A stretch of DNA of 64,000 nt from positions 62,001 through 126,000 of the forward strand of contig QPMI01000478.1 in NCBI GenBank assembly GCA_004431415.1, read 5' to 3'. How positions within the stretch are numbered: the stretch's first letter is position 1; each line of letters starts with the position of its first letter. Origin of the DNA: Cyanophora paradoxa CCMP329. Its lineage: Eukaryota > Plantae > Glaucophyta. A program made the translations under genes and the position numbers. Below the pieces are notes generated by a model. The model had not been told where the DNA came from. It ran no database searches and worked only from the letters and a program-made list of their open reading frames with translations. Positions 1 through 64,000 of this stretch are shown here, piece after piece.

Positions 1-286
1 ATCATTAATGTCGAATAGAGCGAACTGACCGGATTCTTGCTCAAGACCGCCATCAAAAGCTCGGCTCCAGACTTGGCGGCGGTCGCCTGCAAGCCATTCC
101 AAGGCGATCGGATATCGCGAAATTCGAGAAGCAGAGAGTTACGAAAGACTCACGGAAACTGCTCCGGTGCTGGCCGCAACTGGAGCAACACTGGCGAAGA
201 AGTTCACCACCGCACCAGCCGTCTGCGCGCGCGGGCAGCCGATCGCGATTTGAGGAATGCGATGCGCACGCAAACGGAATTCCCCA

Positions 287-2822
287 ATTAATATTCATAA
301 CACAATCAGGGTCCGATTCATATCTATTTAAAATGTGACATCGTGACATCGAACCTCGCACCTCAGGGTCGGCCAGGTTGACTCCCGCCTTGTTCGCCTC
401 CGTTGTGACCGTCGTCATTGCTGATGCCATCGCGCTGGAGAGCTGCAGAGTGAATGCGTTAGAAATGTTAGGCGAAGAAAAGAGAAGGGTGGACTCAGGA
501 AATCCAACCAGGTTAAGCAGCGTCGAGTTCCCTGCGGCCTGCTGCAGGAGACGACGGCCGCGGCGGAGCGAGCTGCCTGAGGCGGCGTTGTACTTCGCCT
601 TGAGGCCGTGGACCAGCGCCACGATCTGCTTCATCTTCTGCTTGAAATCCAGTTTGTCGTTCTGCATCGCCTTATCTCAGTATTCACGCATTGTCGCGTG
701 TGGGATTAGTGTGTAGGCACGCGGGGATGCGACCTGCCGACCCTGGGCTCGGCGGGACGCGTGGGATCGCGAGGGATCGCTATCGCTCTGTAGTATTCTC
801 TAGAACCGTGTATCCCTATGAGTGATCTGTACCCGGACAGGCCCGGCGTACCCGTAGTAGCTATAATAAGCGGTGGCCGAGGCGTACTGACGCCGACGTC
901 GGCCCTAGCAGCACGTAGGCTGCACTAGCAACTAGCAGCACGAAGGCTGCACTATCTAGCTCCGCATGCACGATAATCATGCATGCGACACGCATTGAGC
1001 TGGCAATTGATTTGCGTACCGCAAGTATCGACGTCATCCGAGCGTTAAAGTCCGCGACGGTTGCCTGTTTGCAATAAAGGTATGCGTAACCAATATATAT
1101 AATTGAAGCGAACTGGCGTTGCGCGCGATTCGAGTGCGACACTCACCTCGAAGTCGCTCACAGCGTTTCCGGATGAAATAATTAGCGGAGTGACAGTAAC
1201 TGTGCCTGCGTTTGCGGTGGTAGATTTGCCCCCATTCGTGTTCGCGATTTCGACTGACACAATCGCCCGAATGGCACTCGACGATACCTTATCCATGATT
1301 TAGCAAGCCCGAGAAATATTAGCGAACTTTAACGATACATGTGGCATTAATATTGTCAGAGCTTACCGCGGGGAAGAAGAGTTCAAGCGGCATTGTCAGA
1401 GCTTTAGTGTAGACGGTGACGGCGCTGCTGGAGTCCGATGTGGTGTAGGAAACGGTGTACGTCAGCGTGGTCGGAGTCCAGCCCGAGCAATTGACCTGGG
1501 CCCGCAGGCTTAGGCGCCGATACTTGATGGCATAAGCTTAAGAAGGAATGCAAGCGTACCGTTGCGGGCTCGACGCCGGCCTTGACAGAAGCCGGCTCGA
1601 TCGTGCATATCCCTCCCGAAGGAGCCGCTGAACCCCGCCAATTGCAAAAACCAACGTTAACATGTACAGGAACTTAGATTGCAGATGCGGGCCTCATTCG
1701 CATTTTTAGAGCGGACCTGTCTTCTCATCGACATTTGGGGCTTCTGTGGGTGCAGGCGCCGGCAGCGGTGTTGGTGACGGCGTCGAGCTTTGTCCAGAAT
1801 GCACGTGCACATGTACATGCCATGATCCGATGATCAATATTCCAATCTACACAACGTTAACAGCGCAGTCCCTTGCGCGCACCTCGGCGCCGGCGAAGGA
1901 GTTGGGCTTGCGGTAGCGCTCGGGCTCGGGCTCGGGCTCGGGCTTGGTGTTGGCTGCACGTGCACAGCGATTAGCCGCGTGGTGAAGCATTTAATTTGCC
2001 GCATTTGGCCCAGAGCTGAAACGTAATATATCTATAATCGCCCCCGGGCCTACCACATAGTGGTATGCGCTCGTAAGCAACGGCTCGGACGGGTCCGAGT
2101 GCTCGCCAATGGCAGATACAGCCTCGGCGACGCAGCTCGTGTTTAGAAAGCTGCTGGACAGGGGCAGAGCAGCGGTTGCCGTGATCGTGAAGCTGACACT
2201 CGTCACGGATGGGTCCCCAATAGAAGTCGTGGGTATGGTGGCCGTCCCATTGCCGCTCACGTCCCCCGCGCACTTCAGGAACACGCTCGCGATTCCCGGC
2301 AGGGGCAAGAAGGTCACAGTAGCAGAGATGGACGCGAATTCCGAAGAAATGTTCGCGGAATCGATGGTCGGTTTGAGCGGAGTGCGTCCTTTGGCTGCAA
2401 AAATATTATCACGATTGCAGTACCCGAGCGTATCGATTGCAGCGGTTACGTCACTTTAACTTACGTGTGCGCGGACGCACCCATAATTTGGAACTTGAAT
2501 CCCTCTCCTCCGTTCACGTTTGAAGCTCTGCGTACGGCGATGTAATACGTTTTGCCTTTGAGAAGAGCTGCCGAAGTCATGTCGCCGAAAAACGATAATG
2601 GAGTATAGTAGTTTGACCATGAGGCCACTGCAGCGAAAGACGAAATATCATTAATATTTAATACATTTTATTATTTTATTGTGCGCGGTACTGAAGTGCG
2701 TGCCTCTCGGCGCCACGGTCCAGCTGTCAGTTGAGAGCACGTAGCCAGAGCATTCGACAGGTCCGAGAATGTACACCGGATTGAAGCGGAACTGTCCAAC
2801 TCTCCAGCGGACAATTGCAAGC
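287..2822 (-). CDS. 3' exons of a multi-exon host gene (large secreted/surface protein); exon boundaries approximate
   Basis: Minus-strand coding blocks (ORFs 53-667, 1045-1296, 1991-2317) separated by short AT-richer intron-like gaps; S/T-rich beta-type sequence and an RRLLQ motif; same strand as signal-peptide exon at 58419. Confidence 0.5.
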
Positions 2823-2830
2823 CTATATAT
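2822..2830. repeat. Left copy of 9-bp direct repeat CCTATATAT (candidate target-site duplication)
   Basis: Identical to 54663-54671; both lie where host-like sequence changes to virus-like sequence. Confidence 0.65.
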
Positions 2831-3188
2831 GAGGGCCATCAATGGGCCAAACGCGAAAAGTCAACTCCGAGAGCTCGAGACTCGGAAGTGACGCTTGGAT
2901 TGCGGAGGTTCTTATAACCGCCGCAACAGCTGTGGGGGTACCCCCTCCGAGGCTGGCGATCGCGGCGATCACGACCCTGGCGATCGCGATTTTCTCCCGA
3001 TCGCGACCCTTTTCGATCGCGATTTCGAGATCGGGGACATTAATGCGATCGCGAGAAAGGAAAAATCGGAAAAGGCCGAAAAGTGCCGTTTTCACGCGTG
3101 AAATCGATCGAAAACGAGGGTTCGAATCCCGGGCCCGGATTTGGACTTGGTCAGAATCTCGAGTCAAAATGGGAGAAAAATGTGACCT

Positions 3189-3247
3189 GGGACTTGGGAC
3201 TTGGGACTTGGGACTTGGGACTTGGGACTTGGGACTTGGGACTTGGG
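3189..3247 (+). repeat. (GGGACTT)8 tandem array, copy 1
   Basis: 8 perfect units followed by GGGAAGAGTTAGA. Confidence 0.95.
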
Positions 3248-3305
3248 AAGAGTTAGAATCAGAGTCTGGACTCAAAAGCGGGGAAATTTTCGGACGGGGA
3301 GAAAA

Positions 3306-3776
3306 ATGTCAGGCAATCTCTATTACGATTTCCCCTTTGAGTTGCATATGGCATTCGAGAGGCTGCGCGAGTTCTGGCGTTGGCACCTCACAGGACATGA
3401 CATTCCCGACATAACACCAGAGCCCAACACACAGGGCGTGCTTGAAGTCATCCGTCAATATCCGCGTCGATTCAATGAATGGATCGAGTTCCACGCAACG
3501 AACCGTTTCCAGAGTCTCCCCGAGGCCATACGCGAAAATTTCGTGAGGCTGGTGGGACCAGGCTACGACAACCCTAACAATCATAGACCACGCCCAGCTG
3601 GCGTGACGCGCGAAGCTCGAGAAGACCGTAGACTTTTCCGCAGGGAATTGAGAGAGGATAGACGGAGGCTTTCAATGGGGCTCCCGCAGATTGTGAGGGG
3701 GTACAGCCCGGATTACGAGACTTACCAAGAATTGTACGGCTTCGAAAATCCCCTTGAGAGGGTACTACCAGGGTGA
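3306..3776 (+). CDS. Viral hypothetical protein with weak F-box-like LPE motif
   Basis: ATG 3306 after AAATTTTCGG; FQSLPEAIRENFV resembles motifs in the ORFs at 52971 and 53714. Confidence 0.6.
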   Translation: MSGNLYYDFPFELHMAFERLREFWRWHLTGHDIPDITPEPNTQGVLEVIRQYPRRFNEWIEFHATNRFQSLPEAIRENFVRLVGPGYDNPNNHRPRPAGVTREAREDRRLFRRELREDRRRLSMGLPQIVRGYSPDYETYQELYGFENPLERVLPG

Positions 3777-4114
3777 GGGGCCAGGGGGCCCCCTGAGGGT
3801 GTACCCCCCATCCGAGACTCGACCTTCGGCGGACGCACTCGGGCAATTTCCGTCAGGCCGGCTCCTTTTTCTGTCTTCGGTCCAACGCTAAATTTGGCTT
3901 TTTTCAGGCCAGTTGGCAACGTTTTCCGTTGCGAACTAGCCCAGGAAAAAATTCGCCCACAAAACCGCGGTCCGCCGCCATTTTGCCTCACTCTTGAAAC
4001 GGGTTCGCCGCCTTCTCTCAGCCCAAGGAAACCCTGCCTCTCCGAATTTTCACAAGTCCGCTCTCTCAGTCACCTCACGTTTTGCCTTTGCTGAACTCTT
4101 TTCCCTTTGCGCAG

Positions 4115-5179
4115 ATGTCGACTCCCGCTGAGCTTGCCGAGGACCTCGCCACTGTCCAAGCGACGTGGGCTAACTCCCGCGTTGGGGCTACCCCTGAGAT
4201 GGATCAACGCGCCAAGGCTCTGGGGTACATGTACGACTACTACATCGACATACACGGCTACCCCCGCGTCAACCTTTGTCTCACGCCTGCCCACGCGGCC
4301 AAGCTCAAGCGAGCCAAGGCCAAGCAACCCAAGCCCGAGCCCCCCGTCGACGTGCCCCCCGTCCCCGGCTGGGTCAAGACTCCCACTGGCTGGGGCGACC
4401 CCAAGCTTTTCGCCGAGTCTGCCGCCGAGACGCTCGCCTGGGCCTATCCCCCTCAAGTCTTCACGAATTTCCCCCCTCCGTCATCGTCGTCATCTGCCCC
4501 TCAGCCCGTCGCCGAGCCCGCCCCCGAGCCCGCCGATGACGCCAAGTCCGAGGCCTCTGACGCCGAGTCTGACATCAACGACTTCATCGACTTTGACGTG
4601 CCGATTCCATACGACTCTGAGTCGTCTTCTGACTCTGAAGGCGACAACGAAAACCCGACTCGCAAGCGCCGCATTATCAAGACCAAGTCAATCGTCAAGA
4701 AGAAGTTCATGGAGACTACGTCATTCACCGACAACTCCGAGCGCGTCAAGGACCCCGCCAAGGAAAACGCCAAGGACTTGAAGCTCGGCGCTGGCATTGC
4801 CCGTTCTCGCGTGACGTCACACTACAGCGAGCGCCTGACTCAGCACGTCAAGACCATTGAGAAGCGCGTCCTCTGCAACGAGCTTCGCAAGGAGTTGGAG
4901 CGCAAGCGGCGCCACGAGCGGATTCGCCAGCGCGAGATGCACAAGGCCCGCGTCGCCGAGCGCAAGCAGAAGGAGGCAGCCGAGCTCAAGGCGCGCATCG
5001 AGGCTCAGCGGCAGCGCGAGGCAGAGGCGGCAGCGGCCTTGGCGGCGCAGCGCGAGCAGGAGCGGCAGGACTTAGTGCAGGCAGCGCAGGCCCTTCCCCG
5101 CATTCCCCTTAAGTCGGCGCCCGAGGCCCCGATTGACTTGGTTTCCGATGACGATGACTCTGACTTTGAGATGCTGTAA
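4115..5179 (+). CDS. Viral hypothetical protein (acidic and coiled-coil regions); probable 5'UTR intron 4056-4114
   Basis: Long GC3-rich ORF; ATG directly follows a GTCCGC...GCGCAG intron-like segment. Confidence 0.75.
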   Translation: MSTPAELAEDLATVQATWANSRVGATPEMDQRAKALGYMYDYYIDIHGYPRVNLCLTPAHAAKLKRAKAKQPKPEPPVDVPPVPGWVKTPTGWGDPKLFAESAAETLAWAYPPQVFTNFPPPSSSSSAPQPVAEPAPEPADDAKSEASDAESDINDFIDFDVPIPYDSESSSDSEGDNENPTRKRRIIKTKSIVKKKFMETTSFTDNSERVKDPAKENAKDLKLGAGIARSRVTSHYSERLTQHVKTIEKRVLCNELRKELERKRRHERIRQREMHKARVAERKQKEAAELKARIEAQRQREAEAAAALAAQREQERQDLVQAAQALPRIPLKSAPEAPIDLVSDDDDSDFEML

Positions 5180-5253
5180 ATAGTATTGCGTCATTCCATT
5201 GTACATACTTGTAAAAATTGGCCGACTATTCAGTTATGACTTGGCGCGATCCT

Positions 5254-5326
5254 GGGACTTGGGACTTGGGACTTGGGACTTGGGACTTGGGATTTGGGAC
5301 TTGGGACTTGGGACTTGGGACTTGGG
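5254..5326 (+). repeat. (GGGACTT)10 tandem array, copy 2 (one GGGATTT variant)
   Basis: Direct reading; downstream flank similar to copies 1 and 3. Confidence 0.95.
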
Positions 5327-5753
5327 AAGAGTTAGACTCAGGGTCTGGGCCCAGACTTTCTCTGGATCTGAGAGTTTGCTGCACCAAGTCCCTAACCACC
5401 GGGCAGACTTAGAAAGGGGTACGGAATTCTGGATACGACGTTTCTGGTGACATTCCAGGTGAGATTTCAAGCGAGGTAGAGTCTGAACTGTCGTACGACT
5501 TGTAGCATGATACTGGACATGAAAGCTCACGAGAGTATGCAACCGAAAAAGGATGTGAAGAGGGGTAGGAGTATTCGTGCGAGATGTCGAGAGAAGGAGG
5601 GTACGAGATGGGATACGAGTAAAAAAGACTACGAGTAAAAAAGAGTACGAGGGTTGGTAGGAGTAAAAAAGTCGGTAGAAAAACTCACCTGACTTGTCTG
5701 ACAAATTTCTGATCCTGGAGAAAGTCTGGGCCGGGACCTGGGTTTCAACTCTT

Positions 5754-5812
5754 CCCAAGTCCCAAGTCCCAAGTCCCAAGTCCCAAGTCCCAAGTCCCAA
5801 GTCCCAAGTCCC
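5754..5812 (-). repeat. (GGGACTT)8 tandem array, copy 3, inverted relative to copy 2
   Basis: (CCCAAGT)8 on +; flank 5708-5753 is an imperfect reverse complement of 5324-5372. Confidence 0.95.
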
Positions 5813-5836
5813 AGGTTTTTCTGAACCTAGGGCAAA

Positions 5837-6202
5837 ATGGCCCTGCTCCGGTGCACCGACTCGCAAGACGTCGCCTACAACGTCCTGGTCAACTCGGACG
5901 TACCCCCGAGTGCCTTGGAGTTTCCCTGGAGAGTGGACAGGGACAGGGTGAGCAAGACGTTTGGAGGGCGCAAGCACTACCTCTCCCAACTGATCCTCGG
6001 GAAGTCGCCACGTGGACGTTACGTGGAACACATCAACGGCAACCCGCTGGACTACAGGAGGGAGAACCTACGCTGGGCATCAATGTCGGAGATTCGCAAG
6101 AAGAGGAGGGGGTACGCCAATTTACAGGAGAAGAGCGAGGAAATTGCGGAGATGATGGAGGCGGCACAGGCGCTAATGCAGCTTAGCCAGTCTAGATGCT
6201 AG
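5837..6202 (+). CDS. HNH endonuclease-like protein (HNH_3 type)
   Basis: VEHINGNPLDYRRENLRW motif; upstream TTTTTCTGA. Confidence 0.8.
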   Translation: MALLRCTDSQDVAYNVLVNSDVPPSALEFPWRVDRDRVSKTFGGRKHYLSQLILGKSPRGRYVEHINGNPLDYRRENLRWASMSEIRKKRRGYANLQEKSEEIAEMMEAAQALMQLSQSRC

Positions 6203-6974
6203 TGGTGTGAATCTTAGTGTCGTACTCACGGTCGATCGTGCTCCAGGCTACGTAGTTTGTAGCCGTGCCGTTTGCAGGGTTGGTGGTGGCGGTGGTGTAG
6301 TCGGCCTCCGCTTCTATCAGCTCGGCCATGAGGGTAGAGCCCACGACCATTCCAGAGGTAGGCATACCCGCAATGTTGTTGTACAATTTGAAAGTGAATT
6401 TCGTGAAGAGAAGCCGGGGCCAGACCTGGGTACGGGGATTCGAGGAATCGTAGGAAAACGAGGTACCCGAGACTCCGCCCGTGGTGGCATTCGTCATCAT
6501 CTCCTTTGCGGTCATCTTCCAGAGGTTGTACATCTCAAAGGGGACGGCCTGTGTAGTTTTGCGCGTGCTATCGATGGCAGCACCGTCGATGTGAGTCTTG
6601 GAGCCGCCATTAAATGTGCGGGTGAGGGCGGTGTTCGCAGTGAACTTGAGCTCGAGCACGCGAATCGCGGGCCGATCGGGTACGGAGGGCTCTATCTTTT
6701 TAAGGAGGCCGGAAAGCCAGAGGGCCTCGGCCTCGTCCGCGCTCACGCCCGAGTCGATGTCAAAGTACACGTACACGGAGCAGGAGGCGGGATTCTCGAA
6801 GTCGTTGGAGGTGATGCGCAGCATGACTGGATTCTGGATTTTCACGGTCAGCATGGAGGCGTAGTTGCCGTCCCAGACCACGGAATCCGTCCCAGCGTTG
6901 GCCGCTACGGTGTCGCCGTAGAAATCGGGGGTAGGCAGCACGGTCTTCACGATGGTGGCCGAGGTGGTCGGCAT
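6192..6974 (-). CDS. Putative virion protein, paralog of 6998-7678
   Basis: Shared blocks QNPV, SGL(L/V)KK, LE(L/V)KF, PR..FT.F.F, L.AEL.E; ATG at 6974. Confidence 0.75.
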   Translation of the reverse strand: MPTTSATIVKTVLPTPDFYGDTVAANAGTDSVVWDGNYASMLTVKIQNPVMLRITSNDFENPASCSVYVYFDIDSGVSADEAEALWLSGLLKKIEPSVPDRPAIRVLELKFTANTALTRTFNGGSKTHIDGAAIDSTRKTTQAVPFEMYNLWKMTAKEMMTNATTGGVSGTSFSYDSSNPRTQVWPRLLFTKFTFKLYNNIAGMPTSGMVVGSTLMAELIEAEADYTTATTNPANGTATNYVAWSTIDREYDTKIHTTSI

Positions 6975-6997
6975 TTTGCGATCTCGAATGAGAAAGA

Positions 6998-7678
6998 TTA
7001 TCCGTAGAAGAGGGCGATGTCGTTGCCGATGCCCGAGATGCGGGCCGCGGGCTGCACGGCGTCGGAGCCGGTGGTGTGCCTGTAGGAAATCGAGCACTCG
7101 CGCAGCTCCGCGCAGAGGCTGGCGCCCGTGCTGAAATGGGGCTGGTCTGCGGCGTACGTGAGGGGGAAGACCTGGAACTTGAAGAAGGTGAAGGGAAAGC
7201 GGGGTAGCCCGGAAGCGCGCGGGTTGCCGCCCGTGTAGAGGGCCCCCAGGGTCGCGGGGCTCGGGTTGAACTTCGTGAAGAGCACGTCACCCTTGAGCGT
7301 ACCCCGCGCAGTAAACGCACCCGTACCCGGCAGGTCGGTACCCGTGTACTGGTTCACGGTGGGGCCGTACCCCGTCTCCCTGAACTTGACCTCGAGACAG
7401 CGCAGGACGTTGGCCGTGGCCGTGGCAGGCGCCACCTTTTTCACGAGGCCGGATTCGTGCAGCAGCTCGATTACCTCTGCGCTGAGGCTGGAAGGGTCGA
7501 AGAAGAGCTGATAGGAGTAAATCTTGGGCGTGGCGTAGGCGTTCTGAACGACCTGAATCACCACAGGATTTTGCAGAAAGACGTCGACGTAACTGCCGGA
7601 GGGGATTCGCGCGAAATCCTTGGTGTTGTTGCCAACGTCAAGTGAGCCGCTGAGGGTCTGGTACCAGTTGGAAGTCAT
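6998..7678 (-). CDS. Putative virion protein, paralog of 6192-6974
   Basis: Same conserved blocks; beta-rich composition. Confidence 0.75.
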   Translation of the reverse strand: MTSNWYQTLSGSLDVGNNTKDFARIPSGSYVDVFLQNPVVIQVVQNAYATPKIYSYQLFFDPSSLSAEVIELLHESGLVKKVAPATATANVLRCLEVKFRETGYGPTVNQYTGTDLPGTGAFTARGTLKGDVLFTKFNPSPATLGALYTGGNPRASGLPRFPFTFFKFQVFPLTYAADQPHFSTGASLCAELRECSISYRHTTGSDAVQPAARISGIGNDIALFYG

Positions 7679-7717
7679 TTACCCCGGCGCAGATATTTTT
7701 TCGGATCGTAGAGGAAA

Positions 7718-9649
7718 ATGCCCCGCTTCGTATTCGTGAAGAAACAGGTGGTGCAGGCCCCACAGTACGGCGTGGAGCCAATTTCGCTGACTGTGGGCAG
7801 GCCCCAGATCCGATCGGGCGCTGTGCTTGACAATGGAGGCGGCACATATGGGTTTCGATTGAACTGGAACGCGGTCACTGACGCAGTCAAGTACAAGGTT
7901 TACAGAGGGACAAACGTTGACGGGCCGTGGACACTGGTGACCACGGTGAACGCACCCACGGGCACGTACACTGACTCGCCCTTTAACTTGGGCGATGTCC
8001 GAATCTACCGAGTGGCGGCCGTGCGCGAGCAGAGCGGCAGCAGCACCGGCTCGGATGGTAAAGCCCCGCCTACCACCTACGCGCAAACCCTTCTCTACAC
8101 GCACGAGGGCGCCATGAGCAATTACATTTTCTTCCAAGGCATCCGGCCCTTTACTCCCCCAGTCGAAGCCTACACCACGCTCACGACCGCCGCGGCCCAG
8201 ACCTACGGCGATTTTATCGCAGGGGGCGGCCCTGCGTCTGCGGGCTTCCCGAAGCCCACCTTTGTTGTCACAATCAACTGGGTGGCCATGGAGGGCGCGG
8301 ACTCGATTCGCATTTACAGAGATGGTACCCCCATCGGATTCGCGAGCAGCGGACTATCTACCTCGTACATTGACGATAGCACTGCCCTCGCATGGGGTAC
8401 GGAATACTCCTACCAGGTGGCCGGCATCGTGGGCGGGGTCGAATACGAAAAGTCCGATCCACTCCCGGTCTGGACGATGCCGAACGCACCCACGAACGTG
8501 ACGGCGACCGCACCCAACGATCAGCAGCAGCCCGTCAGCCTCAACTGGAGTGCTTCCACGGGAGCAACGGGGTACAAGATTTACAGAGACGGGGCCTACC
8601 TCGCAGACTCCGCGACCAACTCATACAGCGACGCGACCACGGTCTGGGGTACGGGGTACGAGTACCAGGTCTCCGCGACGAACTCGGGAGGGGAGGGGCC
8701 GAAGAGCGTGACCATCAGCGTCACCACAGATCCGGCGGCACCGGCCTCAATCTCCACTTCACAGCCCTCGTCGGATACTCCCAGCGTTGCCATCACCTGG
8801 ACACCCCCTGCAATTGGCGCGGCCACCTCCTACAACGTCTACAGAGGGGGCATGGAAATTGGACACAATGTTACGAGCCCATACACGGACACCACTGCGG
8901 CGTCGTTTGTGGTTAACACATACTACGTTAAGGCTGTCAATATTGTGGGCGAGGAGGGCCCGACATCGAACTCATCGGCTATCACTCCCACGTCCGCCTC
9001 AGCCCCGCCGGTGGCATCGGGGCTGGTTTTGATGCTGGACGCTTCGGATGCCACGACATTTACATTGTCAAGTTCCAATGTCGTCCAATGGCGGGACAAG
9101 AGCCCCAATGGCAACCATTTCGGTCAAGTGGCTGGTCACGGGCCCCCTACGCGCACCCTTACTCGCAACGGGCGCTCTGTTGTTTCCTTCGATGGTACCC
9201 AGCTGCTGGTCCCGACAGCTGACGTTGGGCCATTTAACACCTCTGGTGGGACGTTCATCGTGGTAACAAAACCTACGGGCCCAAATGGGGGTGCGTATAA
9301 GACCCTGTATGATTCCTCCACAGCCGTTCCAATGCTGTGGTACCGCCCTGATACCAGACTCGAGCTCGATACCAGCACGACGGCTATCTCATCGACCTCA
9401 TTCCTGAACACATGGCTGTATTCTTTCCACTCGGTGGGCAGCACGAGCGCCTGGTATTTGCAAGGCACTTACCGATCTGCCTCTGCCGTCCCTTCAAATA
9501 CAAGAATGACATTCTGGCACCGTGGCTATGATATCAATACTCGTTACGTAGGCGATATGGCTGAGCTGCTCATCTACGATCGACCACTTACATCATCGGA
9601 GCGTGACCTAATCTTTAGCTACATTCGATACAAATGGGGGTTCTCGTAA
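7718..9649 (+). CDS. Fibronectin type III repeat protein with C-terminal LamG/concanavalin-like domain (candidate attachment protein)
   Basis: About four FN3-like repeats (W...A..YKIYR...YTD...Y.Y.V.A.N..GE), then LVLMLDASD...VVQWRDKSPNGNH...GDMAELLIYDRPLT. Confidence 0.85.
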   Translation: MPRFVFVKKQVVQAPQYGVEPISLTVGRPQIRSGAVLDNGGGTYGFRLNWNAVTDAVKYKVYRGTNVDGPWTLVTTVNAPTGTYTDSPFNLGDVRIYRVAAVREQSGSSTGSDGKAPPTTYAQTLLYTHEGAMSNYIFFQGIRPFTPPVEAYTTLTTAAAQTYGDFIAGGGPASAGFPKPTFVVTINWVAMEGADSIRIYRDGTPIGFASSGLSTSYIDDSTALAWGTEYSYQVAGIVGGVEYEKSDPLPVWTMPNAPTNVTATAPNDQQQPVSLNWSASTGATGYKIYRDGAYLADSATNSYSDATTVWGTGYEYQVSATNSGGEGPKSVTISVTTDPAAPASISTSQPSSDTPSVAITWTPPAIGAATSYNVYRGGMEIGHNVTSPYTDTTAASFVVNTYYVKAVNIVGEEGPTSNSSAITPTSASAPPVASGLVLMLDASDATTFTLSSSNVVQWRDKSPNGNHFGQVAGHGPPTRTLTRNGRSVVSFDGTQLLVPTADVGPFNTSGGTFIVVTKPTGPNGGAYKTLYDSSTAVPMLWYRPDTRLELDTSTTAISSTSFLNTWLYSFHSVGSTSAWYLQGTYRSASAVPSNTRMTFWHRGYDINTRYVGDMAELLIYDRPLTSSERDLIFSYIRYKWGFS

Positions 9650-9652
9650 TCG

Positions 9653-10466
9653 TTACGCAGGATTGACGAGCTCCCCTGTGAAGCAGCTGTAGTTTCCGCC
9701 GTGCAAGGAGCCCAGTCTCAGGTGCAAGGATACTTGTGTTCCTTGTGTAAGGTACACGATAGTGTTAAAGGTTAGCGGTTTGTACACTTGTGGGAAATCT
9801 GGATCTCCATCCGAGGTAGCTGTGGCCACGACAGAAGTACCCATCACAAGATCCACGAATGTTCGAACAGAAGGCGAGTTATCGGTAATCCCCACGTAAG
9901 TAAACCGGTAATATCCAGTGATAGGGCACGTAAAGTCACCGGTGGAGGGGTTCCACGAGGCCGACGCAGCATTGTTTACCCAGTTTGTGATTTTCATTCC
10001 TGTACTCGTGTTCAGTGGACCCGGAAGCACAGCACAGAAGAAGGGTTTTTGGATGTGGTGTAGGTATCCACCCTGAATGACCACATTTCCGTTCACTCTT
10101 AACCCACCAACAACATTTGCACCCCCTCCCTGCACGTACAGTGCTGCGTTGCCTTCCCCGTCAGCGCCACCATTGAATGTAAGAGCGTTTGTAGTGTGCC
10201 CGCTCCCGTCCCACGCCCCGTTCGTGACGGTGAGCCTCTGCGTCCTCACGCGCCCCGGCACGGCCGACCCGCCCTCCCGCGTGCGCATCTTGTCGCAGCG
10301 CAGCTCGCCGACGCGGACGAGGTCGGCCTCGGAGAAGGGGACGGCCGTGGCGTTGTAGGGGGTCTCGGTGGCCTGGTTGCCGAGGGTTGTCTCTTTGATC
10401 GTGTGATCCGCCTTGTGATTCACGCTGGCAGCGTAGGTGAAGAGCTGCGCAAAAGAGTCAGGCCAT
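9653..10466 (-). CDS. C1q/TNF-like domain protein (candidate fiber head); start codon apparently 1 nt out of frame
   Basis: WNPSTGDFTCPITGYYRFT...LTQGTQVSL...FTGELV C1q signature; ATG at 10466 is one base off the ORF frame. Confidence 0.75.
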
Positions 10467-10543
10467 GTCAAAAACAGAAATAGAAAAGGATGGGGTACGC
10501 ACCGGAACAGCAACCGACATTTTCTAAGCCCTTAGAAAAAGCG

Positions 10544-11035
10544 ATGGATCACATTGCAATCCCCATTTGCGGCCCTCGAAATGTGGGGAAGTTCATGTTA
10601 GTCGACAGTGGAGACCTACCATTGGTTGCCCAGAAGAAGTGGTATCTCAGTACCCATGGGTACCCAGTAGCTTACATCTGGCACTCTCATTCGAAATGTT
10701 CAACCGTTTTCGCTCATCGCATCATCGCGGGCGCTTCTGGTCGGCACGTCTCGGTGGATCACAAAAACCACAACCTGCTTGACAATCGGAAGGGTAACCT
10801 CCGCCTGTGTACACATGCCGAGAATCTCCGCAATGTCAAGGTGCGTAATCAAGCATCGAAGACCTCAAAGTACAAAGGTGTGGGCTTCAACAAGCAAAAG
10901 CAACGTTGGCGGGCACGGGTGCGGCTTAATGGCAAGGAGCACACTGCCCATTTTGACACTGAAGAGGAGGCTAGGCAGTGGTACGATAGGAAGTGCGTAG
11001 AGCTGTTTGGTGAATTTGCATACCCAAATCCTTGA
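10544..11035 (+). CDS. HNH-AP2 homing endonuclease
   Basis: VDHKNHNLLDNRKGNLR (HNH) plus SKYKGV...RWRARV...FDTEEEA...FGEFA (AP2). Confidence 0.92.
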   Translation: MDHIAIPICGPRNVGKFMLVDSGDLPLVAQKKWYLSTHGYPVAYIWHSHSKCSTVFAHRIIAGASGRHVSVDHKNHNLLDNRKGNLRLCTHAENLRNVKVRNQASKTSKYKGVGFNKQKQRWRARVRLNGKEHTAHFDTEEEARQWYDRKCVELFGEFAYPNP

Positions 11036-11040
11036 AAGCA

Positions 11041-14000
11041 TTACACCAGCAGTTGGTCTTCCAGTCGTGGCCCCGCTGCAATCCACTGCACCTCAAAAAT
11101 CCACGGGTTGCCCGAGAGGGTCACCCCGCCACGGCACTTAAGTTTTAGCACCCATCCAAACCCTTTGACAATGCTGTAGGTAATGTTACCGTTGCTGTCC
11201 AAGCCATAGGGAACGTCAACCGCTTCCAGTATAGCAACATCAAAGTAGCTGCCAAATCCGTTCTTCGACTTGAACGAGAGTGAGATGGAAGGGTCGTTCA
11301 TGTACTCTATCGAGAACGTCTCTGACCCCGACGCTGTCACAATTTCCCCGTCTGTGTATTCCCTGTTTGCAAGAATACGTGAAGTTTTCCCTGTCTGAAC
11401 GTACGCCTGTTCGTTCACCCTCCGCTTCGAGGCATATGCATCGTCGTGATCGTGACCGGTCGTTGAATACTGGCTGTGACTGTGGGTGAAGGGGGCGTAC
11501 GTCCCCTCGTGATCGTGCCCTGCTGTCGCGTACACCCCTTCATGATTGTGCGTTGAGAGGGCGTACCCCGATACATCGGGTGCCCCTGCCCAGTCCCTGA
11601 TCTCAGAGATCGAGTGTGTGTGCCCCCTGCCGCTCAGATCCGCAAAGGCGCCAGTGTACGCAACCGTTGCCAGGCGGGGCTGCACGACGCCCACAGTGCT
11701 GACGGGCTGACTCACTGTGTACTCGAGCTCGGCTGCGTTTCGGGTTGCCTGCGTCGGCTTACCTGTGATGCTCTCCCACGCCCACGTCGTTGGTACCGTC
11801 GGTATCGTTGGCTTTCCTTTCAGGTCTTCGTATGCGCCCGTGTGCGCCACCGTCGCTAGTTGAGGCCCGATTACGCCAACGGTGCTGATAGCCTGGCTCG
11901 CCCCCGGCGCCATGTGCCACTCGTAGTTCTGCGACGCAAACACGGGCTGGTCGGCCGAGGGCGCCCAGTACTCGATGCCTTTGGTGATCTTTTTGGTGTA
12001 AGGGGCTGCAGGCCTGTCAACCAATTTATCGACGTAGGCCTTGGGTACCAGCCAGTTTGCCTTGGGGCTCTGCGAATTGATCCCGTTGTCTATGAAGGCC
12101 CCGTAATTCCTGAAGGCCTCGGCCTCCCACCAATCCTGCATGCGGAAGGTACCGGGAATCTCGAGGCGCGAGTTGGCGTCCGCCAGGCGGGCCACCTGCG
12201 CCCCTCCGTTCGACGAGACGCCCGAGTGACGGATGGCCGAGCCGAATTCGCGCCTTAGGGCGTCGATGTGGTTGATTCTGTTGAGGCCCTCCTGGTAGAC
12301 CGCAATTAATACGCGCTTCCTGTTCTTGGCCTCCGCCGTCATCATTTCCTTTAGATCCAGCATCACCTGCTTTAGGCCAATGTTCAGGGCCAGTAGCCCA
12401 TCCTGCATTGTTTCCGTGAGCTGCGACAGGTATAGCACCGTTGCACGATCAATTTCGAGCAGAGTCTTCTGGTCCTTGGGGGTACGGTAATCGTTGATTG
12501 CGTTGTCGAGTGCGTGGATGAACTTCTGCAGGCTTTCGGGCTGCTTCTGGTTTCCAGCGTCCATCTTCAGCGTTTCGATCTCCATGATGAGTTTCAGCGC
12601 CCCGTTGTCGCCGCCCCTTCCGGTAAAAACGCCCATGGGGTTGTCGCCTAGCTCGCCCTCAATTCGCCGAATCCGCATCCTCAGTTGCTCGGCCTCGGAG
12701 CCGAAGGTCTCAATGCCCCACTCGACCATGTCCTGCGCGATCTTGCCGATGAACTGAATCGTATCGGCTGCCCAGTTGATGGGTACATAAAAAAGTTCTT
12801 GATGATGGTACCCACATCCCTCTTGTTCAGGATGTCCACGAAGACGCCGGCGATCATTCCTGCGAGGATCGACAGGCCCATGCCACCCACGAACCCAATC
12901 TTCATGCCAGGTCTCAGGAACTGAAGGCCGGACGTGAGCCCCTGCTGAAGGCCAAACGAGCCCACGGTCATGATCATGCTGTCGCGGAAGTTGTCCATGA
13001 ACTGCGCTTGCGTGATCTGTCCGCTCTCCAGGGCTTGGTAGGACGAGAGTAGCCCGCCCAGTGCCGTCAGCCCAAGGCCGGCCGCCCCCGCCCCCAGTCG
13101 TCTGCCGGCCCTTGAGCCCGTACCCCCAAGCCCGGCGCCCACCAGGTCGATACCCGCCCCCTGGAAGAGGTCGGCCACACCAAAGGGCATGCCATCGTTG
13201 TTGGTCGTACCTGCCGCGGAGAAGAGGGTCTCGGCGCTGAAGGCCTCCTTGGCCACGCCGGGTCGCCTGGCCCTCGGGCGCCCCAGGAAGGCGTCGCGCT
13301 GCTCTTTGGTGGTGAATCGCTCGAGGTCGAAATCCGCGAGGGCGTCGGCGGTGGCGCGGTTCCAGTCGCCGTAGGGCATGAGGGCGTTGCGCAGGATGGT
13401 GTCGGAGTCGCCCATCACGCGCCTGTCGAGCGTCTGAAATACGCCCTCGGAGGGCAGGCGGGCGGTGCCCGGGCGCATTTCCTCCACGGAAACGTCGTCC
13501 CTCTCCGCGAGTGTGATGTCGTCTGGGCTGGCCAAGCCGACGCCCGCGCCCTCATCGGCGTACGCCCTTCCCCTTCGTTTTAATATTTGATTGGCCTCCC
13601 GCTTCAAGGCTTGGTACTCTGTTTCTACCTTTGTTTTTCTCGCCTCCTCCTCTGCCGCCTTGCGCTCTGCGATCTTCCTCCTCTGCTCTTCTATCTCGGC
13701 GTTGCGTCTCGCCGCGTTCTCCTTCGCCTGCTGCTTCCGCTCTTCAATCACCCTGTTTGCGTACTCCTTGTCCGCTTGGGCCTTTCTGTAGCGCTCCTCG
13801 ATCTGACTCTTGGCCTCGTCTCCTCTCTTCCTTAGTTCGCCTATGAACGCCGTTGTATCTATGTAAAGCTTGTATTTGGCGGTGGATGCTCACGTTTAAA
13901 GGCCTCCAGATCGCGCACCATGGCGTCGTACTGTGCAAGCCCCTCCGCTGGAATGACGGCTCTTCGCTTTTCCCAAAACTTGCTCAGCTTCTCCACGTAA

Positions 14001-16380
14001 TTGACCATGCCGACGTACGCGCTCTGTGCGCCGATGCTCACCGTTTTCGGATTGGCTCGCAGCTCTGCCAGAAACTCCCGCTTGTACATCCCGTACATTG
14101 ACGATTCGAGGGCCCCCGCCACAGGCTCGCTTCCGTCCGCAGTTCGCGGTGCATCTCCTCCGCGTCGCCGTATGCTATCCAGATGGCATCGCTGATGGGC
14201 CTCTGAACTGCCTTGCGCTCAAAGTTTTTCCACTTCTCATCGGCCATCTTTCTCCTCAGTTCTTCGGCGTCTTTCTGGCCCCTTCCTGTCAGCTGGTTCA
14301 TCACATATGTGAATTCATGAATGTCATCCCCGAGAGCTCGTATTTTCTCGCCGTTGCGTGATTCGTTCCTCTTCAGCTCTCGCATCTTTGCCCCCATAGC
14401 ATCGAGGGTGGCGTTCTTGAAGGCCTCGAGGGCCCTCTTCCGCCCCGCAACCTTTGGCTCCTCCAGCCGTGCAAATTCCTCGTCTGATGCAGTTTGCATT
14501 GCCTTCAGTCGTTCCTCTTCTGTCTTGGCGGCTGCCTCTTCGTCTGCCCTGCGCCGCTGCTCTAACGCATCGAAGAGGGCCCTCTGGTCCTCGATCGTGA
14601 GGCCGATGAGCTCTTTCACCTGGTCGCTCCTACCCAGACGCGCAAAGGGTAGCCTCTCGGCGGCCGGCCTTGGATCGGGCCTCGGCGTCGTCTGCGTCTC
14701 GGCCGTCCCCATGGGCGAGCGTGCCTCTGCGGTGGCCGCGTACTTGAGCAGCCTCTGTGCCAGCTCGTCCGCGTTGGCCTTGAATTTTTTCGACTGCTCG
14801 TCTGCTCGCTCGGCCGCCTCCTTTAAATTTTTGATCTCCTCCCGGAGCCTGTTCGCCTCCTGCACCGCGCCCGTTTGCAGCTCTCCTGCCTTTCTCCTCG
14901 TTTCCTCTTCCTCTTCCAGCAGCTGCCTCCTTGCCTCTGCCTCCTTTTCCAATTTCTTCTTCCTATCCTCGATCTCTTTCCTCTGCGCCTCGAGCAGCTC
15001 TGTGCCCGCGGTAAGCGCCTCAATTTCCTGGAGCTTTTTCGCCTTGGCGGCTTCCCTTTGCTCGTTTATCCTCTTCAGCTCCTCCTCGGCGTCGAGTATC
15101 ATTTTCGTGCGCTCTTCCGCGACCTGGCGCTCTGCCGACCTTAGCGCGGTGAGGGCGCTCTCTTCCTGCCTTTGCGCGTCTGTCATCAGCTTGTTCGCTT
15201 CCGCCTTCTTCTCCGCGACCTCTGTCATTTCCTTGTCTTTCAGCTCGCTCCATTGCTTCTTTTCGTTCTCGAGTTTGTAGTACTCGCGCTGCGCGTCCTC
15301 GGTATCGAATTTAATGGGGGGTCTCGCGTTCAGCTCGTCGATTTGCCTCACGAACCCCTTCCGATCCTTGTAGTATTTGATGCCGCCTACGATGAGGGCG
15401 CCCCCGAAGATGGCCGTTGAAGTGGCGAGGCCTGCTACCTTATCCATGCCCTCCCCGCCTGAGCCGCCGCCACCCGAGCCGCTGCTGCCCCCGCCCCCGC
15501 CCACTGGCGTGCCGCTGGAGCCCCCTCCGCCCCCCGTGCCTGTACCCCCACCCCCGGTGCCTGTACCCCCACCCCCGGTGCCTGTACCCCCACCTCCCGT
15601 GCTTCCGCCGCCCGTACCCCCACCCGGAATCGCGCCCGGCACCTTGGGCCCGCCGATGATGTCGTCGTACAGGTGGCGGTGCGCCCAGTCCGTGATGTCG
15701 GCCTTCACGTGCGGGTGCTTGACGAGGGCGTACCTCTCGTCGTGGAAGTGGTCCTTCAGCGCCCAGTTCTGCGTCTTCGCCCAGTCCGAGCGATCGGGGA
15801 GCACGTCGGGTGCCGTTGGGATGCGGCCCCCGCCCGTCGTCTCCGGCGTCTCGCCCGTCCTGTCGGCGCTCAGGGCGCGGATGTTCACCTTGAAGTGGTC
15901 GAACCACGCGAAAAACTCCTCCCTGTCGCGCCTGTACTGCTCGGGCTCCATGCTCGGCAGCGCCTGGCGGCTCCAGTAGATGTGGCGCAATGGGCCCGCG
16001 ATGCGCTCGAGTGCGTTGTACCCGGGCCTCACGTCTCCCTCTGCGCCCTTTAGAGTCAGTTTCACGAGGTTCAGGGTGGCATCTTTTGCTGTGACGGAGT
16101 TTGCGATTTTCACGTCGGCCGCCCTCTTAATAATGTTCCAGTCCACGCCCGTCTCGGTCGTCACGCCCCAGAGCCCCTTGATAATTGCGGTGAGGTCACC
16201 GTAATCGTCCAAGGTACCGACGGACGTCAGGAAATCGCTGTAGGTCGCGCCCTTGCGCAGCCTTATCTCATCCGCATAAATTCCCCTCACGCTCAGGCTC
16301 CCGTCTATCGCGAAGGCACCGTTCAGCACCTCGTCCGGATTCGGGATGGCCATGCGCCAGGGGTCGTCGAGCATCGACAT
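11041..16380 (-). CDS. Large (~1,780 aa) fiber/tape-measure-like virion protein split by about 3 frameshifts
   Basis: ORFs 14038-16380, 13859-14122, 12681-13751 and 11041-12729 join by single-base shifts; Gly-rich linker, long coiled coil, hydrophobic segments, tail-fiber-like HxH and LATVA(H/Y)TG repeats. Confidence 0.7.
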
Positions 16381-16405
16381 TTTATCCGCGAGAGAGAAAA
16401 ATTAA

Positions 16406-16882
16406 CTAATGCTCCGCGTCCCACGTCCACTTCAGCTTGCCGCTCACCTCGCCCGTTGTCCAACGGCCCACGGGCACCTGCCAGAAAACGTCGGCGTAGG
16501 GGTAATCGGGCCTGATAACTATCTGCTCGTCGCGCAGCCAGCGGTAGGCCTCGGAGGCATCGCGTATTTTCGGCTCCCAGTATTCCCCGCCCGTGCCGTT
16601 CGGCAGCGAGTACCCCTCCCTTGCTACCCGCACCCTGTAAAAGTGATCGCCCGTTAGCGTGTCTACCTCCCTGTACTCGAATTCTACGATTAAGGCCAAG
16701 TCCTGCCATGCGCTCTCGCCGAGACGGATGTGACTGAGGCTGTGCAGCAGCCCGTATTTAATTGGACCAGAGGCGGTTACAAGATCGACTCTGTAAGTAA
16801 GGGGCGAGGGGTAGCCAGGCACACCCGTAAAGGTGCGCGTCTTGACGCCCGAGCCCTTTCGCGGGAATATGATCAGGCGCAT
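16406..16882 (-). CDS. Viral hypothetical protein
   Basis: ORF in structural cluster; upstream ATTTTCGCA motif. Confidence 0.7.
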   Translation of the reverse strand: MRLIIFPRKGSGVKTRTFTGVPGYPSPLTYRVDLVTASGPIKYGLLHSLSHIRLGESAWQDLALIVEFEYREVDTLTGDHFYRVRVAREGYSLPNGTGGEYWEPKIRDASEAYRWLRDEQIVIRPDYPYADVFWQVPVGRWTTGEVSGKLKWTWDAEH

Positions 16883-16912
16883 TTAAGGGGGGCCTGCGAA
16901 AATCTAGTCGGC

Positions 16913-17362
16913 CTATTTAGCGTAGGCCCAGAGGCCGAAGTTCTTGACGATGAAGGCGTTGTTCTTCTTCGTGGCGCCCGTGATGTCGGTGAAGCGCACG
17001 CGCAGCTCCTGGAATTTGTCGTACGCGACGTAATTCGGGCGCACGGCCATGGGTACCTCGAACCAGTAAAGGATGGTGTTTTCCAGGCCGTCGTGGCCCC
17101 ACGTCGGAATCACGACCTTGTTGATGCACGCGTTCACGTTCGAGATGGTCGTGACGTTCAAGTCGGGCGCGTCCATCAGCAGCACGTTTGCGGTTTTCGC
17201 GGCGGTGGGGTCCGGAATCGCGGTCGTGTCCAGCTCCAGGTAGACTCCCTTGATCTGCAGCGTGTCGATGTCGGAGGGGATCTGGTTCAGCCTGAGGCGC
17301 CAGAAGCCCTCGGAATCCTGCGTCTCTCCGTTCGACTGGACGTAGAGGTTAACGCAGGACAT
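16913..17362 (-). CDS. Candidate single-jelly-roll minor capsid (penton) protein
   Basis: 149 aa, beta-strand pattern, C-terminal FQELRVRFTDITG resembling penton l..l.v.f.d..G motif. Confidence 0.5.
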   Translation of the reverse strand: MSCVNLYVQSNGETQDSEGFWRLRLNQIPSDIDTLQIKGVYLELDTTAIPDPTAAKTANVLLMDAPDLNVTTISNVNACINKVVIPTWGHDGLENTILYWFEVPMAVRPNYVAYDKFQELRVRFTDITGATKKNNAFIVKNFGLWAYAK

Positions 17363-17391
17363 TATTTAGGGCCTTAGGAGGGGCTGAGAAA

Positions 17392-17580
17392 TTAAGCCCG
17401 CTTCGGTCCCATGTTCAGGAGGGTGGGCCCCACGAAGTAGTAGCCCGCGAATTGCGCGAGGAGGATCCGCAGCAGGTAGTAGCGCGCGGGCGACATGTAC
17501 GCAACGGCGCCGAGGGTCAGCAGGCTGCCCAGGTAGCGCGAATCGCTGAGGATGCTGTCGAGGCTCGGCAGGGACATCAT
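17392..17580 (-). CDS. Small membrane protein
   Basis: 62 aa, two hydrophobic segments; upstream AATTTCTGA. Confidence 0.65.
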   Translation of the reverse strand: MMSLPSLDSILSDSRYLGSLLTLGAVAYMSPARYYLLRILLAQFAGYYFVGPTLLNMGPKRA

Positions 17581-17608
17581 TCTCGGGTTTAAGGCCCCTT
17601 TCAGAAAT

Positions 17609-17959
17609 TTACTTGGGCATGAAGAAATTCCTGACGCGCTCTCCCTCCTCGTGCAGCGCCCACTGCAGCCGGTCGATGACGGCGGCCATCACGGGCGGGC
17701 TCGCGGCGGGGTTTTTCGCGTACGCCCGGGCGTCCTCTGCCATCTGGGGGTGGTACTGCTCGACGCGCTTGGCGTAGCTCGCGATGGCGCGGCGGGTGCA
17801 CCGATCCAGGTCAGCCGCCATTTCCGCCGGTGCCTTCGGCTGCTGCTGCTTCTTTCGCGCGTAAGTCCTAAGAAGCCAAGGGTAGGCCGTGGTGCTGCTG
17901 CTGGAGTTGCTGGGCGCTGGGGCCTCTGCGCTGGGGGCTGGTGTCGCGGGAGTCTCCAT
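17609..17959 (-). CDS. Viral hypothetical protein
   Basis: ORF with upstream TTTTTCTAG motif. Confidence 0.6.
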   Translation of the reverse strand: METPATPAPSAEAPAPSNSSSSTTAYPWLLRTYARKKQQQPKAPAEMAADLDRCTRRAIASYAKRVEQYHPQMAEDARAYAKNPAASPPVMAAVIDRLQWALHEEGERVRNFFMPK

Positions 17960-18239
17960 TTCCCATGTTCTCTAGAAAAAAACGGGTACCGGTTTGCGTC
18001 ATCTGAATGTCGACGTGGTGCGGCCCTATGTTCTGCGTGCTCTCGCGCCTCTGCTGCTCCGGTGGGGGTTCGGGCTCGGGCTGTCCGCGGCGGACGACCC
18101 TAAGGGCCGCCGCCTTCAGGGCGCCCAGCACTGTGTTGGGGCCGACGCGCTCCGTGCCGCCCAGCAGCTCCGAGACCAGGAAGAGCGCGCCGCAGACGAC
18201 GGTGATGATGTCCGAGTGGGTGCATTCCCCCTGGAACAT
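17868..18239 (-). CDS. Small membrane protein (3' end uncertain)
   Basis: IITVVCGALFLVSELLG hydrophobic segment. Confidence 0.5.
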   Translation of the reverse strand: MFQGECTHSDIITVVCGALFLVSELLGGTERVGPNTVLGALKAAALRVVRRGQPEPEPPPEQQRRESTQNIGPHHVDIQMTQTGTRFFLENMGNGDSRDTSPQRRGPSAQQLQQQHHGLPLAS

Positions 18240-18261
18240 TTTCGCGGGCCCGTCAGATTTA

Positions 18262-20306
18262 TTATCCGCTACCCCTTCCCCTTCCGCGCCCCTTGCCTTT
18301 GCCGCGCCCTCGGCCCCTGGCCCTCAGGTCGCCGATTTCCGCGGCCTGCGGCGCGAAGCGGGGATCGTCCGCCTGGCCGGCGTCCGCCTGGCCGGCGTCC
18401 GCCTGGAAAATCGTGAAGAGGTACCCGTCCGTGTTGTTGTCGGTGTTGTTCGTGTTTCGCGCGTGCGACCACTCTTTCAGTAAATCGCGCCTCTGCTTGT
18501 CGGGCAGCGTCTTTGAGAGGTACTCCTGCAGCTTGCTCGCGTAATTTTCCTCTGGGATCAGCGACGCAAGGACGGTGGGCGGATCTTTCCCCATGCCTAT
18601 CTTCTCTTCCGTCAGCATGCGCTCGAGCTCTGCGATTTCCACCATCGTATCGATGCTCGGTTGAGGCCCTGCCTCTGCCCTCTTCTGGTCTACGAGGCGC
18701 TGCCCGCCGCCGTGAATTTCGCGGACAGAATTTGGTGCAGCCGCTCGTACACCGTCGTGGTGCTCGGCTCCTTCTCCTTCAGCAGCACCACCCAGTCGTA
18801 ATTCGCCCACAGCACCTGCAAATTCGATATGTGATCGATCGTCACCAGCACGTGGGCGTGCAGCGCGCCGTCCGTCGGCCCCACCTCCACGCCCCCTTGC
18901 ACGCGAATTCCGATGATTGCGTTGGCGTACGTGTCGTCCTTGTACTTGCCGTTCTCTTCCTTCATATTGAAGCGTATGAACTTGTAGAATTCTGCGTCCG
19001 AGAGCACCTCTGCGAGGCTGTCGCGCAGCGCCGCCGCCTCGAATTCGCGCGCCTCTCCCAGGCGCTTGTGTGTGTTGAAGAGCACCCAGTAGCGCGACTG
19101 GCGCGCCTGTCGTATGTCGTACCGCGTGCTTCCGTCGGGATTCTTTTTGTTGAGGATGAAGACCGACCGCCCCGTCTCGCTGATTTCCGTGATCACCTTC
19201 TCGAGCGCCTCCAGCCCGTTTGCCTGCGCCGCCTGCAGTCCCGTTTTCGCCTTCTCTATGTTCTGCTTTACCTCTTGCGCGTCCGCGAAGGTTGCCATTA
19301 AATCTTCCATGCTCGGCGCCACGATTTTCGCCTTTCTGATTTTCGACTGCGCAGAGTTGGGCTCGATGACGGACGATCCGAAGTCAGCGGCCGTATCCTT
19401 TGCCTTTTTCGTGGTCTTTGGCTTCGGCCCGCCGAGCACGCTCTCGACCATGTGGTCGCGCGTCTGCTTGGAGACGGTGGCCGTGTCGCCCCTCTTTCGC
19501 CTCTGCAGGCCCAAGATCACGAGCAGGCCCTTGTTGCCGAGCAGCGTGACGCACTTCTGGCAGAGCCACGAGTTTCTGGGCGACACCGTGGGCACCTGCG
19601 CCGGCTTCTTGTCCTTGATGAGGGGGTACGGCTCCTGGCCCTTTTTCTTTCCCTTGCCGTTTTGCTTGGCCGCCCACGCGTTTGCCTTCTCTATGACCGC
19701 GACGTACTCTTCGTACACGGCATCCTTCCTCGCCTGCGCTGCCTCCCTCGCGGCGATTTTCTCTGGCGTGTTGGCCCCCTTGGCGCTCGGCACGGGCGTG
19801 GCTTCGTACATGAGGCGAAGGCAGCGGTAGCAGATTGGCGGCGATTTCTGCGCGCTCTGGTACGTGCGCGGTATGGCGCGCAGTCGCTCCTCGGGGAGTT
19901 TATCGTACTCGATTTCGCTGTGGATGCTCCAGAGGGTCGCGGGCTCGTGGTATGATTTATCGAGCAGCGATGGGAGCATCTGAACTTCTTTGGTGGCCGA
20001 GAGCTTGATGTAATCGGATATGCTCTTCTGCTGCTGGAATATGCCGTCCTCGCCCTGAACCAGCACGTATCGCTTCGGAATCTCAACGACGGGCGTCTCG
20101 AGCTCGTCCACGCCGGTATCGGGTGCGCCCCCCTTGGCCTTTCCCTTTCCCTTGCCCTTGCCCTTGCCCTTGCCCTTCGGCTTAGGCTCCGGCTCCTCTT
20201 CCTCCTCTTCTTCCTCTGACTCGGAGGACGGGGACGTGGGCTCCTCTTCCTCTGACTCGCTCGAGCTCTCTGGCTTCTTCTTGCGGCCTCGGCGCTTCGG
20301 AGGCAT
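18262..20306 (-). CDS. Long HUH endonuclease (one frameshift near 18705)
   Basis: Motif I-like YWVLFNT, motif II EVGPTDGALHAHVLV; motif III YLSK lies in the shifted ORF 18262-18810; N-terminal CxxC pairs. Confidence 0.75.
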
Positions 20307-20329
20307 ATTTATTGGCCACGAGAAAAAAT

Positions 20330-21172
20330 TTACACGAGCTTTGCAGCACCCGTCTCGAGGGCCTCTACCGTCTTCGTAATGTACAGCTGCAGCAGATCCT
20401 TAAGGTTGCTCTGCGGCAGCAATTTTACGTCTACGTGCATCTGCCTGGCGGTTTCTCGCTTCTTGTAGCCCGTCTCCTTGCCCGTCCACTGCATGCCGAG
20501 GGCGTCCTTTCTCCGTATCGGCCGCACCGCCGTCTTCTGGTACTCCTCTCCGAACCAGTCGTCCTTGTAGAAATTCGGCAGGCCGCCCTGCCCCTCCGTT
20601 TGCATGAACTTGATGAGGAAATCCGACGCCCGCTTGCCGTCGAATTGGACGCGCGAGTAGTGCACCAGCGTGAGCAGGATGTGCGCATGGAGCCGCCCCG
20701 ACCGCGGCCCGTACTCGATGCCGATGTTTGCGTTGCCCTTCTCCACGTGCGTGTCGTACTGGTCCGACTTGAAATCGAAATTCTTGGGGTTCGCCTTGTC
20801 GGGGTACACCCCCATCTTTATGCACCGCGCCAGCTGCCTGTCGTCGTAGAAGAGGGCCTCCAGCCCCCTGTGAAAAGCGTCCTGCACCTTGGCGCCCTCT
20901 CCCCTGCTCCGCGGCCTGTAGTTGGTCTGGATGGTGATCATGAAATTCGACTCGCGCTGGGGTCGATCCTCTCCGTTTATTTTCCTCACGGGCGCCGCGT
21001 CCAGCACCTTCTGGAACCACGTCTTGTCGGGCGCCAGCACCTTGTCGTTGATGTTGCCCACGACGATGTGAGTCTCTACCCGGGAGCGGCCGGAGGCGTC
21101 CATGCGGAGGTGCGGGTTCGGAGCGCGGGCTTGCCTGTTTGCTGCTACGCCCCTCGCGATGAGGTTGAGCAT
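20330..21172 (-). CDS. HUH (rolling-circle Rep-like) endonuclease
   Basis: NFMITIQTN (I), EYGPRSGRLHAHILL (II), YITK (III); ATG 21172 after AATTTTCTAG. Confidence 0.85.
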   Translation of the reverse strand: MLNLIARGVAANRQARAPNPHLRMDASGRSRVETHIVVGNINDKVLAPDKTWFQKVLDAAPVRKINGEDRPQRESNFMITIQTNYRPRSRGEGAKVQDAFHRGLEALFYDDRQLARCIKMGVYPDKANPKNFDFKSDQYDTHVEKGNANIGIEYGPRSGRLHAHILLTLVHYSRVQFDGKRASDFLIKFMQTEGQGGLPNFYKDDWFGEEYQKTAVRPIRRKDALGMQWTGKETGYKKRETARQMHVDVKLLPQSNLKDLLQLYITKTVEALETGAAKLV

Positions 21173-21392
21173 GTCAGACAAGGGCCTAGAAAATTTTCCG
21201 AGGCTAGGGTGAGCTTCCACGTGGGGCCCCGGGGTACGTTCACACCTCACCTGAGCCTCACATGAATCACCTGAGCAACGCCTTCTGTCACATCTGCGGC
21301 CTCACCTGCGGCTGGGACCCACTCGATTGCGCGAAGCCCGTTTGCCACTTCTGCAAGGGAATAGCGCAGCTGCAGTACGAGGACTCGGAGGA

Positions 21393-22223
21393 ATGGCAGA
21401 CTCTGGCGAAGTCGATCTCCTGCTCCGCAACTTCGAGCAGATCCAGCGCTACGGCGCCATCCTTCACGACGAGGGGGACCCAGACTTCGACACTCCGGCA
21501 CCGTACCCCGCCGCCGCCGCCGCCATCACCAGTTCCTACCTCGGGGCCGGAGAGCGCCCCCGCAAGCGCAACCGCCGCACCCAAGGCCCCCAAGGCGAAG
21601 CCGCTGTCCCCTGCGGAAATTGCGGCTCTACCGCCCTCGTTGGCGTTCACCTGGATGGGGATCTGGTTTGCCAAGGCTGCGGTCTGGTCCTGGATCTTTA
21701 TTATCCGGACCATCAACCCCTGGCTGTCAGCGAAATCCACAGCAACTACCTGCGCAAGTACCACGTATCTGAGCGACTTAAGCAACACTGCCTGGAGGAT
21801 TCTCCGGTACCCGAGGACGTGCTGGCAGCTATTGCGCGGCGCATGGCGGGGAAGGAGTGGAGCAAAGACAATATCCGCCAAGTTCTCCGGGCTCTGAAGC
21901 AGCAGAAGTACATCGAGCGCTGGGCGCAGATCAAGTGGCGCATCACGGGCGAGCGCCCGCCTCCGATGAGCGCGGAGGACATGGACCGGGTGCAGGAGAT
22001 GTTCGCCCTGGTGGAGGTCCCCTTTAGCATGTTCAAGTCGCAGGGCAGGAAGAACATGCTCAACTACAACTACGTTTTCAGGCAGATTTTCGTATTGCTA
22101 GATTTGCCCCAGCACCTCCCCTACTTTCCCTTGCTCAAGAGCAGGCAGAAACTCTCGGAGTTAGATTCGATTTGGAACAGGATCTGCGAGTACAACGACT
22201 GGCATTTCTTTCCTACTCTTTAG
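21393..22223 (+). CDS. Viral late transcription factor 3 (VLTF3-like)
   Basis: CGNC...VCQGCG Zn ribbon; RKNMLNYNYVFRQIF...FPLLKSRQKL...IWNRIC...W.F.PT C-terminal signature. Confidence 0.93.
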   Translation: MADSGEVDLLLRNFEQIQRYGAILHDEGDPDFDTPAPYPAAAAAITSSYLGAGERPRKRNRRTQGPQGEAAVPCGNCGSTALVGVHLDGDLVCQGCGLVLDLYYPDHQPLAVSEIHSNYLRKYHVSERLKQHCLEDSPVPEDVLAAIARRMAGKEWSKDNIRQVLRALKQQKYIERWAQIKWRITGERPPPMSAEDMDRVQEMFALVEVPFSMFKSQGRKNMLNYNYVFRQIFVLLDLPQHLPYFPLLKSRQKLSELDSIWNRICEYNDWHFFPTL

Positions 22224-22557
22224 TGATCGCGGCGGCCTTCCGCTCGAGCGCCTGCTTGATTCCGAAGCTAGCGCTGGTAGCCTTGATTAGCATGTTCGTC
22301 TGCCCGTGTGTAAATCCGAGGATGAACATAATTCCGCCGGTGGGGTCGTCGTCGAAGAACTTGAGGGTGAGCACGTACTTCGAGAGCAGGCCGAGGGAGA
22401 GGCCGTTGACGGCGACTTGCGCGGCGAGCTCGGCCGCGTGGCCCGCCCTATTTTCGCCTTCGTGCGAGGAGAAGGCGGCGTCGATGAGGGAGCCGGATGC
22501 CAGGCCGAGGGCGTACTGCACGATAGCCTGGGAGAGCCCTAGGAGCACCTTTGACAT
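22213..22557 (-). CDS. Small hydrophobic viral protein
   Basis: 114 aa with hydrophobic helices; upstream AATTTCCGA. Confidence 0.65.
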   Translation of the reverse strand: MSKVLLGLSQAIVQYALGLASGSLIDAAFSSHEGENRAGHAAELAAQVAVNGLSLGLLSKYVLTLKFFDDDPTGGIMFILGFTHGQTNMLIKATSASFGIKQALERKAAAITKE

Positions 22558-22592
22558 TTTCCTGGGGCCTCGGAAATTTTTAAGGGGCGCGC

Positions 22593-22937
22593 CTAGGCGT
22601 CGGAGTCCTCGTCCTCAGTCTCCTCCTCTTCCGAGCTCGATTCCGAGGTTGCAAAGTCGTCCGGGTCGCGCACGTAAATAACTCTGTCTCCCTCTTCGTC
22701 TGTCATCTCCTCCGAGCTGGTGTCCTCGCTGCCCAGCGACTCGGCCGCGGCCTCGTCCGCCGCCTCCGACGTGAGGCGCTCCCAGTTAATTCCCAGCGCG
22801 TCGCAGATCCTCTCCAGGGCGCTGCTGACCTCGCCGTCGTTAAAGGGCGAGGAGGGGTCGAGGCTCGCCTCCAGGAGGCAGTCGTAGACGATAGACTCGA
22901 CGCGGAAGACGGAGGCGATGTGGGCGCTGGGCGACAT
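22593..22937 (-). CDS. Acidic viral hypothetical protein
   Basis: ORF directly after ATPase; upstream TTTTTTCTGA. Confidence 0.65.
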   Translation of the reverse strand: MSPSAHIASVFRVESIVYDCLLEASLDPSSPFNDGEVSSALERICDALGINWERLTSEAADEAAAESLGSEDTSSEEMTDEEGDRVIYVRDPDDFATSESSSEEEETEDEDSDA

Positions 22938-22963
22938 CTTTACGCACGAAGCCTCAGAAAAAA

Positions 22964-24034
22964 TCAGGCGAGGCCGCGGTGCTTCCTGAAGTTATCTATC
23001 ATGCCAAGGAGCGTCTTGTCCACCGTGCCGTCGTCCGGACCCACGAGATTTTCCCCGTTGACGGTTTCGCCCTCCCAGTACTCCTTGGATCCGATTCGGA
23101 ACGGGGGCGGCTCCTCGGCCTTGTAGACGTAAAGGACGTCCAGAGGGTTCGTAGAGTTGTTGGAAGAATCGATGATAAGGCAGTGGTTATCCTGCGTGTA
23201 TTTATCGAGCAGGTAGTAGAAGGCGCGCTGGGATATGATGTCGCCCCACTCCTTTGCGAGGGCATCGCGCTGCATCGCCTGCGAGCACTTGAAAATGACA
23301 GCCAGATCAGTATTGGAGCGCAGGACGGGATTGATGCCCTTGGCATACTGCGTCGTGATAAGGGTCATGATTTTGTAGTGGCGCCCCGCCACGAACAGCT
23401 CGTTGAGGGCCTCGTCGTACCGCAGACGCGCGTCGGAAATCACGTCATCGAGCAGCACGAAAAATCGCGGATCGACGGGATCCTCCTTTCCGGCCAGCAC
23501 GTCCTCGGACTTGTTGTGCTGCATGATCGCCTGCTGCCTTCTGAATAAATGGAAGAGCACGCCCGGGTTGTACTTGGGCCAGATGAAGCGCTGCGGGATG
23601 TACTGCTTCCAGTACCCGTTCAGGCGATCGGTCTGGCTGATTACGATACCCCCCGGGAAGGTGCCGGAGAGGTTGAACATGAGATCGCGAAGGAAAAAGG
23701 ACTTGCCCGTGCGCCGCTTGCCGACGCAGACGACGGTGGCGTCGGGCTTGACGGTGTTCACGTCGAACCACTTAAGTTCGGGCAGGCAGGCCATGCGCTC
23801 GATGCCGCCCGTCTTCGAGTTGTCGAGGAAGGCGTTGACCTGCTCGGGCGTGAGCTGCATGCCGTCCTCTGTCATGCCCATCGCGCAGCTGGCGCCGGCG
23901 GCGGGGGCGGTGCCCGAGCCCGAGCCGGTGGCCTGGCCGGCGGGGGCGGGGGCCGCGGGCGCTGCGCCTGCGGGCTGGGCGGCCTGGGGCTTGGCCGCCT
24001 TCGGCTTCTTCGGCTTCTTGGGGTCCTTGGCCAT
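22964..24034 (-). CDS. A32-like (FtsK/HerA superfamily) genome packaging ATPase
   Basis: Walker A GKRRTGKS, Walker B FVLLDD, GRHYKIMTLITTQY and LRSNTD motifs. Confidence 0.95.
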   Translation of the reverse strand: MAKDPKKPKKPKAAKPQAAQPAGAAPAAPAPAGQATGSGSGTAPAAGASCAMGMTEDGMQLTPEQVNAFLDNSKTGGIERMACLPELKWFDVNTVKPDATVVCVGKRRTGKSFFLRDLMFNLSGTFPGGIVISQTDRLNGYWKQYIPQRFIWPKYNPGVLFHLFRRQQAIMQHNKSEDVLAGKEDPVDPRFFVLLDDVISDARLRYDEALNELFVAGRHYKIMTLITTQYAKGINPVLRSNTDLAVIFKCSQAMQRDALAKEWGDIISQRAFYYLLDKYTQDNHCLIIDSSNNSTNPLDVLYVYKAEEPPPFRIGSKEYWEGETVNGENLVGPDDGTVDKTLLGMIDNFRKHRGLA

Positions 24035-24075
24035 TTTACCCCCTTCATTCAGATTTTTCTCATTGTATCAGAAAC

Positions 24076-24312
24076 ATGCAGCGGATTGAGTTGCCCCCAC
24101 TCCACAGGAAGGCAAAGGACGGCATCGTGCGGGAGGAGGATGGAACATGGTACGCTTACATTACCGACCAGACCGGATACAGGTACATCACGTACTGCTC
24201 GGCCAACTATGCCACGGCAAACGAGGCAATCGAATGGTACGCTAAGAAGCAACGCGAGTTTGCGGTCTTGAATTTTCCAAAGGAACAATGCAATGAAAAT
24301 ACTCGGAGTTGA
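24076..24312 (+). CDS. Small viral hypothetical protein
   Basis: 78-aa ORF after TTTTTCTCA motif, overlapping RuvC start. Confidence 0.55.
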   Translation: MQRIELPPLHRKAKDGIVREEDGTWYAYITDQTGYRYITYCSANYATANEAIEWYAKKQREFAVLNFPKEQCNENTRS

Positions 24313-24769
24313 TGTTGGAATTTGTAACTTCGCATGGTGCCTCATCGAATTCGATCCGCAGACAAAGGAATCCCAGATTCTCGACTGGCAGAAGATCGCC
24401 CTCTTCCCGTCTGCGCGCTGCTGTGGCCGCCTGGTTGCGCGCCTGGTGGAGGTTACTCGCGGCCATAGCGCCTTCGGCCTTCCCGACCAGATCGCGATCG
24501 AGGGCCAGAGGACGGGAATCAATCGCTGCATCGAGTGCACGCTCCACGCCCTCCTGTACGGGCGTGCGCGCATCGTGAGCCCGCGCGCCATCAAGCACTT
24601 CTTCAAGATCTCGAACCCGAGCTACAAGGAGCGCAAGCGCGGCGCCGTGGACAAGTGCCGCGACCTCGTACCCGCCCAGCTCTCGGAAATCGCGGATCGA
24701 AACGGCAAGCTAGACGACCTCTGCGACGCCTACTTAATCGCCCTCTACGCCGCCCTCAATCCGTTGTGA
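24293..24769 (+). CDS. RuvC-like (poxvirus A22-type) Holliday junction resolvase
   Basis: ILGVDVGICNFAW, IAIEGQ, DDLCDAYL catalytic acidic residues. Confidence 0.9.
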   Translation: MKILGVDVGICNFAWCLIEFDPQTKESQILDWQKIALFPSARCCGRLVARLVEVTRGHSAFGLPDQIAIEGQRTGINRCIECTLHALLYGRARIVSPRAIKHFFKISNPSYKERKRGAVDKCRDLVPAQLSEIADRNGKLDDLCDAYLIALYAALNPL

Positions 24770-24967
24770 TCCCATTGTGATTTCTAGGCCCCGCCCGCCA
24801 GATGGGATCCTCGTGCCGCAAGCCCAGGCCCCTCTGCTGCGAAATCTGCCGCCTGCCGCAGACCAAGCGCGGCTGGGTGCTCAAGGCGGGCGTCTACGTC
24901 TGCTGCGCCCGGTGCGCCGTCCGCTACTACGCACTTTTTTCTGAAGGCTGCTACATCCGTAGCTAGC

Positions 24968-25360
24968 ATGGAGCACGCCCACTACTGCTTCAAGTGCCGT
25001 TCCAACACCAAGCTCGCCAACGTCGAGGTGCGTACCAGCAAGAACAACCGCCAGGTGGCCGTCGGCTCCTGCACGCAATGCAGCGGCCGGGTCTCGCGCT
25101 TCATGCGCCGGGTCCTCGAGGAGGGGGCCCGGGAGACCAGCCCCCCGCCGCAGCGCCCCCAGGTGGCCCACGCCACTGGCCCGGCCGCCGGCTCGAGCCA
25201 GGCACCGGCAGCCCCTACGGTCCCGAAGCCCCCCGCGGCGCCCCTGGCGAAGAAGACGGCGGCGCCGGCGGACGACTCGGCGCCCGCCGAGAGCCAAGTC
25301 CCGAAGCGCCAGCGCGCGCCGAAGAAGGCGGCGAGCGAGCCTGCGATTCTTCAGCAGTGA
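24968..25360 (+). CDS. DUF5679-like zinc-ribbon protein with basic tail
   Basis: YCFKCR...GSCTQCSGRVSRF. Confidence 0.75.
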   Translation: MEHAHYCFKCRSNTKLANVEVRTSKNNRQVAVGSCTQCSGRVSRFMRRVLEEGARETSPPPQRPQVAHATGPAAGSSQAPAAPTVPKPPAAPLAKKTAAPADDSAPAESQVPKRQRAPKKAASEPAILQQ

Positions 25361-25672
25361 TTCGGCGGCGCAACTGCCCGGTGCGCTTTTTCTGAAGCTT
25401 AGCCGATGGAAGGGATAATTACAGTTCAGACTCGCCTTTGCGGTGACTAACTTTCCGTCCTGATTCGCAGTGCCACTGCTTCGTCTGCGACTACCCCCCC
25501 ACCTGCTTCCCCGGCCACCTGCAGTTCGGCCACGAGATCACGGTGGCGCGCGTGGGCGGGCGGGCCCGCCTCGTCTGCAGGCGCTGCGCGCGCGGCCTCT
25601 TCGCCGACTTTCGCAGGATTCGCGACAGGGAGCTCACGGGCAGTATTTCTAAGTCCCTCCCCAAATTAAGAA

Positions 25673-25936
25673 ATGGCCTCCCTGCTGTTCGATAGGGACA
25701 TGTACCAAATGCAGAACCGATTCGACGGCGTTTACCCCGAGCGCATGCCGCAGGAGCAGTTCCCGCGCCCGCACTGGGCGGACCACCGCACGTACGGCCT
25801 CCGCAGGCCCGGGGCCGGGCAGCTGATGGTGCAGCCCGGGGGCGCACCGGCGGAGCGCGACTGGTCGCCCCTCTGGATTATAGCGGGGATCCTGGTGGGG
25901 TACCTCCTCTTCCGACCCAGTGTAATTTCTCAGTGA
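25673..25936 (+). CDS. Small protein with C-terminal transmembrane helix
   Basis: LWIIAGILVGYLLF; upstream TATTTCTAA. Confidence 0.7.
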   Translation: MASLLFDRDMYQMQNRFDGVYPERMPQEQFPRPHWADHRTYGLRRPGAGQLMVQPGGAPAERDWSPLWIIAGILVGYLLFRPSVISQ

Positions 25937-25948
25937 CCCCGTACCCCG

Positions 25949-26287
25949 ATGTCTCGATCTGTCCCTTACTGGGCCCCAATCGATACGCAAATTGAGATGC
26001 TGCGCGCTCGCATGCAGAAGCTTACGCTCGAAGAGGATCCCACGGATGTGCCCGAGCTGAAGGCGGGGCTGACCACGCTGCCGACGGATATCGTCGAGAA
26101 CATTCGCGATTGGGTGTACAGACTGCAGGACGAGGTCCGTGCACGGCTCTGGCAAATCGTGATGGGCCAGAGGGCCGCGGCCTACCGTAGCTTCGCCGAC
26201 CAGAGGGACGAGGCCACGCGCAGGTGGGAGAGGCAGTTCCCCGAGACGTACGGGGGCGCGAACCCATATTTTTCTGGTGACGGTTAA
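25949..26287 (+). CDS. Viral hypothetical protein
   Basis: ORF after TAATTTCTCA motif. Confidence 0.65.
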   Translation: MSRSVPYWAPIDTQIEMLRARMQKLTLEEDPTDVPELKAGLTTLPTDIVENIRDWVYRLQDEVRARLWQIVMGQRAAAYRSFADQRDEATRRWERQFPETYGGANPYFSGDG

Positions 26288-26289
26288 AT

Positions 26290-26559
26290 ATGCCGGAGGC
26301 GCAGAAGAAGCCCGCGAAAAAGGCGCCCACGAACGGGCAGGAGAAGCCGACAAAGGCCGAAGTGAAGGAGGCGAAGGAGAAGCTGAAGGGCCCGCCCGAA
26401 TTTCCTAAGGGGCCGAAGCCGCTGTACGAGGATGTCTCGCCCGGCGAAATATTCGTGGCGATGCGCCCGACGAAGCAGGGGAAGAAGGGCGGTGACAAGA
26501 AGGAAGACAAGGCCAAGACCGATAAAATTTCAAAGCCCACCCCTAAGAAGAGCAAATGA
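26290..26559 (+). CDS. Lysine-rich small protein (candidate DNA-condensing)
   Basis: 89 aa, very K-rich; upstream TTTTTCTGG. Confidence 0.6.
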   Translation: MPEAQKKPAKKAPTNGQEKPTKAEVKEAKEKLKGPPEFPKGPKPLYEDVSPGEIFVAMRPTKQGKKGGDKKEDKAKTDKISKPTPKKSK

Positions 26560-28535
26560 GGGGGCTCGCCTCGCGTTTCGCGCCCCGCAACGTGCTCGCG
26601 GTCCCGGGGGGCGGGGACTCGCACATCACGCCCTTTGAGAGCGAGAAGTTTGCGCACTTTCAGCAGATGATGAAGACGGCCGCGCACAGGGCCGAGGGCG
26701 CGCGCCTCGAAGACCGCCCGACGAGCACGAAACTCGCCGAGGTGGAGGCGCAGGCCATCGCCAACGCCTACTACATCAACAAGTTCCAGCAGATGGAGTC
26801 GAGCCTCGACGAGGAGTACGAGGAGGGCTTCCGCGCCTGGCTGATGGGCCAGTCCGCCTTCTCCGCTGGGCCTGGACTGAACCGGGCCAAGGGGGCGGGC
26901 GCCTGCGACGTGGACGGCAAGAACCTGACGCAGCTGCCGGGCGTGCGCGATTTTTGCAAGTCGAAGGAGGATCAAATCACGGAATTCCTGAAGCGCAAGA
27001 AGCGCCTCGAGACGCTGGGCCCCATGAACCTGGACGACGCGTACTACTACTACAAGTACATCATCAACGGCGAGGAGTTCAAGCCGACGAGCATCTACGC
27101 GCGCGAGAAGAAGAAGCCCGACGAGCTCATCGGAGGGGTGTACGACCCCGACTGGACGAACCGCAACACGAAGCAGCCCATGGCCCAGGCCGACCCGCCC
27201 TCGAGCTCGGACAGCGAGGGCCCGGGCCCGGACGAGAGCCGCCAGAGAAACCCGCAGGCCGAGCGCCGGCGCGAAGCCAAGAGGGCCAACCGCCTGCGGG
27301 CCGTGCGCAAGGCCCGCGAGCAGAACGCGCGCGTCACGTTCGAGGACAACGAGGCCATCGGGGATACGACCGCAAAGAATGCAGCGGGCAAGGGCAAGGG
27401 CGCGCGGGAGGCCCTCATACAGTCCGCCCTCCCGTCGCGCAGGGGGGCAGAGGCGATGTCAGACGACGAAGGAGGGGCACCGTCCCCGCCACCTCGGCCG
27501 CCACCGCCGCCGCCTCCGCCGCCTCCACCGCCGCCGCCGCCTCCACCCGAGCCGAAGACGCCCCCGCTGGCGCCCCAGCCCGGCCCTTCTCAGCCCCCGG
27601 AGACCGTGGCCAGGCCGTCCGCACCCCCGCCGGAGCAGCAGCCACCGCCCCCGCCCCCGCCCCCGCCCCCGCCCGAGCCACAGGCGGGGCCCTCGCGCCC
27701 GCCAGAGGTGGTGGCGGCCGAGGCGGTGGCCGTTGCAGCGGCAAGGGCCGTGCTCGAGCAGGTGCCCGTCGCCGTCCAGGCTCAACTCGCAAACGCGGGG
27801 ATCGAAATTGCCCCCTCGTCCCCGCGCGAGAAGGAAGCTACGGACAAGCGCAGGGCCGCGTACAAGGATATGGGACGGCGACCGGGGTGGTCGATGATGC
27901 CAGAAAAGGACGCGATAGACAATACCACCAAGAAGGTGAAAGAAGCGGCAGAATCTCGCCGTGCGGGGCTGCTGAAGCAAATCCGCAGCGGTACACGACC
28001 CGAACGAATGGCAGTGGAAACCCCGGCTGAGCGCGCGGCTCGCGAGCAGGCAGAGGCAGAGGAAAGCGAGCTGCGGGCGGGGTTCCTGGAAACGGTCTCG
28101 TCCGAAATTACGCGCGCGGCAGGGGACGAGGCTGTGGAACAATTCCTTGCCCGTCAAATCGATTATAATCAGCTGGCGGCCATAGCCCAGGCCCGGGCCA
28201 CCGGTGTCAACCGCCAACAGGCGCAGATTGCAGAACAGCACCGTGATATTTCGGATCTGGGCGGAGACATTGTGAAATTCTACGAAGCTGAGCGAGAGGA
28301 GGACCCGCTGGGATCTGCGGCGAAGGGCCCCTTTACGGAACGAGTGCGGCGCGTCGAGGAGCGGGCCCAGCAACTCATGAACTTGGAGCCGGAGCGTTAC
28401 TTCAAGTTGGACAGAGGACTTCTCATAGGTTATCTTGAAGGAAGACGCGACTGGTCTGCGATCACAGACGCACTCCGCAAGAAGGCGTACGACGAGGACC
28501 TAGCACGACGGGGGGCGCGCCCTGTAATCACGTAG
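26556..28535 (+). CDS. Viral protein with globular N-terminal domain and proline-rich linker
   Basis: 659-aa ORF directly upstream of MCP; FRAWLMG...LPGV...GPMNLDDAYYYYKY block. Confidence 0.8.
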   Translation: MRGLASRFAPRNVLAVPGGGDSHITPFESEKFAHFQQMMKTAAHRAEGARLEDRPTSTKLAEVEAQAIANAYYINKFQQMESSLDEEYEEGFRAWLMGQSAFSAGPGLNRAKGAGACDVDGKNLTQLPGVRDFCKSKEDQITEFLKRKKRLETLGPMNLDDAYYYYKYIINGEEFKPTSIYAREKKKPDELIGGVYDPDWTNRNTKQPMAQADPPSSSDSEGPGPDESRQRNPQAERRREAKRANRLRAVRKAREQNARVTFEDNEAIGDTTAKNAAGKGKGAREALIQSALPSRRGAEAMSDDEGGAPSPPPRPPPPPPPPPPPPPPPPPEPKTPPLAPQPGPSQPPETVARPSAPPPEQQPPPPPPPPPPPEPQAGPSRPPEVVAAEAVAVAAARAVLEQVPVAVQAQLANAGIEIAPSSPREKEATDKRRAAYKDMGRRPGWSMMPEKDAIDNTTKKVKEAAESRRAGLLKQIRSGTRPERMAVETPAERAAREQAEAEESELRAGFLETVSSEITRAAGDEAVEQFLARQIDYNQLAAIAQARATGVNRQQAQIAEQHRDISDLGGDIVKFYEAEREEDPLGSAAKGPFTERVRRVEERAQQLMNLEPERYFKLDRGLLIGYLEGRRDWSAITDALRKKAYDEDLARRGARPVIT

Positions 28536-28550
28536 GCGAGCCCTCCACAA

Positions 28551-28560
28551 AATTTTCTCA
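28551..28560 (+). promoter_or_regulatory. Example of recurrent viral upstream motif WTTTCYNA (here before MCP)
   Basis: AATTTTCTCA 15 nt before ATG; similar motif precedes more than 25 viral ORFs. Confidence 0.65.
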
Positions 28561-28575
28561 ACGCACCCCTAAACC

Positions 28576-30018
28576 ATGGCTTCCGCGCTCATCTCCGCCC
28601 CCACCACCGCCCTCGCGCAGTCGCTCCTGAGCTCGAACTCGTCCGTGCACGTGAACGACTCCTTCGACACCGCGACGCCCTTCGTGGACGAGGTGCTGGA
28701 GGTCAGCCCCGTCCAGAGCGGCATCAGCTTCGGTCAGACCCTCGATTTCATCATCCCGCACTCGGCGCCCCTCATCAACGATATTTGGCTCAAGGTTAAG
28801 CTGCCTGCGGTGGCCTCCGGAAGATTTACCTCCCGAAGGCCGGCCTCATCCTGCTGAAGAAGGTGAAGGTTTTCGTGGGCACGCAGCTCGTCCACGAGTA
28901 CGAGGGCGCCTACGATGCCATCTACGACGAGCTCGAGCAGGATCGTTCCGTTCCGCACACGGTCAACCTGATCAACGAGTGCTGGGCGACACAGGTTCTG
29001 CTGCGCCGCTCCCAGCGGGCGCAGGTGCTTCACATCCCGCTCCGCGTTCTCACCGGTTACGGTCGCAAGTTCGCCGTGCCCTCTATAAGCTCCGCGGCTC
29101 GGGCAACGACCTCAAGATTCAGATCACGTACGCGAGCCACAAGGATGTTACGGCCACCTGGGTCACCACCGGAATCCACACCGACAGTGGCCTGACGGCG
29201 ACCACCGACCTCGATTCGAAGCTCGTGCTGCGCTACACCCACGTGAGCCCGTACGAGCTCAGCCTCCACCCAACAGCGTCACGTGGGCTGGCAAGTACAT
29301 GCAGTCGTACAACGTAAAGTTCACGAGCGGCACGAGCTTCCGCCTGCCGTTCACTGGCGTCTGCTACGAGATGGTAATTGTCGTACGCGACGGCGCCGCG
29401 ACGGACCAGGGGTACAACTTCTGGAAGTTCCGCCCCTTGAGCAAAATCGACCTCAAGTGCGATAACATCAAGGCGCTCGACAGCTCTATTCACGACGCGC
29501 ATTTCCTGCGCACCGCCATCGCGAACCGCGAGCACCGCAACGTGCCCACGCGCAAGTACCTCGAGCTGCTGCAGGGCTTCGCCGACAACACCGACGCCAA
29601 CGGCGCAAAGGCCCTGGCGGAGGCGGCCGATACGACGTACGGTACCAACGAGGTTTCCATCATTAATGCGCTGCGCAATGCCCTTCACCCGCACCCGTGG
29701 TCGGGCAACGACACCGCCATCACCACCCTTGACACCCAGGATTACAACAACAGCGACATCATGCCAGCGGTGCAGAACGGCGCGGCAACCGCCGCCTCCG
29801 CTCAGTACGGCACCGAATTCATCTACGCTGTTCCCTTCGGCACCGAGGTGGCAGACGACACCAAGATGTTCGGCGGCCTCGACTTCGGCGCCTTCAAGAC
29901 GATCGAGCTCACGCTCACCACGGCGGGGACGCTGACGACGCCGATCGCCGATATCTACTGCCGCTACTACAACGAGATCAGCTTCATCAACGGCGGCGCC
30001 TACCGCCGCTTCCACTAG
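28576..30018 (+). CDS. Double-jelly-roll major capsid protein (3 single-base frameshifts near 28820, 29080, 29270)
   Basis: FGQTLDFIIPHSAPLINDIWLKVKLP, LLKKVKVFVGTQLV, LHIPL, IYAVPF...GGLDF...YCRYYNEISFING match the NCLDV MCP pattern. Confidence 0.88.
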
Positions 30019-30108
30019 ATTGCCAGCTAGCCAGAGTGTGAGAGGGGCGAGCCTCGGCCGCCGATGTGAACCAATAAATTTTCCCACTGGGATCCTAACC
30101 GAGGCACG

Positions 30109-31233
30109 ATGACGAAGGGCCATTCCATGATGGACATTGGGGAGGGCTCTAAGAAGCAGCGCCAGTCGCTGAAGAACGACCTGAAGTCCGACATGGATGG
30201 CATCGTGAACAAGTACCTGCCCGGCACGATCATGCCCGAGGTGCCCGTCGTAGATGGAACGAAGGCGGACATCTACACGCCCGAGGACAAGGCGCGGGGC
30301 CTGGGGCTCAGCGGGGGGGAAACGAAGACCCTGCCCGCGATGAAGTACACGCCCTCGATGGAGAAGCTGATGCGCATGGGCATCCGACAGCAGCTGCAGA
30401 ACGCGAACCCCGGTCGCACGATCAACGAGGAGGACGTGGAGAACGCGTTCAGCCTGCGGAAGGAAATCATGATTCGCGATTTCGACCAGTGGGCGATGAC
30501 GGCCTTCGACCTGAAGCAGCCGGGCGTCGCAAAAATGCTCGAGGAATACTACCCCGAGCTGCTCGAGCGAATTACGAACATGATCGAACAGGACATCGAA
30601 ATTCAGCGTTTCGATAAGTACCAGAAGGTCTTCTTCCCGATGAACTACGACGACCTCGTCATGAAGTGGGCGCGCGAGCGCGGCTGGATCAAGACGATGG
30701 AAGAAATCGAGAAGGAGAACCTGCTCGGGCCCGCGGGCCGTTACGGTCAAACGGAAGCGAATCCCCAGGGACTCCGCGCCGGCTACACGCCCGACCTGTC
30801 GCCCATGTTCAACGCGCAGACGGCCAACATCAGCAGCGCCGTCAACAAGCCCTACGGCCGCAACGACGTGGACTTCAGCCGGGGCAATCCGTTCGGGGCG
30901 ATGCTCCTCGATCAGCCGGGGACGCGCGGCCCAGCCCTGCCGACGGCCATGCCTTACGCGGACCAGAACCTGCTGCCCCGCGTCGTCAACCCGCTCCCTG
31001 CGCTGCAGGGCAACCAGCTTGCCACGCCGTTCCAGAAAGGACGCATGGAAGAGCTCCGCGCTAAAGGAACGGTGGCAGGCATGTCCACTGCATCGCAGAC
31101 TGCAATTCAGACAGCCTTCCAGTCCATCGTCCGGAACACGGAGAGCAGGCAGATTGCCATGCTTGCGGAAATAAACGCCCGGAAGGCGGAGATGTTCGAC
31201 CAAGCAGCCCAGGCGCTCCGACCCGCCCAGTAA
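30109..31233 (+). CDS. Viral hypothetical protein downstream of MCP (candidate virion protein)
   Basis: 374-aa ORF; DFDQW...FDL..P...L...YPE block. Confidence 0.8.
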   Translation: MTKGHSMMDIGEGSKKQRQSLKNDLKSDMDGIVNKYLPGTIMPEVPVVDGTKADIYTPEDKARGLGLSGGETKTLPAMKYTPSMEKLMRMGIRQQLQNANPGRTINEEDVENAFSLRKEIMIRDFDQWAMTAFDLKQPGVAKMLEEYYPELLERITNMIEQDIEIQRFDKYQKVFFPMNYDDLVMKWARERGWIKTMEEIEKENLLGPAGRYGQTEANPQGLRAGYTPDLSPMFNAQTANISSAVNKPYGRNDVDFSRGNPFGAMLLDQPGTRGPALPTAMPYADQNLLPRVVNPLPALQGNQLATPFQKGRMEELRAKGTVAGMSTASQTAIQTAFQSIVRNTESRQIAMLAEINARKAEMFDQAAQALRPAQ

Positions 31234-31255
31234 TTTCTGAGGCACGCGCAAGCAC

Positions 31256-31585
31256 ATGGCAGCGACGGAGGCGACGCTGGGCGAGCAGATCGAGGCGCGC
31301 TGGGGCCGCTTCCTCGACCTGCTGGAGCCGGAGGCCAAGGAGCCGGGGGTACGGGCACAGATTCAGTCCCTGCGCGGCATAGGGGCCACGGCGGTCATCG
31401 TTCTATTTAGGAGGCACATCAACGCGGAGGCCGAATTCATTAAAGCGAAAGACGACCGAGTTTTCGAGAAGCTGCCGCAGGAGTACGCCTCGGCCGTGCG
31501 CTCGCTCTTCTACGGGAGCGGGCCCGAGCTGCGCGAGAAGCTGTGGCTTTACATCGAGCTCTTCGTCGAGCTGACCTCCGAGTAA
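31256..31585 (+). CDS. Small helical protein resembling a conserved NCLDV family
   Basis: FIKAKDDRVF...REKLWLYIELF pattern (recalled, not searched). Confidence 0.65.
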   Translation: MAATEATLGEQIEARWGRFLDLLEPEAKEPGVRAQIQSLRGIGATAVIVLFRRHINAEAEFIKAKDDRVFEKLPQEYASAVRSLFYGSGPELREKLWLYIELFVELTSE

Positions 31586-31610
31586 ATATTTCTAAGGGGC
31601 AAGCGTAACG

Positions 31611-32414
31611 ATGGACCCCTCGGCGATGCTGGGCTTCGACGCGCTGGCCGTGGACGGGCCGAACCCGGTGGGGATCCCGCAGCCTCGGAAGAAGGGCCGC
31701 CCCGCGAAAGAAGGCAAGGAAAAGGGCGAGAAGGCGCCGAAGGCCGACAAGACGGCGCTGCCGGGCGACGGGCCCACGGTGCCGCCGACGGCGCCGAGCA
31801 AGGGCGCGAGCTTCAGCGTGCAGGAGCACATCGAAATGACGAAGAAGAAGGAGCAGAGCGTGAAGAAGGCGCTGGGGATCGACCTGCAGGAGAGGCCGCG
31901 CGACGAGGCGCAGGTGGACGTGGACGAGAAGAAGCAGGTTCTGCGGCAGATCGCGCAGTACAGGCGCTCGTTCGGGGGCGAGCTGACGTCCACGAAAAAG
32001 CTGAGCCTCGCGACGCCGCTGGACGAGCTGAAGGAAGAGTACGAGGAAATTCAGCGCGAGCTGAGCACGCGGGGTTCGCTGGAGGCCGCGCGCCTCTTTC
32101 TGATCGCGGGCATGCACTCGCTGGAGCACCTGAACAAAGCGTACGATCCGATCGGCCTGAAGTTAGACGGGCTCGGACAGGCGACGCTCTCTTCCATGGA
32201 CCAGGTGCAGCCGATCTTAGAGGAGCTGGTGATCAAGTACTCGCGCTACGTGACCCTGGGGCCCGAGGCGCGCCTGGGGATGGCCCTTGTGCAGACGGTG
32301 CTGGCGGTGCACGCGGCCAACGCGAACCCGGAGATGATGAAGGAGGTGACGGAGGCGGCGGCCTCGACGGCGGCGGAGCCCAGGGCGGTGGGCGGCAAGT
32401 TCAACGGCCTTTGA
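31611..32414 (+). CDS. DUF5767-like conserved NCLDV protein
   Basis: DPIGLKLDGL...ILEELVIKY...GPEARL...VHAAN pattern. Confidence 0.75.
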   Translation: MDPSAMLGFDALAVDGPNPVGIPQPRKKGRPAKEGKEKGEKAPKADKTALPGDGPTVPPTAPSKGASFSVQEHIEMTKKKEQSVKKALGIDLQERPRDEAQVDVDEKKQVLRQIAQYRRSFGGELTSTKKLSLATPLDELKEEYEEIQRELSTRGSLEAARLFLIAGMHSLEHLNKAYDPIGLKLDGLGQATLSSMDQVQPILEELVIKYSRYVTLGPEARLGMALVQTVLAVHAANANPEMMKEVTEAAASTAAEPRAVGGKFNGL

Positions 32415-32468
32415 TTGTAAACGCTTGTAATCAATTGCACCAGAGAAATTACAATTTATTCGACTAAG

Positions 32469-33251
32469 CTACTGCATGGGGGCGGTGTACATAGACTCGG
32501 GGTTTAGGTAGGGCTCGAAATCGGCCTCGTTGTCGTAGGGCTTGAAGGCCAGCTCGGGCGTGCGCCCGGCGAAGCGAAAGGCGCCGACCTTGCACTGCTG
32601 CACGGCGAGGAAGGACCACTTGAGGCCGAACTTGCCCTCGGGGATGGCGTAGGCGGTGTCGATTTTAACGAGGGCCGCCACCAGGTCTCCGGTGCCGATG
32701 GTGGCGCGCTCGGTGATGAGGTAGTTGGACATGTCGACGACTGGGATCGTCTTGCGCTTGCCCGCCATCGTCTGCGTGCGGATGCGCATGTTGAGGTACT
32801 TGTAGAAGGCCTGGCCCGACTCCTTGTCGACCTTGATGCGCACGCTGGGCGTCTGCAGCACCGAGATCTGATCCTTGGAGAGGGCGCGCCCGGGCGAGAC
32901 CTTGAGCTTGGCCTGGTTCTGCTGCACGAACTCGCAGAATTTCGCGTCCAGGGCCTCCAGCAGCTTGAGGAACTCGTCCGCGGCTGGGTTCGTCTGGCCG
33001 TCGACGGCGCTGAGATCGGTGAGGTCCAGCGTGTAAAATCCGCCGTTTTCTTCCATGACGAAGGCCTTCTTCTCGTCGCTCCACGCCTTGCCTTGCTCTG
33101 TGTTGATGCACGGGTTGATCGTGACCATGGGCGGCGCGTACATCATGAGGCCCTGCAGGCCGTCGTACTTGGCCTTGATGCGGCCGTTGGCATCGATTTC
33201 GAAGGCGAGCTTGGCGGGGTCGATCTCGGTGGCGCTGCGGACGGTGGCCAT
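32469..33251 (-). CDS. Putative OB-fold single-stranded DNA-binding protein
   Basis: FLKLLEALD...GKFGLKWSFLAVQ pattern of NCLDV/T7 gp2.5-like SSBs; acidic/aromatic C-tail. Confidence 0.7.
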   Translation of the reverse strand: MATVRSATEIDPAKLAFEIDANGRIKAKYDGLQGLMMYAPPMVTINPCINTEQGKAWSDEKKAFVMEENGGFYTLDLTDLSAVDGQTNPAADEFLKLLEALDAKFCEFVQQNQAKLKVSPGRALSKDQISVLQTPSVRIKVDKESGQAFYKYLNMRIRTQTMAGKRKTIPVVDMSNYLITERATIGTGDLVAALVKIDTAYAIPEGKFGLKWSFLAVQQCKVGAFRFAGRTPELAFKPYDNEADFEPYLNPESMYTAPMQ

Positions 33252-33365
33252 GTTGTCTGAGCTTAGTGTGCGATCAGCCTAGCGCTAGAAAATATTTAAG
33301 GCCGCCCCACCTGACTTCAGGCTGACCTCGGGTGAGCGCTCAGGTGATTCAGGTAAAACACGTGT

Positions 33366-33656
33366 TCAATTCGTCTCACTGGGGAGGGGGAGAGCCTCAA
33401 TCACGGCTACGCGAATATTCGAGAGTCTAAATCTGGCGCTGGGGCTGGCGACGGCATACAGGGTGATCTCGTTCTTGGCGGGATTGAGCATGATGTGCTG
33501 GAAGCAGTCGCCCTTGCGGCACTCCAGCGAGATGTTGCGCAGCAGCCTGCAGTAGTTGAAGCAGATCTCGCCGTTCTCGTCGAGATCCTCGTCCATGGCC
33601 TCGTACTCGAAGATGCCGAAGGTCAGGCAGCAGGTCTCGTACTTGGGGGCGCACAT
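33366..33656 (-). CDS. Small cysteine-containing viral protein
   Basis: ATG 33656; coding-like codon usage. Confidence 0.55.
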   Translation of the reverse strand: MCAPKYETCCLTFGIFEYEAMDEDLDENGEICFNYCRLLRNISLECRKGDCFQHIMLNPAKNEITLYAVASPSARFRLSNIRVAVIEALPLPSETN

Positions 33657-33911
33657 TCTCGGTTTCTCTTGGCTGTGAAGTGTGAGGCGAGAGCGCGGCG
33701 CGGCTGCGGTTTTGAGGCCGTTCAGGTGAGGGTCAGGTGAGCGCTCACCTGAAGAGGGGGGGAGAAGTGACGCGGACGCGAATACGTCATAGTCGAATAC
33801 GTCATAGTCCAAAACCTGGACTCGGGACTCGGCCCAGGCCCCGCCGGTAAAAAAATAAGCTCGGACTTGGCGCCATTTTCTGAACCCCGGCTAGCTGCTT
33901 AATCCAGTACC

Positions 33912-34313
33912 ATGGAGCCCGCCATCTCCCAGCTAGTCTCCCAGGGCGCCAAGCTCGACAAGGCCCTCAGTATCTACCTTCAGCTGATCGAGCTGGCCTG
34001 GCCGGAGCCAATGATAGCTCAGGCCTGCAAATCGCTCCACGTGGCGTTCGATGCGCCGTTCTCAGGTGACCCGACTCAGATGACATCCTGGACCAGGGAG
34101 GAGATAAAAGCCGACTTCGAGGCGCTTTTCTCATTTATGAGCAAGAAGTATGCCGAAATCGAAGCAGCTAAAGCCGCAGCCGCAGCCGAAGACGAAGGCG
34201 CAGAAGGCACCGAAGCCTCAGCCGAAGGCCCTGCCGGCGACGAAGGCACCGAAGTTCAAGGCGCTGGGCCCTCTGCAGAAGGCCAAGGCCAAGGCCGACC
34301 TGCTTCCGCGTAG
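33912..34313 (+). CDS. Viral hypothetical protein
   Basis: ORF after ATTTTCTGA motif. Confidence 0.6.
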   Translation: MEPAISQLVSQGAKLDKALSIYLQLIELAWPEPMIAQACKSLHVAFDAPFSGDPTQMTSWTREEIKADFEALFSFMSKKYAEIEAAKAAAAAEDEGAEGTEASAEGPAGDEGTEVQGAGPSAEGQGQGRPASA

Positions 34314-34578
34314 GCCCAAGGACATAGCCAAGGAGGCCAGCAGCCACAGGCCCGACTGGCCGGCGCCGGCGCCCTACCGCTACCTCAAGCTGGACAAGCG
34401 CAACGATACCGGCTTCACCAGGAGGAGGTGGCCTGAGCCCCTTCGGTGGCTGAAGCCAAGGGAGATCAAGTCTGGAGGCGGTATCGAGCTAGCGCTAGCG
34501 CTAGGAGGAGGCGGTGCAGACTTAGAGGAGCAGGCGCTGCTAGATACCATCAACTTGGGCAGGGTAGAGCTGAGCTAG
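34150..34578 (+). CDS. Basic K/P-rich protein overlapping the previous ORF
   Basis: 142-aa ORF in another frame. Confidence 0.4.
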   Translation: MPKSKQLKPQPQPKTKAQKAPKPQPKALPATKAPKFKALGPLQKAKAKADLLPRRPKDIAKEASSHRPDWPAPAPYRYLKLDKRNDTGFTRRRWPEPLRWLKPREIKSGGGIELALALGGGGADLEEQALLDTINLGRVELS

Positions 34579-35266
34579 CTAGCTGGTATCGATATCTAGC
34601 TAGCCTAGCGCTAGCCCAGTGCTTGATTAATTAACTGAAAGGTTGCGGAGGTTGCGGACGCGTCACAAATACGTCATAGTCGAATACGTCATAGTCCAAA
34701 ACCTGGACTCGGGACTCGGCCCGGGCCCTGCCGGTAAAAAAAAGAGACTTGAACAAAAACACCGTACCCCGGTATTTAACTTGAAATCATCATGACATCA
34801 TGTTCAAGTTGCTATGACATTAACTACATTCAAAAGCAATGAATGCAATAGTGTAGTCAAGCGATCGCGAAAGGATAGCGATAGGATCGGGATAGGATAG
34901 GTGACACGATAACGATAAGATAAGCTTGCAGATAACAGGGGTACAGTATTATTATTTGAAACTTGGCGAGAGTCTGGGCCCAGGTCCCAAGTCCAGGTTT
35001 TGGACTATGACGTATTCGACTATGACGTATTTGTGACGCGTCCGCAACCTCCGCAACCTTTCAATTGGACATTTGGACATTTGGACATTTGGACATTTGG
35101 ACATAACATGTACCCCCCTCCCCAGGGCCCGGGCCGAGTCCCGAGTCCAGGTTTTGGACTATGACGTATTCGACTATGACGTATTCGCGTCCGCGTCACT
35201 TCTCCCCCCATCCTACGTTCGCAGCCGCCGGGCACCTCCCACAATTTTCCGAGGTACCCAGCAAGC

Positions 35267-35560
35267 ATGGACTTTACTGACTGCGCAGGTATCAAGCAGG
35301 AGCCTGAGGACCTTCTCTCCGCCGCCGCCGCCGCCTCCGCCCCCAAGCAGCGCCGCCGCCGCGGGCCCAAGTCCCTCAGCTCCGAGCCCGAGATCCTGGC
35401 GACGCCGGTGCGCGAGCCAGAGACCGTGGACCTGACCGCAGAGGAGCCCGCGCGCGGCCCGCCCCGCCTCCTGATCCTGGCCGCGGCGGCCGCCGCGCTC
35501 TACTACGCCGCCCGGCGCCTGGGCCCGCAGCTCTCGGGCCTGGCCCGGAACCTTTTCTAA
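35267..35560 (+). CDS. Small protein with C-terminal hydrophobic helix
   Basis: Upstream AATTTTCCGA; LLILAAAAAALYY. Confidence 0.6.
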   Translation: MDFTDCAGIKQEPEDLLSAAAAASAPKQRRRRGPKSLSSEPEILATPVREPETVDLTAEEPARGPPRLLILAAAAAALYYAARRLGPQLSGLARNLF

Positions 35561-35570
35561 GTCTTGCCCA

Positions 35571-35912
35571 ATGGAGGCCCTGCTAGATCTCATGGCCTTT
35601 GCGCTGCCGATCTTCTTCCTGGTGGGCCTCAGCCGCATGGAGCGCGAGGCGCGCCAGCCCGAGCGCGTCGAGCGCGGCCTCACCCCCGAAGAGCAGCGCG
35701 GCCTCACCGAGTGGGACCTGGCGCTCATGGCCGGCCGCATGCTCAACGGCGATCGGCTCGAGGCGGGCCACCGCCTCAAGCTAGAGGACGGCGGCACGGC
35801 CGTCTGGACGGGCGAGGCCTGGACGCACGACTCGACGGGCGAGCCGATGAAGCTGCTCGCCTCCGGCAACAAGTACTGGCGCGGCGACTCGATGGAGTAC
35901 CGGCGGCCGTGA
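35571..35912 (+). CDS. Small protein with N-terminal hydrophobic helix
   Basis: Upstream TTTTCTAA; strong GC3 bias. Confidence 0.65.
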   Translation: MEALLDLMAFALPIFFLVGLSRMEREARQPERVERGLTPEEQRGLTEWDLALMAGRMLNGDRLEAGHRLKLEDGGTAVWTGEAWTHDSTGEPMKLLASGNKYWRGDSMEYRRP

Positions 35913-35938
35913 TTTTCTAGCCCTTCTACCAGCAAAGA

Positions 35939-36223
35939 ATGGCTGACCCCTCGCCCGACCCGGCCGCAGGCGTCGAGAGCGCGGGCAGCTCGGACGAGTA
36001 CTCGGAGCTCTCGGATCCGGATCCCGACGAGCCCTCCGACGCCTTCGCGACGGAGAACGAGCGCTCCCTCATGCGCATCTACGAGGCGCTGCGCGAAGCT
36101 ATCTACTGGGAGGACCCGCGCCTAGGGACCCTCATGAACTTCTCCAAGTTTGCCGAGTTCATGTTCGCTATGACCGTGCCCTTTACCCGAGTCGTGCTCT
36201 GGGATAGGAACAGGAACTGGTAG
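35939..36223 (+). CDS. Small viral hypothetical protein
   Basis: Upstream ATTTTCTAG. Confidence 0.6.
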   Translation: MADPSPDPAAGVESAGSSDEYSELSDPDPDEPSDAFATENERSLMRIYEALREAIYWEDPRLGTLMNFSKFAEFMFAMTVPFTRVVLWDRNRNW

Positions 36224-36656
36224 TATTGAGTACAGAGCCCTACGAGCTAGAGCTGCTATCGCCCGAGTCCAGGCGCGCCTTCTTGGCCTTGGAGCGGCGG
36301 AGGCGGGAGACGTACTGCAGGCGCAGGTTGCGCACGAGCAGCTCGCCGGCCGTGGTGCCCGGCAGCCCGGGAACCGCGTCCGTGGGCAGCAGCTGGCCCT
36401 CGCGTATAGCCTTGTACGTCTTGCGCTTGTTGAATGCAACCTTCTCCGTATCTTCCGTGCCGTCGTACTCGGACGTGGGAAGGAACTGCGAGGCGGTCTT
36501 GGGACTTCTAGAACCAGCGCGCGCTTGGCCTTCTTGATGGAGACTGCGTTCGCGCGCTCCAGCTTGACGCCGGGCTCCAGGGGGTAGCGGCGACTTCGTT
36601 CTCAGCGAAGGAGACACGGGGGAAGAGCCGCCGCGGGCATGGTTCGCTCGCTTTAC

Positions 36657-36983
36657 CTAGCGTTTAGAAAATAGCGCGCGAGCCTCGAGCACCAGGAGAC
36701 CCGCCACAACCGCTGCGGCGATGACCACGGCAACCTTGAGCCAGTGCCAGAAGCGCTCGGCCCCGTCCGTGAGCGCGCGGCCCGCCTTGCCCGGTGCGGT
36801 GAGTGCGGAGCCCAGCGCGCCCGCCGCAATGTCCGCCCACGCGCCTCCGTCGCCGCGCAGCACGTTCTCGCGGTTCTTCATCTCGACTGTGGCGCCGATC
36901 GCGGCGTTGAGCTCACCGAACTGCAGCCGCGGCGCGCCCTTGGGCCCAAAGGTCTTGGTGAGCAGCGCGTCGAGCCAGCTCAT
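36657..36983 (-). CDS. Small membrane protein
   Basis: C-terminal TM VAVVIAAAVVAGLLVL; upstream ATTTTCGAA. Confidence 0.65.
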   Translation of the reverse strand: MSWLDALLTKTFGPKGAPRLQFGELNAAIGATVEMKNRENVLRGDGGAWADIAAGALGSALTAPGKAGRALTDGAERFWHWLKVAVVIAAAVVAGLLVLEARALFSKR

Positions 36984-37012
36984 CTCTACTAGCTAGCGCT
37001 TCGAAAATCTAT

Positions 37013-37498
37013 CTAAATCGCGAAGCCGCGCAGGTACCAGACCATGAGGAGCGAGCCGCCGAGCGCCACGAGCAACGGCAGGTGCCCGTCGACCGCGCGC
37101 CGCGCCTCCCAGGCCCAGATCTCCTGGCGGCTCAGCTCGTTCGCGCCGTCGAAGTAAGCGCTGACGCCGTACTCGCGCGCGGGCGCAGGCTGCGCCCAGA
37201 TGCCGGCGCTCAGGCGCGGCGCCCCCTCTTTCTGCTGCTGCGAGGCCAGCGCCGCCGTCGCCGCGTGCGCCGCCTCGCGCTGGCCCGGGGCGATCGCTAC
37301 GAGGGGCAGGGGCCCGACGCCGCGGCCCTTGCCCGCAGCCTTAATCGACTTCAGCGCCGGCGGCGCCGGGTCCGCGCCCCTTAGCTTAGGCCCCTCGACC
37401 TTCGCCCCGCCCCCGCCCTTGGCAGCCTCGCCGATCTTGCTGCAGCGCGAGTCCGATTTGAACACCGTACACAACAGCTTCTCTACGGCGTTCGGCAT
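37013..37498 (-). CDS. Membrane-anchored viral protein
   Basis: C-terminal TM LPLLVALGGSLLMVWYL; upstream AAATTTTCTT. Confidence 0.65.
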   Translation of the reverse strand: MPNAVEKLLCTVFKSDSRCSKIGEAAKGGGGAKVEGPKLRGADPAPPALKSIKAAGKGRGVGPLPLVAIAPGQREAAHAATAALASQQQKEGAPRLSAGIWAQPAPAREYGVSAYFDGANELSRQEIWAWEARRAVDGHLPLLVALGGSLLMVWYLRGFAI

Positions 37499-37536
37499 GT
37501 TCAGACGTGTAACGTGAATGAAGAAAATTTAAAAGG

Positions 37537-37599
37537 GAGTATGGCTGCCACGGCAGCCTTGCTTACAGCAAGCTAAGCACAACATGTCTTGTCATGAAG
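37537..37599. repeat. Split direct repeat B, terminal copy (63 bp)
   Basis: Identical to 41357-41419. Confidence 0.95.
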
Positions 37600-38007
37600 T
37601 GAAGGTCTAGATTCGCGCTTGCCAAAGCCGCGAAGCTAAGATCATGACTCGCTCGCTCACAAGAAGGGCAAGCTGCAACTGCGCTCGAGGACATCAGCTA
37701 GCGCACGCTGCAGAGTGAGTCTTGCGGACGTAGAATGATTGAACATTAGTGATCAATTGTTGATCAATTATTCATCAAAAGATATCAATGGTTGGCACTA
37801 ACAATGGCTTAAAGATGACTGAAGGCATAGTAAACAATGGGCATTGCTAACACACATTGAAAGCGGCTAAGCAAAGCCGCTCGAGCGGCTAGGGAACAAG
37901 CCGCTCAGCAAGTTACACAGCTTGCCCTCGCTTGTGAGCGAGGGAGACAAGCGCCGACAGCACAGCAAAGGCGCACAACTGCGAAGCAAGACTCTAAGAC
38001 TAGACAA

Positions 38008-39008
38008 TCAACTACTGCGCCGAGTACGCGCGACTTGCTGCCGACATGACTGCAGCGAAGCTGACGGGCCAGCGTAACGAGCACCAGGCCTAGCCATGAG
38101 CGCAGCCAAGGGCGGGCGCTCAGCAGAATCGATATAGCGTCGGTAGACCGCTGACAACAAAGACCAGCGACCAACCGCTTGAACAAGCTCTTCAGGCACG
38201 CCCGCAGCAGCCAGAGCAGTAGCTCCACCGCGACGCAAGCCATGAGGTGTGATACCAGTGGCGTCCAAGCCCGCCGCGTCAAATGCGAACCGGAGAACAT
38301 AGGCCACGGTCTGAGCTGACAGAGAACGAGCTGCGTCCCGAAGCTGCCCAAAAAGAGGTGCGCCCGGATCCGCGAGCGCTAGAGTCCGCAAGTAGGTTCG
38401 AAACCAGAACACCGGACAGATGACCGACTCTGGGACGGCGCCCAAGACAACTTGCGCGCCTTGGCGACGACGATCGGTCTTGGAACCGGCAATGAAGAGC
38501 ACGACGCGATCCGCGCGGATGGACACATCTTGCCGCCGGAGTGCCACGATTTCGCCACGCCGCAACAGGCCAAAGAAACCGGTAAGCAACATCACAAGGG
38601 CGCGAAGGAGCTTGTTTGAGGGGAACGAGCGTAGGTACGAGCAATCGCCTCCAGGTGGACGGACGTGACCAATGCAGATTGCTTTGCTGGTTTTCCACAA
38701 AGTCGGGCGATTCCTTGCAATGTTTGCAGCACAAGGGGGTGAGCAAATGCAGTAGTAGGCAACATCCTCTGCCTTGTCTGATGTAGCAGAGCAGAGTGAC
38801 ACTGGTCAATTGCTGAGAGACCGTACTCTTCATCAGCAAGAGCCACCAGCAGTGTTGCGACGCCAGAAGCTGTTGGTGGCCAGGCTGGAATGCAGTGAAC
38901 CGCGCAATGGCCTTCATAGAGGACGACCCAGCGGGCGTAGAGGCTTTGGGTTCGCTCGCTCACAGAGTTTGTTCTGTAGAAAGTGACCCGGTTGAGCAGA
39001 TCAGCCAT
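38008..39008 (-). CDS. Tyrosine recombinase of the retrotransposon (one frameshift near 38620)
   Basis: GLLRRGE (R), GSKTD (K), HGLRRGGAT (HxxR), GRW, YRRY (Y); N-terminal part in ORF 38592-39008. Confidence 0.92.
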
Positions 39009-39164
39009 ACGAGCACCTGCATCACCAGAGTCAAGGGTATGTCAGACTACATTTCTTCTTCTTCTTTTTAAAGCCCCCCACTCAAGCTTTCTATCCCTGT
39101 TGCTGGACAAAGTAAGCTGAGCAGAGATGAGCAGGAGTTGAATTCTGCAGCAAGAGCCTTCAAT

Positions 39165-41129
39165 CTACTCCCACGACACATAAAGAGCAACAAGAATCCA
39201 GGAAGGCAACTGTGCCGAGCGAGGCCCGCGATAGCACACGTCATATGCTGGGCCAAGCACCATTGCAGGTGCACGCAAGGCAAGCTGCAACTGTGGCCAC
39301 CATGGAGCTGAGGGCCACTGAGGGACAATAAAAACTGCCGAGGCCCTACACTGGCGGACATGTGACACAAGGTGCAAGAGGACATTTGGGTCCGGAAAGA
39401 CGTAATTACGAGCACCACGCCAGGTTGCTGTAAAGCAATCATATCCTTCAGCATGTCGATCATTCAAATCAATGGAAAAGTATCGATTTAGGTGAGTGTT
39501 GGCTGATGAGGCCATACGATCAATATCAAAAGGTCCAAATGTCCGACTGACCATGGCAAAATACCCAGGTTTCAAAGAGTAGTCGGCGGGGTAAAAGTAG
39601 CGACTCAAAGCATCGGACCACTCATTGTCAACACCAGGAATGTGTTCTGCTTCAATGCTGATGCAATTGAGCAGAGCAATATCCCAAATTGCTGCTGCAA
39701 CTCGGCAAAGGTATTCATGTCTTCCGCCACCATTGTTGATGTAGGCCACAGTCACTGTGTTGTCCGAGCGAACTAAGATGTTCTGATTGCGCAATAAACC
39801 TTGATAGTGCTGCATAGCGCGAAGCACTGCCATTAACTCGCGCCACGACGAAATTTGCTGAGCTTCTTCTTGGTTCCACAGGCACTGGAATGGGGCAGGC
39901 TCAAGCTCCCAAGCCACAGGTTGAGCATCACCAATTCGGGTAGTGATCCAGGCTCCTGCACCAACATGGCTTGCATCCGTAGTCAACACAAAGAGCCTTT
40001 CAGGCCGAATAGGGCAGCGGCCATTGTATCGGTGGATGTTGGCCAGCCACCACTCAAGTTCCCGACGAGTCTCATTGGTGAGCTCCACTGGATGATTCCA
40101 ATGCCATTCTCTTGCCACGACATTGATGTATCGAAAGAGGGACCTGGTCTTGATGCGAGCTGGAGCCAAGCCCCGTGCCATGGACACAAGGGTGCCGGCG
40201 ACCTTGGCCATTTCACGTGCAGATGCTGATTTCTTTTTCTTCAGAAGCCCTTTGATCAAAGCAAGCAGACGACCAAGCTTGTCTTGGGGTACTTCAAACA
40301 ACATGCGGGCGGAGTCCACTATGAAGCCCAAGAAAGCCACCGACTGTGCTGGGGTGAGCTCAGATTTGCTGTTGACCACAAGCTTGAGGGCAGCAAATGT
40401 TTTGAGGACGAAATCCCGCAATTCACAGGCCTTCTCGTAGGTTGGAGCAGCAAACCACCAGTCGTCAACATAGTTCACCACGAAGATGCCAAAGCGGCGG
40501 AAGTAGTTGACCACTTGTCGCATGATCTTGACGAATGCAAACGGTGAGTGCTTGAGGCCGAAGGGCAAAACTGTGTACACATAGAATTTGCTGTCAAACT
40601 CAAAGCCCATGTTCCGCCAGTCTTGCGGTGAGACTGGCACGTGGTGGTATCCAGATTCAAGGTCAATAGTGAACATGTACCAGCCTTGGCGCAGCATGGC
40701 TGCAACATGCTCAAGAGTCTCATACTTGAAGGGGATGTCCGGAAGGCCTTTATTGGTAGGCCGGCCATCCCAGATGAGCCGCAACTTGGATCCAGTCTTC
40801 TTGGGCACCACGGACAGTGAGCAGACAATGTTCACTTGAGCTTCTTCAACTTCTCTGATCGCTCCCGTGCGCAAAAGCTTCTGAATTTCGGTTCTCACAA
40901 AGTCCTGATGGTCCACAGCCGCAGACTTGTGGTTGGCCCGGCGCTCTGCTGGCAGCCGCCTCGCTCCTGACAAAGGGAAACCACGCAAGATCCAGTTGAG
41001 CACGACATCATTGGCTCCAATCGCTCTCCACTGTTGGACTGCAGCTTGAATGCAGGATGCAACAAAGCCTCCTGCAAAGTGAGGTGAGGCCTTGCATTGG
41101 CAGACATGCCCAATTATCGCGGTGCCCAT
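39165..41129 (-). CDS. pol: Reverse transcriptase - RNase H - methyltransferase-like polyprotein
   Basis: KLRLIWD, IDLESGYHH, LPFGL, YVDD; RNase H TDAS, REL, SDN, HIPG..N..SDALSR; DIRS MT-like IDRMAS...VPQWPSAPWWP. Confidence 0.96.
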   Translation of the reverse strand: MGTAIIGHVCQCKASPHFAGGFVASCIQAAVQQWRAIGANDVVLNWILRGFPLSGARRLPAERRANHKSAAVDHQDFVRTEIQKLLRTGAIREVEEAQVNIVCSLSVVPKKTGSKLRLIWDGRPTNKGLPDIPFKYETLEHVAAMLRQGWYMFTIDLESGYHHVPVSPQDWRNMGFEFDSKFYVYTVLPFGLKHSPFAFVKIMRQVVNYFRRFGIFVVNYVDDWWFAAPTYEKACELRDFVLKTFAALKLVVNSKSELTPAQSVAFLGFIVDSARMLFEVPQDKLGRLLALIKGLLKKKKSASAREMAKVAGTLVSMARGLAPARIKTRSLFRYINVVAREWHWNHPVELTNETRRELEWWLANIHRYNGRCPIRPERLFVLTTDASHVGAGAWITTRIGDAQPVAWELEPAPFQCLWNQEEAQQISSWRELMAVLRAMQHYQGLLRNQNILVRSDNTVTVAYINNGGGRHEYLCRVAAAIWDIALLNCISIEAEHIPGVDNEWSDALSRYFYPADYSLKPGYFAMVSRTFGPFDIDRMASSANTHLNRYFSIDLNDRHAEGYDCFTATWRGARNYVFPDPNVLLHLVSHVRQCRASAVFIVPQWPSAPWWPQLQLALRAPAMVLGPAYDVCYRGPRSAQLPSWILVALYVSWE

Positions 41130-41197
41130 CTAGCACTGCTACAGCTGATGGTCCATGCAGCCGCTGGCTTGAAGATGGTGACACGCGAACGGGAAGA

Positions 41198-41419
41198 AGC
41201 TTAGAGGCCTTGGCTGCGAAGCAAGACTGAGGCTTGTACCCCAGGGGCGCACTTATAACTTGTAAGTGCGCCCCTTGTACATATGTGCGTAAGCAAGGCT
41301 GCCTTTATTTGGCAGCCATACACTGCCCTATGCTACGCTGACGCTCACATAGGTTCGAGTATGGCTGCCACGGCAGCCTTGCTTACAGCAAGCTAAGCAC
41401 AACATGTCTTGTCATGAAG
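41198..41419. repeat. Internal junction of repeats A and B, sharing a GA dinucleotide at 41357-41358
   Basis: Exact matches to both element termini. Confidence 0.95.
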
Positions 41420-42056
41420 AATATAAGAGTGAGCGTGTCAATGTGCTTGTTGGTTCAAGTCTTGAGCTCACATGCACACACAGTGCCACAATGCACCCAC
41501 AGTGCCACAACACATTTGCACAGGCATGGACTTTCTGGATGAATGCGCCAACCTGCGATATCAGCGGGAACAGTTGGCATCATGGAATCTTCGTACCCTT
41601 GTGTACTCCTCACCTGCAAAATGCACTAGGTTAATTTCAGAGCGCCCAGTATGCGATAGCGACACACGGGAAGGCCGGAGGGGCCAGGAGCTCGACAGCC
41701 AGCAGCACTCCTGACCTGTGCTGGAAACAGGTCAGTTGCCGGGAGTCAGCTGGGGCTCTGCCAGGTTGGAGTCATCCAGACGGCAATATATGCCACTAGC
41801 ATTGAAAAGAAAAGTAGACTACAATCACAGTCACACTTCACAGTGTTAACACATGCAAATGCACACAGGACCAATGCATAAAGCCACAGCACGCCGGCGC
41901 CACCACGGCTGGTAATGACTATGCCGCACCCGGCCACAATGCCGCACCCGGCCACATGTACACCATCACATGAAATGGAAGCATAATACATGTATTGCAT
42001 GTTTAGGGAAGCATACACGCACACTCTAGATCTTCTGAAGACTGCACTTGCATATG

Positions 42057-43236
42057 CTAGCAATACTTATGCTTGCAAGAACACACCGAAACACTAGTAT
42101 CTAGCGAAATGCGAAACGAAAACTGCGCGTCCACACAAGGGCGCGCACGTCTACTTGGGGGGTCGCGCCAGCCGGGGCGCGGCTCGTTCGGGCAATCCTT
42201 CACGACATGCCCGGGCTTGTTGCAGCGGAAACACATCCCGCTGTTGCGCTGCGACGGCGGGCGATCGCGGCCCTGGTGCTGGGGCCGCGGGTTGGCGTGC
42301 TGCACATACGGGCGCCCGCCGGCGGCCTCCGGGCCAGCAATGTTGAGCGCGTGCGCCAGCGCCGCAGCCGTGCCCCGATACTCCTCTGGCACACCTGACA
42401 GCCGCTCGGCAAGCTTGTCGCCGCCCTTGTCGCGAATGTCGATCCGCTTCCGGAGCTCGTCGAGGATTTTGAGGCTCTGCTTTACGTGATCGTAGCACGC
42501 AGTGCACGAAGAGCATCTCTTGAGCTGAAACTTAAGCTGCGATAGCTGCAGGGCAAGCTCACGAAGCCACGGGTTTTTGAGCTGCATAGCCTCATGGTTG
42601 TCTTTCTGCTGCTCGCCGAGCTGCTGCTGCTGCTGCTCTTGAAGCTTGATGACCGCGCTATCTATCCCACGCTGAAGTAGCTCAGCCCACGCTGGCGGAA
42701 GCGCACCCGCTGCCGGTTTGGTCGACGTTGGGGCAGTCGAGTTGCCAGCGGGTACAGCATAAGGGCCTTGAAGGTGACGGGTGAAGCCGGTTGACGGGCC
42801 AGCCGCGCCCGGATCCACTTGCGCCAAGTTCGGAAAGTTGCGCGCAGCCACTTGCTCTTCCTCGTCGTAGGCGCCACCGAACTGCTCACGCTGTGCCAGT
42901 CTAACGGCAACGTCGTCCTCAGGTTCATCTTCTGGGTCGGACTGCTGCTGGTCCGGATCCGGCGACACGGCTTTCTCCTTGCCTTTGCGAGATCGCGTCG
43001 GCGGAGGTGCAGGCTGCTCCTCCTCCGCACTGTCGTTGGCCGGAGCTTGAAGACGAGATGACGACCTCCGGCCTGGGGCGCGGGGTCGTCGCCGTCTTGG
43101 GTTTGGCCGACTTGCGCGCACCAGTGGCCGTTGACTTGCGTTTCTGCGCCGCCTCGGCACAGGCGACGAGCAGAATGATGGTCAAGACGACTACGAACAG
43201 AGGGGCCCACGATGGGCTCCTCCGCGAGCGAGCCAT
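42057..43236 (-). CDS. gag: Gag-like protein with CCHC zinc knuckle; probable start 43236 with a frameshift near 43040
   Basis: CFRCNKPGHVVKDC; ATG at 43236 lies 7 nt past repeat A. Confidence 0.8.
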
Positions 43237-43242
43237 GACCTC

Positions 43243-43403
43243 AGCTTAGAGGCCTTGGCTGCGAAGCAAGACTGAGGCTTGTACCCCAGGGGCGCACTTA
43301 TAACTTGTAAGTGCGCCCCTTGTACATATGTGCGTAAGCAAGGCTGCCTTTATTTGGCAGCCATACACTGCCCTATGCTACGCTGACGCTCACATAGGTT
43401 CGA
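43243..43403. repeat. Split direct repeat A, terminal copy (161 bp)
   Basis: Identical to 41198-41358; contains hairpin GGGGCGCACTTA...TAAGTGCGCCCC. Confidence 0.95.
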
Positions 43404-43467
43404 ACGTCGACGGACTTGAGCAACTTGGAAAAGGGAAAGGGGGGAATGAACGTTTGAAAAGGGAGAG

Positions 43468-43659
43468 TTAACGCCCGGCGGGGCGCATGCCGGCCGTCGC
43501 CTGCGAGTAGGAGCCGGGGGCGTAGAGGGTCTTGGCGGCGTAGCCGAAGCCCACGCCGATGACGGCCGAGGCCGTGGGCGTGCCGCCGAGGAGCCAGGTG
43601 AGGGTCGCGGCGAGGGCTCCTAGCGAGTAATGCGGGGGATAGCTGTCAGCGAGGGCCAT
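43468..43659 (-). CDS. Small hydrophobic viral protein
   Basis: ATG 43659 after TTTTTCTCA; two hydrophobic segments. Confidence 0.55.
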   Translation of the reverse strand: MALADSYPPHYSLGALAATLTWLLGGTPTASAVIGVGFGYAAKTLYAPGSYSQATAGMRPAGR

Positions 43660-43708
43660 CGCGGGACCGAATTGAGGGAGGGTTGAGAAAAAATACCGCC
43701 TCGAGGCC

Positions 43709-46700
43709 TCAGCGGTGCAGGTGCCGGAAGCGCGCGTTGTCCTCGGCCTCCTCGCGCTCCGCCTGCTCCTCCGCCGCGTCGATCTCCGCCCGCGAGGCCT
43801 CCAGCGTCGCCCGCCGCGCGTAGGACTGCGGGACGGCCACGCGCCGGTAGGGCTGGGCGAGGGTCTTCGCCATCTCCACGGTCTCCGCCTCGAACGCCCG
43901 CCAAGTCTCCGAGGCATCCGCGCCGGAGATCTGGCCGGCGCGGAAGCCCGCCTCCAGCTCGGCGCGGAAGGCGAGGGTGCGCTGCAGGCGCTGGGCCCAG
44001 AGGGCCTGGCGCCGCGCCTCCGCCTCGCGTGCCTGGCGCGCCGCCAGCGCCTGCCGCTCGGCCTCCTGCTGGGCCCCGAAGCCCTGGATCGCGGAGAGGA
44101 CGGCGCCGGGGCCGGGGACGGGGCTGGGGCCGTCGGCGCTCACGGAGGAGGCCGAGCTCCCGTAGCCGCTCGGGCCCGCGCCGCCGTTCGCCGGGGTACC
44201 CTGCCCTTGGATCAGGAGGGGGGCGAGGGGAGGGGGGGTACAGGGAAGGCGGGGGGTACGCGGGGCCGGACCTGGCGCGGCAGCATCTCGTCGATGCGCT
44301 GCTGGCCGGGGCGCTGCTGGGGGGCCGTGGCGGGGGGCTGGGGCGGGAGGAAGGCCGGCGCCGAGTTGCGGGTGCGCTTGCCCTTGCCCTTGGTGTTGGG
44401 CTTGACGAGGAAGGGCCCGACGTCGGCCACCGGGTCCTTGAACTGGGCGACGGGGATCGCGATCGCCTCCAGCGCCGGCTGGCTCTCGCCGAGGGAGAGC
44501 GGGGCCTTGGGGACGATGCCGCGGATGTAGGTCTGCCAGATGCCGCCGAGCTTGTAGGAGTAGAGGCGGCACCAGGGGCCGAAGCCGGCGAGGGTCTCGT
44601 CCAGCCTGCCGTTCTCGATGTCGGCGCCGACGGCGGCGGAGGTGTCCGGGCCCTCCGTGCGCGCGATGTACTCGACGATGCCCGCGACGCTCGTCATGTA
44701 GCCCTCCGTGTTCGGGGCGGCGCCGTAGGTGGTGGGGTCGACGGCGCAGTGGGTGATGATGAAGCGGGTGAGGGGGCAGGAGGCCGTCTCCTGCCAGAAG
44801 CCGAGGCGCTGCGCCCGCAACCACGCCGGCTCGAAGGCCTGGATGCAGGAGGCCTTGCCGTCGGAGAGCGCGTGGATGATCTTCCACGCGAAGGTGAAGG
44901 CCGCGACCATGAGCGCCGGCAGCTCGTTCTCGCGGATGTCGGAGTGGAGGTAGGTGCGCTTCTTGGCCGGCTTGTGGTCGAGGGGGATCAGGACGACGCG
45001 GGCGAAGAACTCGAGCATGCGGTTCTCGAGCTGCGCCGGGGCAAGTGAGAAAGGGCGCCGGGGAAGGGGAAGGGGGCAGGGGAACGGGCGCACCTGCGGG
45101 AAGCTGTTGCAGACGATGACAAGCACCTTGCGCGTCGCCTTGGTGCGCACATCGTCGCCGCGGACGTTCTTGAAGTTGCGGGAGTAGGCGTCGCCGGAGC
45201 GCATCTTGAGCTCCTCCTCCGAGCAGGCCTTAGGGTCGAGGCCCTCCGCCATCACCATGCAGATCGCCTCCTCGCCGCCGTGCTCCGAGAAGGCCGAGCC
45301 CTTGGAGGGGCGGTAGACGCAGACGCGGCCCGGCGGCAGGCACTCCGTCATGATCTGCGTCACCATCGACTTGCCTGCGCGCGCGGGGTCTCAGGAAAAG
45401 GAAGAGGGAAAGGCGGGGGCGGGGCGCACCCGTGCCCGACTGGCCCTTGATGATGCCGCAGTACTGCAGCATGGCGCCCTCGGACGGCGGCTCGATCTCC
45501 GCGCGCGGCTCCCGGTCGAAGACGGGCTTGTCGCAGAAGTTCCACGGCCCGACGAGGTTGAAGGCGTAGAGGACGGCCGCCGCGTAGCCGAACTCGTCGG
45601 CCGTCACGTAGCCGTTGTCCGCCAGGTGCTTGACGACGTTGGGCATGAAGGGGTGCAGCATGCCGTACACGGCGGGCCAGTCGCACGTCTCGGCCGCCTC
45701 CTCGATGCCCGCGGGCAGGCGCCCCTGGATGTAGCAGGTGTTCATGTAGCCCGCGTACCGCTCCCGTGCCTCCTCGTGCGACATGACGAGGGTGCAGGCG
45801 CTGCCCGTGCTGTCCTGCGGCGCCCGCACCACGAAATCTGCGCAAGGGGCGTCGGCGGGGGTACGGGGCGGGGCGCAGGGGTACGGGCGGCGCACGCGTG
45901 TCGCAGGCAAAGGCGAAGCCGGGGATGACGGGCATCTCGGGGCAGACGTCCTCGAGCTGGAGGGACTCCTCCACGAACGTGCGCGTCCGCCCCGAGAGCA
46001 CCTCCTTCGAGAAGGTGAACTCGAAGGAGCCGGGGCTGGACTCGTAGGTCTTGTGGAAGGTCATCGCCAGCAGCTGGATGACCTCCTTCATCGTCCCGCG
46101 CCCGGCGTGCCTGTTCGCGCTGACCTTGTCGTACACGAAGAGGTTCGGGAGCTCGACGTAGAAGGTGGGCGGGGAGTTCGGGCCGTAGGGTCTCTGGCGC
46201 ACGATCCGCTGCGCCGGCAAAAGGGGGTTAGCGGGGTTCGAACGCGGGGAGGGGGGCGCACCGGCCGAAGGCGGCTCGGACCCAGCGCCTTAAGCAGCTG
46301 GGCCACGGCCGCCTCCGGCCTCTAAAGGGGCGGGGCGCGCAGCTAAGGGGGGCGGGGCGCACGTTGTTCTTGACGAAGAGGCGGAGCGCATCCTGAATGG
46401 CCGCCTCCTTCTTGGACTTGTTGTCCTTGCTGTACGTTGTCACGTCATCGTACTTGGACATGTCGATCTCGGGCGCCTCGCGCGGCTGCGCCGCCAGCTC
46501 CGCCCGCGCCAGCTCCAGCCTGGTGGCGCGCGGCGGCTCGCCGTCGCTCTCCGACGCCTGGCCGTCGTCGTGGTCCGCCTCCGCCTCCGCCCGCTGATCG
46601 CGCAGCAGCTGCCGCTCGCGCTCGCGCCGCTGCTGGGCCCGGCGGGAGAGGCGGCCGGCGCGGGGGCCGGAGGGGGCGGAGGGGCATGTGGCCGAGGGAG

Positions 46701-48948
46701 GAGACGGGCGTGGCGACGGGCGTGCCCCGCGGCGGCGAGGGGATGGGGAGGGCGAGGGGGTACCCTGGACGGAGGGCGGCGGGCGCTGCGAGCGCTGCGA
46801 GCGCTGCGACGGCGGGACGGGGCTGAAGGCCGAGGGGTTGCCGCTCGGGCGCCAGGAGACGTCGGAGGCGGCGGGGCTGGCGGGGGGCACGGGGGCGGGC
46901 GGGCGGCGGGGGGAGACGAGGGGCGGCCTGGGGCCAGCGTCGCCGGGCTCGTCGTCCGAGAACTCCTCCACGGGCGGCGGCGGGGCGTACTCGAGGGAGG
47001 GGGAGGGCGGGAGGGGGTAGAACTCGTCGACGGGGGGCTCGGGCTCGAAGGTGTCCCCCGCCGCCGCCGCCGCCAGCTCGGCGTCGGCCTCGCCCTCGCG
47101 CTCGCGCTCGCGCTCCAGCTCCATCGCGTACTCCTCCGCCACCTCCAGCTCGCGCGCCGCCTTCGCGTCCGCCGCCGCCGCCAGCGCGGCCTCCTCCTCC
47201 ATCTCGCGCTCGGCCTCCAGCTCCTCCTCTGTGGGCAGGGTCATTCCTTTGCGGCGCCGGAACGCCCTAGGCTCAGAATTTTGGGGTGGGGAGGGCGCAC
47301 CGGCCGGCTCGGGGCCGGCCGCCTTGGGGGCCGCCGCCTCCATCTGCTCGCCGAGATCGCGCCGCGCCGCCGGGGCGGGCGCGTCCTCCTTCTCGAACTT
47401 GAGGTTGATGTAGGCGACCTTGCCCTTGCCCTTGCCCTTCGCCTGGGCCTGGGCCTGGGCCACGCGCATGGCGCGCGCGAGGCCCTCCGCCGTGATCTTG
47501 CTAACTCCGGCCCCGTCGCCGGAGGCGGAGGCCGTCGCCTCGCCGATCGCCGCCTGGAAGGCCGCGGCCATCGCCCGGCCGGCGCGCGGCAGGCTCCGCG
47601 CCCGCTCGAGCTCCTCCTCCGTGAAGTCCAGCGCCCGGGCCGCGGCGGCGGCCTCGGCGTCGCGCTCCTCCTCGGAATCCGAGCCGGAATCCGAGGACTC
47701 CGTGGCCGCGAGCATGGGGCGGGGGCGGGAGGCGGCGGCGGCGGCGGCGGCCGCCGCCTTGTCGAAGACGGGGACGAAGAAGGCGAGGGCGAGGGTGCGC
47801 CGCGGCACCACGTACTTGACGGCGCCGTGGATCATGGGGCGCCCGTACGAGTCCGGCATCGAGCACCGCCGGATGACCTGCGAGGGGGTTTAAATGGCAT
47901 CTAAATAGTCTAAATAGCATCTAAATAGCATCCAAATAGAAACGGCGCACCTGCACGCGGTCGCCGATGGTGACGCCGGGCACCTCGAACTCCGGAACCA
48001 GGTCGAAGGCGCAGATGCCCTGGCGCCCGTGGCGGTCCCGGCACGTCCGGCAGGCCGCCTCCAGCACGATGCGGATGGCGTAGGCGTCGGTGAGGACGCC
48101 GGTGTCCGGCCGCTCGCCCAGACCGCCGAGCTCTCGTGGCGCGTGATGAAGTCGCGGCTGTTCTTCTTGATGCAGCGCACCTCGATGCCCATGATGCCCT
48201 TCGCCAGCATCTGCGGGCCGGCGGGGGTCGGCGGGGAGGGGCGGTCGCGGCTGCACGGGCGGCTGGGGCGCACCTCGGGCTTGTAGGCCGGGTCCGAGCT
48301 GAGCACCAGCAGCCAGAGCAGGTGCCCGGCCGCCTCCGCCATGCGGTTGAAGTAGAACTCCTCCGGGCCCGTCAGCAGGCCAATCGTGCGCCACTCGCCC
48401 TTGGCGATGTGCCGGGGCACGGCGCCCATGAGCAGCCGCAGGCGCTGCGCCGCGAACAGCCGGCGGGCGTCGGCATCGCGCCCGGGCTTCGGCTTGCTCG
48501 GCGTGTCGAAGTTCTCCTCCGTCATGTTCAGCGCCGCGTGCATCGCCCGCACGTCCGCGTCCTGCGATGCGCCGCGGCGCCTCAGCCGCTGCGAGCGCAG
48601 AGAGAAAGAGGCAGCGAGCACCTCCGCGAGCCGCAGCCGCGACAGGACGGAGTCGATGGAGAACTGCACCGACGGGCCGGGGGCACCCTCGGCGTTCAAA
48701 GTCTGCGCCGCGGCCAGCTTGCGCTTGCGCTCGGCCAGCTCGGTCTTGCGCAGCACATCCTTGCTGTTCGGGCTGAACTGCATGCCGTCCTCCAGCGCCC
48801 GGGCCTGCGCCTCCTTTGCCTGGTCGCTGATGCCGGCCTCGAAAACCGTCCAATCGATGCCGAAGCTGTCGCCGATGCAGAGAACGTCGTACAGCGTGTT
48901 CCTCGCCAGCTTAGCCGGGATCTCCGGAGGGAGCGCGAGCCGAGACAT
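43709..48948 (-). CDS. Multi-exon gene for a large replication protein with a superfamily 3 (D5-like) helicase domain
   Basis: Splicing 45375-45429 restores Walker A GQSGTGKS; Walker B MVMAE, ELKMRSGD, motif C VIVCN, RVVLIP; about 9 short GT-AG introns; continuity of the 5' half is inferred. Confidence 0.75.
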
Positions 48949-49246
48949 GCTGCCGCCGCTGCTGCTGCTGCCGCCGCTGCTGCGAGTGCTGCGCGCGGGC
49001 TGCGAAGGCTTTGGCGCCAAGTTTCCAGCTGGTTTGAACGAGCGGCTTGCATTGCATCGCCAGAGAGAAAAAGCGAGAAACCGACGGGGGGTTGCAGCCT
49101 GGGGGGGTACGCGACGCGGACGGGGGGAGAAGCGCGCTTCAAGTCTGAGTCTTCGCGAATTAGGGGGGGGGGCAAGCCAGTGCGGGGTACGACCCGTGAA
49201 CGGAATCCGTTGGAGGTGTTGCACTTCACTGGCAGTAACAACCACC

Positions 49247-52022
49247 ATGCAGGCGGCGACCTTCCGCTCCTGCGCGAAGCAGCAGCAGCCCGGCGAGCAG
49301 GACAGCATAGCCCGCGATCTCGGCAGCCTATCGGCGGAGGAGGCGCTCAACGCGATGACCTACGATAGCGTGTTCAACTCGGCCGGCGTGCCGCGCTTCG
49401 AGCCGTTCGGCGGGCTGAAGAAGATCCAGAACACGGACGGCCACCCGAAGCACTTGAAGACCAAGGGCCAGTTCACGCCGGTTAATAAGTTCAACGAGGT
49501 TCGCGGTTTCGCCCGCACCGCTTCGGCCCCGGCTCACATGCCCCGGCTCGCGTGCCCCGCGCGCAGATCGTGCCTCACAGCATTCACGAGCTGCCGGAGT
49601 ATGTGAAGGCGAAGTACGGCTTCACGCACGGCGATGTGGCGCTGTTGCTGATGTCCGACAATGCGGCGGCGGGCTGCTTCAACAGCATCGCGCTCCATCG
49701 CGATTTCCATCCGCGCGCGATCTTCTCCGGCACTCCGGAGCAGAAGGAGTTCCTCGCGGACCTCAAATCCGGCAGCGGCGGCGCCCACGGGGTGAGGGCC
49801 CTTCCTGCGCTCGCGTGCCCGCGCTTGCTCACGCCCGGGCCGCCGCAGCTCTTGATCGCGCGGGATCAGTGCCTGGCGTCGGTGACGGAGAAGGAGAAGG
49901 CCAGCCCGTCCGGCCTCGGCGTTCGGTGCGATTACGTCATCGTCACCAAGCGCATCAACCCGACGTACGCCAAGAAGTACGACCTCAACTTCGTCTACGT
50001 GAAGGAGGGGCCGCCGGCCTCGCAGTACACCGTCACCGTCCAGGCCGGCATCTGCGCCGGCGAGACCACCAACGGCGCGTACCACGGCGTCGGCACGCTC
50101 CCGTCCGGCGGCTTCTTCGACGTCGTTGATCACATGTTCCTCTCCTGCGCCGATGACATTTACGTGCGCGAGAGCCCGCCCTTTCCCTTTCCCCTGCCCT
50201 GCGCGCGCTAAGGTCGCGTCCGCAGGTCGGAGAGAACCCGAGCGCGGAGAGCCCGCTGGGCTACGCGTACTGGCTGGTCAGCGTGCAGAAGGTGCTCTCC
50301 TGCGCGGCCCTTCGGAAGTACGCCAGCGTCTGCGACTCCGGCATGCGGCCCCAGCTCCAGCTTCTCGTGGATCAGGGCCGGAGCGACGAGACCCGCCAGC
50401 GCCACCGCGATCTCGCGCGGGCGGCCGTGCTGAAGCTGGAGGAGGTTCTGCGCGAGGGCCACCCAAACGGGCCGGCCCGCGCCCGTGAGATCCTCTCGGC
50501 GGCCATCTCCGTGATCGTCGGCGAGCTCTCGCACACGGTCCGCCGCCGCCCCGCTTAGCCCGCCTCTCCTCCCTGACCCGGGCCCTCGGAGCGCAGGAGG
50601 AGTCGGACGTTCTCACGGCGCGGGCGGACGAGTTCCAGCGCCAGGCGGAGAAGATCAAGTGCTGGTACGAGAAGGTGAAGAAGGCGGAGGAGACGGACCT
50701 GCGCGACTGGGGCAGCAAGAGCGGCGACGCCGAATTCGACCGCGACAAGCTCAAGCGCGTCTTCTACTGGATGCGCATCTGCGCCAAGCTGGAGGCGCTG
50801 ATGGACGAGTGGCACATCGAGGGCGTCCGTCTGGCGAAGGCGATGATCGCCATGGAGTGGGGCCACGGCCACCCGGCGCGCAAGGAGTGCAGCATGCTGG
50901 CCAAGGAGATCGGCCGCCGGGGCCGCTACATCAAGGAGGTGGCCTACGGCATCGAATGTGCGTCCGCCCGCCCTTGGCCTGCGCCCCGCCCTTGGCCTGC
51001 GCCCCGCGCTCTCCCCGCTCACCCCCTCTCCCGCAGTTACCATCCCGCTCGTCCAATTCTTCCAGCGCGAGTTTGTGCTGATCCAGGCCTCCATCATCAA
51101 GATCGGGTCGCTCTCCGCCAAGGAGGTGGACGAGGCAAGGGACGAGGGCCAGGCGGAGGCGGAGGCGCGCTGGGACGATGCGGCGTTCAGCGCCGTCTGG
51201 GGCGTCGGGGACAACGCGCTCTCGCCCCCCGCCCCGTTCGGCTTCAGCGGGCGGCCCGCGCTGGCGTTCGACGAGCACGGCCTCCCCGAGCTGGCGGACT
51301 GGGACGTCGAGGCGCCGGTGCCCGCGCCCTTCCCCCTTCCTCTCCTCCTCGGCCCCTCTCACCGCCTCCTCCAGCCCCCGGCGTCCTCGGCTCCGGCGTC
51401 CTTGGCTCCGGCGTCCTCGGCCCGGCCCTCTGCCCACCTACGGAGAGAGGTGTGCCCACCGCGCCGATTGCGCCCTCAACGGCTCCCACCTCCTGCCCGC
51501 CAAGAAGGCCCGCCTCGGCCTCTTCTCACCCCACCCTCTCAGCCCGGTGAGTGACTCTGAATCGGAGGGCTCGGAGGCCTATAGCACGCCCCGCGACCCC
51601 GACGCCCCGCCCCACAAGGCCGGCGCCTTCGGCTTCTGTAAGTGACGCCCCCACGCAGGCCCTGCCGACGCCGCCCGTCGCCAACCGCGAGCCCCTCGTC
51701 CAGGTGAGTGCCCGGGCTGCCGCGAGTGGCGGCTCGAGAACTTCTCGGCTCAGGTCCCGCCACGCAGCAGGCCCGCGCGATCCCGGCCTCGCCGCCCGTC
51801 GTCCCCGCCGCCGTCGCCGTGGAGGGCGGCGTCTTCGACATGGAGCTGGAGCCGGCACCCTCGCAGGCCTCGCTCGCCTCGGCGCGCTCGGCGGCCCTCG
51901 CCACGCAGGGCTCGGCCGCCCCGGGCTCGCCGCCGCCGTCGCAGGCCTCGGCCGTCGCCAACTCGCCGTACGATGACATGCCGCCGGTACTCAGCCCCGA
52001 GGACGACTTCCCGGGCCACTGA
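49247..52022 (+). CDS. Multi-exon viral gene of unknown function, divergent from the helicase gene; 3' exons uncertain
   Basis: GT-AG introns at ~49499-49566, 49792-49848, 50164-50225, 50538-50596, 50958-51036 join coding-like blocks. Confidence 0.65.
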
Positions 52023-52263
52023 ACGACACTGAGACGGTGAGCGCAGGCCCGCCCCGCCCTCCGGCCCCTCTCCGAGCAAATGGTCCACAACGCCATAGTG
52101 GACGCCATGTGGGATAACAGGGGCCGCCTCCCCCACCCCTTCCGCTACGTCTCTATGGCCCTCCGCGGCCTCGCCTTCCCGCCCCCCTGCACCGAGCAGC
52201 TCAACCAAATCCTGCGCGGTCTGATTCATTACAGACTCGCCTATCCGGCCTGGGCCTGAGCCG

Positions 52264-52920
52264 CTACATCAGCGCGTACGTCTTGAATTCCCTAAGCGCT
52301 AGCTGCTCCTCGCTGAGGTTCTCTGACTTCATTCGATCGCTGTAGGGCTCGGGCGGAGTCCCCGCCTTTACGTGCATCCAAAATAGCTGTAAGCACTTCC
52401 TCATGAGCTCGATGTACCTCTCGTCGCGCCTGACGTACCACGTTTGCACGCGCAGAGGAGTGAAGCAAAAAAGTTCGGCCCACTCGCGGCCCGTTATGTC
52501 CAGCAGGCCCTGGAGCTGGGGCATGTAATAAGTTGGGACCTTTTCGTACAGTTCGCCCTTGTACGGGCATTTCACCTCTAAAATTCTATCATTTCCTATA
52601 AGTCCGTCGGGACTACCGGCGAGGAACGGCATTTCTTTATGTTCGTGCAGTCCAGTATGTTTAATGTCAACGTTATCGTTCAGTGCCTTGTAGATAGAGA
52701 CCGCGAGGGGCTCATAGTCATGCCCGTAGGTTAGGGCAGGGTTGTCAAAGTTGTTTTCCTCCGCTATGCCGCTTAGCTCCGCCCAGAGGCGGGCCCTGGA
52801 TTTCCAGGGATTTATACCACACGCAGCCGCAAAATTAGATGCAGTTAGTTTTTCACGGCGCGCCGCGTGCCACGCCGCGCTCCCCTGTTGCAAAGTCTCG
52901 CAATCTGTATCGGTATGCAT
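52264..52920 (-). CDS. YqaJ/lambda-exonuclease family PD-(D/E)xK nuclease
   Basis: QGSAAWHAARREKLTAS, GHDYEP, AGSPDG, LEVKCP, YMPQLQ. Confidence 0.93.
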   Translation of the reverse strand: MHTDTDCETLQQGSAAWHAARREKLTASNFAAACGINPWKSRARLWAELSGIAEENNFDNPALTYGHDYEPLAVSIYKALNDNVDIKHTGLHEHKEMPFLAGSPDGLIGNDRILEVKCPYKGELYEKVPTYYMPQLQGLLDITGREWAELFCFTPLRVQTWYVRRDERYIELMRKCLQLFWMHVKAGTPPEPYSDRMKSENLSEEQLALREFKTYALM

Positions 52921-52970
52921 AGCTTAGCCTCGCAGTAGCGTTTAGAATTTCTTGATGTGTGCAATTGCAA

Positions 52971-53675
52971 ATGCCCGATGACGAAGATTCGGACCCGGTC
53001 GTGCATATGGACGAAGATTCGAGCCCCGAAGAGTTCCTGACTCGTGTAAGGGGCTTGGCACATTGGATCCGAGATAAATTCAAGGAGGGGATGCGAAATC
53101 AGATAGGAATGTCGTCCTTCCCGCTAAGGGGGCTAGCCCCTGTTGCATCCCAGGGGCTGCGGGATACCGTGAGGCTCGCCCCCCCATCCTATGATCGGAA
53201 CTGGGACTTCAGCAGTGTGCTTACGTCCCTGTACGTGGCGCTGATGTCGCCTAGAAGCCGCGTGGCGCGTCTGCCGAACGAGGCCAGGTTGAAGATCATG
53301 AACTTCTTACTCGCAGGTAGAGACGGGCGCGAAGGCGATGTGATCAATGGGCTTCGAAATGAGATACAGTGGTACATGCGTACAGGCGAAGGCGGTGTCC
53401 GGCAGTACGACGGCTCACGGTACACGGAGCTCGAGATTCCACGCGAGCTCGTACCCCGGAGCTGGCAAGAGCTTCCGCCCGCCCCACCCCCGCCCCCCGC
53501 CTACGTATCCCCCTTCGACTCGAGGCCCCCCGTCAACGAGCGCAAGCGGCTGCGCGACTGGCTGCAGGACGATCGAAACCGTCTGCCGGGCGAGCCAAAG
53601 GTCGGCACTATACCCCCAGAGGAGGAGGCGTACCCCGTTTTCGAGAATAATCGCTTGACGTGGAGATGGACGTGA
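52971..53675 (+). CDS. Viral hypothetical protein, paralog of 53714-54567
   Basis: EEFLTRV...WIRDKF and RLPNEARLKIMNFL shared with the next ORF. Confidence 0.7.
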   Translation: MPDDEDSDPVVHMDEDSSPEEFLTRVRGLAHWIRDKFKEGMRNQIGMSSFPLRGLAPVASQGLRDTVRLAPPSYDRNWDFSSVLTSLYVALMSPRSRVARLPNEARLKIMNFLLAGRDGREGDVINGLRNEIQWYMRTGEGGVRQYDGSRYTELEIPRELVPRSWQELPPAPPPPPAYVSPFDSRPPVNERKRLRDWLQDDRNRLPGEPKVGTIPPEEEAYPVFENNRLTWRWT

Positions 53676-53713
53676 TTGGGGGTACAGATAGATATTCTCA
53701 GTGAGCCGCAAGC

Positions 53714-54567
53714 ATGGCGCGAACACGCGAGTCCGACGTGCTGTACAACAACGGCGACCTGGACGGGGAGATTCGTCAGCGGAACGTGGACTTGGAGGAT
53801 GCGAACGCAGTGCTGGAGGGGAGGCGCACGTCCTCAGGGGGCGGCTCGCCGGCGGAGAACTTCATGGAGCGCGTGCTGTACCTGGTGCGCTGGATTAGAG
53901 ACGAATTCCACGACGAGCGGGAGCTCCCGGACAGGGAGATGATCAGGGCCGCGGGCTTGATGGGTATGACAGAGAACCCGAGATCGTACCTGAGGCGCGA
54001 ACGCAGGGATCTGAACGGCGATTGGGCGGACCTACAAGCGCTGTGGACGGCCTTTGCGAACCGCAAGAGCCAGATCCTTGCCCTGCCCGCGCAGGTACAG
54101 CAGCGTATCATTGATTTCGTAGCCCCTGGCGCGACGAGTCCCTCCAGCAGCCATTCATGCAACCACGCTTCCTCTCCGGGCTCAGGAGCGCGTTCTTCCA
54201 CTTGGCCGTGAGCAGCGACCGGTATTTCACACCGCAGAGGATCGTTCACGGCGAATTTGGCATACCCCCCGAGTGGCTGAATTTTGCCACCGTACCCCTT
54301 CCCCACCCCGCCTCGAAGGCCCCCCTCCCTACCCCGAGCAGCGTGACTCACTCAAGCGTCAGAGGGAGGTACGTGAATGGATGGACGACACCAGCCACTG
54401 GGTACAGGGCGAGGCCGAATTACGCAAGTTCGGAAGGTTCGGGCAGTAACAGCAGGGGGTACAGCATTCAGTTAGCGCGCGAGAGGGTTAGAGGCTGGGA
54501 GGCCTGGGGGGGGGGTACGTCAGACGTGTTAGTCCCCTGCCTCCCTGAATGCAATATAACAATGTAA
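53714..54567 (+). CDS. Viral hypothetical protein, paralog of 52971-53675 (frameshift near 54140)
   Basis: ENFMERV...WIRDEF and ALPAQVQQRIIDFV; continues in ORF 54157-54567. Confidence 0.65.
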
Positions 54568-54662
54568 CCTCCGTGACGCGTGACTCATCGAACCTCCGAG
54601 GGTTAACAATGCATTGACAGCGAAAGGGCAAGCTCGAGAGCTCGACCTTTGGCAAGAGCCCA

Positions 54663-54671
54663 CCTATATAT
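54663..54671. repeat. Right copy of 9-bp direct repeat CCTATATAT
   Basis: Identical to 2822-2830. Confidence 0.65.
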
Positions 54672-57600
54672 ATGTGCACGCGGAAATTAATCTTTCGACG
54701 TCGGCATGTAATAATAGATGACAAAAGATATTTGAAGGCGCACATGTCAGTTTGTGGGGTCAAACTGTACAGCGTGTAGTTGGTAGAACCATATGTAAAT
54801 GGGAATGAGGGCGATAGATTTTCTATCTCAGATGGGATGCCGATTGAGGGGATCGAGGGGCATGCCGCGGTATTGAGTGTCTTGGTCTCTGCACAGAGCA
54901 CATATATATGAACGATCATGTACAGTTATATAATTATTTGAATATGACATCACGCGGCCGCGCACGTGTGATTGTCACATTCCAAGCTCCCGAGGGATTG
55001 ACAGCGACTGCGAGATTAATGTAAAACAACTGCAGTGTAACTCTCGAGCTCGCGATCGATCTCAATCAAGTGCCAATCAAATTGCACCCTGTTCTATAGC
55101 GACGTAATAGGTCCTGCCAGCGTAGACGCTGAGAGTTGGCGATCCTCCACCTCCGCCCCGCAGAAACGAGCTTGTCGTGAAGTCGAAGCGCTCGTCCAGC
55201 GGGCAGATCTGTGCCGCAGTGCGTTTGACTGTTAACGTTCTTTTGAGCACATGCACGTGTGATCGATTCTAGGAGCCACTCGCCGTCGGTGGAAGGACGT
55301 AGATCCGCGGATAGTAACCATCTCCGCCGGAGTTTGCACTCGTGTCGGCCGCAAAGCTCAGAGCAATCTGGACGCAATGTATTGCGCTTAGCAGTAATTT
55401 TAATTTGAGGCACTGATGATTATGATTTCGATTAAGGCACCTTCATGTCGGCGGTTGGCGTGAACTGTGCATGCGCACAAAGTGCTCATTTCATGTTGGT
55501 TGGTGTGAGCGAGTATGTGCCGGGGAAAGTAGAATGTACCTTGAAGAAAACCTCGGGGCCGACACGATCGAAGAGGGCGTGGTAGCCCTCGTTCGCAAAG
55601 GTCGGCAGTCTATCGCCGCGCGTGACGTTGGCCAGGGTCGATGAAGGGAAGCTGTTTGCAAACCACCCAGGAACGGAAACCGACGGAGTGGCGTCCGAGC
55701 AGAACGAATCCATTTCTGGAAGTGCATGCAGAATTACGTAAGCTCTGAGAAACGGGAGGCGATTGTGATCGAGATCCTTTGATTTACCCCATGCAGTTAA
55801 AGTAAAATTGCCTCCCGCTTCGCGGCCGTTTGGCATAGCCAAAACAAGGAAATACTGCTCGTCGGGCGGAATGGATGCAATCGACATTCAGGGATGGAAC
55901 TGCGCGTGCAGTTTCACAGTACAGACCTGCTCATTTGCACGCATGTAGGCCTTCACGGTTGAGGGGTAGGCTTGAGTTCCACTTCCGGGAAAAGGGCACA
56001 AGCCAATGTCGCCGTTCGCATTCATGAGCCCGCCCGACGCATCTGCCGCGATTTCCACCCGAACATGTCATTGAATGGGCTTCGCCCTCTAACTCTTATT
56101 AATTTGGTTAATGCGCACGTTCTCGGCTGAGGAGGCAGTTCTTGGAGACGCCGCCGGCCCCGCAAGCCTTCCCGCTCAAAACGTACATCGCGTCGTCGTT
56201 ATAGTCAACGTCCTTTTTCCCGGACGGCGCGGAGCACGTTGTGAAGCGGACATACATGTCCCGCGAAGGCTTGAAGCTGTCGGCCGCGCACGCGCATGAT
56301 CAAGACATGTCGCTCTTCTAAATGATGCAGAAACAATCCAGAAGTGCGCACCTGAACCACAGCTCTGGTAGCCCGTATCCCGATGCACCAAAGGCGCCGC
56401 GGACCGCAGAGCTCCTCGACTGCATGTGCTGAGAGGTCCGCTGCAGCTTCCGACTCTGCAGGCGACGTCCGTTGGTTGTGCTGGAGTCTGTGGCGTCTGG
56501 GACCACTTGAATTTCAGCAGGTAGAGTCCCGAAGAACTTCGCGTCACGCATAGTGCCGCGGAAAGTGTACGTCGCCGATCCGCCTATGCTTGAGCTCGAG
56601 ATGCTTGTGGCAGAAGTGCACGGAGAGGACGCAAGCGCTGCGATTGACCGCGGGATCAAAAACATTCCTTTTGATACCAATTTACAAGCAGTTTGTTTGA
56701 CATACACGGCGACTCGAGCCAACTATAAATTAAGCCACGTTAATTATATATGGTACCGGATTCTCACCCTTTATGAACAACGTGAAGCCTGGGGAGTCTG
56801 GTTGGATTTGAGGGTGTGAAGAAGCAACAATGTAGTATGTGGAGCTCGCGGTCATGTAAGGAGTGACGCGGGCGTTGAAACTCGGCTTCTCTGCGCGAGC
56901 GAGCAGTCGTTAGGTATTGGGTTCCGGAATCCGATTCAGGGAACGAGATGAATCAGCTGCAGAGTGAGAGCATGCGGCTTCGGGTCCGAACCTACGAAAG
57001 CTAAGACGTTGGCGAAGGCTCTGGCCTCTTTGCCGATGACAAAAATGGATTTGTTCGAATTGACTTCATAGTACCTGCGGCGCGTTTTAACTGCAGTATA
57101 TATATTTCTTTGTAAGCATATTTGTAGCCATAGTCAAATAAAATGGTTCACCCGCTCGCGGTGGGCACATACTTAAAGACCAGCTGGGGCTGCCCTGCAG
57201 GAAAGCCAGGAAGCAGAATCTTGTATGCGGCCACGCTCCGCGTGACGGTCGAGTCCAACACAAGGCTCTCCGCGTCAGTGAGGCTAGAGCTCGCCGCTGC
57301 GAGATTCAAACGCGCGTCGAAAGGGCGAGTAGGTACGAATATAAGTATACGACAGCAAATATGAAGTCACTCACTTTTCACGTTGAAGGAGAACGTCCCG
57401 TTGAACTTCGTCGAATCTGTTCCACTGCCTGCACAGCCGAAAATCTGAGGTTGGCGCAAGAATGCACTTCTGTAAGATTTGTTTTACCATCGACAACCAG
57501 ATAGAGGGTCGAGCCGGCAAAAGCAACAAGGTGCAGTTCGTCGCTCACACCTGCAAAGGGGGATACTCGAGGTTAAGTATAAATGCAGAAGCACCCGACC

Positions 57601-58419
57601 ACCAAACATCCCGATCGCGAGTCCGCCCCTAGAGCGGGCCCTCTTCAATTCCCCTTCCCCTCATATTTAGTTGGCGCCACTCGGCCGCCCACTCGATCGA
57701 GATCCCCGTGTGAGCCATGTTTACAGCCGGAGAGATTAGGATGCATACGTCTAGATCTGCGAACGCACCGCCGTAGTGCAAAAGAGCGTCTTCCATTGTC
57801 ACATCTGTCGAGCAGATGTCACTGCTGAAAACAAGCACTTTGAAGTTCCATGAAATTGCAGAGGCGTCAGGTTTAATCTTGACCAGTCTGCACATACGTA
57901 TGCGTGCGCCAAGTTACTGCACGTGCCAGAATTGTGACAATCACGGGAGACAATTGGAAACGCACGTGTCAGTCGCCGAAGCGAGTGTGTACCACTTTTC
58001 GGCTGCGCGTGCAAGCAAACATGAGTTTCTAGTCATACACCTATGCCAGTCGACGAGTTGCAAGCGTGACTGCGCTGCGCACGAGCGGGATGGCCGTGGT
58101 AGTACACCGCGTACGCATCGGCATCGACCGTTGAGAAAGCGCTACCAGTGATGTCGCCGGTGCCCGTGGGCGAGCGGTACTGAAGGTAGGCGGATGCTAC
58201 TGCGCCGAAAGGGTTGACTTTCACGCCTCCCGCGGCCGTCGTGCCGGTCACATTCACTCCGCCCGCCGATGCCGCCGCAGCCGAGTCGATCGCAGTCGGA
58301 GAGGCGGCGGCGCACGGGGAGGTCCGCGCTGGACGGGCGACGAAGCCATCCTCCGCGCGGGCAGCAGCCAGGAGGAGGGCGCAGAGCAGAGCCGCGAGCG
58401 CCGCCCGTGCCGCTGACAT
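54672..58419 (-). CDS. 5' exons of a multi-exon host gene with signal peptide; exon boundaries approximate
   Basis: MSAARAALAALLCALLLAAARA signal peptide at 58419; further coding blocks 56318-56722, 55486-55887, ~54750-54890. Confidence 0.6.
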
Positions 58420-58599
58420 GTGGACCAGGATCGGATATCGATCCCGACCAGCAGCAGCGCCGCGGTGCGCTAAGCTATATAACTACAGCTTCTGGATCTC
58501 ACGCGTAAGCAATACTACGTATACGTAGTAAGCTCCATACCATACACTGTGACATACCAGTAGCATATATGTGACACCACGACGCTCCGACGCTCCGTA

Positions 58600-58769
58600 C
58601 CGTCGGGCACTAAATTACCGCGGCATAAATTACCGCGTTTTAAAACCCGGCCCGCCATAGAGCAAAATACCGCGGTATACGTACCAAATTACCGCGTTTT
58701 AACAAATTCTCGGCGCGGTAATTTGGTACCGCGGTAATTAAGTGGGCGCGGTATTTATGTGTTCTACGG
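58600..58769. mobile_element. MITE-like element with imperfect TIRs and TA flanks
   Basis: TA|CCGT...ACGG|TA with internal inverted AATTACCGCG repeats. Confidence 0.65.
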
Positions 58770-59005
58770 TAGCCGCTAAGCCTGGTTCGTAGGAGTCGGT
58801 AGCGACGACGGTAGGACCGTCGGACCATCGGACTCCGGGACAGCCACCGTGGCCCAGACTCCGCCCAGTGGCACCACTGTGGCACTGCCCAGTGCCCAGT
58901 GCCCACCAGTCTTGGACGCTTGGCACCAGAATCTGTGACCAGATCATCATCTTAACTTTAGTAAAGCCAAGTTAAAGGTCCACCGGCCCGGTAGTAGGGC
59001 CGGGA

Positions 59006-59220
59006 CTGCAGGACGGCTTAAATAGCCGTATTTTTAAATTGCCTTAAATTGCCAAGAGGCCGATTTCGGCAATTTAGCATCACGGCAATTGCTTGGGGGG
59101 TAGGGTTTGTTCTAGCTCGCCATAGAGCAGAAGCTGGATTCGGCAATTTATCGCCGCGGCAATTCCGGTTTAGGGCGAATTCGCCAATTTTACACCACGG
59201 CAATTTAAGCCGTCCTACAG
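59006..59220. mobile_element. MITE, same family as 59951-60168
   Basis: TIR CTG(C/T)AGGACGGCTTAAAT. Confidence 0.8.
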
Positions 59221-59660
59221 AGTAGGGCCGGTACCGGTCCGGCCGAGTCATTATACTAGTATATTGGCAACCGAGTTACAGTCTCAACTTATATTACAGA
59301 CTTACAGTACTAACTTACTATCACTAAGTTAAACCGATCGCGCGACGTCGCCGAGTCGACGGCGACTCGACGCATGCGCATGCAGATACTAGTATCATAG
59401 TATATGTCAGCGCATCGATATCTGCCAGGCTGCAGCTGCCATTGAGTCACCGTCACGGCGTCGACTCGAGCTCAATGTCAGAGTCACTGAGTCACGATTC
59501 GCGATTCACTGAGCTGCGTCACGATTCGCGATTCAATGAGTCACGATTCGCGATTCACGAATCAAGAATCCCGATTTCCATGATGCCATGATGGTCCATT
59601 GATGGACTGACGTCTCCGAGTCTCCGAGAGTCTCCGAGACTCCGACTCTACCGCATAAGA

Positions 59661-59945
59661 CGGTATAACACAATAACATGACGGGCACTATACAGCTTAG
59701 TCTATACTATGTCGGTACCAAATTATGTCGCTTCGAACTTGAAATAACGACATAATTTGGGACCGTCATAGTAGGGCACTCTCAGTGGTACCCCATACAA
59801 TTTATACCGCCCCATACAAGCCTGAAAATTTCATGACGACATAATTATAATTTGGTACCGTCATATTCCACCAACAGAAGGGTCAAGCTTTTTTAAAATT
59901 TTTATAACGACATAAATCTGTCAGCCATATTTTTGTGTTACACGG
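59661..59945. mobile_element. MITE-like repeat, inverted copy at 60424-60674
   Basis: ~250-285 bp reverse-complement similarity; TIR CCGTRTAACACA. Confidence 0.8.
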
Positions 59946-59950
59946 CAATA

Positions 59951-60168
59951 CTGTAGGATGGCTTTTTTAGCCGTCGCTTTATTTTGCCGTAAATTGCCGA
60001 GAGGCCGAATTCGGCAATTGTAAGCGTCGGCAATGTTGCTGGGGGTAGAGAGGTTCCTAGGCCGCCATATAGAACGAACGTCTGAATTCGGCAATTTATC
60101 GCCGCGGCAATTCCGGTTTTGAGCGAATTCGGCAATTGAAGTCCACGGCAATTTAAGCCATCCTACAG
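59951..60168. mobile_element. Tc1/mariner-type MITE with TA flanks
   Basis: TA|CTGTAGGATGGCTT...AAGCCATCCTACAG|TA. Confidence 0.85.
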
Positions 60169-60423
60169 TAGTGACGGTATACGTAGACTCCGACTCAGCG
60201 AGGAGTCCGAGGCTGAGGAGGCTCCCGGGTCCGAGCCTGGAAAATAGGCTGGAATTCGAAATCCCGATCGCGCCGCGGCGATCGCGATGATGATCTCATC
60301 ACTGGGCCATCATGCATGGCATCAGACTCCATGATCAGAGTCGATGATTGGACTCGATGATCGGAGGCTTCGAAGTAAGTTCGGACTCAATTGCAAGCTC
60401 GGAGGGCGACCTAGGACTCGCTA

Positions 60424-60674
60424 CCGTGTAACACAAAAATATGGCTGACAGATTTATGTCGTTATAAAACTTGACCCTTCTCTTGGTGAAATATGACGGT
60501 ACCAAATTATGTCGTCATGAACTTTTCAGGCTTGTATGGGGCGGTAAATTGTATGGGGTACCACTGAGAGTGTCCTACTATGACAGTCCCAAATTATGTC
60601 GTTATTTCACGTCCGAAGCGACATAATTTGGTACCGACATAGTAAAGTGCCCGTCATATTATTGTGTTATACGG
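60424..60674. mobile_element. MITE-like repeat, inverted copy of 59661-59945
   Basis: TA|CCGTGTAACACAA...TTGTGTTATACGG|TA. Confidence 0.8.
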
Positions 60675-61011
60675 TAGGAGTCATGCCATGTGAATCCCCG
60701 GGGCCCATGATCATCATGGCATGATGAGTCGGACTCCAGGAGGACCGACTCCGACCGAGTCAAAGGCTGTCCGAGTCCTCATGCACCGTGAAAGGTCCGT
60801 GATGCACGCCGTGCCACCCGGTGACCGTGGCACGCGTACGGTGTGAGTCCGTGTGACGGTCCCGGGTTATAATTAGAGTCTCAGAGTCTCTCGGAGAAGT
60901 CATGATCACCGACTCAGTGAAGTTGCCACTCAGTGAGTCACAGACTCACAGTGACTGCCCCTAGTCGACGTCTGCCCGGCGCCGGCCGCAGCGCCTGCCA
61001 CCGTGGCACTA

Positions 61012-61258
61012 CTGTAAACGTACGAATATCCGCCAGCGTTTAATTTCGAATAGTTTTTTGACGCCGTGACGCTGGCGAATTAAGCCTTTGTATGGAGATC
61101 AAGAGAAGGGTACCAGCGGCTGACCTCTCTATGGCGAAGTCGCACTGCGGCAGGGTGTCGAAATCAAGACGCTGGCGGACTAATTTTCGACAGGATTTTC
61201 GGGTTTTGTCGAATTAAAGTGCTGGCCCAGTACGTGGCGGATATTAGTACGTTTACAG
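61012..61258. mobile_element. Tc1/mariner-type MITE with TA flanks
   Basis: TA|CTGTAAACGTACGAATATCCGCCA...TGGCGGATATTAGTACGTTTACAG|TA. Confidence 0.85.
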
Positions 61259-61516
61259 TAATTATACTAGTATAACTGTATATCTTTAGTAAGGGCCTGA
61301 GCTCGCCAGGCTCGAGCCTCGGAGCCGAGTCGGAGGCTGCCAGACAGTGCCAGTCACAGACTGAGTGTCAGACTCACAGGACTCAGATCACAGCCAGACT
61401 GATCCAGTGCCAGGCTGGAAAACCGTTGAACGCCGCAATGAACGGACTCCGGGAGAGAAACCGTTGAACGTGTCACCGGTTTTTCCACAGGTTTTCCCAA
61501 GGACCGTCGGACTCAG

Positions 61517-61798
61517 GTCGTTTTCCCCATGCGCGGGCCGCGCGGCGACTTGGAATTCGGTAATTAGGTAATTAGGGGTCTTTCGTCGACGAGGGGAGGG
61601 GTACAGTCTTTAAACTAGTTCCGGACAGCCCGAGCTAATTAGCCGGAACTCGAGGAGGTCCGGCCCGACCTCCTCGAATTCCAAGCTAATTAGATTTTTA
61701 CCGGTTCGAGGATCGTCCGCAAAAAAAGGTGCGTGTTCGACCTAATTACCTAATTACCTAATTCCCGACTACGGCAAGTCCTACATGGGGAAAACGAG
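61517..61798. mobile_element. Palindromic MITE-like element
   Basis: TCGTTTTCCCCATG/CATGGGGAAAACGA ends and inverted TAATTAGG repeats. Confidence 0.65.
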
Positions 61799-63577
61799 GT
61801 CAGATCTAGAGACTAGAGTCACTCAGTGACTCATCAGTGACCGTCGGACTCCGACCCAGTCTCGACTCTCGAGCTCCGCCGAGCCGGGAGATCTCGCGAT
61901 GCATATGGAATCTTGACTCAGTGAGCCAGGGGGCCGGCGGGGGGGTCGAGCCGCCATCATATGCATGGCGCCATGGCCAGTACTAGTCGGGACTCGGGAG
62001 TCGGGAGTCGGGAGTCGGGAGTCGGGACCATCGGACCGTCGACGTCCGACGGTCGCACTCGCGCGCGAGCTCCGAATTCGGCGGCTCTGAATTCGAATTC
62101 GAAGCCTCCGACTCCGATCGCGGCCGGGTCCGCCGCCGGGACTCGGGCGGCGACCGTCGGACTCGCCGGCGAGTCCGACGGTCGATGTCGACGTCGGGCC
62201 GGGCCGCCCGCGGCCCGGCCGCCGCCGGGGCCCGCCGCCCGTGCACCGTGCACGCCGTGACGTTTGCCGTCACCCCGCCGTGGCACGGTGGGCCATGCAT
62301 CATGATTCATGATGCATATATATGCATGGGCCCCCCGCGCCCGGCCGCGGGCCCGTGCCCGTGTCGACGTCCCGGGCCGGGCGCCGCCGCGCCGGGGCCG
62401 GGGGCCGGGCCGCCGGCGCCCGGGCCGCGGCCGGCCGCGGGGGCCGCGGGTCCCCCGCCGCGCGCCGCCGGGACTCCGGGACTCCGCCGAGCCGATCGCG
62501 AGTCGCGACTCGCGACCGTCGGACTCCGGACCGTTAATTAGTAATAACATCACTGACTCCGGGACGTCGACGGTATTGTGCCGTCACGTCTCGCACGTCT
62601 AGGGGAGAGACGTAGACCCACACCCTGTACAACAGAGTACAGACCTGCGATGCACTCGATCGTAGGCCGTATAGGCCAGCCCGAGTCCCAGGCAGCCCGT
62701 AGCTATGAGACTGCAGGCCGCAGTGCTAGTATTAATTACAGCTGCTACGCAAGCCGAATCCGAAGCTCTGCCACGTGCACACTCTAATCGAATATAATCC
62801 GAGCCTGACTAAGTCTGCCGAAGTCTGCCGACTCTGGCTATTTACTATTTAATAATTCACGTACGCGTACTGGGCTACATCGTCCCTTCAGGGCAAAACC
62901 CTTCAGCCCTTGAGCGTCCTGCCACCTCGACGCACTCGAGCGCCAAACCCTTCAGCCCTTGAAGGCCAAACCTTTCAGCCCTTGAAGGCCGCTCGCCTGC
63001 CAGGCTGGTGGCCCAGTGGCCTCCGAGCGCCACGTCACCCTCCGAGTGCCCCGCCACCTTGGCCATTCGAGTGCTAGGCCCGGGGCCTCTCCTGGACCGG
63101 GTACGCCGGGCCGGCGGCCGGCCCCCCCTCAGGGCCCGCAGCGGGTACGCCCCCGCGTCGATCGCGAACTCGCGATCGCGCCCGCGACATTCGCCGCAGC
63201 ACAAGAAAGCCGTCCTCGGCGTCCATCCCGCGACGTTCGCCGCAGCAAATCGAAAGTCCCCGAATATTTACATATCCACAATTTAGAAGGTTGAGCTGCC
63301 GAACAACGACATCGACCGGCTCCGTCCCTTCGAATTCGCAACTCGCAGTCGACGTCGGCCCTGCAGACGCCGCTGCCCCTCGACGTCTTGCGAGTCTGGC
63401 CCCTCCGGCCTGTGGCTGGATCCGTAGACGGCGAGAAAAGAGGGAATCCTGTGCTTCAGAACGCGGACGCCGCCGCGACGGGCACTTCCAAAATTCCCGC
63501 TCTTGTTCTCAAATCCGCCTTACGAAATCCTCCACCATTTTCGACCCGAGAATAAAATGAGCGGCCGGACGCACAGA

Positions 63578-63742
63578 TAAATTGACGGTTGCTGTGGGTC
63601 CGCCGGCGATAGGTGCACTTGCACATCGAGTCGGTTGCTGACGGGTCCGCCGGCGATAGGTGCACTTGCACATCGAGTCGGTTGCTTGACGGTTGCTGAT
63701 AAATTGACGGTTGCTGTGGGTCCGCCAGACGATGGTGCACCT
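63578..63742. repeat. Short imperfect tandem repeats
   Basis: GGGTCCGCCGGCGATAGGTGCACTTGCACATCGAGTCGGTTGCT x2 and GATAAATTGACGGTTGCTGTGGGTCCGCC x2. Confidence 0.8.
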
Positions 63743-64000
63743 GAAAGGACCCGACGCCAAGCCTCACTGGCCTCAGCCCGCGACGATGATGCGCCGCGGA
63801 CGCCCTGCTCCGAGCGATGGTGCGCTCGAGCCCGCTCCGACGTCGGGTACCGAGCGCCGCCGCACTCGGATTTCAAAATGTGCCACCTGCGGTGACGAGA
63901 CGTTGAGCCCACGTCCGTCCAATGCAGGTCCGACCCGGTCACGTTCGGATGGACGACGACCTCGGGCCCTCCCGGCCCTCAACCGCCGTACGTCCCCCGT

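Follow-up and report, generated by a model that had tools for sequence, protein, structure and literature searches.

By its sequence, a mriyavirus-like provirus is inserted at an intron acceptor of a gene of the glaucophyte alga Cyanophora paradoxa. Within the window, the whole 64,000-nucleotide stretch of DNA that was analysed, the evidence supports precise insertion into one host gene without a detectable viral integrase. We tentatively favour, at a little short of even probability, a mechanism in which insertion is the work of a viral HUH enzyme, which would join the genome at its replication origin to a TATATA-type intron target. The features on which this argument draws are collected in Table 1.

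Table 1. Positions of viral, retroelement and host features in the window
Feature	Position	Strand	Remarks
Host exon downstream of site	2703..2822	-	3′ border approximate
Repeat, left copy	2822..2830	+	8-bp reading 2823-2830; minus strand: acceptor before downstream host exon
Mriyavirus-like provirus	2831..54663	.	51.8 kb; about 46.0 kb without nested retroelement
Left terminal motif GAGGGC	2831..2836	+	Sequence inspection
Subterminal 11-bp direct repeat, left copy	2868..2878	+	Candidate Rep-binding site
HNH endonuclease	5837..6202	+	Pfam, PHROGs
HNH-AP2 endonuclease	10490..11035	+	Pfam, PHROGs
Long HUH paralogue	18262..20306	-	HUH motif in ORF 18690-20306; YxxK motif in next frame, ORF 18262-18645
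Short HUH endonuclease	20330..21172	-	280 aa, intact
VLTF3 late transcription factor	21393..22223	+	Pfam PF04947, E 8.9e-25
A32-like packaging ATPase	22964..24034	-	PF04665, E 1.2e-4, just under curated cut-off; PHROGs, E 2e-9
RuvC/A22-like Holliday junction resolvase	24293..24769	+	PF04848, E 1.4e-7
Major capsid protein gene	28576..30018	+	Four pieces, three frame changes
Nested DIRS-order retroelement	37537..43403	-	5.9 kb; gag with zinc knuckle, RT-RNase H, tyrosine recombinase
Retroelement tyrosine recombinase	38008 to about 39000	-	
Retroelement RT-RNase H	39165-41129	-	
Intron-split gene, Walker A/B-like motifs	44212..46230	-	By eye
YqaJ/RecE-like PD-(D/E)xK exonuclease	52264..52920	-	PF09588, E 1.8e-28
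Subterminal 11-bp direct repeat, right copy	54635..54645	+	
Right terminal motif GCCCAC	54658..54663	+	5/6 inverted match to left end
Repeat, right copy	54663..54671	+	8-bp reading 54664-54671; original end of 80-nt host intron
Host exon upstream of site	54744..54888	-	Borders by eye, coordinates checked
First host exon, hydrophobic signal-peptide-like N-terminus	58033..58419	-	By eye

The boundaries of the insert are defined to the base. An initial annotation had reported a 9-bp direct repeat at both edges, and an exact search of both strands of the window recovered it: CCTATATAT occurs at these two positions only. In the 451-nt zone at the left boundary, a host 9-mer was present in 11 of 3739 trials and a host 8-mer in 48 of 3740. 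When the repeat is read as 8 bp, the element begins with GAGGGC and ends with GCCCAC, an inverted match at five of six positions; the three other duplication registers tried gave one, two or three of six. The terminus more likely lies at 54663 than at 54662, and a duplication of 8 bp is accordingly possible. The earlier statement that terminal inverted repeats are lacking thus stands for long ones, which we rejected as the long inverted repeats in the window are internal or host-side, and fails for the short ends in the 8-bp register. Comparing the terminal 60 nt on the left and right, the longest inverted match is 6 and the longest direct match 11. The direct repeat, CGAGAGCTCGA, lies just inside both ends and has no other exact copy; among random pairs of 60-nt pieces, 14 of 4000 share a match as long. 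The TATATA motif occurs nine times in 6.6 kb of host flank and is absent from the 51.8-kb insert, and runs of it are frequent in host introns. A search for a strong origin hairpin at the joined ends was negative. The predicted hairpin there has a stem of only 4 bp, with z = −3.0 at 10 nt per side, a length at which symmetry guided the choice of ends, −0.9 to −1.4 at 15 and 30 nt per side, and −0.1 to −1.6 with the repeat retained. Rfam gave no match across 3400-58600, and a degenerate right-end pattern had none in viral contigs or metagenomes.

Both copies of the repeat read as an AG acceptor on the minus strand. Removing the insert had been predicted to restore a plausible intron acceptor linking the two flanks, and it does: the upstream exon then joins, across an intron of 80 nt (54743-54664), the exon that begins at 2822. 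The joined exons give 92 codons without a stop in one frame, against two and three stops in the other two. By eye, a repeated protein module with a TYY-type motif at its end begins in the right flank and finishes in the left. The insertion probably disrupts this gene, because use of the first acceptor meets a stop 20 codons into the virus. On the gene's strand the right junction reads AG immediately followed by GT, and the left copy retains an acceptor, so the provirus might be spliced out as one giant intron; we consider this improbable.

The gene content of the insert is viral, and most of its ORFs match no family in Pfam, PHROGs or NCBIfam. Pieces of the capsid gene are 94-100% identical to an intact 481-aa copy. 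Intact capsid paralogues match Capsid_N at E 1e-8, 1e-7 and 1e-4, and the best matches among PDB sequences are capsid proteins, albeit weak ones (E 0.11 and 0.71); together these suggest an NCLDV-type double jelly-roll. We rejected frameshifts as proof of decay because contigs from read data carry several single-base insertions relative to the window, making assembly errors possible. From its motifs, the intron-split gene at 44212..46230 is probably an SF3 helicase, and it had no match in the libraries. The spliced gene P0200 gave only weak hydrolase-like leads in the Atlas.

Searches for an integrase returned a single candidate. Pfam was run on 274 of the 280 stop-to-stop frames of at least 90 aa; the other six lie over simple-repeat tracts near the left end, where two genes were scanned from their ATG. 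Outside the nested retroelement, no integrase-family match was found in these 274 frames, among 61 ORFs and frames compared with PHROGs or among 30 compared with NCBIfam, and rve, DDE and serine integrases had no match in the 274. The sole integrase-family match in all three libraries is the tyrosine recombinase at 38011-38805, inside the retroelement. The initial annotation, which had seen no rve or serine integrase and had assigned the only tyrosine recombinase to the nested retroelement, is therefore borne out over the 274 of 280 frames. With gag, RT, RNase H, tyrosine recombinase and split direct repeats, the nested element has what we take to define the DIRS order. Its split repeats, of 161 nt (41198 and 43243) and 63 nt (37537 and 41357), are each identical between copies. 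Since the recombinase lies within these still-identical repeats, the retroelement is probably a later arrival than the provirus.

The two adjacent HUH genes are the candidates for a different route. In the short protein, H162, H164 and Y264 are invariant and K267 nearly so across 59 aligned relatives. The long paralogue, frameshifted in the window sequence, is 28% identical to it over 108 aa (E 4e-9). Both genes have Rep/Y1-type motifs. Motifs I-III are present in the HUH endonuclease, and 157 relatives include proteins of 1,500-1,900 aa matched at their C-termini. The top folds for the short protein include Y1 transposases (Z 7.1, rmsd 2.7, 103 aligned; Z 6.5, rmsd 4.6, 114 aligned), at middling scores (Z <8) tied with an unrelated adenovirus protein. 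Foldseek placed ISDra2, IS608 and SIRV1 ORF119 at E about 0.01-0.04, with no PDB match to the fold at E 0.001; the best viral fold match reached E 5.7e-12. Scans for related loci with the HUH protein, the ATPase, an HUH alignment and a capsid alignment confirmed no locus.

Gene content places the element close to Gamadviridae-like members of the Mriyaviricetes (Pleurochrysis endemic viruses, Phaglo-G; bioRxiv 10.1101/2024.02.29.582850). It shares with them an NCLDV-type capsid, A32, VLTF3, RuvC, a PD-(D/E)xK nuclease, HUH motifs I-III and, as in Gamadviridae, a duplicated HUH gene with adjacent short and long forms, the long one with a C-terminal HUH domain. DNA and RNA polymerases had no match in Pfam (274 frames) or PHROGs, in keeping with the class. 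Without the nested element, its size of about 46.0 kb sits at the upper edge of their 35-45 kb; in Phaeocystis, endogenous yaravirus-like elements measure 47.4-53.6 kb. The element differs in being integrated with base-exact ends in a glaucophyte host, in its intron-split genes, in a long HUH protein of about 650 rather than about 1,600 aa, and in that VLTF2 had no Pfam match in the 274 frames; divergent versions of this factor call for profile-profile comparison. Endogenous Mriyaviricetes regions in a Glaucocystophyceae assembly (bioRxiv 10.1101/2025.04.19.649669) and methylated ‘GEVEs’ of C. paradoxa (PMC12344493) have already been reported, and our element probably represents the same family in the same host lineage. 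Main-text passages of these two papers give no ends, duplication, target or mechanism, and we found no description of exact ends or an integration route for endogenous glaucophyte mriyaviruses in the excerpts of the literature consulted.

Two other groups invite comparison. Polintons and Polinton-like viruses, in the sections of PMC12220804 that describe them, are also multi-copy capsid-encoding DNA elements of protist genomes, with short flanking duplications and frequent retroelement invasion. However, they have long inverted repeats, an rve or tyrosine integrase and 4-6-bp duplications, whereas the window element, which lacks both long inverted repeats and a detectable integrase outside the retroelement, encodes VLTF3 and HUH proteins. 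We rejected this assignment given the longest terminal inverted match of 6 and the lack of integrase and pPolB matches, the latter in the 274 frames. HUH transposons (Replitrons, Helitrons, IS91, IS200/IS605), as passages of PMC10288648 portray them, share a Y1 HUH enzyme, a short target, short direct repeats at the termini or close to them and, for Replitron-1, target duplications. Membership was rejected for an element of 46 kb with capsid and packaging genes, whose HUH-driven movement is our inference; it may nonetheless work alike.

By hand count, at least 23 C. paradoxa contigs carry no fewer than two core genes, with gene order conserved. The 18 near-full-length capsid models form three groups, with 91-100% identity within and 58-68% between groups, a pattern that points to repeated recent insertion in the genome of this culturable and probably haploid alga. 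Recent copies number dozens, many with intact capsid genes.

Read data bear chiefly on the right edge. In all three DNA runs (X1, X7 and X20) a single contig spans the right junction without differences. Depth, here summed over contigs and not a measure of copy number, is flat over most of the host flank (41.7, 125.4 and 123.3) and reaches 2611, 8688 and 9083 in the last viral bin, a step that independently marks this edge. Neither read-level signature named in the initial annotation appeared: the contigs of all three runs hold no empty-allele branch, though contigs drop rare variants and the runs are perhaps of the source strain, and no contig joins the viral ends among the matches listed. 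Contigs branch directly after the right repeat in two of the three runs. In X1 and X7 a unique contig begins at 54642, which, given 31-mers, presumably means that another sequence shares the whole repeat; a shared core or fixed target fits this better than random target duplication. One contig of run X21 shows a divergent copy in which the final six bases of the virus are conserved and the sequence after them agrees with the repeat at only one of eight positions. It may be spliced RNA, in which case the flank would be an exon end, uninformative on the target. This run covers 12 of 30 bins, none across the insertion site, and no RNA run was listed as containing the right host flank; neither result bears on expression.

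In the mechanism we favour, the two element ends would be halves of the viral replication origin. Joined, they would form a short hairpin centred on the join and flanked by the two 11-bp sites in the same orientation. The HUH protein would nick this joined origin and, still attached through Tyr264, pass the strand on to a host target of the TATATA type, much as the enzymes of IS91, IS608, Helitrons and Replitrons act on short targets. The 8-9-bp repeat would then reflect host gap filling, making it a true target duplication, or a core common to circle and target, with a slight lean to the former. Of the routes initially offered (HUH strand transfer, microhomology or a trans-acting enzyme), we rank the first highest for the Rep/Y1-type motifs of both HUH genes and the resemblance of the ends to a split origin; chance microhomology fits poorly with symmetric ends and at least 23 syntenic copies. 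The intact short HUH gene, the Y1 transposases among its top folds and the lack of a detected integrase further favour HUH insertion, as do the capsid groups, the syntenic contigs and the X21 copy that keeps its terminus beside another flank. The subterminal repeats are direct rather than inverted, like origin iterons, an arrangement established for rolling-circle plasmids and discussed in passages of PMC10288648. Against this, middling fold scores, a 4-bp hairpin with modest z and the possibly spliced X21 contig weaken the case, and both ends are in view at one locus only. Canonical HUH transposition, to our knowledge, makes no duplication. Passages of PMC10288648 describe Replitron-1 as an HUH transposon with target duplications and short terminal direct repeats, and term it possibly noncanonical. 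Finally, HUH occurs in all mriyaviruses, for replication (bioRxiv 10.1101/2024.02.29.582850), so its presence is uninformative on integration.

Symmetric ends with an 8-bp duplication are a textbook sign of DDE enzymes, and hAT, P and Zisupton elements make staggered double-strand transfers with such ends. A DDE-type transposase or integrase could have acted here. It may be encoded by the virus and have escaped detection through divergence or splitting by introns, or a host transposon that recognises the short symmetric ends may have provided it in trans. Most viral ORFs lack a family match, and the related Zora and VC218 viruses often encode rve integrases, according to parts of bioRxiv 10.64898/2026.06.19.733378. 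We nevertheless consider this unlikely, as none of the 274 frames matched such enzymes, the inverted match ends after six bases and the subterminal repeats are direct. Just as unlikely, in our estimate, is end joining, in which the host repaired a staggered break, due to chance or to either of the two viral HNH nucleases, by taking in a linear genome of unit length with defined ends, and filling in the break duplicated 8 bp. The virus has two HNH genes, an exonuclease gene and a resolvase gene, TATATA is host-like, and passages of bioRxiv 10.1101/2025.04.19.649669 treat such elements as mainly accidental insertions. However, the syntenic copies and capsid groups are many for accidents, both ends appear untrimmed, and described yaraviruses appear circular or terminally redundant.

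Less probable again is a crossover between a viral circle and the chromosome within a shared 8-9-bp core, catalysed by a tyrosine recombinase like the one in the nested retroelement's family. The window copy does carry such an enzyme, the core lies between inverted arms in an att-like layout, the branching of contigs after the repeat agrees with a shared core, and sections of PMC12220804 mention a few recombinase-encoding Polinton-like viruses with 7-23-bp flanking repeats. Yet the whole recombinase sits between the repeats of the retroelement, no matching arms are visible by eye at the host site, and the X21 flank differs, with the caveat of splicing. Coincidence in a TA-rich intron, or an assembly join of flanks from different genes, is very improbable: TATATA is common in host introns, a host 8-mer occurred in the left zone in some trials and the read contigs, examined at the right junction, show no empty allele, but that junction is exact in every DNA run, the frame stays open across the restored intron, the TYY-type module spans the flanks, and terminal symmetry and 11-mers coincide with both edges.

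A broader proposal follows from HUH-driven insertion, and we hold it more tentatively still: the mriyavirus rolling-circle initiator may itself be the integrase, inserting at the origin into TATATAG intron acceptors and multiplying within the host's genome like a giant IS91 or Replitron. Mriyaviruses have been described without integration genes, yet they are present in algal genomes, and their insertions were interpreted as accidental. In a culturable alga, this locus supplies ends exact to the base together with a candidate target and a candidate enzyme, making the integration route of integrase-free Nucleocytoviricota testable. If HUH does integrate, a single enzyme would both replicate and integrate the genomes of a dsDNA virus lineage near the giant-virus root, and this route would account for the spread of such viruses into host genomes.

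The 9-bp direct repeat described in the initial annotation is present at both edges of the insert. CCTATATAT lies at 2822-2830 and 54663-54671 with no further copy on either strand of the whole window, and host composition predicts 0.0006-0.0013 copies per 600-nt boundary zone. As an empirical control, 11 of 3739 host 9-mers were found in the left boundary zone. Both copies form an intron end on the minus strand, and the flanks do join into one host gene at this acceptor, as first proposed: joining host exon 54744-54888 across an 80-nt intron to the exon that starts at 2822 leaves one frame open for 92 codons, the remaining two frames containing 2 and 3 stops. By eye, a repeated protein module that opens on the right flank is completed on the left one. 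The provirus probably breaks this gene, since use of the first acceptor would bring a stop after 20 codons of viral sequence. The junction also places a GT directly behind the first-acceptor AG, and splicing over the entire provirus as one skipped unit is conceivable. Host-gene stretches 56161-56200 and 57806-58100 have further copies elsewhere in the genome and also turn up in a contig (depth 84) of X21, a sequencing run that may be RNA; a paralogue thus shares modules of the gene.

The provirus (2831-54663; ∼46.0 kb without its nested retroelement) has profile matches to VLTF3, A32 ATPase, A22/RuvC resolvase, YqaJ nuclease and DUF5767, and further codes for two HNH nucleases and for fibronectin and C1q proteins. 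Together with the capsid and HUH genes described next, this set fits the mriyavirus/gamadvirus description in the accessible text of bioRxiv 10.1101/2024.02.29.582850. Paralogues of the capsid gene match Capsid_N. Two adjoining HUH genes are 28% identical. In the short one, H162, H164 and Y264 are invariant across 59 aligned relatives; among its 157 relatives are long proteins bearing the domain at their C-termini, and Y1 transposases rank near the top of structure matches to its model (pLDDT 75), with middling scores. Other features are collected in the table. Frame changes in the capsid and long HUH genes reflect either decay or uncorrected long-read errors. The 260-aa product may correspond to the T7-like single-strand binding protein of gamadviruses, the 1.4-kb repeat segment could serve as an internal origin or be invertible, and the W-I-R-D ORFs, which have no match in the profile libraries, may be one paralogous family.

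Features of the provirus and its host flank
Feature	Position	Description
Small ORFs	3306-3776, 25949-26287, 52971-53675, 53714-54211	Both ends and middle; common W-I-R-D-like motif by eye
Tandem arrays	5253-5327, 5753-5813	One 7-bp unit in both, facing as an inverted pair; third array of that unit closer to left end; arrays bracket first viral genes
Long HUH gene	18262-20306	Single-base frame changes; intact in other copies
Capsid gene	28576-30018	Four pieces versus intact 481-aa paralogue; single-base frame changes; intact in other copies
260-aa gene	32469-33251	22 cluster members; four genes from capsid in many copies
Repeat segment	33754-35212	Four related 60-90-nt blocks, direct and inverted; 15-bp tandem units
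Nested retroelement	37537-43403	5,867 bp; gag, RT-RNase H, tyrosine recombinase, identical split repeats
Intron-split viral genes	44200-52260	Several, including a probable helicase; 55-70-nt GT-AG introns; GC 68% versus 61% for remainder
GT..AG joint	52035-52234	One, in the possible RNA run, from a related copy
MITE-like element	59700-60650	Host side, ∼950 bp; long inverted arms (103 nt at 95%, plus nested arms); adjoins duplicated 87-nt block

Proteins of the window cluster with Cyanophora paradoxa gene models, which make up 15 of 17 HUH matches and 11 of 11 capsid matches (29 member sequences). By hand count, 23 contigs carry at least two core genes with neighbouring numbers. Of the 29 capsid sequences, 18 near-full-length models were kept by omitting fragments and fusions; they form three groups with 91-100% identity within and 58-68% between them. 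In a tree of 23 rows, ten HUH copies group together as a single clade (98/98), with two environmental proteins beside it.

If the duplication is read as 8 bp, the element starts with GAGGGC and ends with GCCCAC, an inverted match at 5 of 6 positions (chance about 0.01 over two registers). Near both ends there is an 11-bp direct repeat that has no further exact copy, set 37 nt in from the left terminus and 18 nt in from the right; a match this good also arose in 14 of 4000 random pairs. Predicted junction hairpins are weak. The host flank has nine TATATA motifs in 6.6 kb, the insert none.

The claim that no viral integrase is present held up in three profile searches. Among 280 stop-to-stop frames of at least 90 aa in the window, 274 were compared with Pfam, and the sole integrase match was the recombinase of the nested retroelement; PHROGs (61 queries) and NCBIfam (30 queries) concur. 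A divergent enzyme could have escaped these searches, since most viral ORFs lack any profile match and several are split by introns. In that retroelement, gag and pol flank the internal B-A repeat junction, which is not close to the 3′ end. The 8-base AAAAGGGA marks the left edge of the element and recurs ∼52 nt past its right repeat, so the ends assigned to it are provisional and the two copies may be a duplication.

The reading we rank first, with slightly less than even confidence, is that the viral HUH protein inserts the provirus: it would act at a split origin, restored where the element ends are joined, and direct insertion into a TATATA-type host target. This route is favoured by the direct orientation of the subterminal repeats, by an intact Y1 enzyme, by the lack of an integrase and by many recent copies, and Replitron-1 is an HUH element able to leave duplications, according to the accessible part of PMC10288648. 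HUH-mediated strand transfer was among the routes suggested in the initial annotation; each of its chemical steps is inferred. A DDE enzyme, hidden or acting in trans, is unlikely. End-joining capture at a staggered break is about equally improbable, and tyrosine recombination within a shared core is more doubtful still. Coincidence or misassembly is very improbable; contigs of three DNA runs (X1, X7 and X20) cross the right junction, which is the one covered by the read check, with 0 differences.

Read depth in these runs stays level along the larger part of the host flank, at 41.7, 125.4 and 123.3, and the last viral bin reaches ∼60-75 times that depth, summed over contigs. Unique contigs start at 54642 in X1 and X7 and at 54656 in X20. 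With contig assembly in X1 and X7 presumably based on 31-mers, the start at 54642 implies that the last 30 bases, the repeat in full among them, also occur in some other sequence, which counts against a purely random target. Candidates are a circle, a further copy inserted at that target, and TA slippage. No contig breaks at 54663, the expected branch point of the empty allele sought by the initial annotation, in any of the three DNA runs. One X21 contig agrees with the last 20 viral bases at 13 positions, the final six among them, and after that with the repeat at 1 of 8 positions, which suggests a conserved terminus beside a different flank; if X21 is RNA, this flank may be a spliced exon. 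C. paradoxa is probably haploid, as far as the accessible text of PMC6704402 indicates.

In the accessible portions of earlier reports, Mriyaviricetes-related regions in a Glaucocystophyceae assembly were interpreted as mainly accidental (bioRxiv 10.1101/2025.04.19.649669), methylated viral regions were described in C. paradoxa (PMC12344493) and integrated relatives in Phaeocystis (bioRxiv 10.1101/2022.07.28.501842, PMC12480563). Integration genes were called ‘notably absent’ from mriyaviruses (bioRxiv 10.64898/2026.06.19.733378), and PLV duplications are treated in PMC12220804; the accessible part of PMC12721341 adds nothing on the subject. Searches of the open literature, which leaves subscription journals mostly uncovered, brought up no description of precisely where an endogenous mriyavirus ends, or of its duplication or target. 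The provirus is real and precise; it belongs to a known virus class, and such viruses had already been noticed in this host lineage. What is new is the anatomy of its ends and a testable integrase-free route.

Follow-up and report, generated by a model that had tools for sequence, protein, structure and literature searches.

A gamadvirus-like mriyavirus genome integrated beside TATATAT in the glaucophyte Cyanophora paradoxa, one copy of a multi-copy family

Introduction

Among small viruses, mriyaviruses have been proposed to stand nearest to the ancestor of giant viruses. Their HUH-driven replication is a prediction, and the accessible part of 10.64898/2026.06.19.733378 describes them as lacking integration genes. 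Endogenous mriyavirus regions in a glaucophyte have already been reported: the accessible text of bioRxiv 10.1101/2025.04.19.649669 places Mriyaviricetes regions within a Glaucocystophyceae assembly and, in section 11, takes integrase-less Nucleocytoviricota regions as accidental, and that of PMC12344493 describes methylated viral insertions (GEVEs) in C. paradoxa. The window studied here (the whole 64,000-nt stretch of C. paradoxa DNA that was analysed) raises two questions: what kind of virus it holds, and how a viral genome came to stand between host sequences.

Results

Extent, ends and junctions

We found an integrated gamadvirus-like mriyavirus genome of 51,834 bp, delimited by depth steps, contig ends and gene content. 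Its boundary features are as follows.

2831..54664, unstranded: integrated genome (depth steps and contig ends at both junctions, gene content, lengths)
2824..2830, unstranded: left junction motif TATATAT, common to independent insertions
54665..54673, unstranded: right junction, TATATATAT (sequence; single-copy contig start at 54642 in runs X1 and X3)
2831..2885, plus strand: left terminal 55 nt, one copy of a degenerate direct repeat whose partner lies near the right end
54598..54652, plus strand: second copy of that repeat, subterminal on the right (end scan)
33754..35212, unstranded: four repeats of about 60-90 nt, two direct and two inverted (D14, I3, I4, I7; repeat listing), possibly an origin or a small inserted repeat

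The sequence-only reading had ended the genome at 54662, which we correct to 54664, and had given it about 46 kb; that size applies once a nested 5,865-bp retrotransposon is removed (45,969 bp, 46.0 kb), not to the span itself. Without the retrotransposon the genome lies at the upper edge of the Mriyaviricetes range of about 35-45 kb. Its description as complete agrees with the length and ends, but the frames of the major capsid protein (MCP) and long HUH endonuclease are broken as assembled.

At the left junction, contigs with unrelated flanks met at 2819-2824 (n = 8, 4, 7 and 6 in sequencing runs X1, X2, X3 and X5). The right end was common through TATATAT in the contigs of X1 and X3; in X2, where the unique right-hand contig begins at 54635, no shared right TATATAT was seen. 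TATATAT occurs at both flanking junctions and nowhere inside the 51.8-kb element. The flanks were single-copy and ran into both element ends in 4/4 runs. Integration is supported over a chimeric assembly, as is the claim that the provirus identifies its host, here C. paradoxa. The flanks had also been called intron-rich; this part comes from inspection by eye, and 0/5 flank ORFs match Pfam.

The two 55-nt end repeats were identical at 36/55 positions, ungapped, with 30/55 at the next best window position. We found no terminal inverted repeat among the longest 25 of 91 inverted pairs, and the end scan gave the direct repeat only. Folding of the element ends and of a hypothetical circle junction was unremarkable (z of -2.0, -1.1 and -0.7; junction -0.67 versus shuffles). 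The loose contig ends listed held no circle junction (consensus contigs of four runs), and a search of metagenome contigs with the left-junction pattern gave 0 matches.

Structural, packaging and late-transcription genes

All the named viral genes of the sequence-only reading were found (MCP, A32 ATPase, VLTF3, RuvC, adjacent short and long HUH, SF3 helicase and YqaJ), with the single-stranded-DNA-binding candidate (SSB) qualified below. The structural and late genes are these.

7718..9649, plus strand: FN3-repeat protein (Pfam fn3 4e-6), likely a fibre or attachment protein
9653..10525, minus strand: C1q-domain protein (Pfam C1q 2e-8), likely a fibre head
21393..22223, plus strand: VLTF3 late transcription factor (Pfam 9e-25; homologues in 80/81 related loci)
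22213..22557, minus strand: conserved 114-aa protein between ATPase and VLTF3 (77/81 loci; adjoins VLTF3 in 77/77)
22964..24034, minus strand: A32-type packaging ATPase (Pfam 1e-4, just under the cut-off; trees)
26556..28535, plus strand: conserved gamadvirus gene upstream of the MCP (60/81 loci; gene order), likely Mriya_1 by its position
28576..30018, plus strand: double-jelly-roll MCP of the 481-aa type, its assembled frame broken at three points (near 28822, 29081 and 29270)
30109..32414, plus strand: three-gene block common to gamadviruses (374 aa, 109 aa, DUF5767; Pfam and locus comparison), likely Mriya_51, PEV_20 and Mriya_48 by position

The MCP frame of the present copy is spread over four pieces. 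Intact paralogues match Pfam Capsid_N, above the cut-off in 3/4, and align with a profile built from 20 gamadvirus MCPs (hhalign 97.5%, E 6e-12), which in turn matches NCLDV capsids in PDB. The Cyanophora MCP profile itself gave only weak PDB matches (E 0.11 and 0.71), and AlphaFold models of the MCP and short HUH were too poor for fold comparison (mean pLDDT 33). PDB profile searches with the ATPase, SSB candidate and HUH gave no match; the ATPase is 48% identical to that of PEV2 (AUD57306). VLTF2 had no Pfam match among the scanned ORFs, an unnamed conserved Cys-rich family of gamadviruses reached at best E 6.8 in the window, and the gamadvirus gene at the minor-capsid position was not detected in the element.

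Replication, nuclease and recombination genes

5837..6202, plus strand: HNH endonuclease (Pfam HNH_3 1.8e-7)
10490..11035, plus strand: HNH-AP2 endonuclease (Pfam HNH_3, AP2)
18262..20306, minus strand: long HUH endonuclease (28% identical to the short HUH, E 4e-9)
20330..21172, minus strand: short HUH endonuclease (motifs I, II (HAH) and III (YxxK) all in one frame)
24293..24769, plus strand: RuvC/A22 resolvase (Pfam Pox_A22 1.4e-7; 31/81 loci)
32469..33251, minus strand: SSB candidate (PEV_26 by position), homologue of the gene preceding the ATPase in gamadviruses
52264..52920, minus strand: YqaJ/PD-(D/E)XK nuclease (Pfam 1.8e-28; 69/81 loci)

The short HUH matches gamadvirus locus L010 (phmmer 9e-13; HUH alignment); its first Atlas match, a rolling-circle Rep (0.93), has low recognition value and is a weak extra lead. 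In the long HUH, motifs I-II lie in 18690-20306 and the YxxK motif III in the next frame, with a break near 18700. The two are adjacent and both align to gamadvirus HUHs, so the duplicated HUH of Gamadviridae is present. The SSB candidate has homologues in 75/81 related loci, next to the ATPase in 67/75; an SSB fold drew neither PDB nor Pfam support.

We scanned 66 + 141 ORFs for integrases and polymerases, the second scan taking 141 of 317 frames. No DNA or RNA polymerase family matched (PolB, RNA polymerase) among the ORFs scanned, in line with the earlier claim that RNA polymerase is absent. Nor did any integrase or transposase family, the nested retrotransposon's own recombinase excepted; the rve integrase and pPolB that mark polintons, PLVs and virophages were absent from the element among these ORFs. 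An intron-split or novel recombinase could escape such a scan.

A nested retrotransposon

37537..43402, minus strand: nested DIRS/PAT-type retrotransposon (gag knuckle, RT/RNase H, tyrosine recombinase, split direct repeats)

This insert was recognised by Pfam and by repeats D5 and D19. Other copies of the element lack it, as a contig joint at 37536-43402 in 3/4 runs indicates. We considered the tyrosine recombinase at 38008-38592 as a viral integrase and rejected it, since it sits in this insert.

Introns in the helicase module

43709..48948, minus strand: SF3 helicase gene of about 1500 aa (at least six GTGCGC..GCAG introns; host gene models)
45375..45429, minus strand: 55-nt intron splitting Walker A, not in contigs at about 20x depth
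49247..52020, plus strand: divergently transcribed intron-containing gene or genes (frames and GT..AG candidates)

The helicase matches Atlas primase-helicase/DUF5906 (0.94-0.96), and Walker A is present in the gene models; the gene or genes at 49247..52020 had no protein-family match. The helicase introns are of spliceosomal type and common to the copies, and one is copy-variable, present in some and absent in others: a contig joint skips the 55-nt Walker A intron in 4/4 runs. Retro-processed copies were rejected as the origin of the intron-less Walker A because the same contig retains 15 nt of the next intron. Introns common to dispersed copies support nuclear replication. As these introns show, intron-free gene callers will overlook the helicase module.

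A multi-copy family

The search for further copies proposed with the sequence-only reading yielded, in the sequencing-run contigs, a multi-copy family with unrelated left flanks. Element depth was about 20-45 times flank depth in four runs, a rough guide from single contigs; summed bin depth was rejected as a copy number. We estimate a few dozen copies in C. paradoxa, with the same left end beside TATATAT. Three capsid types occur among them, 59-68% identical, alongside ATPases 97-99% identical, together with two helicase types. Since the ATPases are so alike and 16/23 MCP models are of full length, the copies are young. Within the C. paradoxa proteome, thousands of bases per copy pass for host genes. 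The element is a single member of a gamadvirus-like mriyavirus family that C. paradoxa carries in many copies. The sequence-only reading had missed this family, along with the TATATAT at the junctions, the retrotransposon insert, the introns and the three kinds of capsid.

Relation to Gamadviridae and other systems

ATPase trees placed the element as sister to the PEV2 clade, with support of 0.995 in FastTree and moderate support in IQ-TREE (SH-aLRT 82; 91/77). The outgroups of the trees are mostly unnamed; a phage collection yielded one A32 ATPase record and otherwise no match. It formed a sister branch in 3/3 trees and did not nest inside the PEV clade; on these sequence comparisons we file it as gamadvirus-like rather than as a member of Gamadviridae. 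Like Gamadviridae (Pleurochrysis sp. endemic virus 2 and relatives), it has an MCP, ATPase, VLTF3, RuvC, PD-(D/E)XK nuclease, short and long HUH, SSB-family gene and SF3 helicase of about 1500 aa, has no polymerase, and conserves the blocks ATPase-114aa-VLTF3, Mriya_1-MCP and 374aa-DUF5767. The SSB-position family and several other Gamadviridae-specific genes are present in the window; several conserved gamadvirus ORFs, including a 440-517 aa gene after VLTF3, had no match there. Unlike Gamadviridae, the element stands on its own long branch, its MCP is only about 25% alike, its blocks are rearranged, its helicase has introns and it is integrated in many copies at TATATAT; the paper describing Gamadviridae mentions neither integration, endogenisation nor introns.

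We are confident that the element is a mriyavirus, as first claimed over a PLV or virophage: gene content, the gamadvirus gene blocks and the ATPase trees all agree. It is most improbable that it is instead a fragment of a large NCLDV or a member of one of the related PLV groups Zora, VC134 and VC218. According to the accessible part of 10.64898/2026.06.19.733378, those PLVs also have HUH and Mriya48, and the IQ-TREE link to the PEV2 clade is moderate; however, the element has VLTF3, RuvC, a duplicated HUH, a 46-kb size and three gamadvirus gene blocks, and among the ORFs scanned it lacks both the rve/recombinase of those PLVs and any PolB or RNA polymerase match.

Calling the lineage undescribed was an overstatement, given the glaucophyte regions and C. 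paradoxa insertions already published. The insertions in the accessible text of 10.1101/2025.04.19.649669 and PMC12344493 are very probably the same family in the same species; relative to that text, which is without them, the ends, target motif, copy family, introns and capsid types are new. NDDV Phaglo-G of Phaeocystis (bioRxiv 10.1101/2022.07.28.501842) is likewise an integrated gamadvirus-type element of high GC, but its host is a haptophyte, and its description goes no further than short tandem repeats at the flanks and an unclear origin. The punuivirus GEVE of Chlamydomonas (bioRxiv 10.64898/2026.10.09.758095) and intron-rich mirusviruses (PMC12768974) are likewise nuclear or latent viruses with spliceosomal introns and a split between intron-bearing and viral-promoter genes, although they are much larger and unrelated; for the punuivirus, expression and virions have been shown, whereas the analysis of the Cyanophora element covered assembled contigs.

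Discussion

How did the genome enter the host chromosome? Since its ends are fixed and meet a fixed motif, TATATAT, integration was probably programmed rather than accidental. For its catalyst, HUH is the most plausible candidate, to which we give slightly less than an even chance by analogy with known HUH systems. Strand transfer by HUH enzymes is known from AAV Rep, TrwC, IS91 and Helitrons. The AAV Rep, TrwC relaxase and IS91/Helitron systems pair an HUH nuclease, with or without a helicase, with sequence-specific DNA joining, as may this virus; the likeness is functional, since none of them is a dsDNA virus of 46 kb that encodes a capsid. On this reading the HUH endonuclease would introduce a nick at a TATATAT core of the genome, predicted to be circular, and link it to a TATATAT site of the host; RuvC or host repair would complete the exchange. 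All three motifs lie in frame in the short HUH, which favours this reading; against it, the long HUH of the present copy is broken as assembled and no empty site was seen.

The 7-nt TATATAT on both sides can also be read as a target duplication or as a recombinase core, and IS91/Helitron-type HUH transposition leaves no duplication. Programmed integration by another enzyme is a possibility, if a rather doubtful one: a recombinase hidden in an orphan ORF, or a tyrosine recombinase or transposase acting in trans from DIRS elements of the host or from PLVs, with TATATAT as its core or target duplication. Tyrosine recombination typically places a core at either side, the C. paradoxa genome has DIRS elements in many copies whose recombinase looks intact, many element ORFs have no annotation, and the degenerate 55-nt end repeats could serve as binding arms. 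The accessible text of PMC12220804 also gives 7-23 bp repeats beside recombinase-encoding PLVs. However, recombinase-family matches among the scanned ORFs of the element, outside the retrotransposon, are nil, a DDE enzyme would lack inverted ends, and the DIRS insert is missing from other copies.

Accidental capture, in which break repair at AT-rich fragile sites repeatedly took up linear virus genomes with fixed ends, possibly bearing TATATAT, we consider unlikely. Fixed genome ends would by themselves yield shared termini, one 54-nt end-only relic was found, and capture is the published reading for integrase-less Nucleocytoviricota regions (accessible text of 10.1101/2025.04.19.649669). The contigs nevertheless join within 2819-2824, the TA run extends into host sequence on the right, and dozens of young copies demand a high rate. 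End joining normally frays ends. We consider it very improbable that one old insertion was multiplied through segmental duplication in the host, or that the viral contig is an assembly error. The near-identical ATPases and the frame breaks would suit such a reading, and the junction contigs carry only 9-30 element bases, below the 31-letter bridging rule; yet the single-copy flanks diverge from one copy to the next precisely at the terminus, single-copy contigs carry both junctions in 4/4 runs, and there are three capsid and two helicase types.

Under programmed integration by HUH, the genome would pass through a circular form. It probably replicates in the nucleus, as the lack of a polymerase and introns that need the spliceosome suggest. 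Expression may follow a two-part programme, with the intron-bearing helicase module read like a host gene and the intron-free genes lying behind a T-rich upstream motif. Copies may be silenced through methylation, and capsid genes may be swapped between co-resident or infecting genomes.

Taken whole, the picture would be of a temperate, nucleus-replicating giant-virus relative with HUH as a TATATAT-specific integrase, a replication module that gains and loses introns, capsid swapping among proviruses, and particles still made in a cultured glaucophyte. We hold it tentatively, as possible rather than probable. If true, this alga would offer the first mriyavirus provirus system amenable to experiment, and the integration route would be without precedent for varidnaviruses in the literature compared. 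With a family whose ends and junction motif are constant, in an alga that is axenic and has been sequenced, the circle, the nick site and the integrating enzyme become testable.

Gene content and classification

We found that the genes listed by the sequence-only reading are present, as judged by Pfam, paralogue and profile alignments and cluster scores, with the SSB a candidate by position; its observation was real and its classification as a mriyavirus correct. Pfam matches in the window comprise VLTF3, RuvC/A22 and YqaJ, with the A32 ATPase slightly below its cut-off, and the helicase region scored 0.94-0.96 against primase-helicase and DUF5906 clusters. The two HUH genes adjoin each other and are related (E 4e-9); the short one has motifs I-III all in frame, and motif III of the long one lies past a frame break. 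The capsid gene is as follows.

28576-30018: MCP, in four frame pieces that share 94-100% identity with an intact paralogue of 481 aa

Three of four MCP paralogues passed the Capsid_N cut-off, and the Cyanophora paralogue profile matched 20 gamadvirus MCPs at 97.5% probability; the profile of these 20 in turn matches NCLDV capsids in the PDB. The three MCP frame breaks fall in short homopolymer runs. Outside MCP, the region compared with contigs from four C. paradoxa sequencing runs (X1, X2, X3 and X5; contigs lose rare variants) had 56 indels; in 10 of the 12 listed, a single base differs and a C is involved, and several of these reach full depth. This pattern fits long-read error, to which the frame breaks may be due, although they may also be real decay.

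For comparison, we used 85 ATPase matches in 81 fetched loci. Since 81 of the 85 share 60% identity or more with the ATPase of Pleurochrysis sp. endemic virus 2 (PEV2, Gamadviridae), most of these loci are gamadvirus-type. Window genes have homologues in the 81 loci as follows: VLTF3 in 80, a 114-aa gene in 77, the gene at the SSB position of the gamadvirus order in 75, YqaJ in 69, the Mriya_1-position gene in 60, a 374-aa gene in 50, MCP in 39, DUF5767 in 38, RuvC in 31, and HUH, which sits at the margin of the fetched flanks, in 6. Gene adjacency is also kept in three blocks (ATPase-114-aa gene, 72/77, with VLTF3, 77/77; Mriya_1-MCP, 30/36; 374-aa gene-DUF5767, 38/38). No VLTF2 was recognised in the window: there was no Pfam match, and a conserved gamadvirus Cys-rich family matched nothing there better than E 6.8. 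In ATPase trees, the Cyanophora type and two relatives at 79-88% identity group as sister to the PEV2 clade (0.995 in FastTree with 156 of 186 rows kept; 82 with 54 rows; 91/77 with 35 rows), which lends this putative position moderate support. We filed the element as a gamadvirus-like mriyavirus on a separate branch.

Two proteins, P0002 (ENA) and P0007 (Logan), are ATPases 88% and 79% identical to that of the window and possibly represent the same lineage, either as free viruses or in other hosts. BTJB01000001.1 (our L082), a 620-kb record filed under a tailed-phage genus, carries an A32 ATPase and is probably a mislabelled giant virus.

Several other parts of the element were also noted. 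Beta-rich orphan ORFs with no family match lie at 16406-17362 and 6192-7678, and 16913-17362 resembles a single-jelly-roll minor capsid protein by eye only. Three overlapping long ORFs at 11041-16380, with a weak tail-fibre match (E 9e-5), may together encode a single, very large protein, structural or fibre, across an intron and several frame breaks. Around the first ORFs lie tandem arrays of GGGACTT, two of them direct and one inverted (3181-3254, 5251-5362 and 5718-5816); the right flank has similar GGGA(C/G)TC arrays near 61990. The gene-poor stretch at 33754-35212 has four iterated repeats of ~60-90 nt, direct and inverted, which may be an origin of replication or a small mobile repeat.

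Ends of the element

We found support from contigs for real junctions at both ends. In all four runs, a single-copy contig extends from the left flank to 2852-2853; depth rises sharply at 2820-2837, and contigs with long unrelated flanks meet the element at 2819-2824 (among the matches listed, X1 8, X2 4, X3 7 and X5 6, including one contig per run from a relic, a left-end-only piece elsewhere in the genome). On the right, the single-copy contig starts at 54642 (X1, X3), 54635 (X2) or 54656 (X5). With 31-letter words, a start at 54642 means that other copies share the right end through TATATAT; this sharing was not seen in X2. The junction contigs carry 9-30 element bases, fewer than the 31 letters required for bridging; such short overlaps are expected of contigs that run into a repeat.

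TATATAT is absent inside the element; elsewhere, 12 kb of flank has it six times. A degenerate direct repeat of the first 55 nt lies close to the right end (36/55 identical; next best position, 30). No terminal inverted repeat appeared in an end scan or among the 25 longest of 91 inverted pairs.

The relic lies on a ~8-kb single-copy contig in all four runs and matches window 2824-2884; in it, TATATAT precedes 54 nt from the left end, with 6 differences, immediately after which comes another TATATAT. A second left-end piece stops at 2876 before ATATATA (X1, X5). Both could be aborted insertions or excision footprints.

In the flanks, exon-like minus-strand segments were seen by eye at 1-2823 and 54674-58419; these segments had no Pfam match. 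The start at 58419 resembles a signal peptide, and both sides carry a similar G[KR]TYY motif. This layout suggests an insertion site within, or at the end of, an intron belonging to a single long host gene for a surface protein. In the right flank, the region 59050-60650 has nested inverted repeats (arms of 103 nt, 95%) as well as repeated CGGCAATT units and probably represents a host non-autonomous transposon.

Copy family

The C. paradoxa proteome contributes 18 members to the ATPase cluster, and named ATPase models are spread over 21 different contigs. We also found 23 MCP models (16 full length) and 24 helicase models. Relative to the flanks, single contigs are ~18-22 times as deep in the helicase and 32-47 times as deep elsewhere in the element, with one at 25 times. 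Because contig depth is not copy number and free copies are indistinguishable by depth from integrated ones, 'a few dozen' copies is an estimate.

The full-length MCPs comprise three types that share 59-68% identity. Both genes, paired by gene number, are present on six contigs, where the ATPases are 97-99% identical and the MCPs span all three types; hence, capsid-gene exchange appears to have occurred. The deepest contigs differ from the window copy at many sites (45587-46300 and 54476-54565), and a second helicase type exists (75% in the motor exon), so the copies are mosaic beyond the capsid.

Introns and upstream motif

Six clean GTGCGC..GCAG segments, each 53-73 nt long, lie in the helicase gene; several match gaps or frame changes relative to host gene models located on other contigs. 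Two of the helicase introns are spanned by contigs at 14-18 times flank depth, and those of the neighbouring gene by contigs at 32-35 times; hence, the predicted introns belong to the multi-copy family. A 55-nt intron splitting Walker A is absent from contigs at ~20 times depth in all four runs. A processed copy as the source was ruled out, as an X1 contig retains 15 nt of the next intron. Read as an insertion that borrows the exon's AG, the skip aligns without mismatch, which favours recent gain; loss together with a single silent change may instead have occurred.

Of 37 starts, 20 have a T-rich motif, a candidate promoter, in the 45 nt preceding them (background, 3.6%), and 31 are preceded by a looser pattern chosen post hoc (background, 12.8%); the six without the looser pattern include both intron-bearing genes. 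GC content is 71% in the intron module and 61% in the structural part.

Integration mechanism

Because unrelated flanks share the same ends at the same motif, integration is probably programmed, and we regard repair capture of viral genomes as distinctly improbable. The DNA-cutting enzymes recognised in the element are two HUH proteins, RuvC, YqaJ and two HNH proteins, and to our knowledge only HUH proteins among these rejoin DNA at a specific sequence. Our tentative proposal, which may well prove wrong, is that a TATATAT core on a circular viral genome would exchange with a host TATATAT, with HUH as the predicted catalyst, which would leave the motif on both sides. Three results count against this proposal: no circle junction was seen among the loose ends listed for the consensus contigs, no empty site was seen, and folding of the hypothetical circle junction gave no notable hairpin. 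Another or trans-acting recombinase is a rather unlikely agent. Among the ORFs and frames scanned, the one recombinase matched lies in a retrotransposon nested in the viral genome.

37537-43402: nested element with gag knuckle, RT/RNase H and tyrosine recombinase genes and split direct repeats

Its gene and repeat layout is that of PAT-type DIRS elements. Contigs bypass it at this joint in three of four runs, and two nearby joints agree; as contigs from other copies skip the insert, its tyrosine recombinase was ruled out as the viral integrase. No other integrase or transposase family matched among 66 ORFs, 141 of 317 frames of at least 75 aa, and 29 proteins compared with PHROGs.

Relation to published work

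The finding is real and partly known. Endogenous mriyavirus regions in a glaucophyte (10.1101/2025.04.19.649669) and methylated viral insertions in C. paradoxa (PMC12344493) are already published, so the earlier suggestion of a probably undescribed lineage was overstated. Of the element ends, target motif, introns and capsid types we found no description in the accessible parts of the literature, whose figures and bioRxiv supplements may hold some; this literature includes the mriyavirus preprint, PMC11253617, 10.64898/2026.06.19.733378, 10.1101/2022.07.28.501842, PMC12220804, PMC10120064, 10.64898/2026.10.13.758929, PMC12768974 and 10.64898/2026.10.09.758095. What is new is evidence, in a mriyavirus family, for introns and for programmed, integrase-less, motif-specific integration.

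Follow-up and report, generated by a model that had tools for sequence, protein, structure and literature searches.

The closest known case to the locus described here is the punuivirus GEVE of Chlamydomonas reinhardtii (bioRxiv 10.64898/2026.10.09.758095; 2026 preprint), an endogenous nucleocytovirus with intron-rich latency genes, in which the genes active ahead of virus production are enriched in host-like introns, while those of the production phase bear a viral promoter motif. Spliceosomal introns at variable positions also serve as a mark of nuclear transcription in the intron-rich mirusviruses (PMC12768974), which are polymerase-less protist DNA viruses, and dinoflagellate Polinton-like and giant-virus elements (PMC12166617) carry introners within integrated viral DNA. 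For mriyaviruses, the proposed closest living relatives of the giant-virus ancestor, nuclear replication has so far been argued from missing genes alone, and spliced transcripts constitute positive evidence. We found no published report of mriyavirus introns in the literature.

We analysed a window of 64,000 nucleotides from the glaucophyte Cyanophora paradoxa CCMP329 (contig QPMI01000478.1), for which an earlier note had proposed a divergent pair of spliced genes. This pair is real, as evident by 17 GT-AG introns, 15 of which have exact joints in RNA-like runs. The punuivirus is a giant virus in which 61 of 506 genes carry a mean of 2.5 introns and the enrichment is statistical, whereas in the present element two genes out of about 43 have 8-9 introns apiece, and we infer the timing of expression. 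Unlike the dinoflagellate elements, whose introns belong to repeated transposon families and arrived mostly after integration, the introns described here form no family and are limited to two genes. The near-binary split between two intron-rich and about 41 intronless genes, present in many copies and with a polymorphic intron in a culturable alga, puts two questions within reach of a test, namely what sorts viral introns by expression class and how one intron comes to be acquired or lost.

A gamadvirus-like element in a glaucophyte

3300..54600, no strand: endogenous gamadvirus-like mriyavirus element, ~51 kb, ends approximate
18690-20306, minus: HUH_long Rep gene, intronless, adjoins HUH
20330-21172, minus: HUH Rep gene, intronless; the two span 18690..21172
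21393..24769: VLTF3 (plus), A32 ATPase (minus) and RuvC/A22 (plus), all intronless
28576..30018, plus: major capsid protein (MCP) gene, frameshift-broken; nothing intervenes at the breaks, which are not introns
37537..43403, minus: tyrosine-recombinase retrotransposon with split direct repeats, a secondary insertion beside the helicase gene
43709..48948, minus: D5-like SF3 helicase gene, 10 exons, 9 introns, ~1,520 aa (left gene of the pair)
48949..49246, no strand: intergenic region between the two start codons, 298 nt; RNA contigs end at 49060-49072
49247..52022, plus: ORFan gene, 9 exons, 8 introns, ~740 aa (right gene of the pair)
52264..52920, minus: YqaJ/PD-(D/E)XK nuclease gene without introns, adjoining the ORFan on its right

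In the DNA-like run X15, depth falls near 54600. Summed X15 depth is ~40 on the flank and 500-6400 across most of the element, which is not a copy number; the multicopy status is based on gene models rather than on depth. Neither terminal repeats nor an integrase were found in the element. Gene model P0012 joins the genes flanking the retrotransposon site, in a copy that does not carry the retrotransposon. Without this 5.9-kb insertion the element measures ~45 kb (ends approximate), and genomes of Mriyaviricetes span 35-45 kb.

A set of 29 marine IMG/VR loci, recovered by their ATPase and having a viral gene set in common with the element, was used for comparison; the weak loci L037-L041 (E 1e-4 to 7e-4) were left out, as were L033 and L035, which duplicate L031 and L032. 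The ATPase of the element is 39-52% identical to those of the marine loci, which are at least 59% identical among themselves, and its T7-like SSB (31% to marine homologs) has matches in 22 of the 29. VLTF3 matches PF04947 (E 9e-25), the RuvC-like resolvase (PF04848) and the nuclease (PF09588) are both above cut-off, the MCP N-terminus matches the gamadvirus MCP profile (E 1.3e-6), and HUH matches the gamadvirus HUH profile (E 9e-16), with HUH and YxxK motifs visible.

Like the Gamadviridae (Mriyaviricetes; PEV/NDDV group; Yutin et al., 2024), the element encodes MCP, A32 ATPase, VLTF3, RuvC, a PD-(D/E)XK nuclease (YqaJ), SSB and two HUH Reps, the duplicated HUH (HUH + HUH_long) being a trait of that family. 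Several group-specific ORFs are also shared, nuclear replication is predicted for both, and no DNA or RNA polymerase is detected in either (for the element, 63 frames scanned with Pfam, which divergent enzymes could escape). Unlike Gamadviridae, the element is endogenous and multicopy in a glaucophyte, and it carries a D5-like helicase instead of SF3_hel2 (hhalign 0.2% against the helicase of marine locus L030). VLTF2, which all family members possess, was not detected in the element at E 0.05 with an 11-sequence profile whose label was assigned from gene position and Cys motifs. On these sequence comparisons, we class the element as a gamadvirus-like sister lineage and not as a member of Gamadviridae.

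Introns of the divergent pair

L1, 48562..48621, minus: 60 nt, phase 0; joint 48560/48621 in X2, X8
L2, 48211..48273, minus: 63 nt, phase 0; RNA-like joint
L3, 47878..47950, minus: 73 nt, phase 0, AT-rich, short tandem repeat; RNA-like joint
L4, 47229..47300, minus: 72 nt, phase 1, stop-free in frame; RNA-like joint
L5, 46209..46362, minus: 154 nt, phase 0; joint 46208/46363; internal second intron-like donor at 46261
L6, 45838..45895, minus: 58 nt, phase 1; RNA-like joint
L7, 45375..45429, minus: 55 nt, phase 1, splits the codon of the Gly that precedes the Walker A Lys; spliced in X2
L8, 45031..45093, minus: 63 nt, phase 0, directly past motif C; RNA-like joint
L9, 44201..44271, minus: 71 nt, phase 0; RNA-like joint
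R1, 49499..49566, plus: 68 nt; joints in X1, X2, X8
R2, 49792..49848, plus: 57 nt; RNA-like joint
R3, 50164..50225, plus: 62 nt; RNA-like joint
R4, 50538..50596, plus: 59 nt; RNA-like joint
R5, 50958..51036, plus: 79 nt; RNA-like joint
R6, 51318..51374, plus: 57 nt; acceptor supported, donor inferred; variant-copy joint 51298/51374; model P0037
R7, 51547..51658, plus: 112 nt; RNA-like joint
R8, 51704..51767, plus: 64 nt (67 to next AG); acceptor region supported, donor inferred

Nine introns lie in the minus-strand gene and eight in the plus-strand gene. The earlier estimate was about 14 or more, and its length range of ~40-75 nt needs correction: the introns measure 55-154 nt (median 63), and three exceed 75 nt (79, 112 and 154). 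Likewise, GCAG acceptors are present in 15 of 17 introns as described, while the exact donor GTGCGC occurs in only eight.

The splice junctions that the note had suggested looking for were found for 15 of the 17 introns as exact joints in X1, X2 and X8. Run X2 holds exact CT..AC joints for all nine left introns, and X8 for eight of them along with an allele that lacks the Walker A intron. Exact GT..AG joints for six of the eight right introns occur in X1, X2 and X8, among the joints listed (15 of 69). R6 and R8 fit on the acceptor side alone, because the transcribed copies differ upstream; for R8, the joint is 51688/51765 with 12 other letters between. X2 and X8 represent two studies, and the RNA status of the RNA-like runs is presumed, backed by the junctions and by a near-silent flank (depth near zero past 53100), and the RNA-like runs were compared over 36500-56400 only. 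GT-AG ends and removal in these runs place the introns in the major (U2) spliceosomal class.

L7 is polymorphic, being absent in X8, X15 and X16. A 620-nt contig of X16 lacks L7 and keeps L8, which represents DNA-like copies without L7. In a test for introners, the 17 introns shared only 12-35-nt low-complexity matches (C-rich, donor-side) and no near-identical family.

Several candidate features were rejected. A 33-nt first intron and a 60-nt mini-exon (46262-46321) are ruled out by RNA-like joints, and two introns within 46362-46209 are ruled out by joint 46208/46363, which defines one intron. Joints 51949/52234, 52261/52345 and 52386/52456 have no GT-AG ends and were not counted. Farther to the right, ORFs 52971 and 53714 have almost no cover in the RNA-like runs.

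The helicase, the ORFan and their upstream region

The helicase protein comprises an N-terminal domain without a match, a low-complexity linker, the helicase proper and a helical C-terminus. Alignment to D5_N+DUF5906 proteins (P0058-P0060) places in SF3 spacing what we take to be Walker A, Walker B (hhhhE rather than hhhhDE), motif C and the arginine finger. As the note had proposed, intron 45375-45429 splits Walker A. A profile of the helicase searched against 1.84 billion representatives returned 23 matches, of which 21 are strong, four of these being traced to EukProt, and two are weak D5_N+DUF5906 proteins (hhalign 96%). The note had expected standard ORF callers to miss this gene; eukaryotic gene callers did find it (EukProt models), but Pfam gave only AAA_22 matches, all sub-threshold.

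Sequence searches of Pfam, NCBIfam, PHROGs and PDB provided no name for either protein, those with helicase residues 1-335 (Pfam included) gave no match to an AEP primase or any other domain, and AlphaFold models of the pair are of low confidence (mean pLDDT 38 and 41). No relatives of the helicase were found in viral contigs, the 29 marine loci or record G001. Near 48116 the window copy shows a 1-nt gap, which is absent from all four runs compared, and near 51425 it has a frame break in the ORFan, whose product has a helical middle and an acidic, Pro-rich tail. The pair recurs in EukProt models (16 of the left gene, 22 of the right); on seven contigs the two gene numbers differ by 1-2, and models P0012 and P0015 extend from it into adjoining viral genes.

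The 298-nt gap is likely a bidirectional promoter. An A(A/T)TTT+C motif, picked after viewing the same upstream sequences, precedes 25 of 41 intronless ORFs versus 8% background. It is missing from the gap and therefore from both intron genes (only two genes), and 16 of the 41 intronless ORFs also lack it. Similar motifs precede most marine gamadvirus genes inspected by eye.

Confinement of the introns and its explanation

No introns were found inside the coding sequence of the other 41 ORFs by ORF continuity and a splice-signal scan, which agrees with the earlier statement that structural genes have none. Under uniform placement, the probability that all 17 introns fall in the 6,790 exonic nt of the pair, versus 31,049 nt of other ORFs, is about 2e-13, a value that presumes the other ORFs to be intron-free on the same two grounds. 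A division into replication and structural genes does not describe the pattern, as SSB, RuvC, YqaJ and the two HUH Reps all lack introns.

The note had also proposed examining related viruses, and marine gamadvirus helicases indeed carry GT-AG inserts: a phase-0 GT..CAG insert occupies one shared 3′ site in four of four contigs, two of three have a phase-1 insert at a single 5′ site, and a third insert occurs in one of four. Skipping each insert restores frame and homology, and one candidate is in frame without a stop. Intron-sized frame breaks, a test blind to in-frame introns, were absent from ATPase (29 loci), VLTF3 (28), SSB (25), YqaJ (24), RuvC (15-16), MCP (16), VLTF2 (11) and HUH_long (5). 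The marine inserts may be introns, and the contigs could be integrated copies. The main text of the gamadvirus paper leaves introns unmentioned and reads helicase frameshifts as degradation (10.1101/2024.02.29.582850). Since GT-AG inserts occur in the marine helicase and intron-sized frame breaks in none of the conserved structural genes, these published frameshifts are probably introns, given a match to the marine 5′ site that we infer. Gamadvirus helicases called degraded would then probably be intact once spliced, and the marine introns, if true, would be the first direct indication that Mriyaviricetes are transcribed in the nucleus. Because the window helicase is not homologous to SF3_hel2, the parallel is functional and not by descent.

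We consider it probable that, in an endogenous gamadvirus-like virus with predicted nuclear replication, the pair forms the module of the first wave (immediate-early or latency). Because no viral RNA polymerase is detected, host polymerase II would start transcription of both genes in the 298-nt gap, with the host spliceosome processing them like host genes, such that introns there are tolerated or favoured. The helicase would unwind DNA for HUH-initiated rolling-circle replication by host DNA polymerase. In the weak step of this scheme, the position of the ORFan and its tail suggest a regulator that opens a second wave. Expression of the remaining genes, with their upstream motif, would involve viral factors such as VLTF3, and we propose that these genes remain free of introns because in that phase splicing cannot be used or comes at a cost. 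Introns would be gained and lost during virus activity, as the polymorphic Walker A intron suggests. From the earlier picture of a nuclear virus with spliced early and unspliced late genes, the splicing, a viral context without detected polymerases and the intronless structural genes have held, and the early role of the pair is likely.

A broader proposal is plausible and still tentative: in gamadvirus-like mriyaviruses, the host may splice only first-wave genes, above all the replicative helicase, by a lineage-wide rule that outlived the swap to an unrelated helicase. The published frameshifts would be introns, and the glaucophyte copies would represent a virus that is latent and transcribed and is now gaining or losing an intron inside Walker A.

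It seems rather unlikely that an intronless virus integrated and that only the pair stayed transcribed, acquiring its introns, prior to or in the course of amplification, through a host process that generates introns. Every copy seen is endogenous, L7 is polymorphic, most introners in viral elements of dinoflagellates postdate integration (PMC12166617), and introns of endogenous giant viruses have been interpreted as decay in the literature. However, eight of nine left junctions are common to the sequence-divergent copies in X2 and X8, and therefore these introns are older than the amplification. Moreover, the 17 introns are not a repeated introner family, and the helicase-confined inserts in marine relatives disfavour simple post-integration decay. 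The earlier argument that post-integration gain would not be so confined is strengthened by the same confinement in these non-homologous helicases. It is weakened for the 17 introns themselves, which could have been gained at a proviral stage, since neither gene had a non-integrated homolog in the sets searched (viral contigs, 29 loci, G001, 1.84 billion representatives).

A further reading, which we regard as quite improbable, is that the virus captured an intron-bearing pair, derived from host genes or a different mobile element, which replaced its original helicase region. The helicase is unrelated to gamadvirus SF3_hel2, its partner on the right is an ORFan, exchange of helicases is known among mriyaviruses (10.1101/2024.02.29.582850), and GC is higher in the pair (65-74% versus 50-71% for most of the element), with GC3 of 0.9-1.0 in most exons. 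However, no ordinary cellular homolog of the helicase was seen among the matches examined, a Pfam scan detected no second helicase in the element, and viral neighbours are linked to the pair in at least two other copies. Such a capture is also compatible with a first-wave module, provided that the pair has become necessary to the virus.

It is highly improbable that the confinement is merely apparent, with short in-frame or UTR introns in structural genes invisible without RNA: a candidate acceptor does lie immediately before the ATG of ORF 4115, one marine intron is stop-free in frame and the RNA-like data cover 36500-56400, but alignments of ATPase and VLTF3 with marine homologs show no insertion of intron size, the MCP breaks are direct frame switches, and it is in the two spliced genes that the best splice-signal scores coincide with C-rich bodies.

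Splicing of the two divergent genes

Reading of both strands yielded two divergent genes separated by a gap of 298 nt:

48948 (ATG) to 43709 (stop), minus strand, left gene, D5-like SF3 helicase
49247 (ATG) to 52022 (stop), plus strand, right gene, ORFan

Public sequencing runs of one organism contain words of the window (up to 0.58), and none is registered as RNA. Three of these runs (X1, X2 and X8) behave as RNA, as evident by joins across predicted introns and by near-zero cover past 53100. The splicing of this pair that the earlier note had predicted is borne out by exact joints at all nine left-gene introns in X2 and at eight of the nine in X8 (in each case among 15 listed of 17 joints). 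In the right gene, exact GT..AG joints occur at six of eight introns in three studies (X1, X2 and X8), and the remaining two have acceptor-side support only (among 15 listed of 69 joints). The same note had anticipated about 14 or more introns of ~40-75 nt with GTGCGC-like donors and GCAG acceptors. There are indeed 17 short introns and the acceptor is GCAG in 15, but the lengths are 55-154 nt (median 63) and only eight donors read GTGCGC. Thirteen introns are in phase 0 and four in phase 1 when one frame break per gene of the window copy is allowed for. The left-gene break, at 48116, is missing from 4/4 runs compared, and therefore is probably an assembly error. The 154-nt intron (46209-46362) has another strong donor inside it, at 46261, together with 60 nt that stay in frame, possibly a skipped mini-exon or a nested intron; the long form alone is seen in RNA-like joints.

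A search of 1.84 billion representatives with a profile of the C-terminal 598 residues of the left protein gave 23 matches. The two weakest (E 1.5e-5 and 2.5e-4) are D5_N+DUF5906 proteins (hhalign 96%), with which the left protein aligns at motifs that we take to be Walker A, Walker B, motif C and the arginine finger. At least four of the 21 stronger matches are tied to EukProt. Database searches gave no match to the N-terminal 335 residues of the left protein or to the right protein.

Two further runs, X15 and X16, come from one sample of unregistered type and behave as DNA, in that X15 covers the right-gene introns and flank, and neither run joins any left-gene intron other than the one splitting Walker A (45375..45429). 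This intron is missing from both runs, and a 620-nt X16 contig lacks it while retaining the neighboring intron at 45031..45093. The intron-less allele carries a synonymous Thr codon, ACA (2/59 Thr codons of the gene), which fits either loss, through a deletion offset by two bases or an exact one accompanied by a CpG change, or gain co-opting an exonic AG.

Distribution of introns in the element and its relatives

The structural genes had been described as lacking introns, and their sequences agree. Each of the 41 ORFs outside the spliced pair is either uninterrupted or, as with the major capsid protein (MCP), broken by direct frame switches without intervening sequence. Frameshifts in the MCP gene (28576-30018) and in a long structural-type gene (11041-13889) reflect either assembly error or decay. 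When the 17 introns are used to train a search for splice signals, the strongest C-rich matches fall in the two spliced genes, and those elsewhere are weaker or antisense, except for one candidate acceptor immediately 5′ of ATG 4115. A polypyrimidine tract and GCGCAG (4060-4117) immediately precede the ATG of ORF 4115-5179, in the leftmost part of the element, and make up a candidate 5′-UTR intron of a possible third spliced gene. The feature is real, and confinement to the two genes (P ~2e-13 under uniform placement) is a sequence-level result, the RNA-like runs having been compared over 36500-56400.

An A(A/T)TTT+C motif, picked after inspection of the same upstream sequences, is present in the 60 nt upstream of 25/41 intronless ORFs, against an 8% background, and is absent there from both intron-bearing genes. 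The Rep genes HUH and HUH_long, SSB and RuvC carry this motif and lack introns, and therefore a split between replication and structure is ruled out.

In EukProt, helicase exons match 16 gene models, of which 15 share 61-94% identity across most of the query and one is a short match, and one right-gene exon matches 22 at 59-100% identity; two related models bear Cyanophora paradoxa accessions, which makes this species the probable host. On seven contigs, left and right gene models are one or two gene numbers apart. Models P0012 and P0015 both reach past the helicase to include the small gene at 43659, and P0012 goes further still, taking in homologs of ORFs 37498 and 36983. The spliced pair is therefore part of the element, and the following is a later insertion:

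37537-43403, tyrosine-recombinase retrotransposon (YR, RT-RNase H, CCHC gag; split direct repeats)

Its repeats (37537-37599 equals 41357-41419; 41198-41358 equals 43243-43403) are arranged in what we take to be the Ngaro/PAT layout, and RNA-like runs contain joints 43331>37537 and 41286>37537 within it. Two other models, P0009 and P0013, are near-identical to the window gene in the N-terminal half and only ~70% identical in the helicase half, a mosaic that suggests recombination between two virus types.

The earlier note had also pointed to related viruses, and putative introns are found there. In IMG/VR and metagenome contigs, marine genes for SF3_hel2, the Gamadviridae helicase non-homologous to that of the window, carry GT..AG inserts. 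One, in phase 0 and 72-123 nt long, occupies a single 3′ site in 4/4 distinct contigs (GC 0.40-0.46 versus 0.58-0.65 in flanks). Another, in phase 1, occupies a single 5′ site in two of three contigs covering it (112 and 62 nt), and a third, of 128 nt, is seen in 1/4 contigs. Four of these seven inserts begin with GTGCG, and skipping each one restores open frame and homology. By eye, 20/32 database SF3_hel2 proteins show an acidic tract, then Val, then a stop or unrelated sequence, endings that show insert read-through; in one protein, the 5′ site holds an insertion that keeps the frame. Intron-sized frame breaks are absent from ATPase (29 loci), VLTF3 (28), SSB (25), YqaJ (24), RuvC (15-16), VLTF2 (11) and HUH_long (5), and MCP (16 loci) has one near-zero-gap shift, in a test in which some loci overlap and in-frame introns would escape. 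The contigs could be integrated copies. The available text of PMC11253617 reads SF3_hel2 5′-region frameshifts as degradation, and 'intron' and 'splic' do not occur in its main text. In one marine locus (L031), a tandem repeat region at 4230-4720, immediately upstream of the helicase gene, is possibly an origin.

A proposed order of expression

We consider it fairly probable that host polymerase II transcribes the spliced pair first and that the motif-bearing genes are intronless in a later phase; splicing, position, helicase identity and intron polymorphism are established parts of this mechanism. The helicase would cooperate with the HUH Reps and a host polymerase to replicate the DNA by the rolling-circle mode, which has been proposed for mriyaviruses (10.1101/2024.02.29.582850, available part), the ORFan might conceivably regulate the second wave, and the motif-bearing genes would remain intronless since their phase dispenses with splicing. 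Gain of the introns after integration, as the accessible text of PMC12166617 describes for most introners of dinoflagellate viral elements, is unlikely. That the pair is a captured intron-bearing cassette is doubtful, and hidden introns in other genes are very improbable.

In the portions of the cited sources available to us, punuivirus latency genes are intron-enriched (10.64898/2026.10.09.758095), and thus the underlying principle was already known. Mirusvirus introns are enriched in morphogenesis genes (PMC12768974), splice sites were sought and not found in Yaravirus (PMC11803573), and spliceosomal introns in such viral elements are not described in PMC12220804 or 10.64898/2026.06.19.733378. 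Searches of the openly accessible literature found no account of spliceosomal introns in mriyaviruses.

Affiliation and other features of the element

Among 63 frames, Pfam finds VLTF3, A32 ATPase, A22/RuvC, YqaJ and DUF5767 and no polymerase. An ATPase query retrieves 29 IMG/VR loci that share with the window MCP, RuvC, SSB, YqaJ, VLTF3, HUH, HUH_long and several unnamed ORFs, a set that fits the Gamadviridae as described in the accessible part of 10.1101/2024.02.29.582850. Two family features, SF3_hel2 and VLTF2, were not found in the window element, and its ATPase is 39-52% identical to those of the loci, which are at least 59% identical among themselves. We therefore call the element a gamadvirus-like sister lineage. 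Mriyaviricetes-related regions were already noted in a Glaucocystophyceae assembly, in a study whose available text declares introns not considered (10.1101/2025.04.19.649669). The left arm encodes several further proteins:

5837-6202, 7718-9649, 9653-10288 and 10490-11035, HNH and HNH-AP2 endonucleases, fn3-repeat protein, C1q-domain protein (possible fiber or minor capsid)

Tandem arrays of the 7-nt unit TGGGACT, direct and inverted, lie near the left end (3185-3254, 5253-5327 and 5753-5816), and related direct and inverted repeats occupy 33754-35212. In the host flank, 59702-60647 holds a long, MITE-like pair of inverted repeats (103-nt arms, 95%), accompanied by additional segments that match. 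The gap between the two spliced genes (49099-49112) shares a CCTG-G-run-TACG motif with a site close to the element's right end (54503-54520), and GGGGTAC is found at several places; these are possible origin or end signals.
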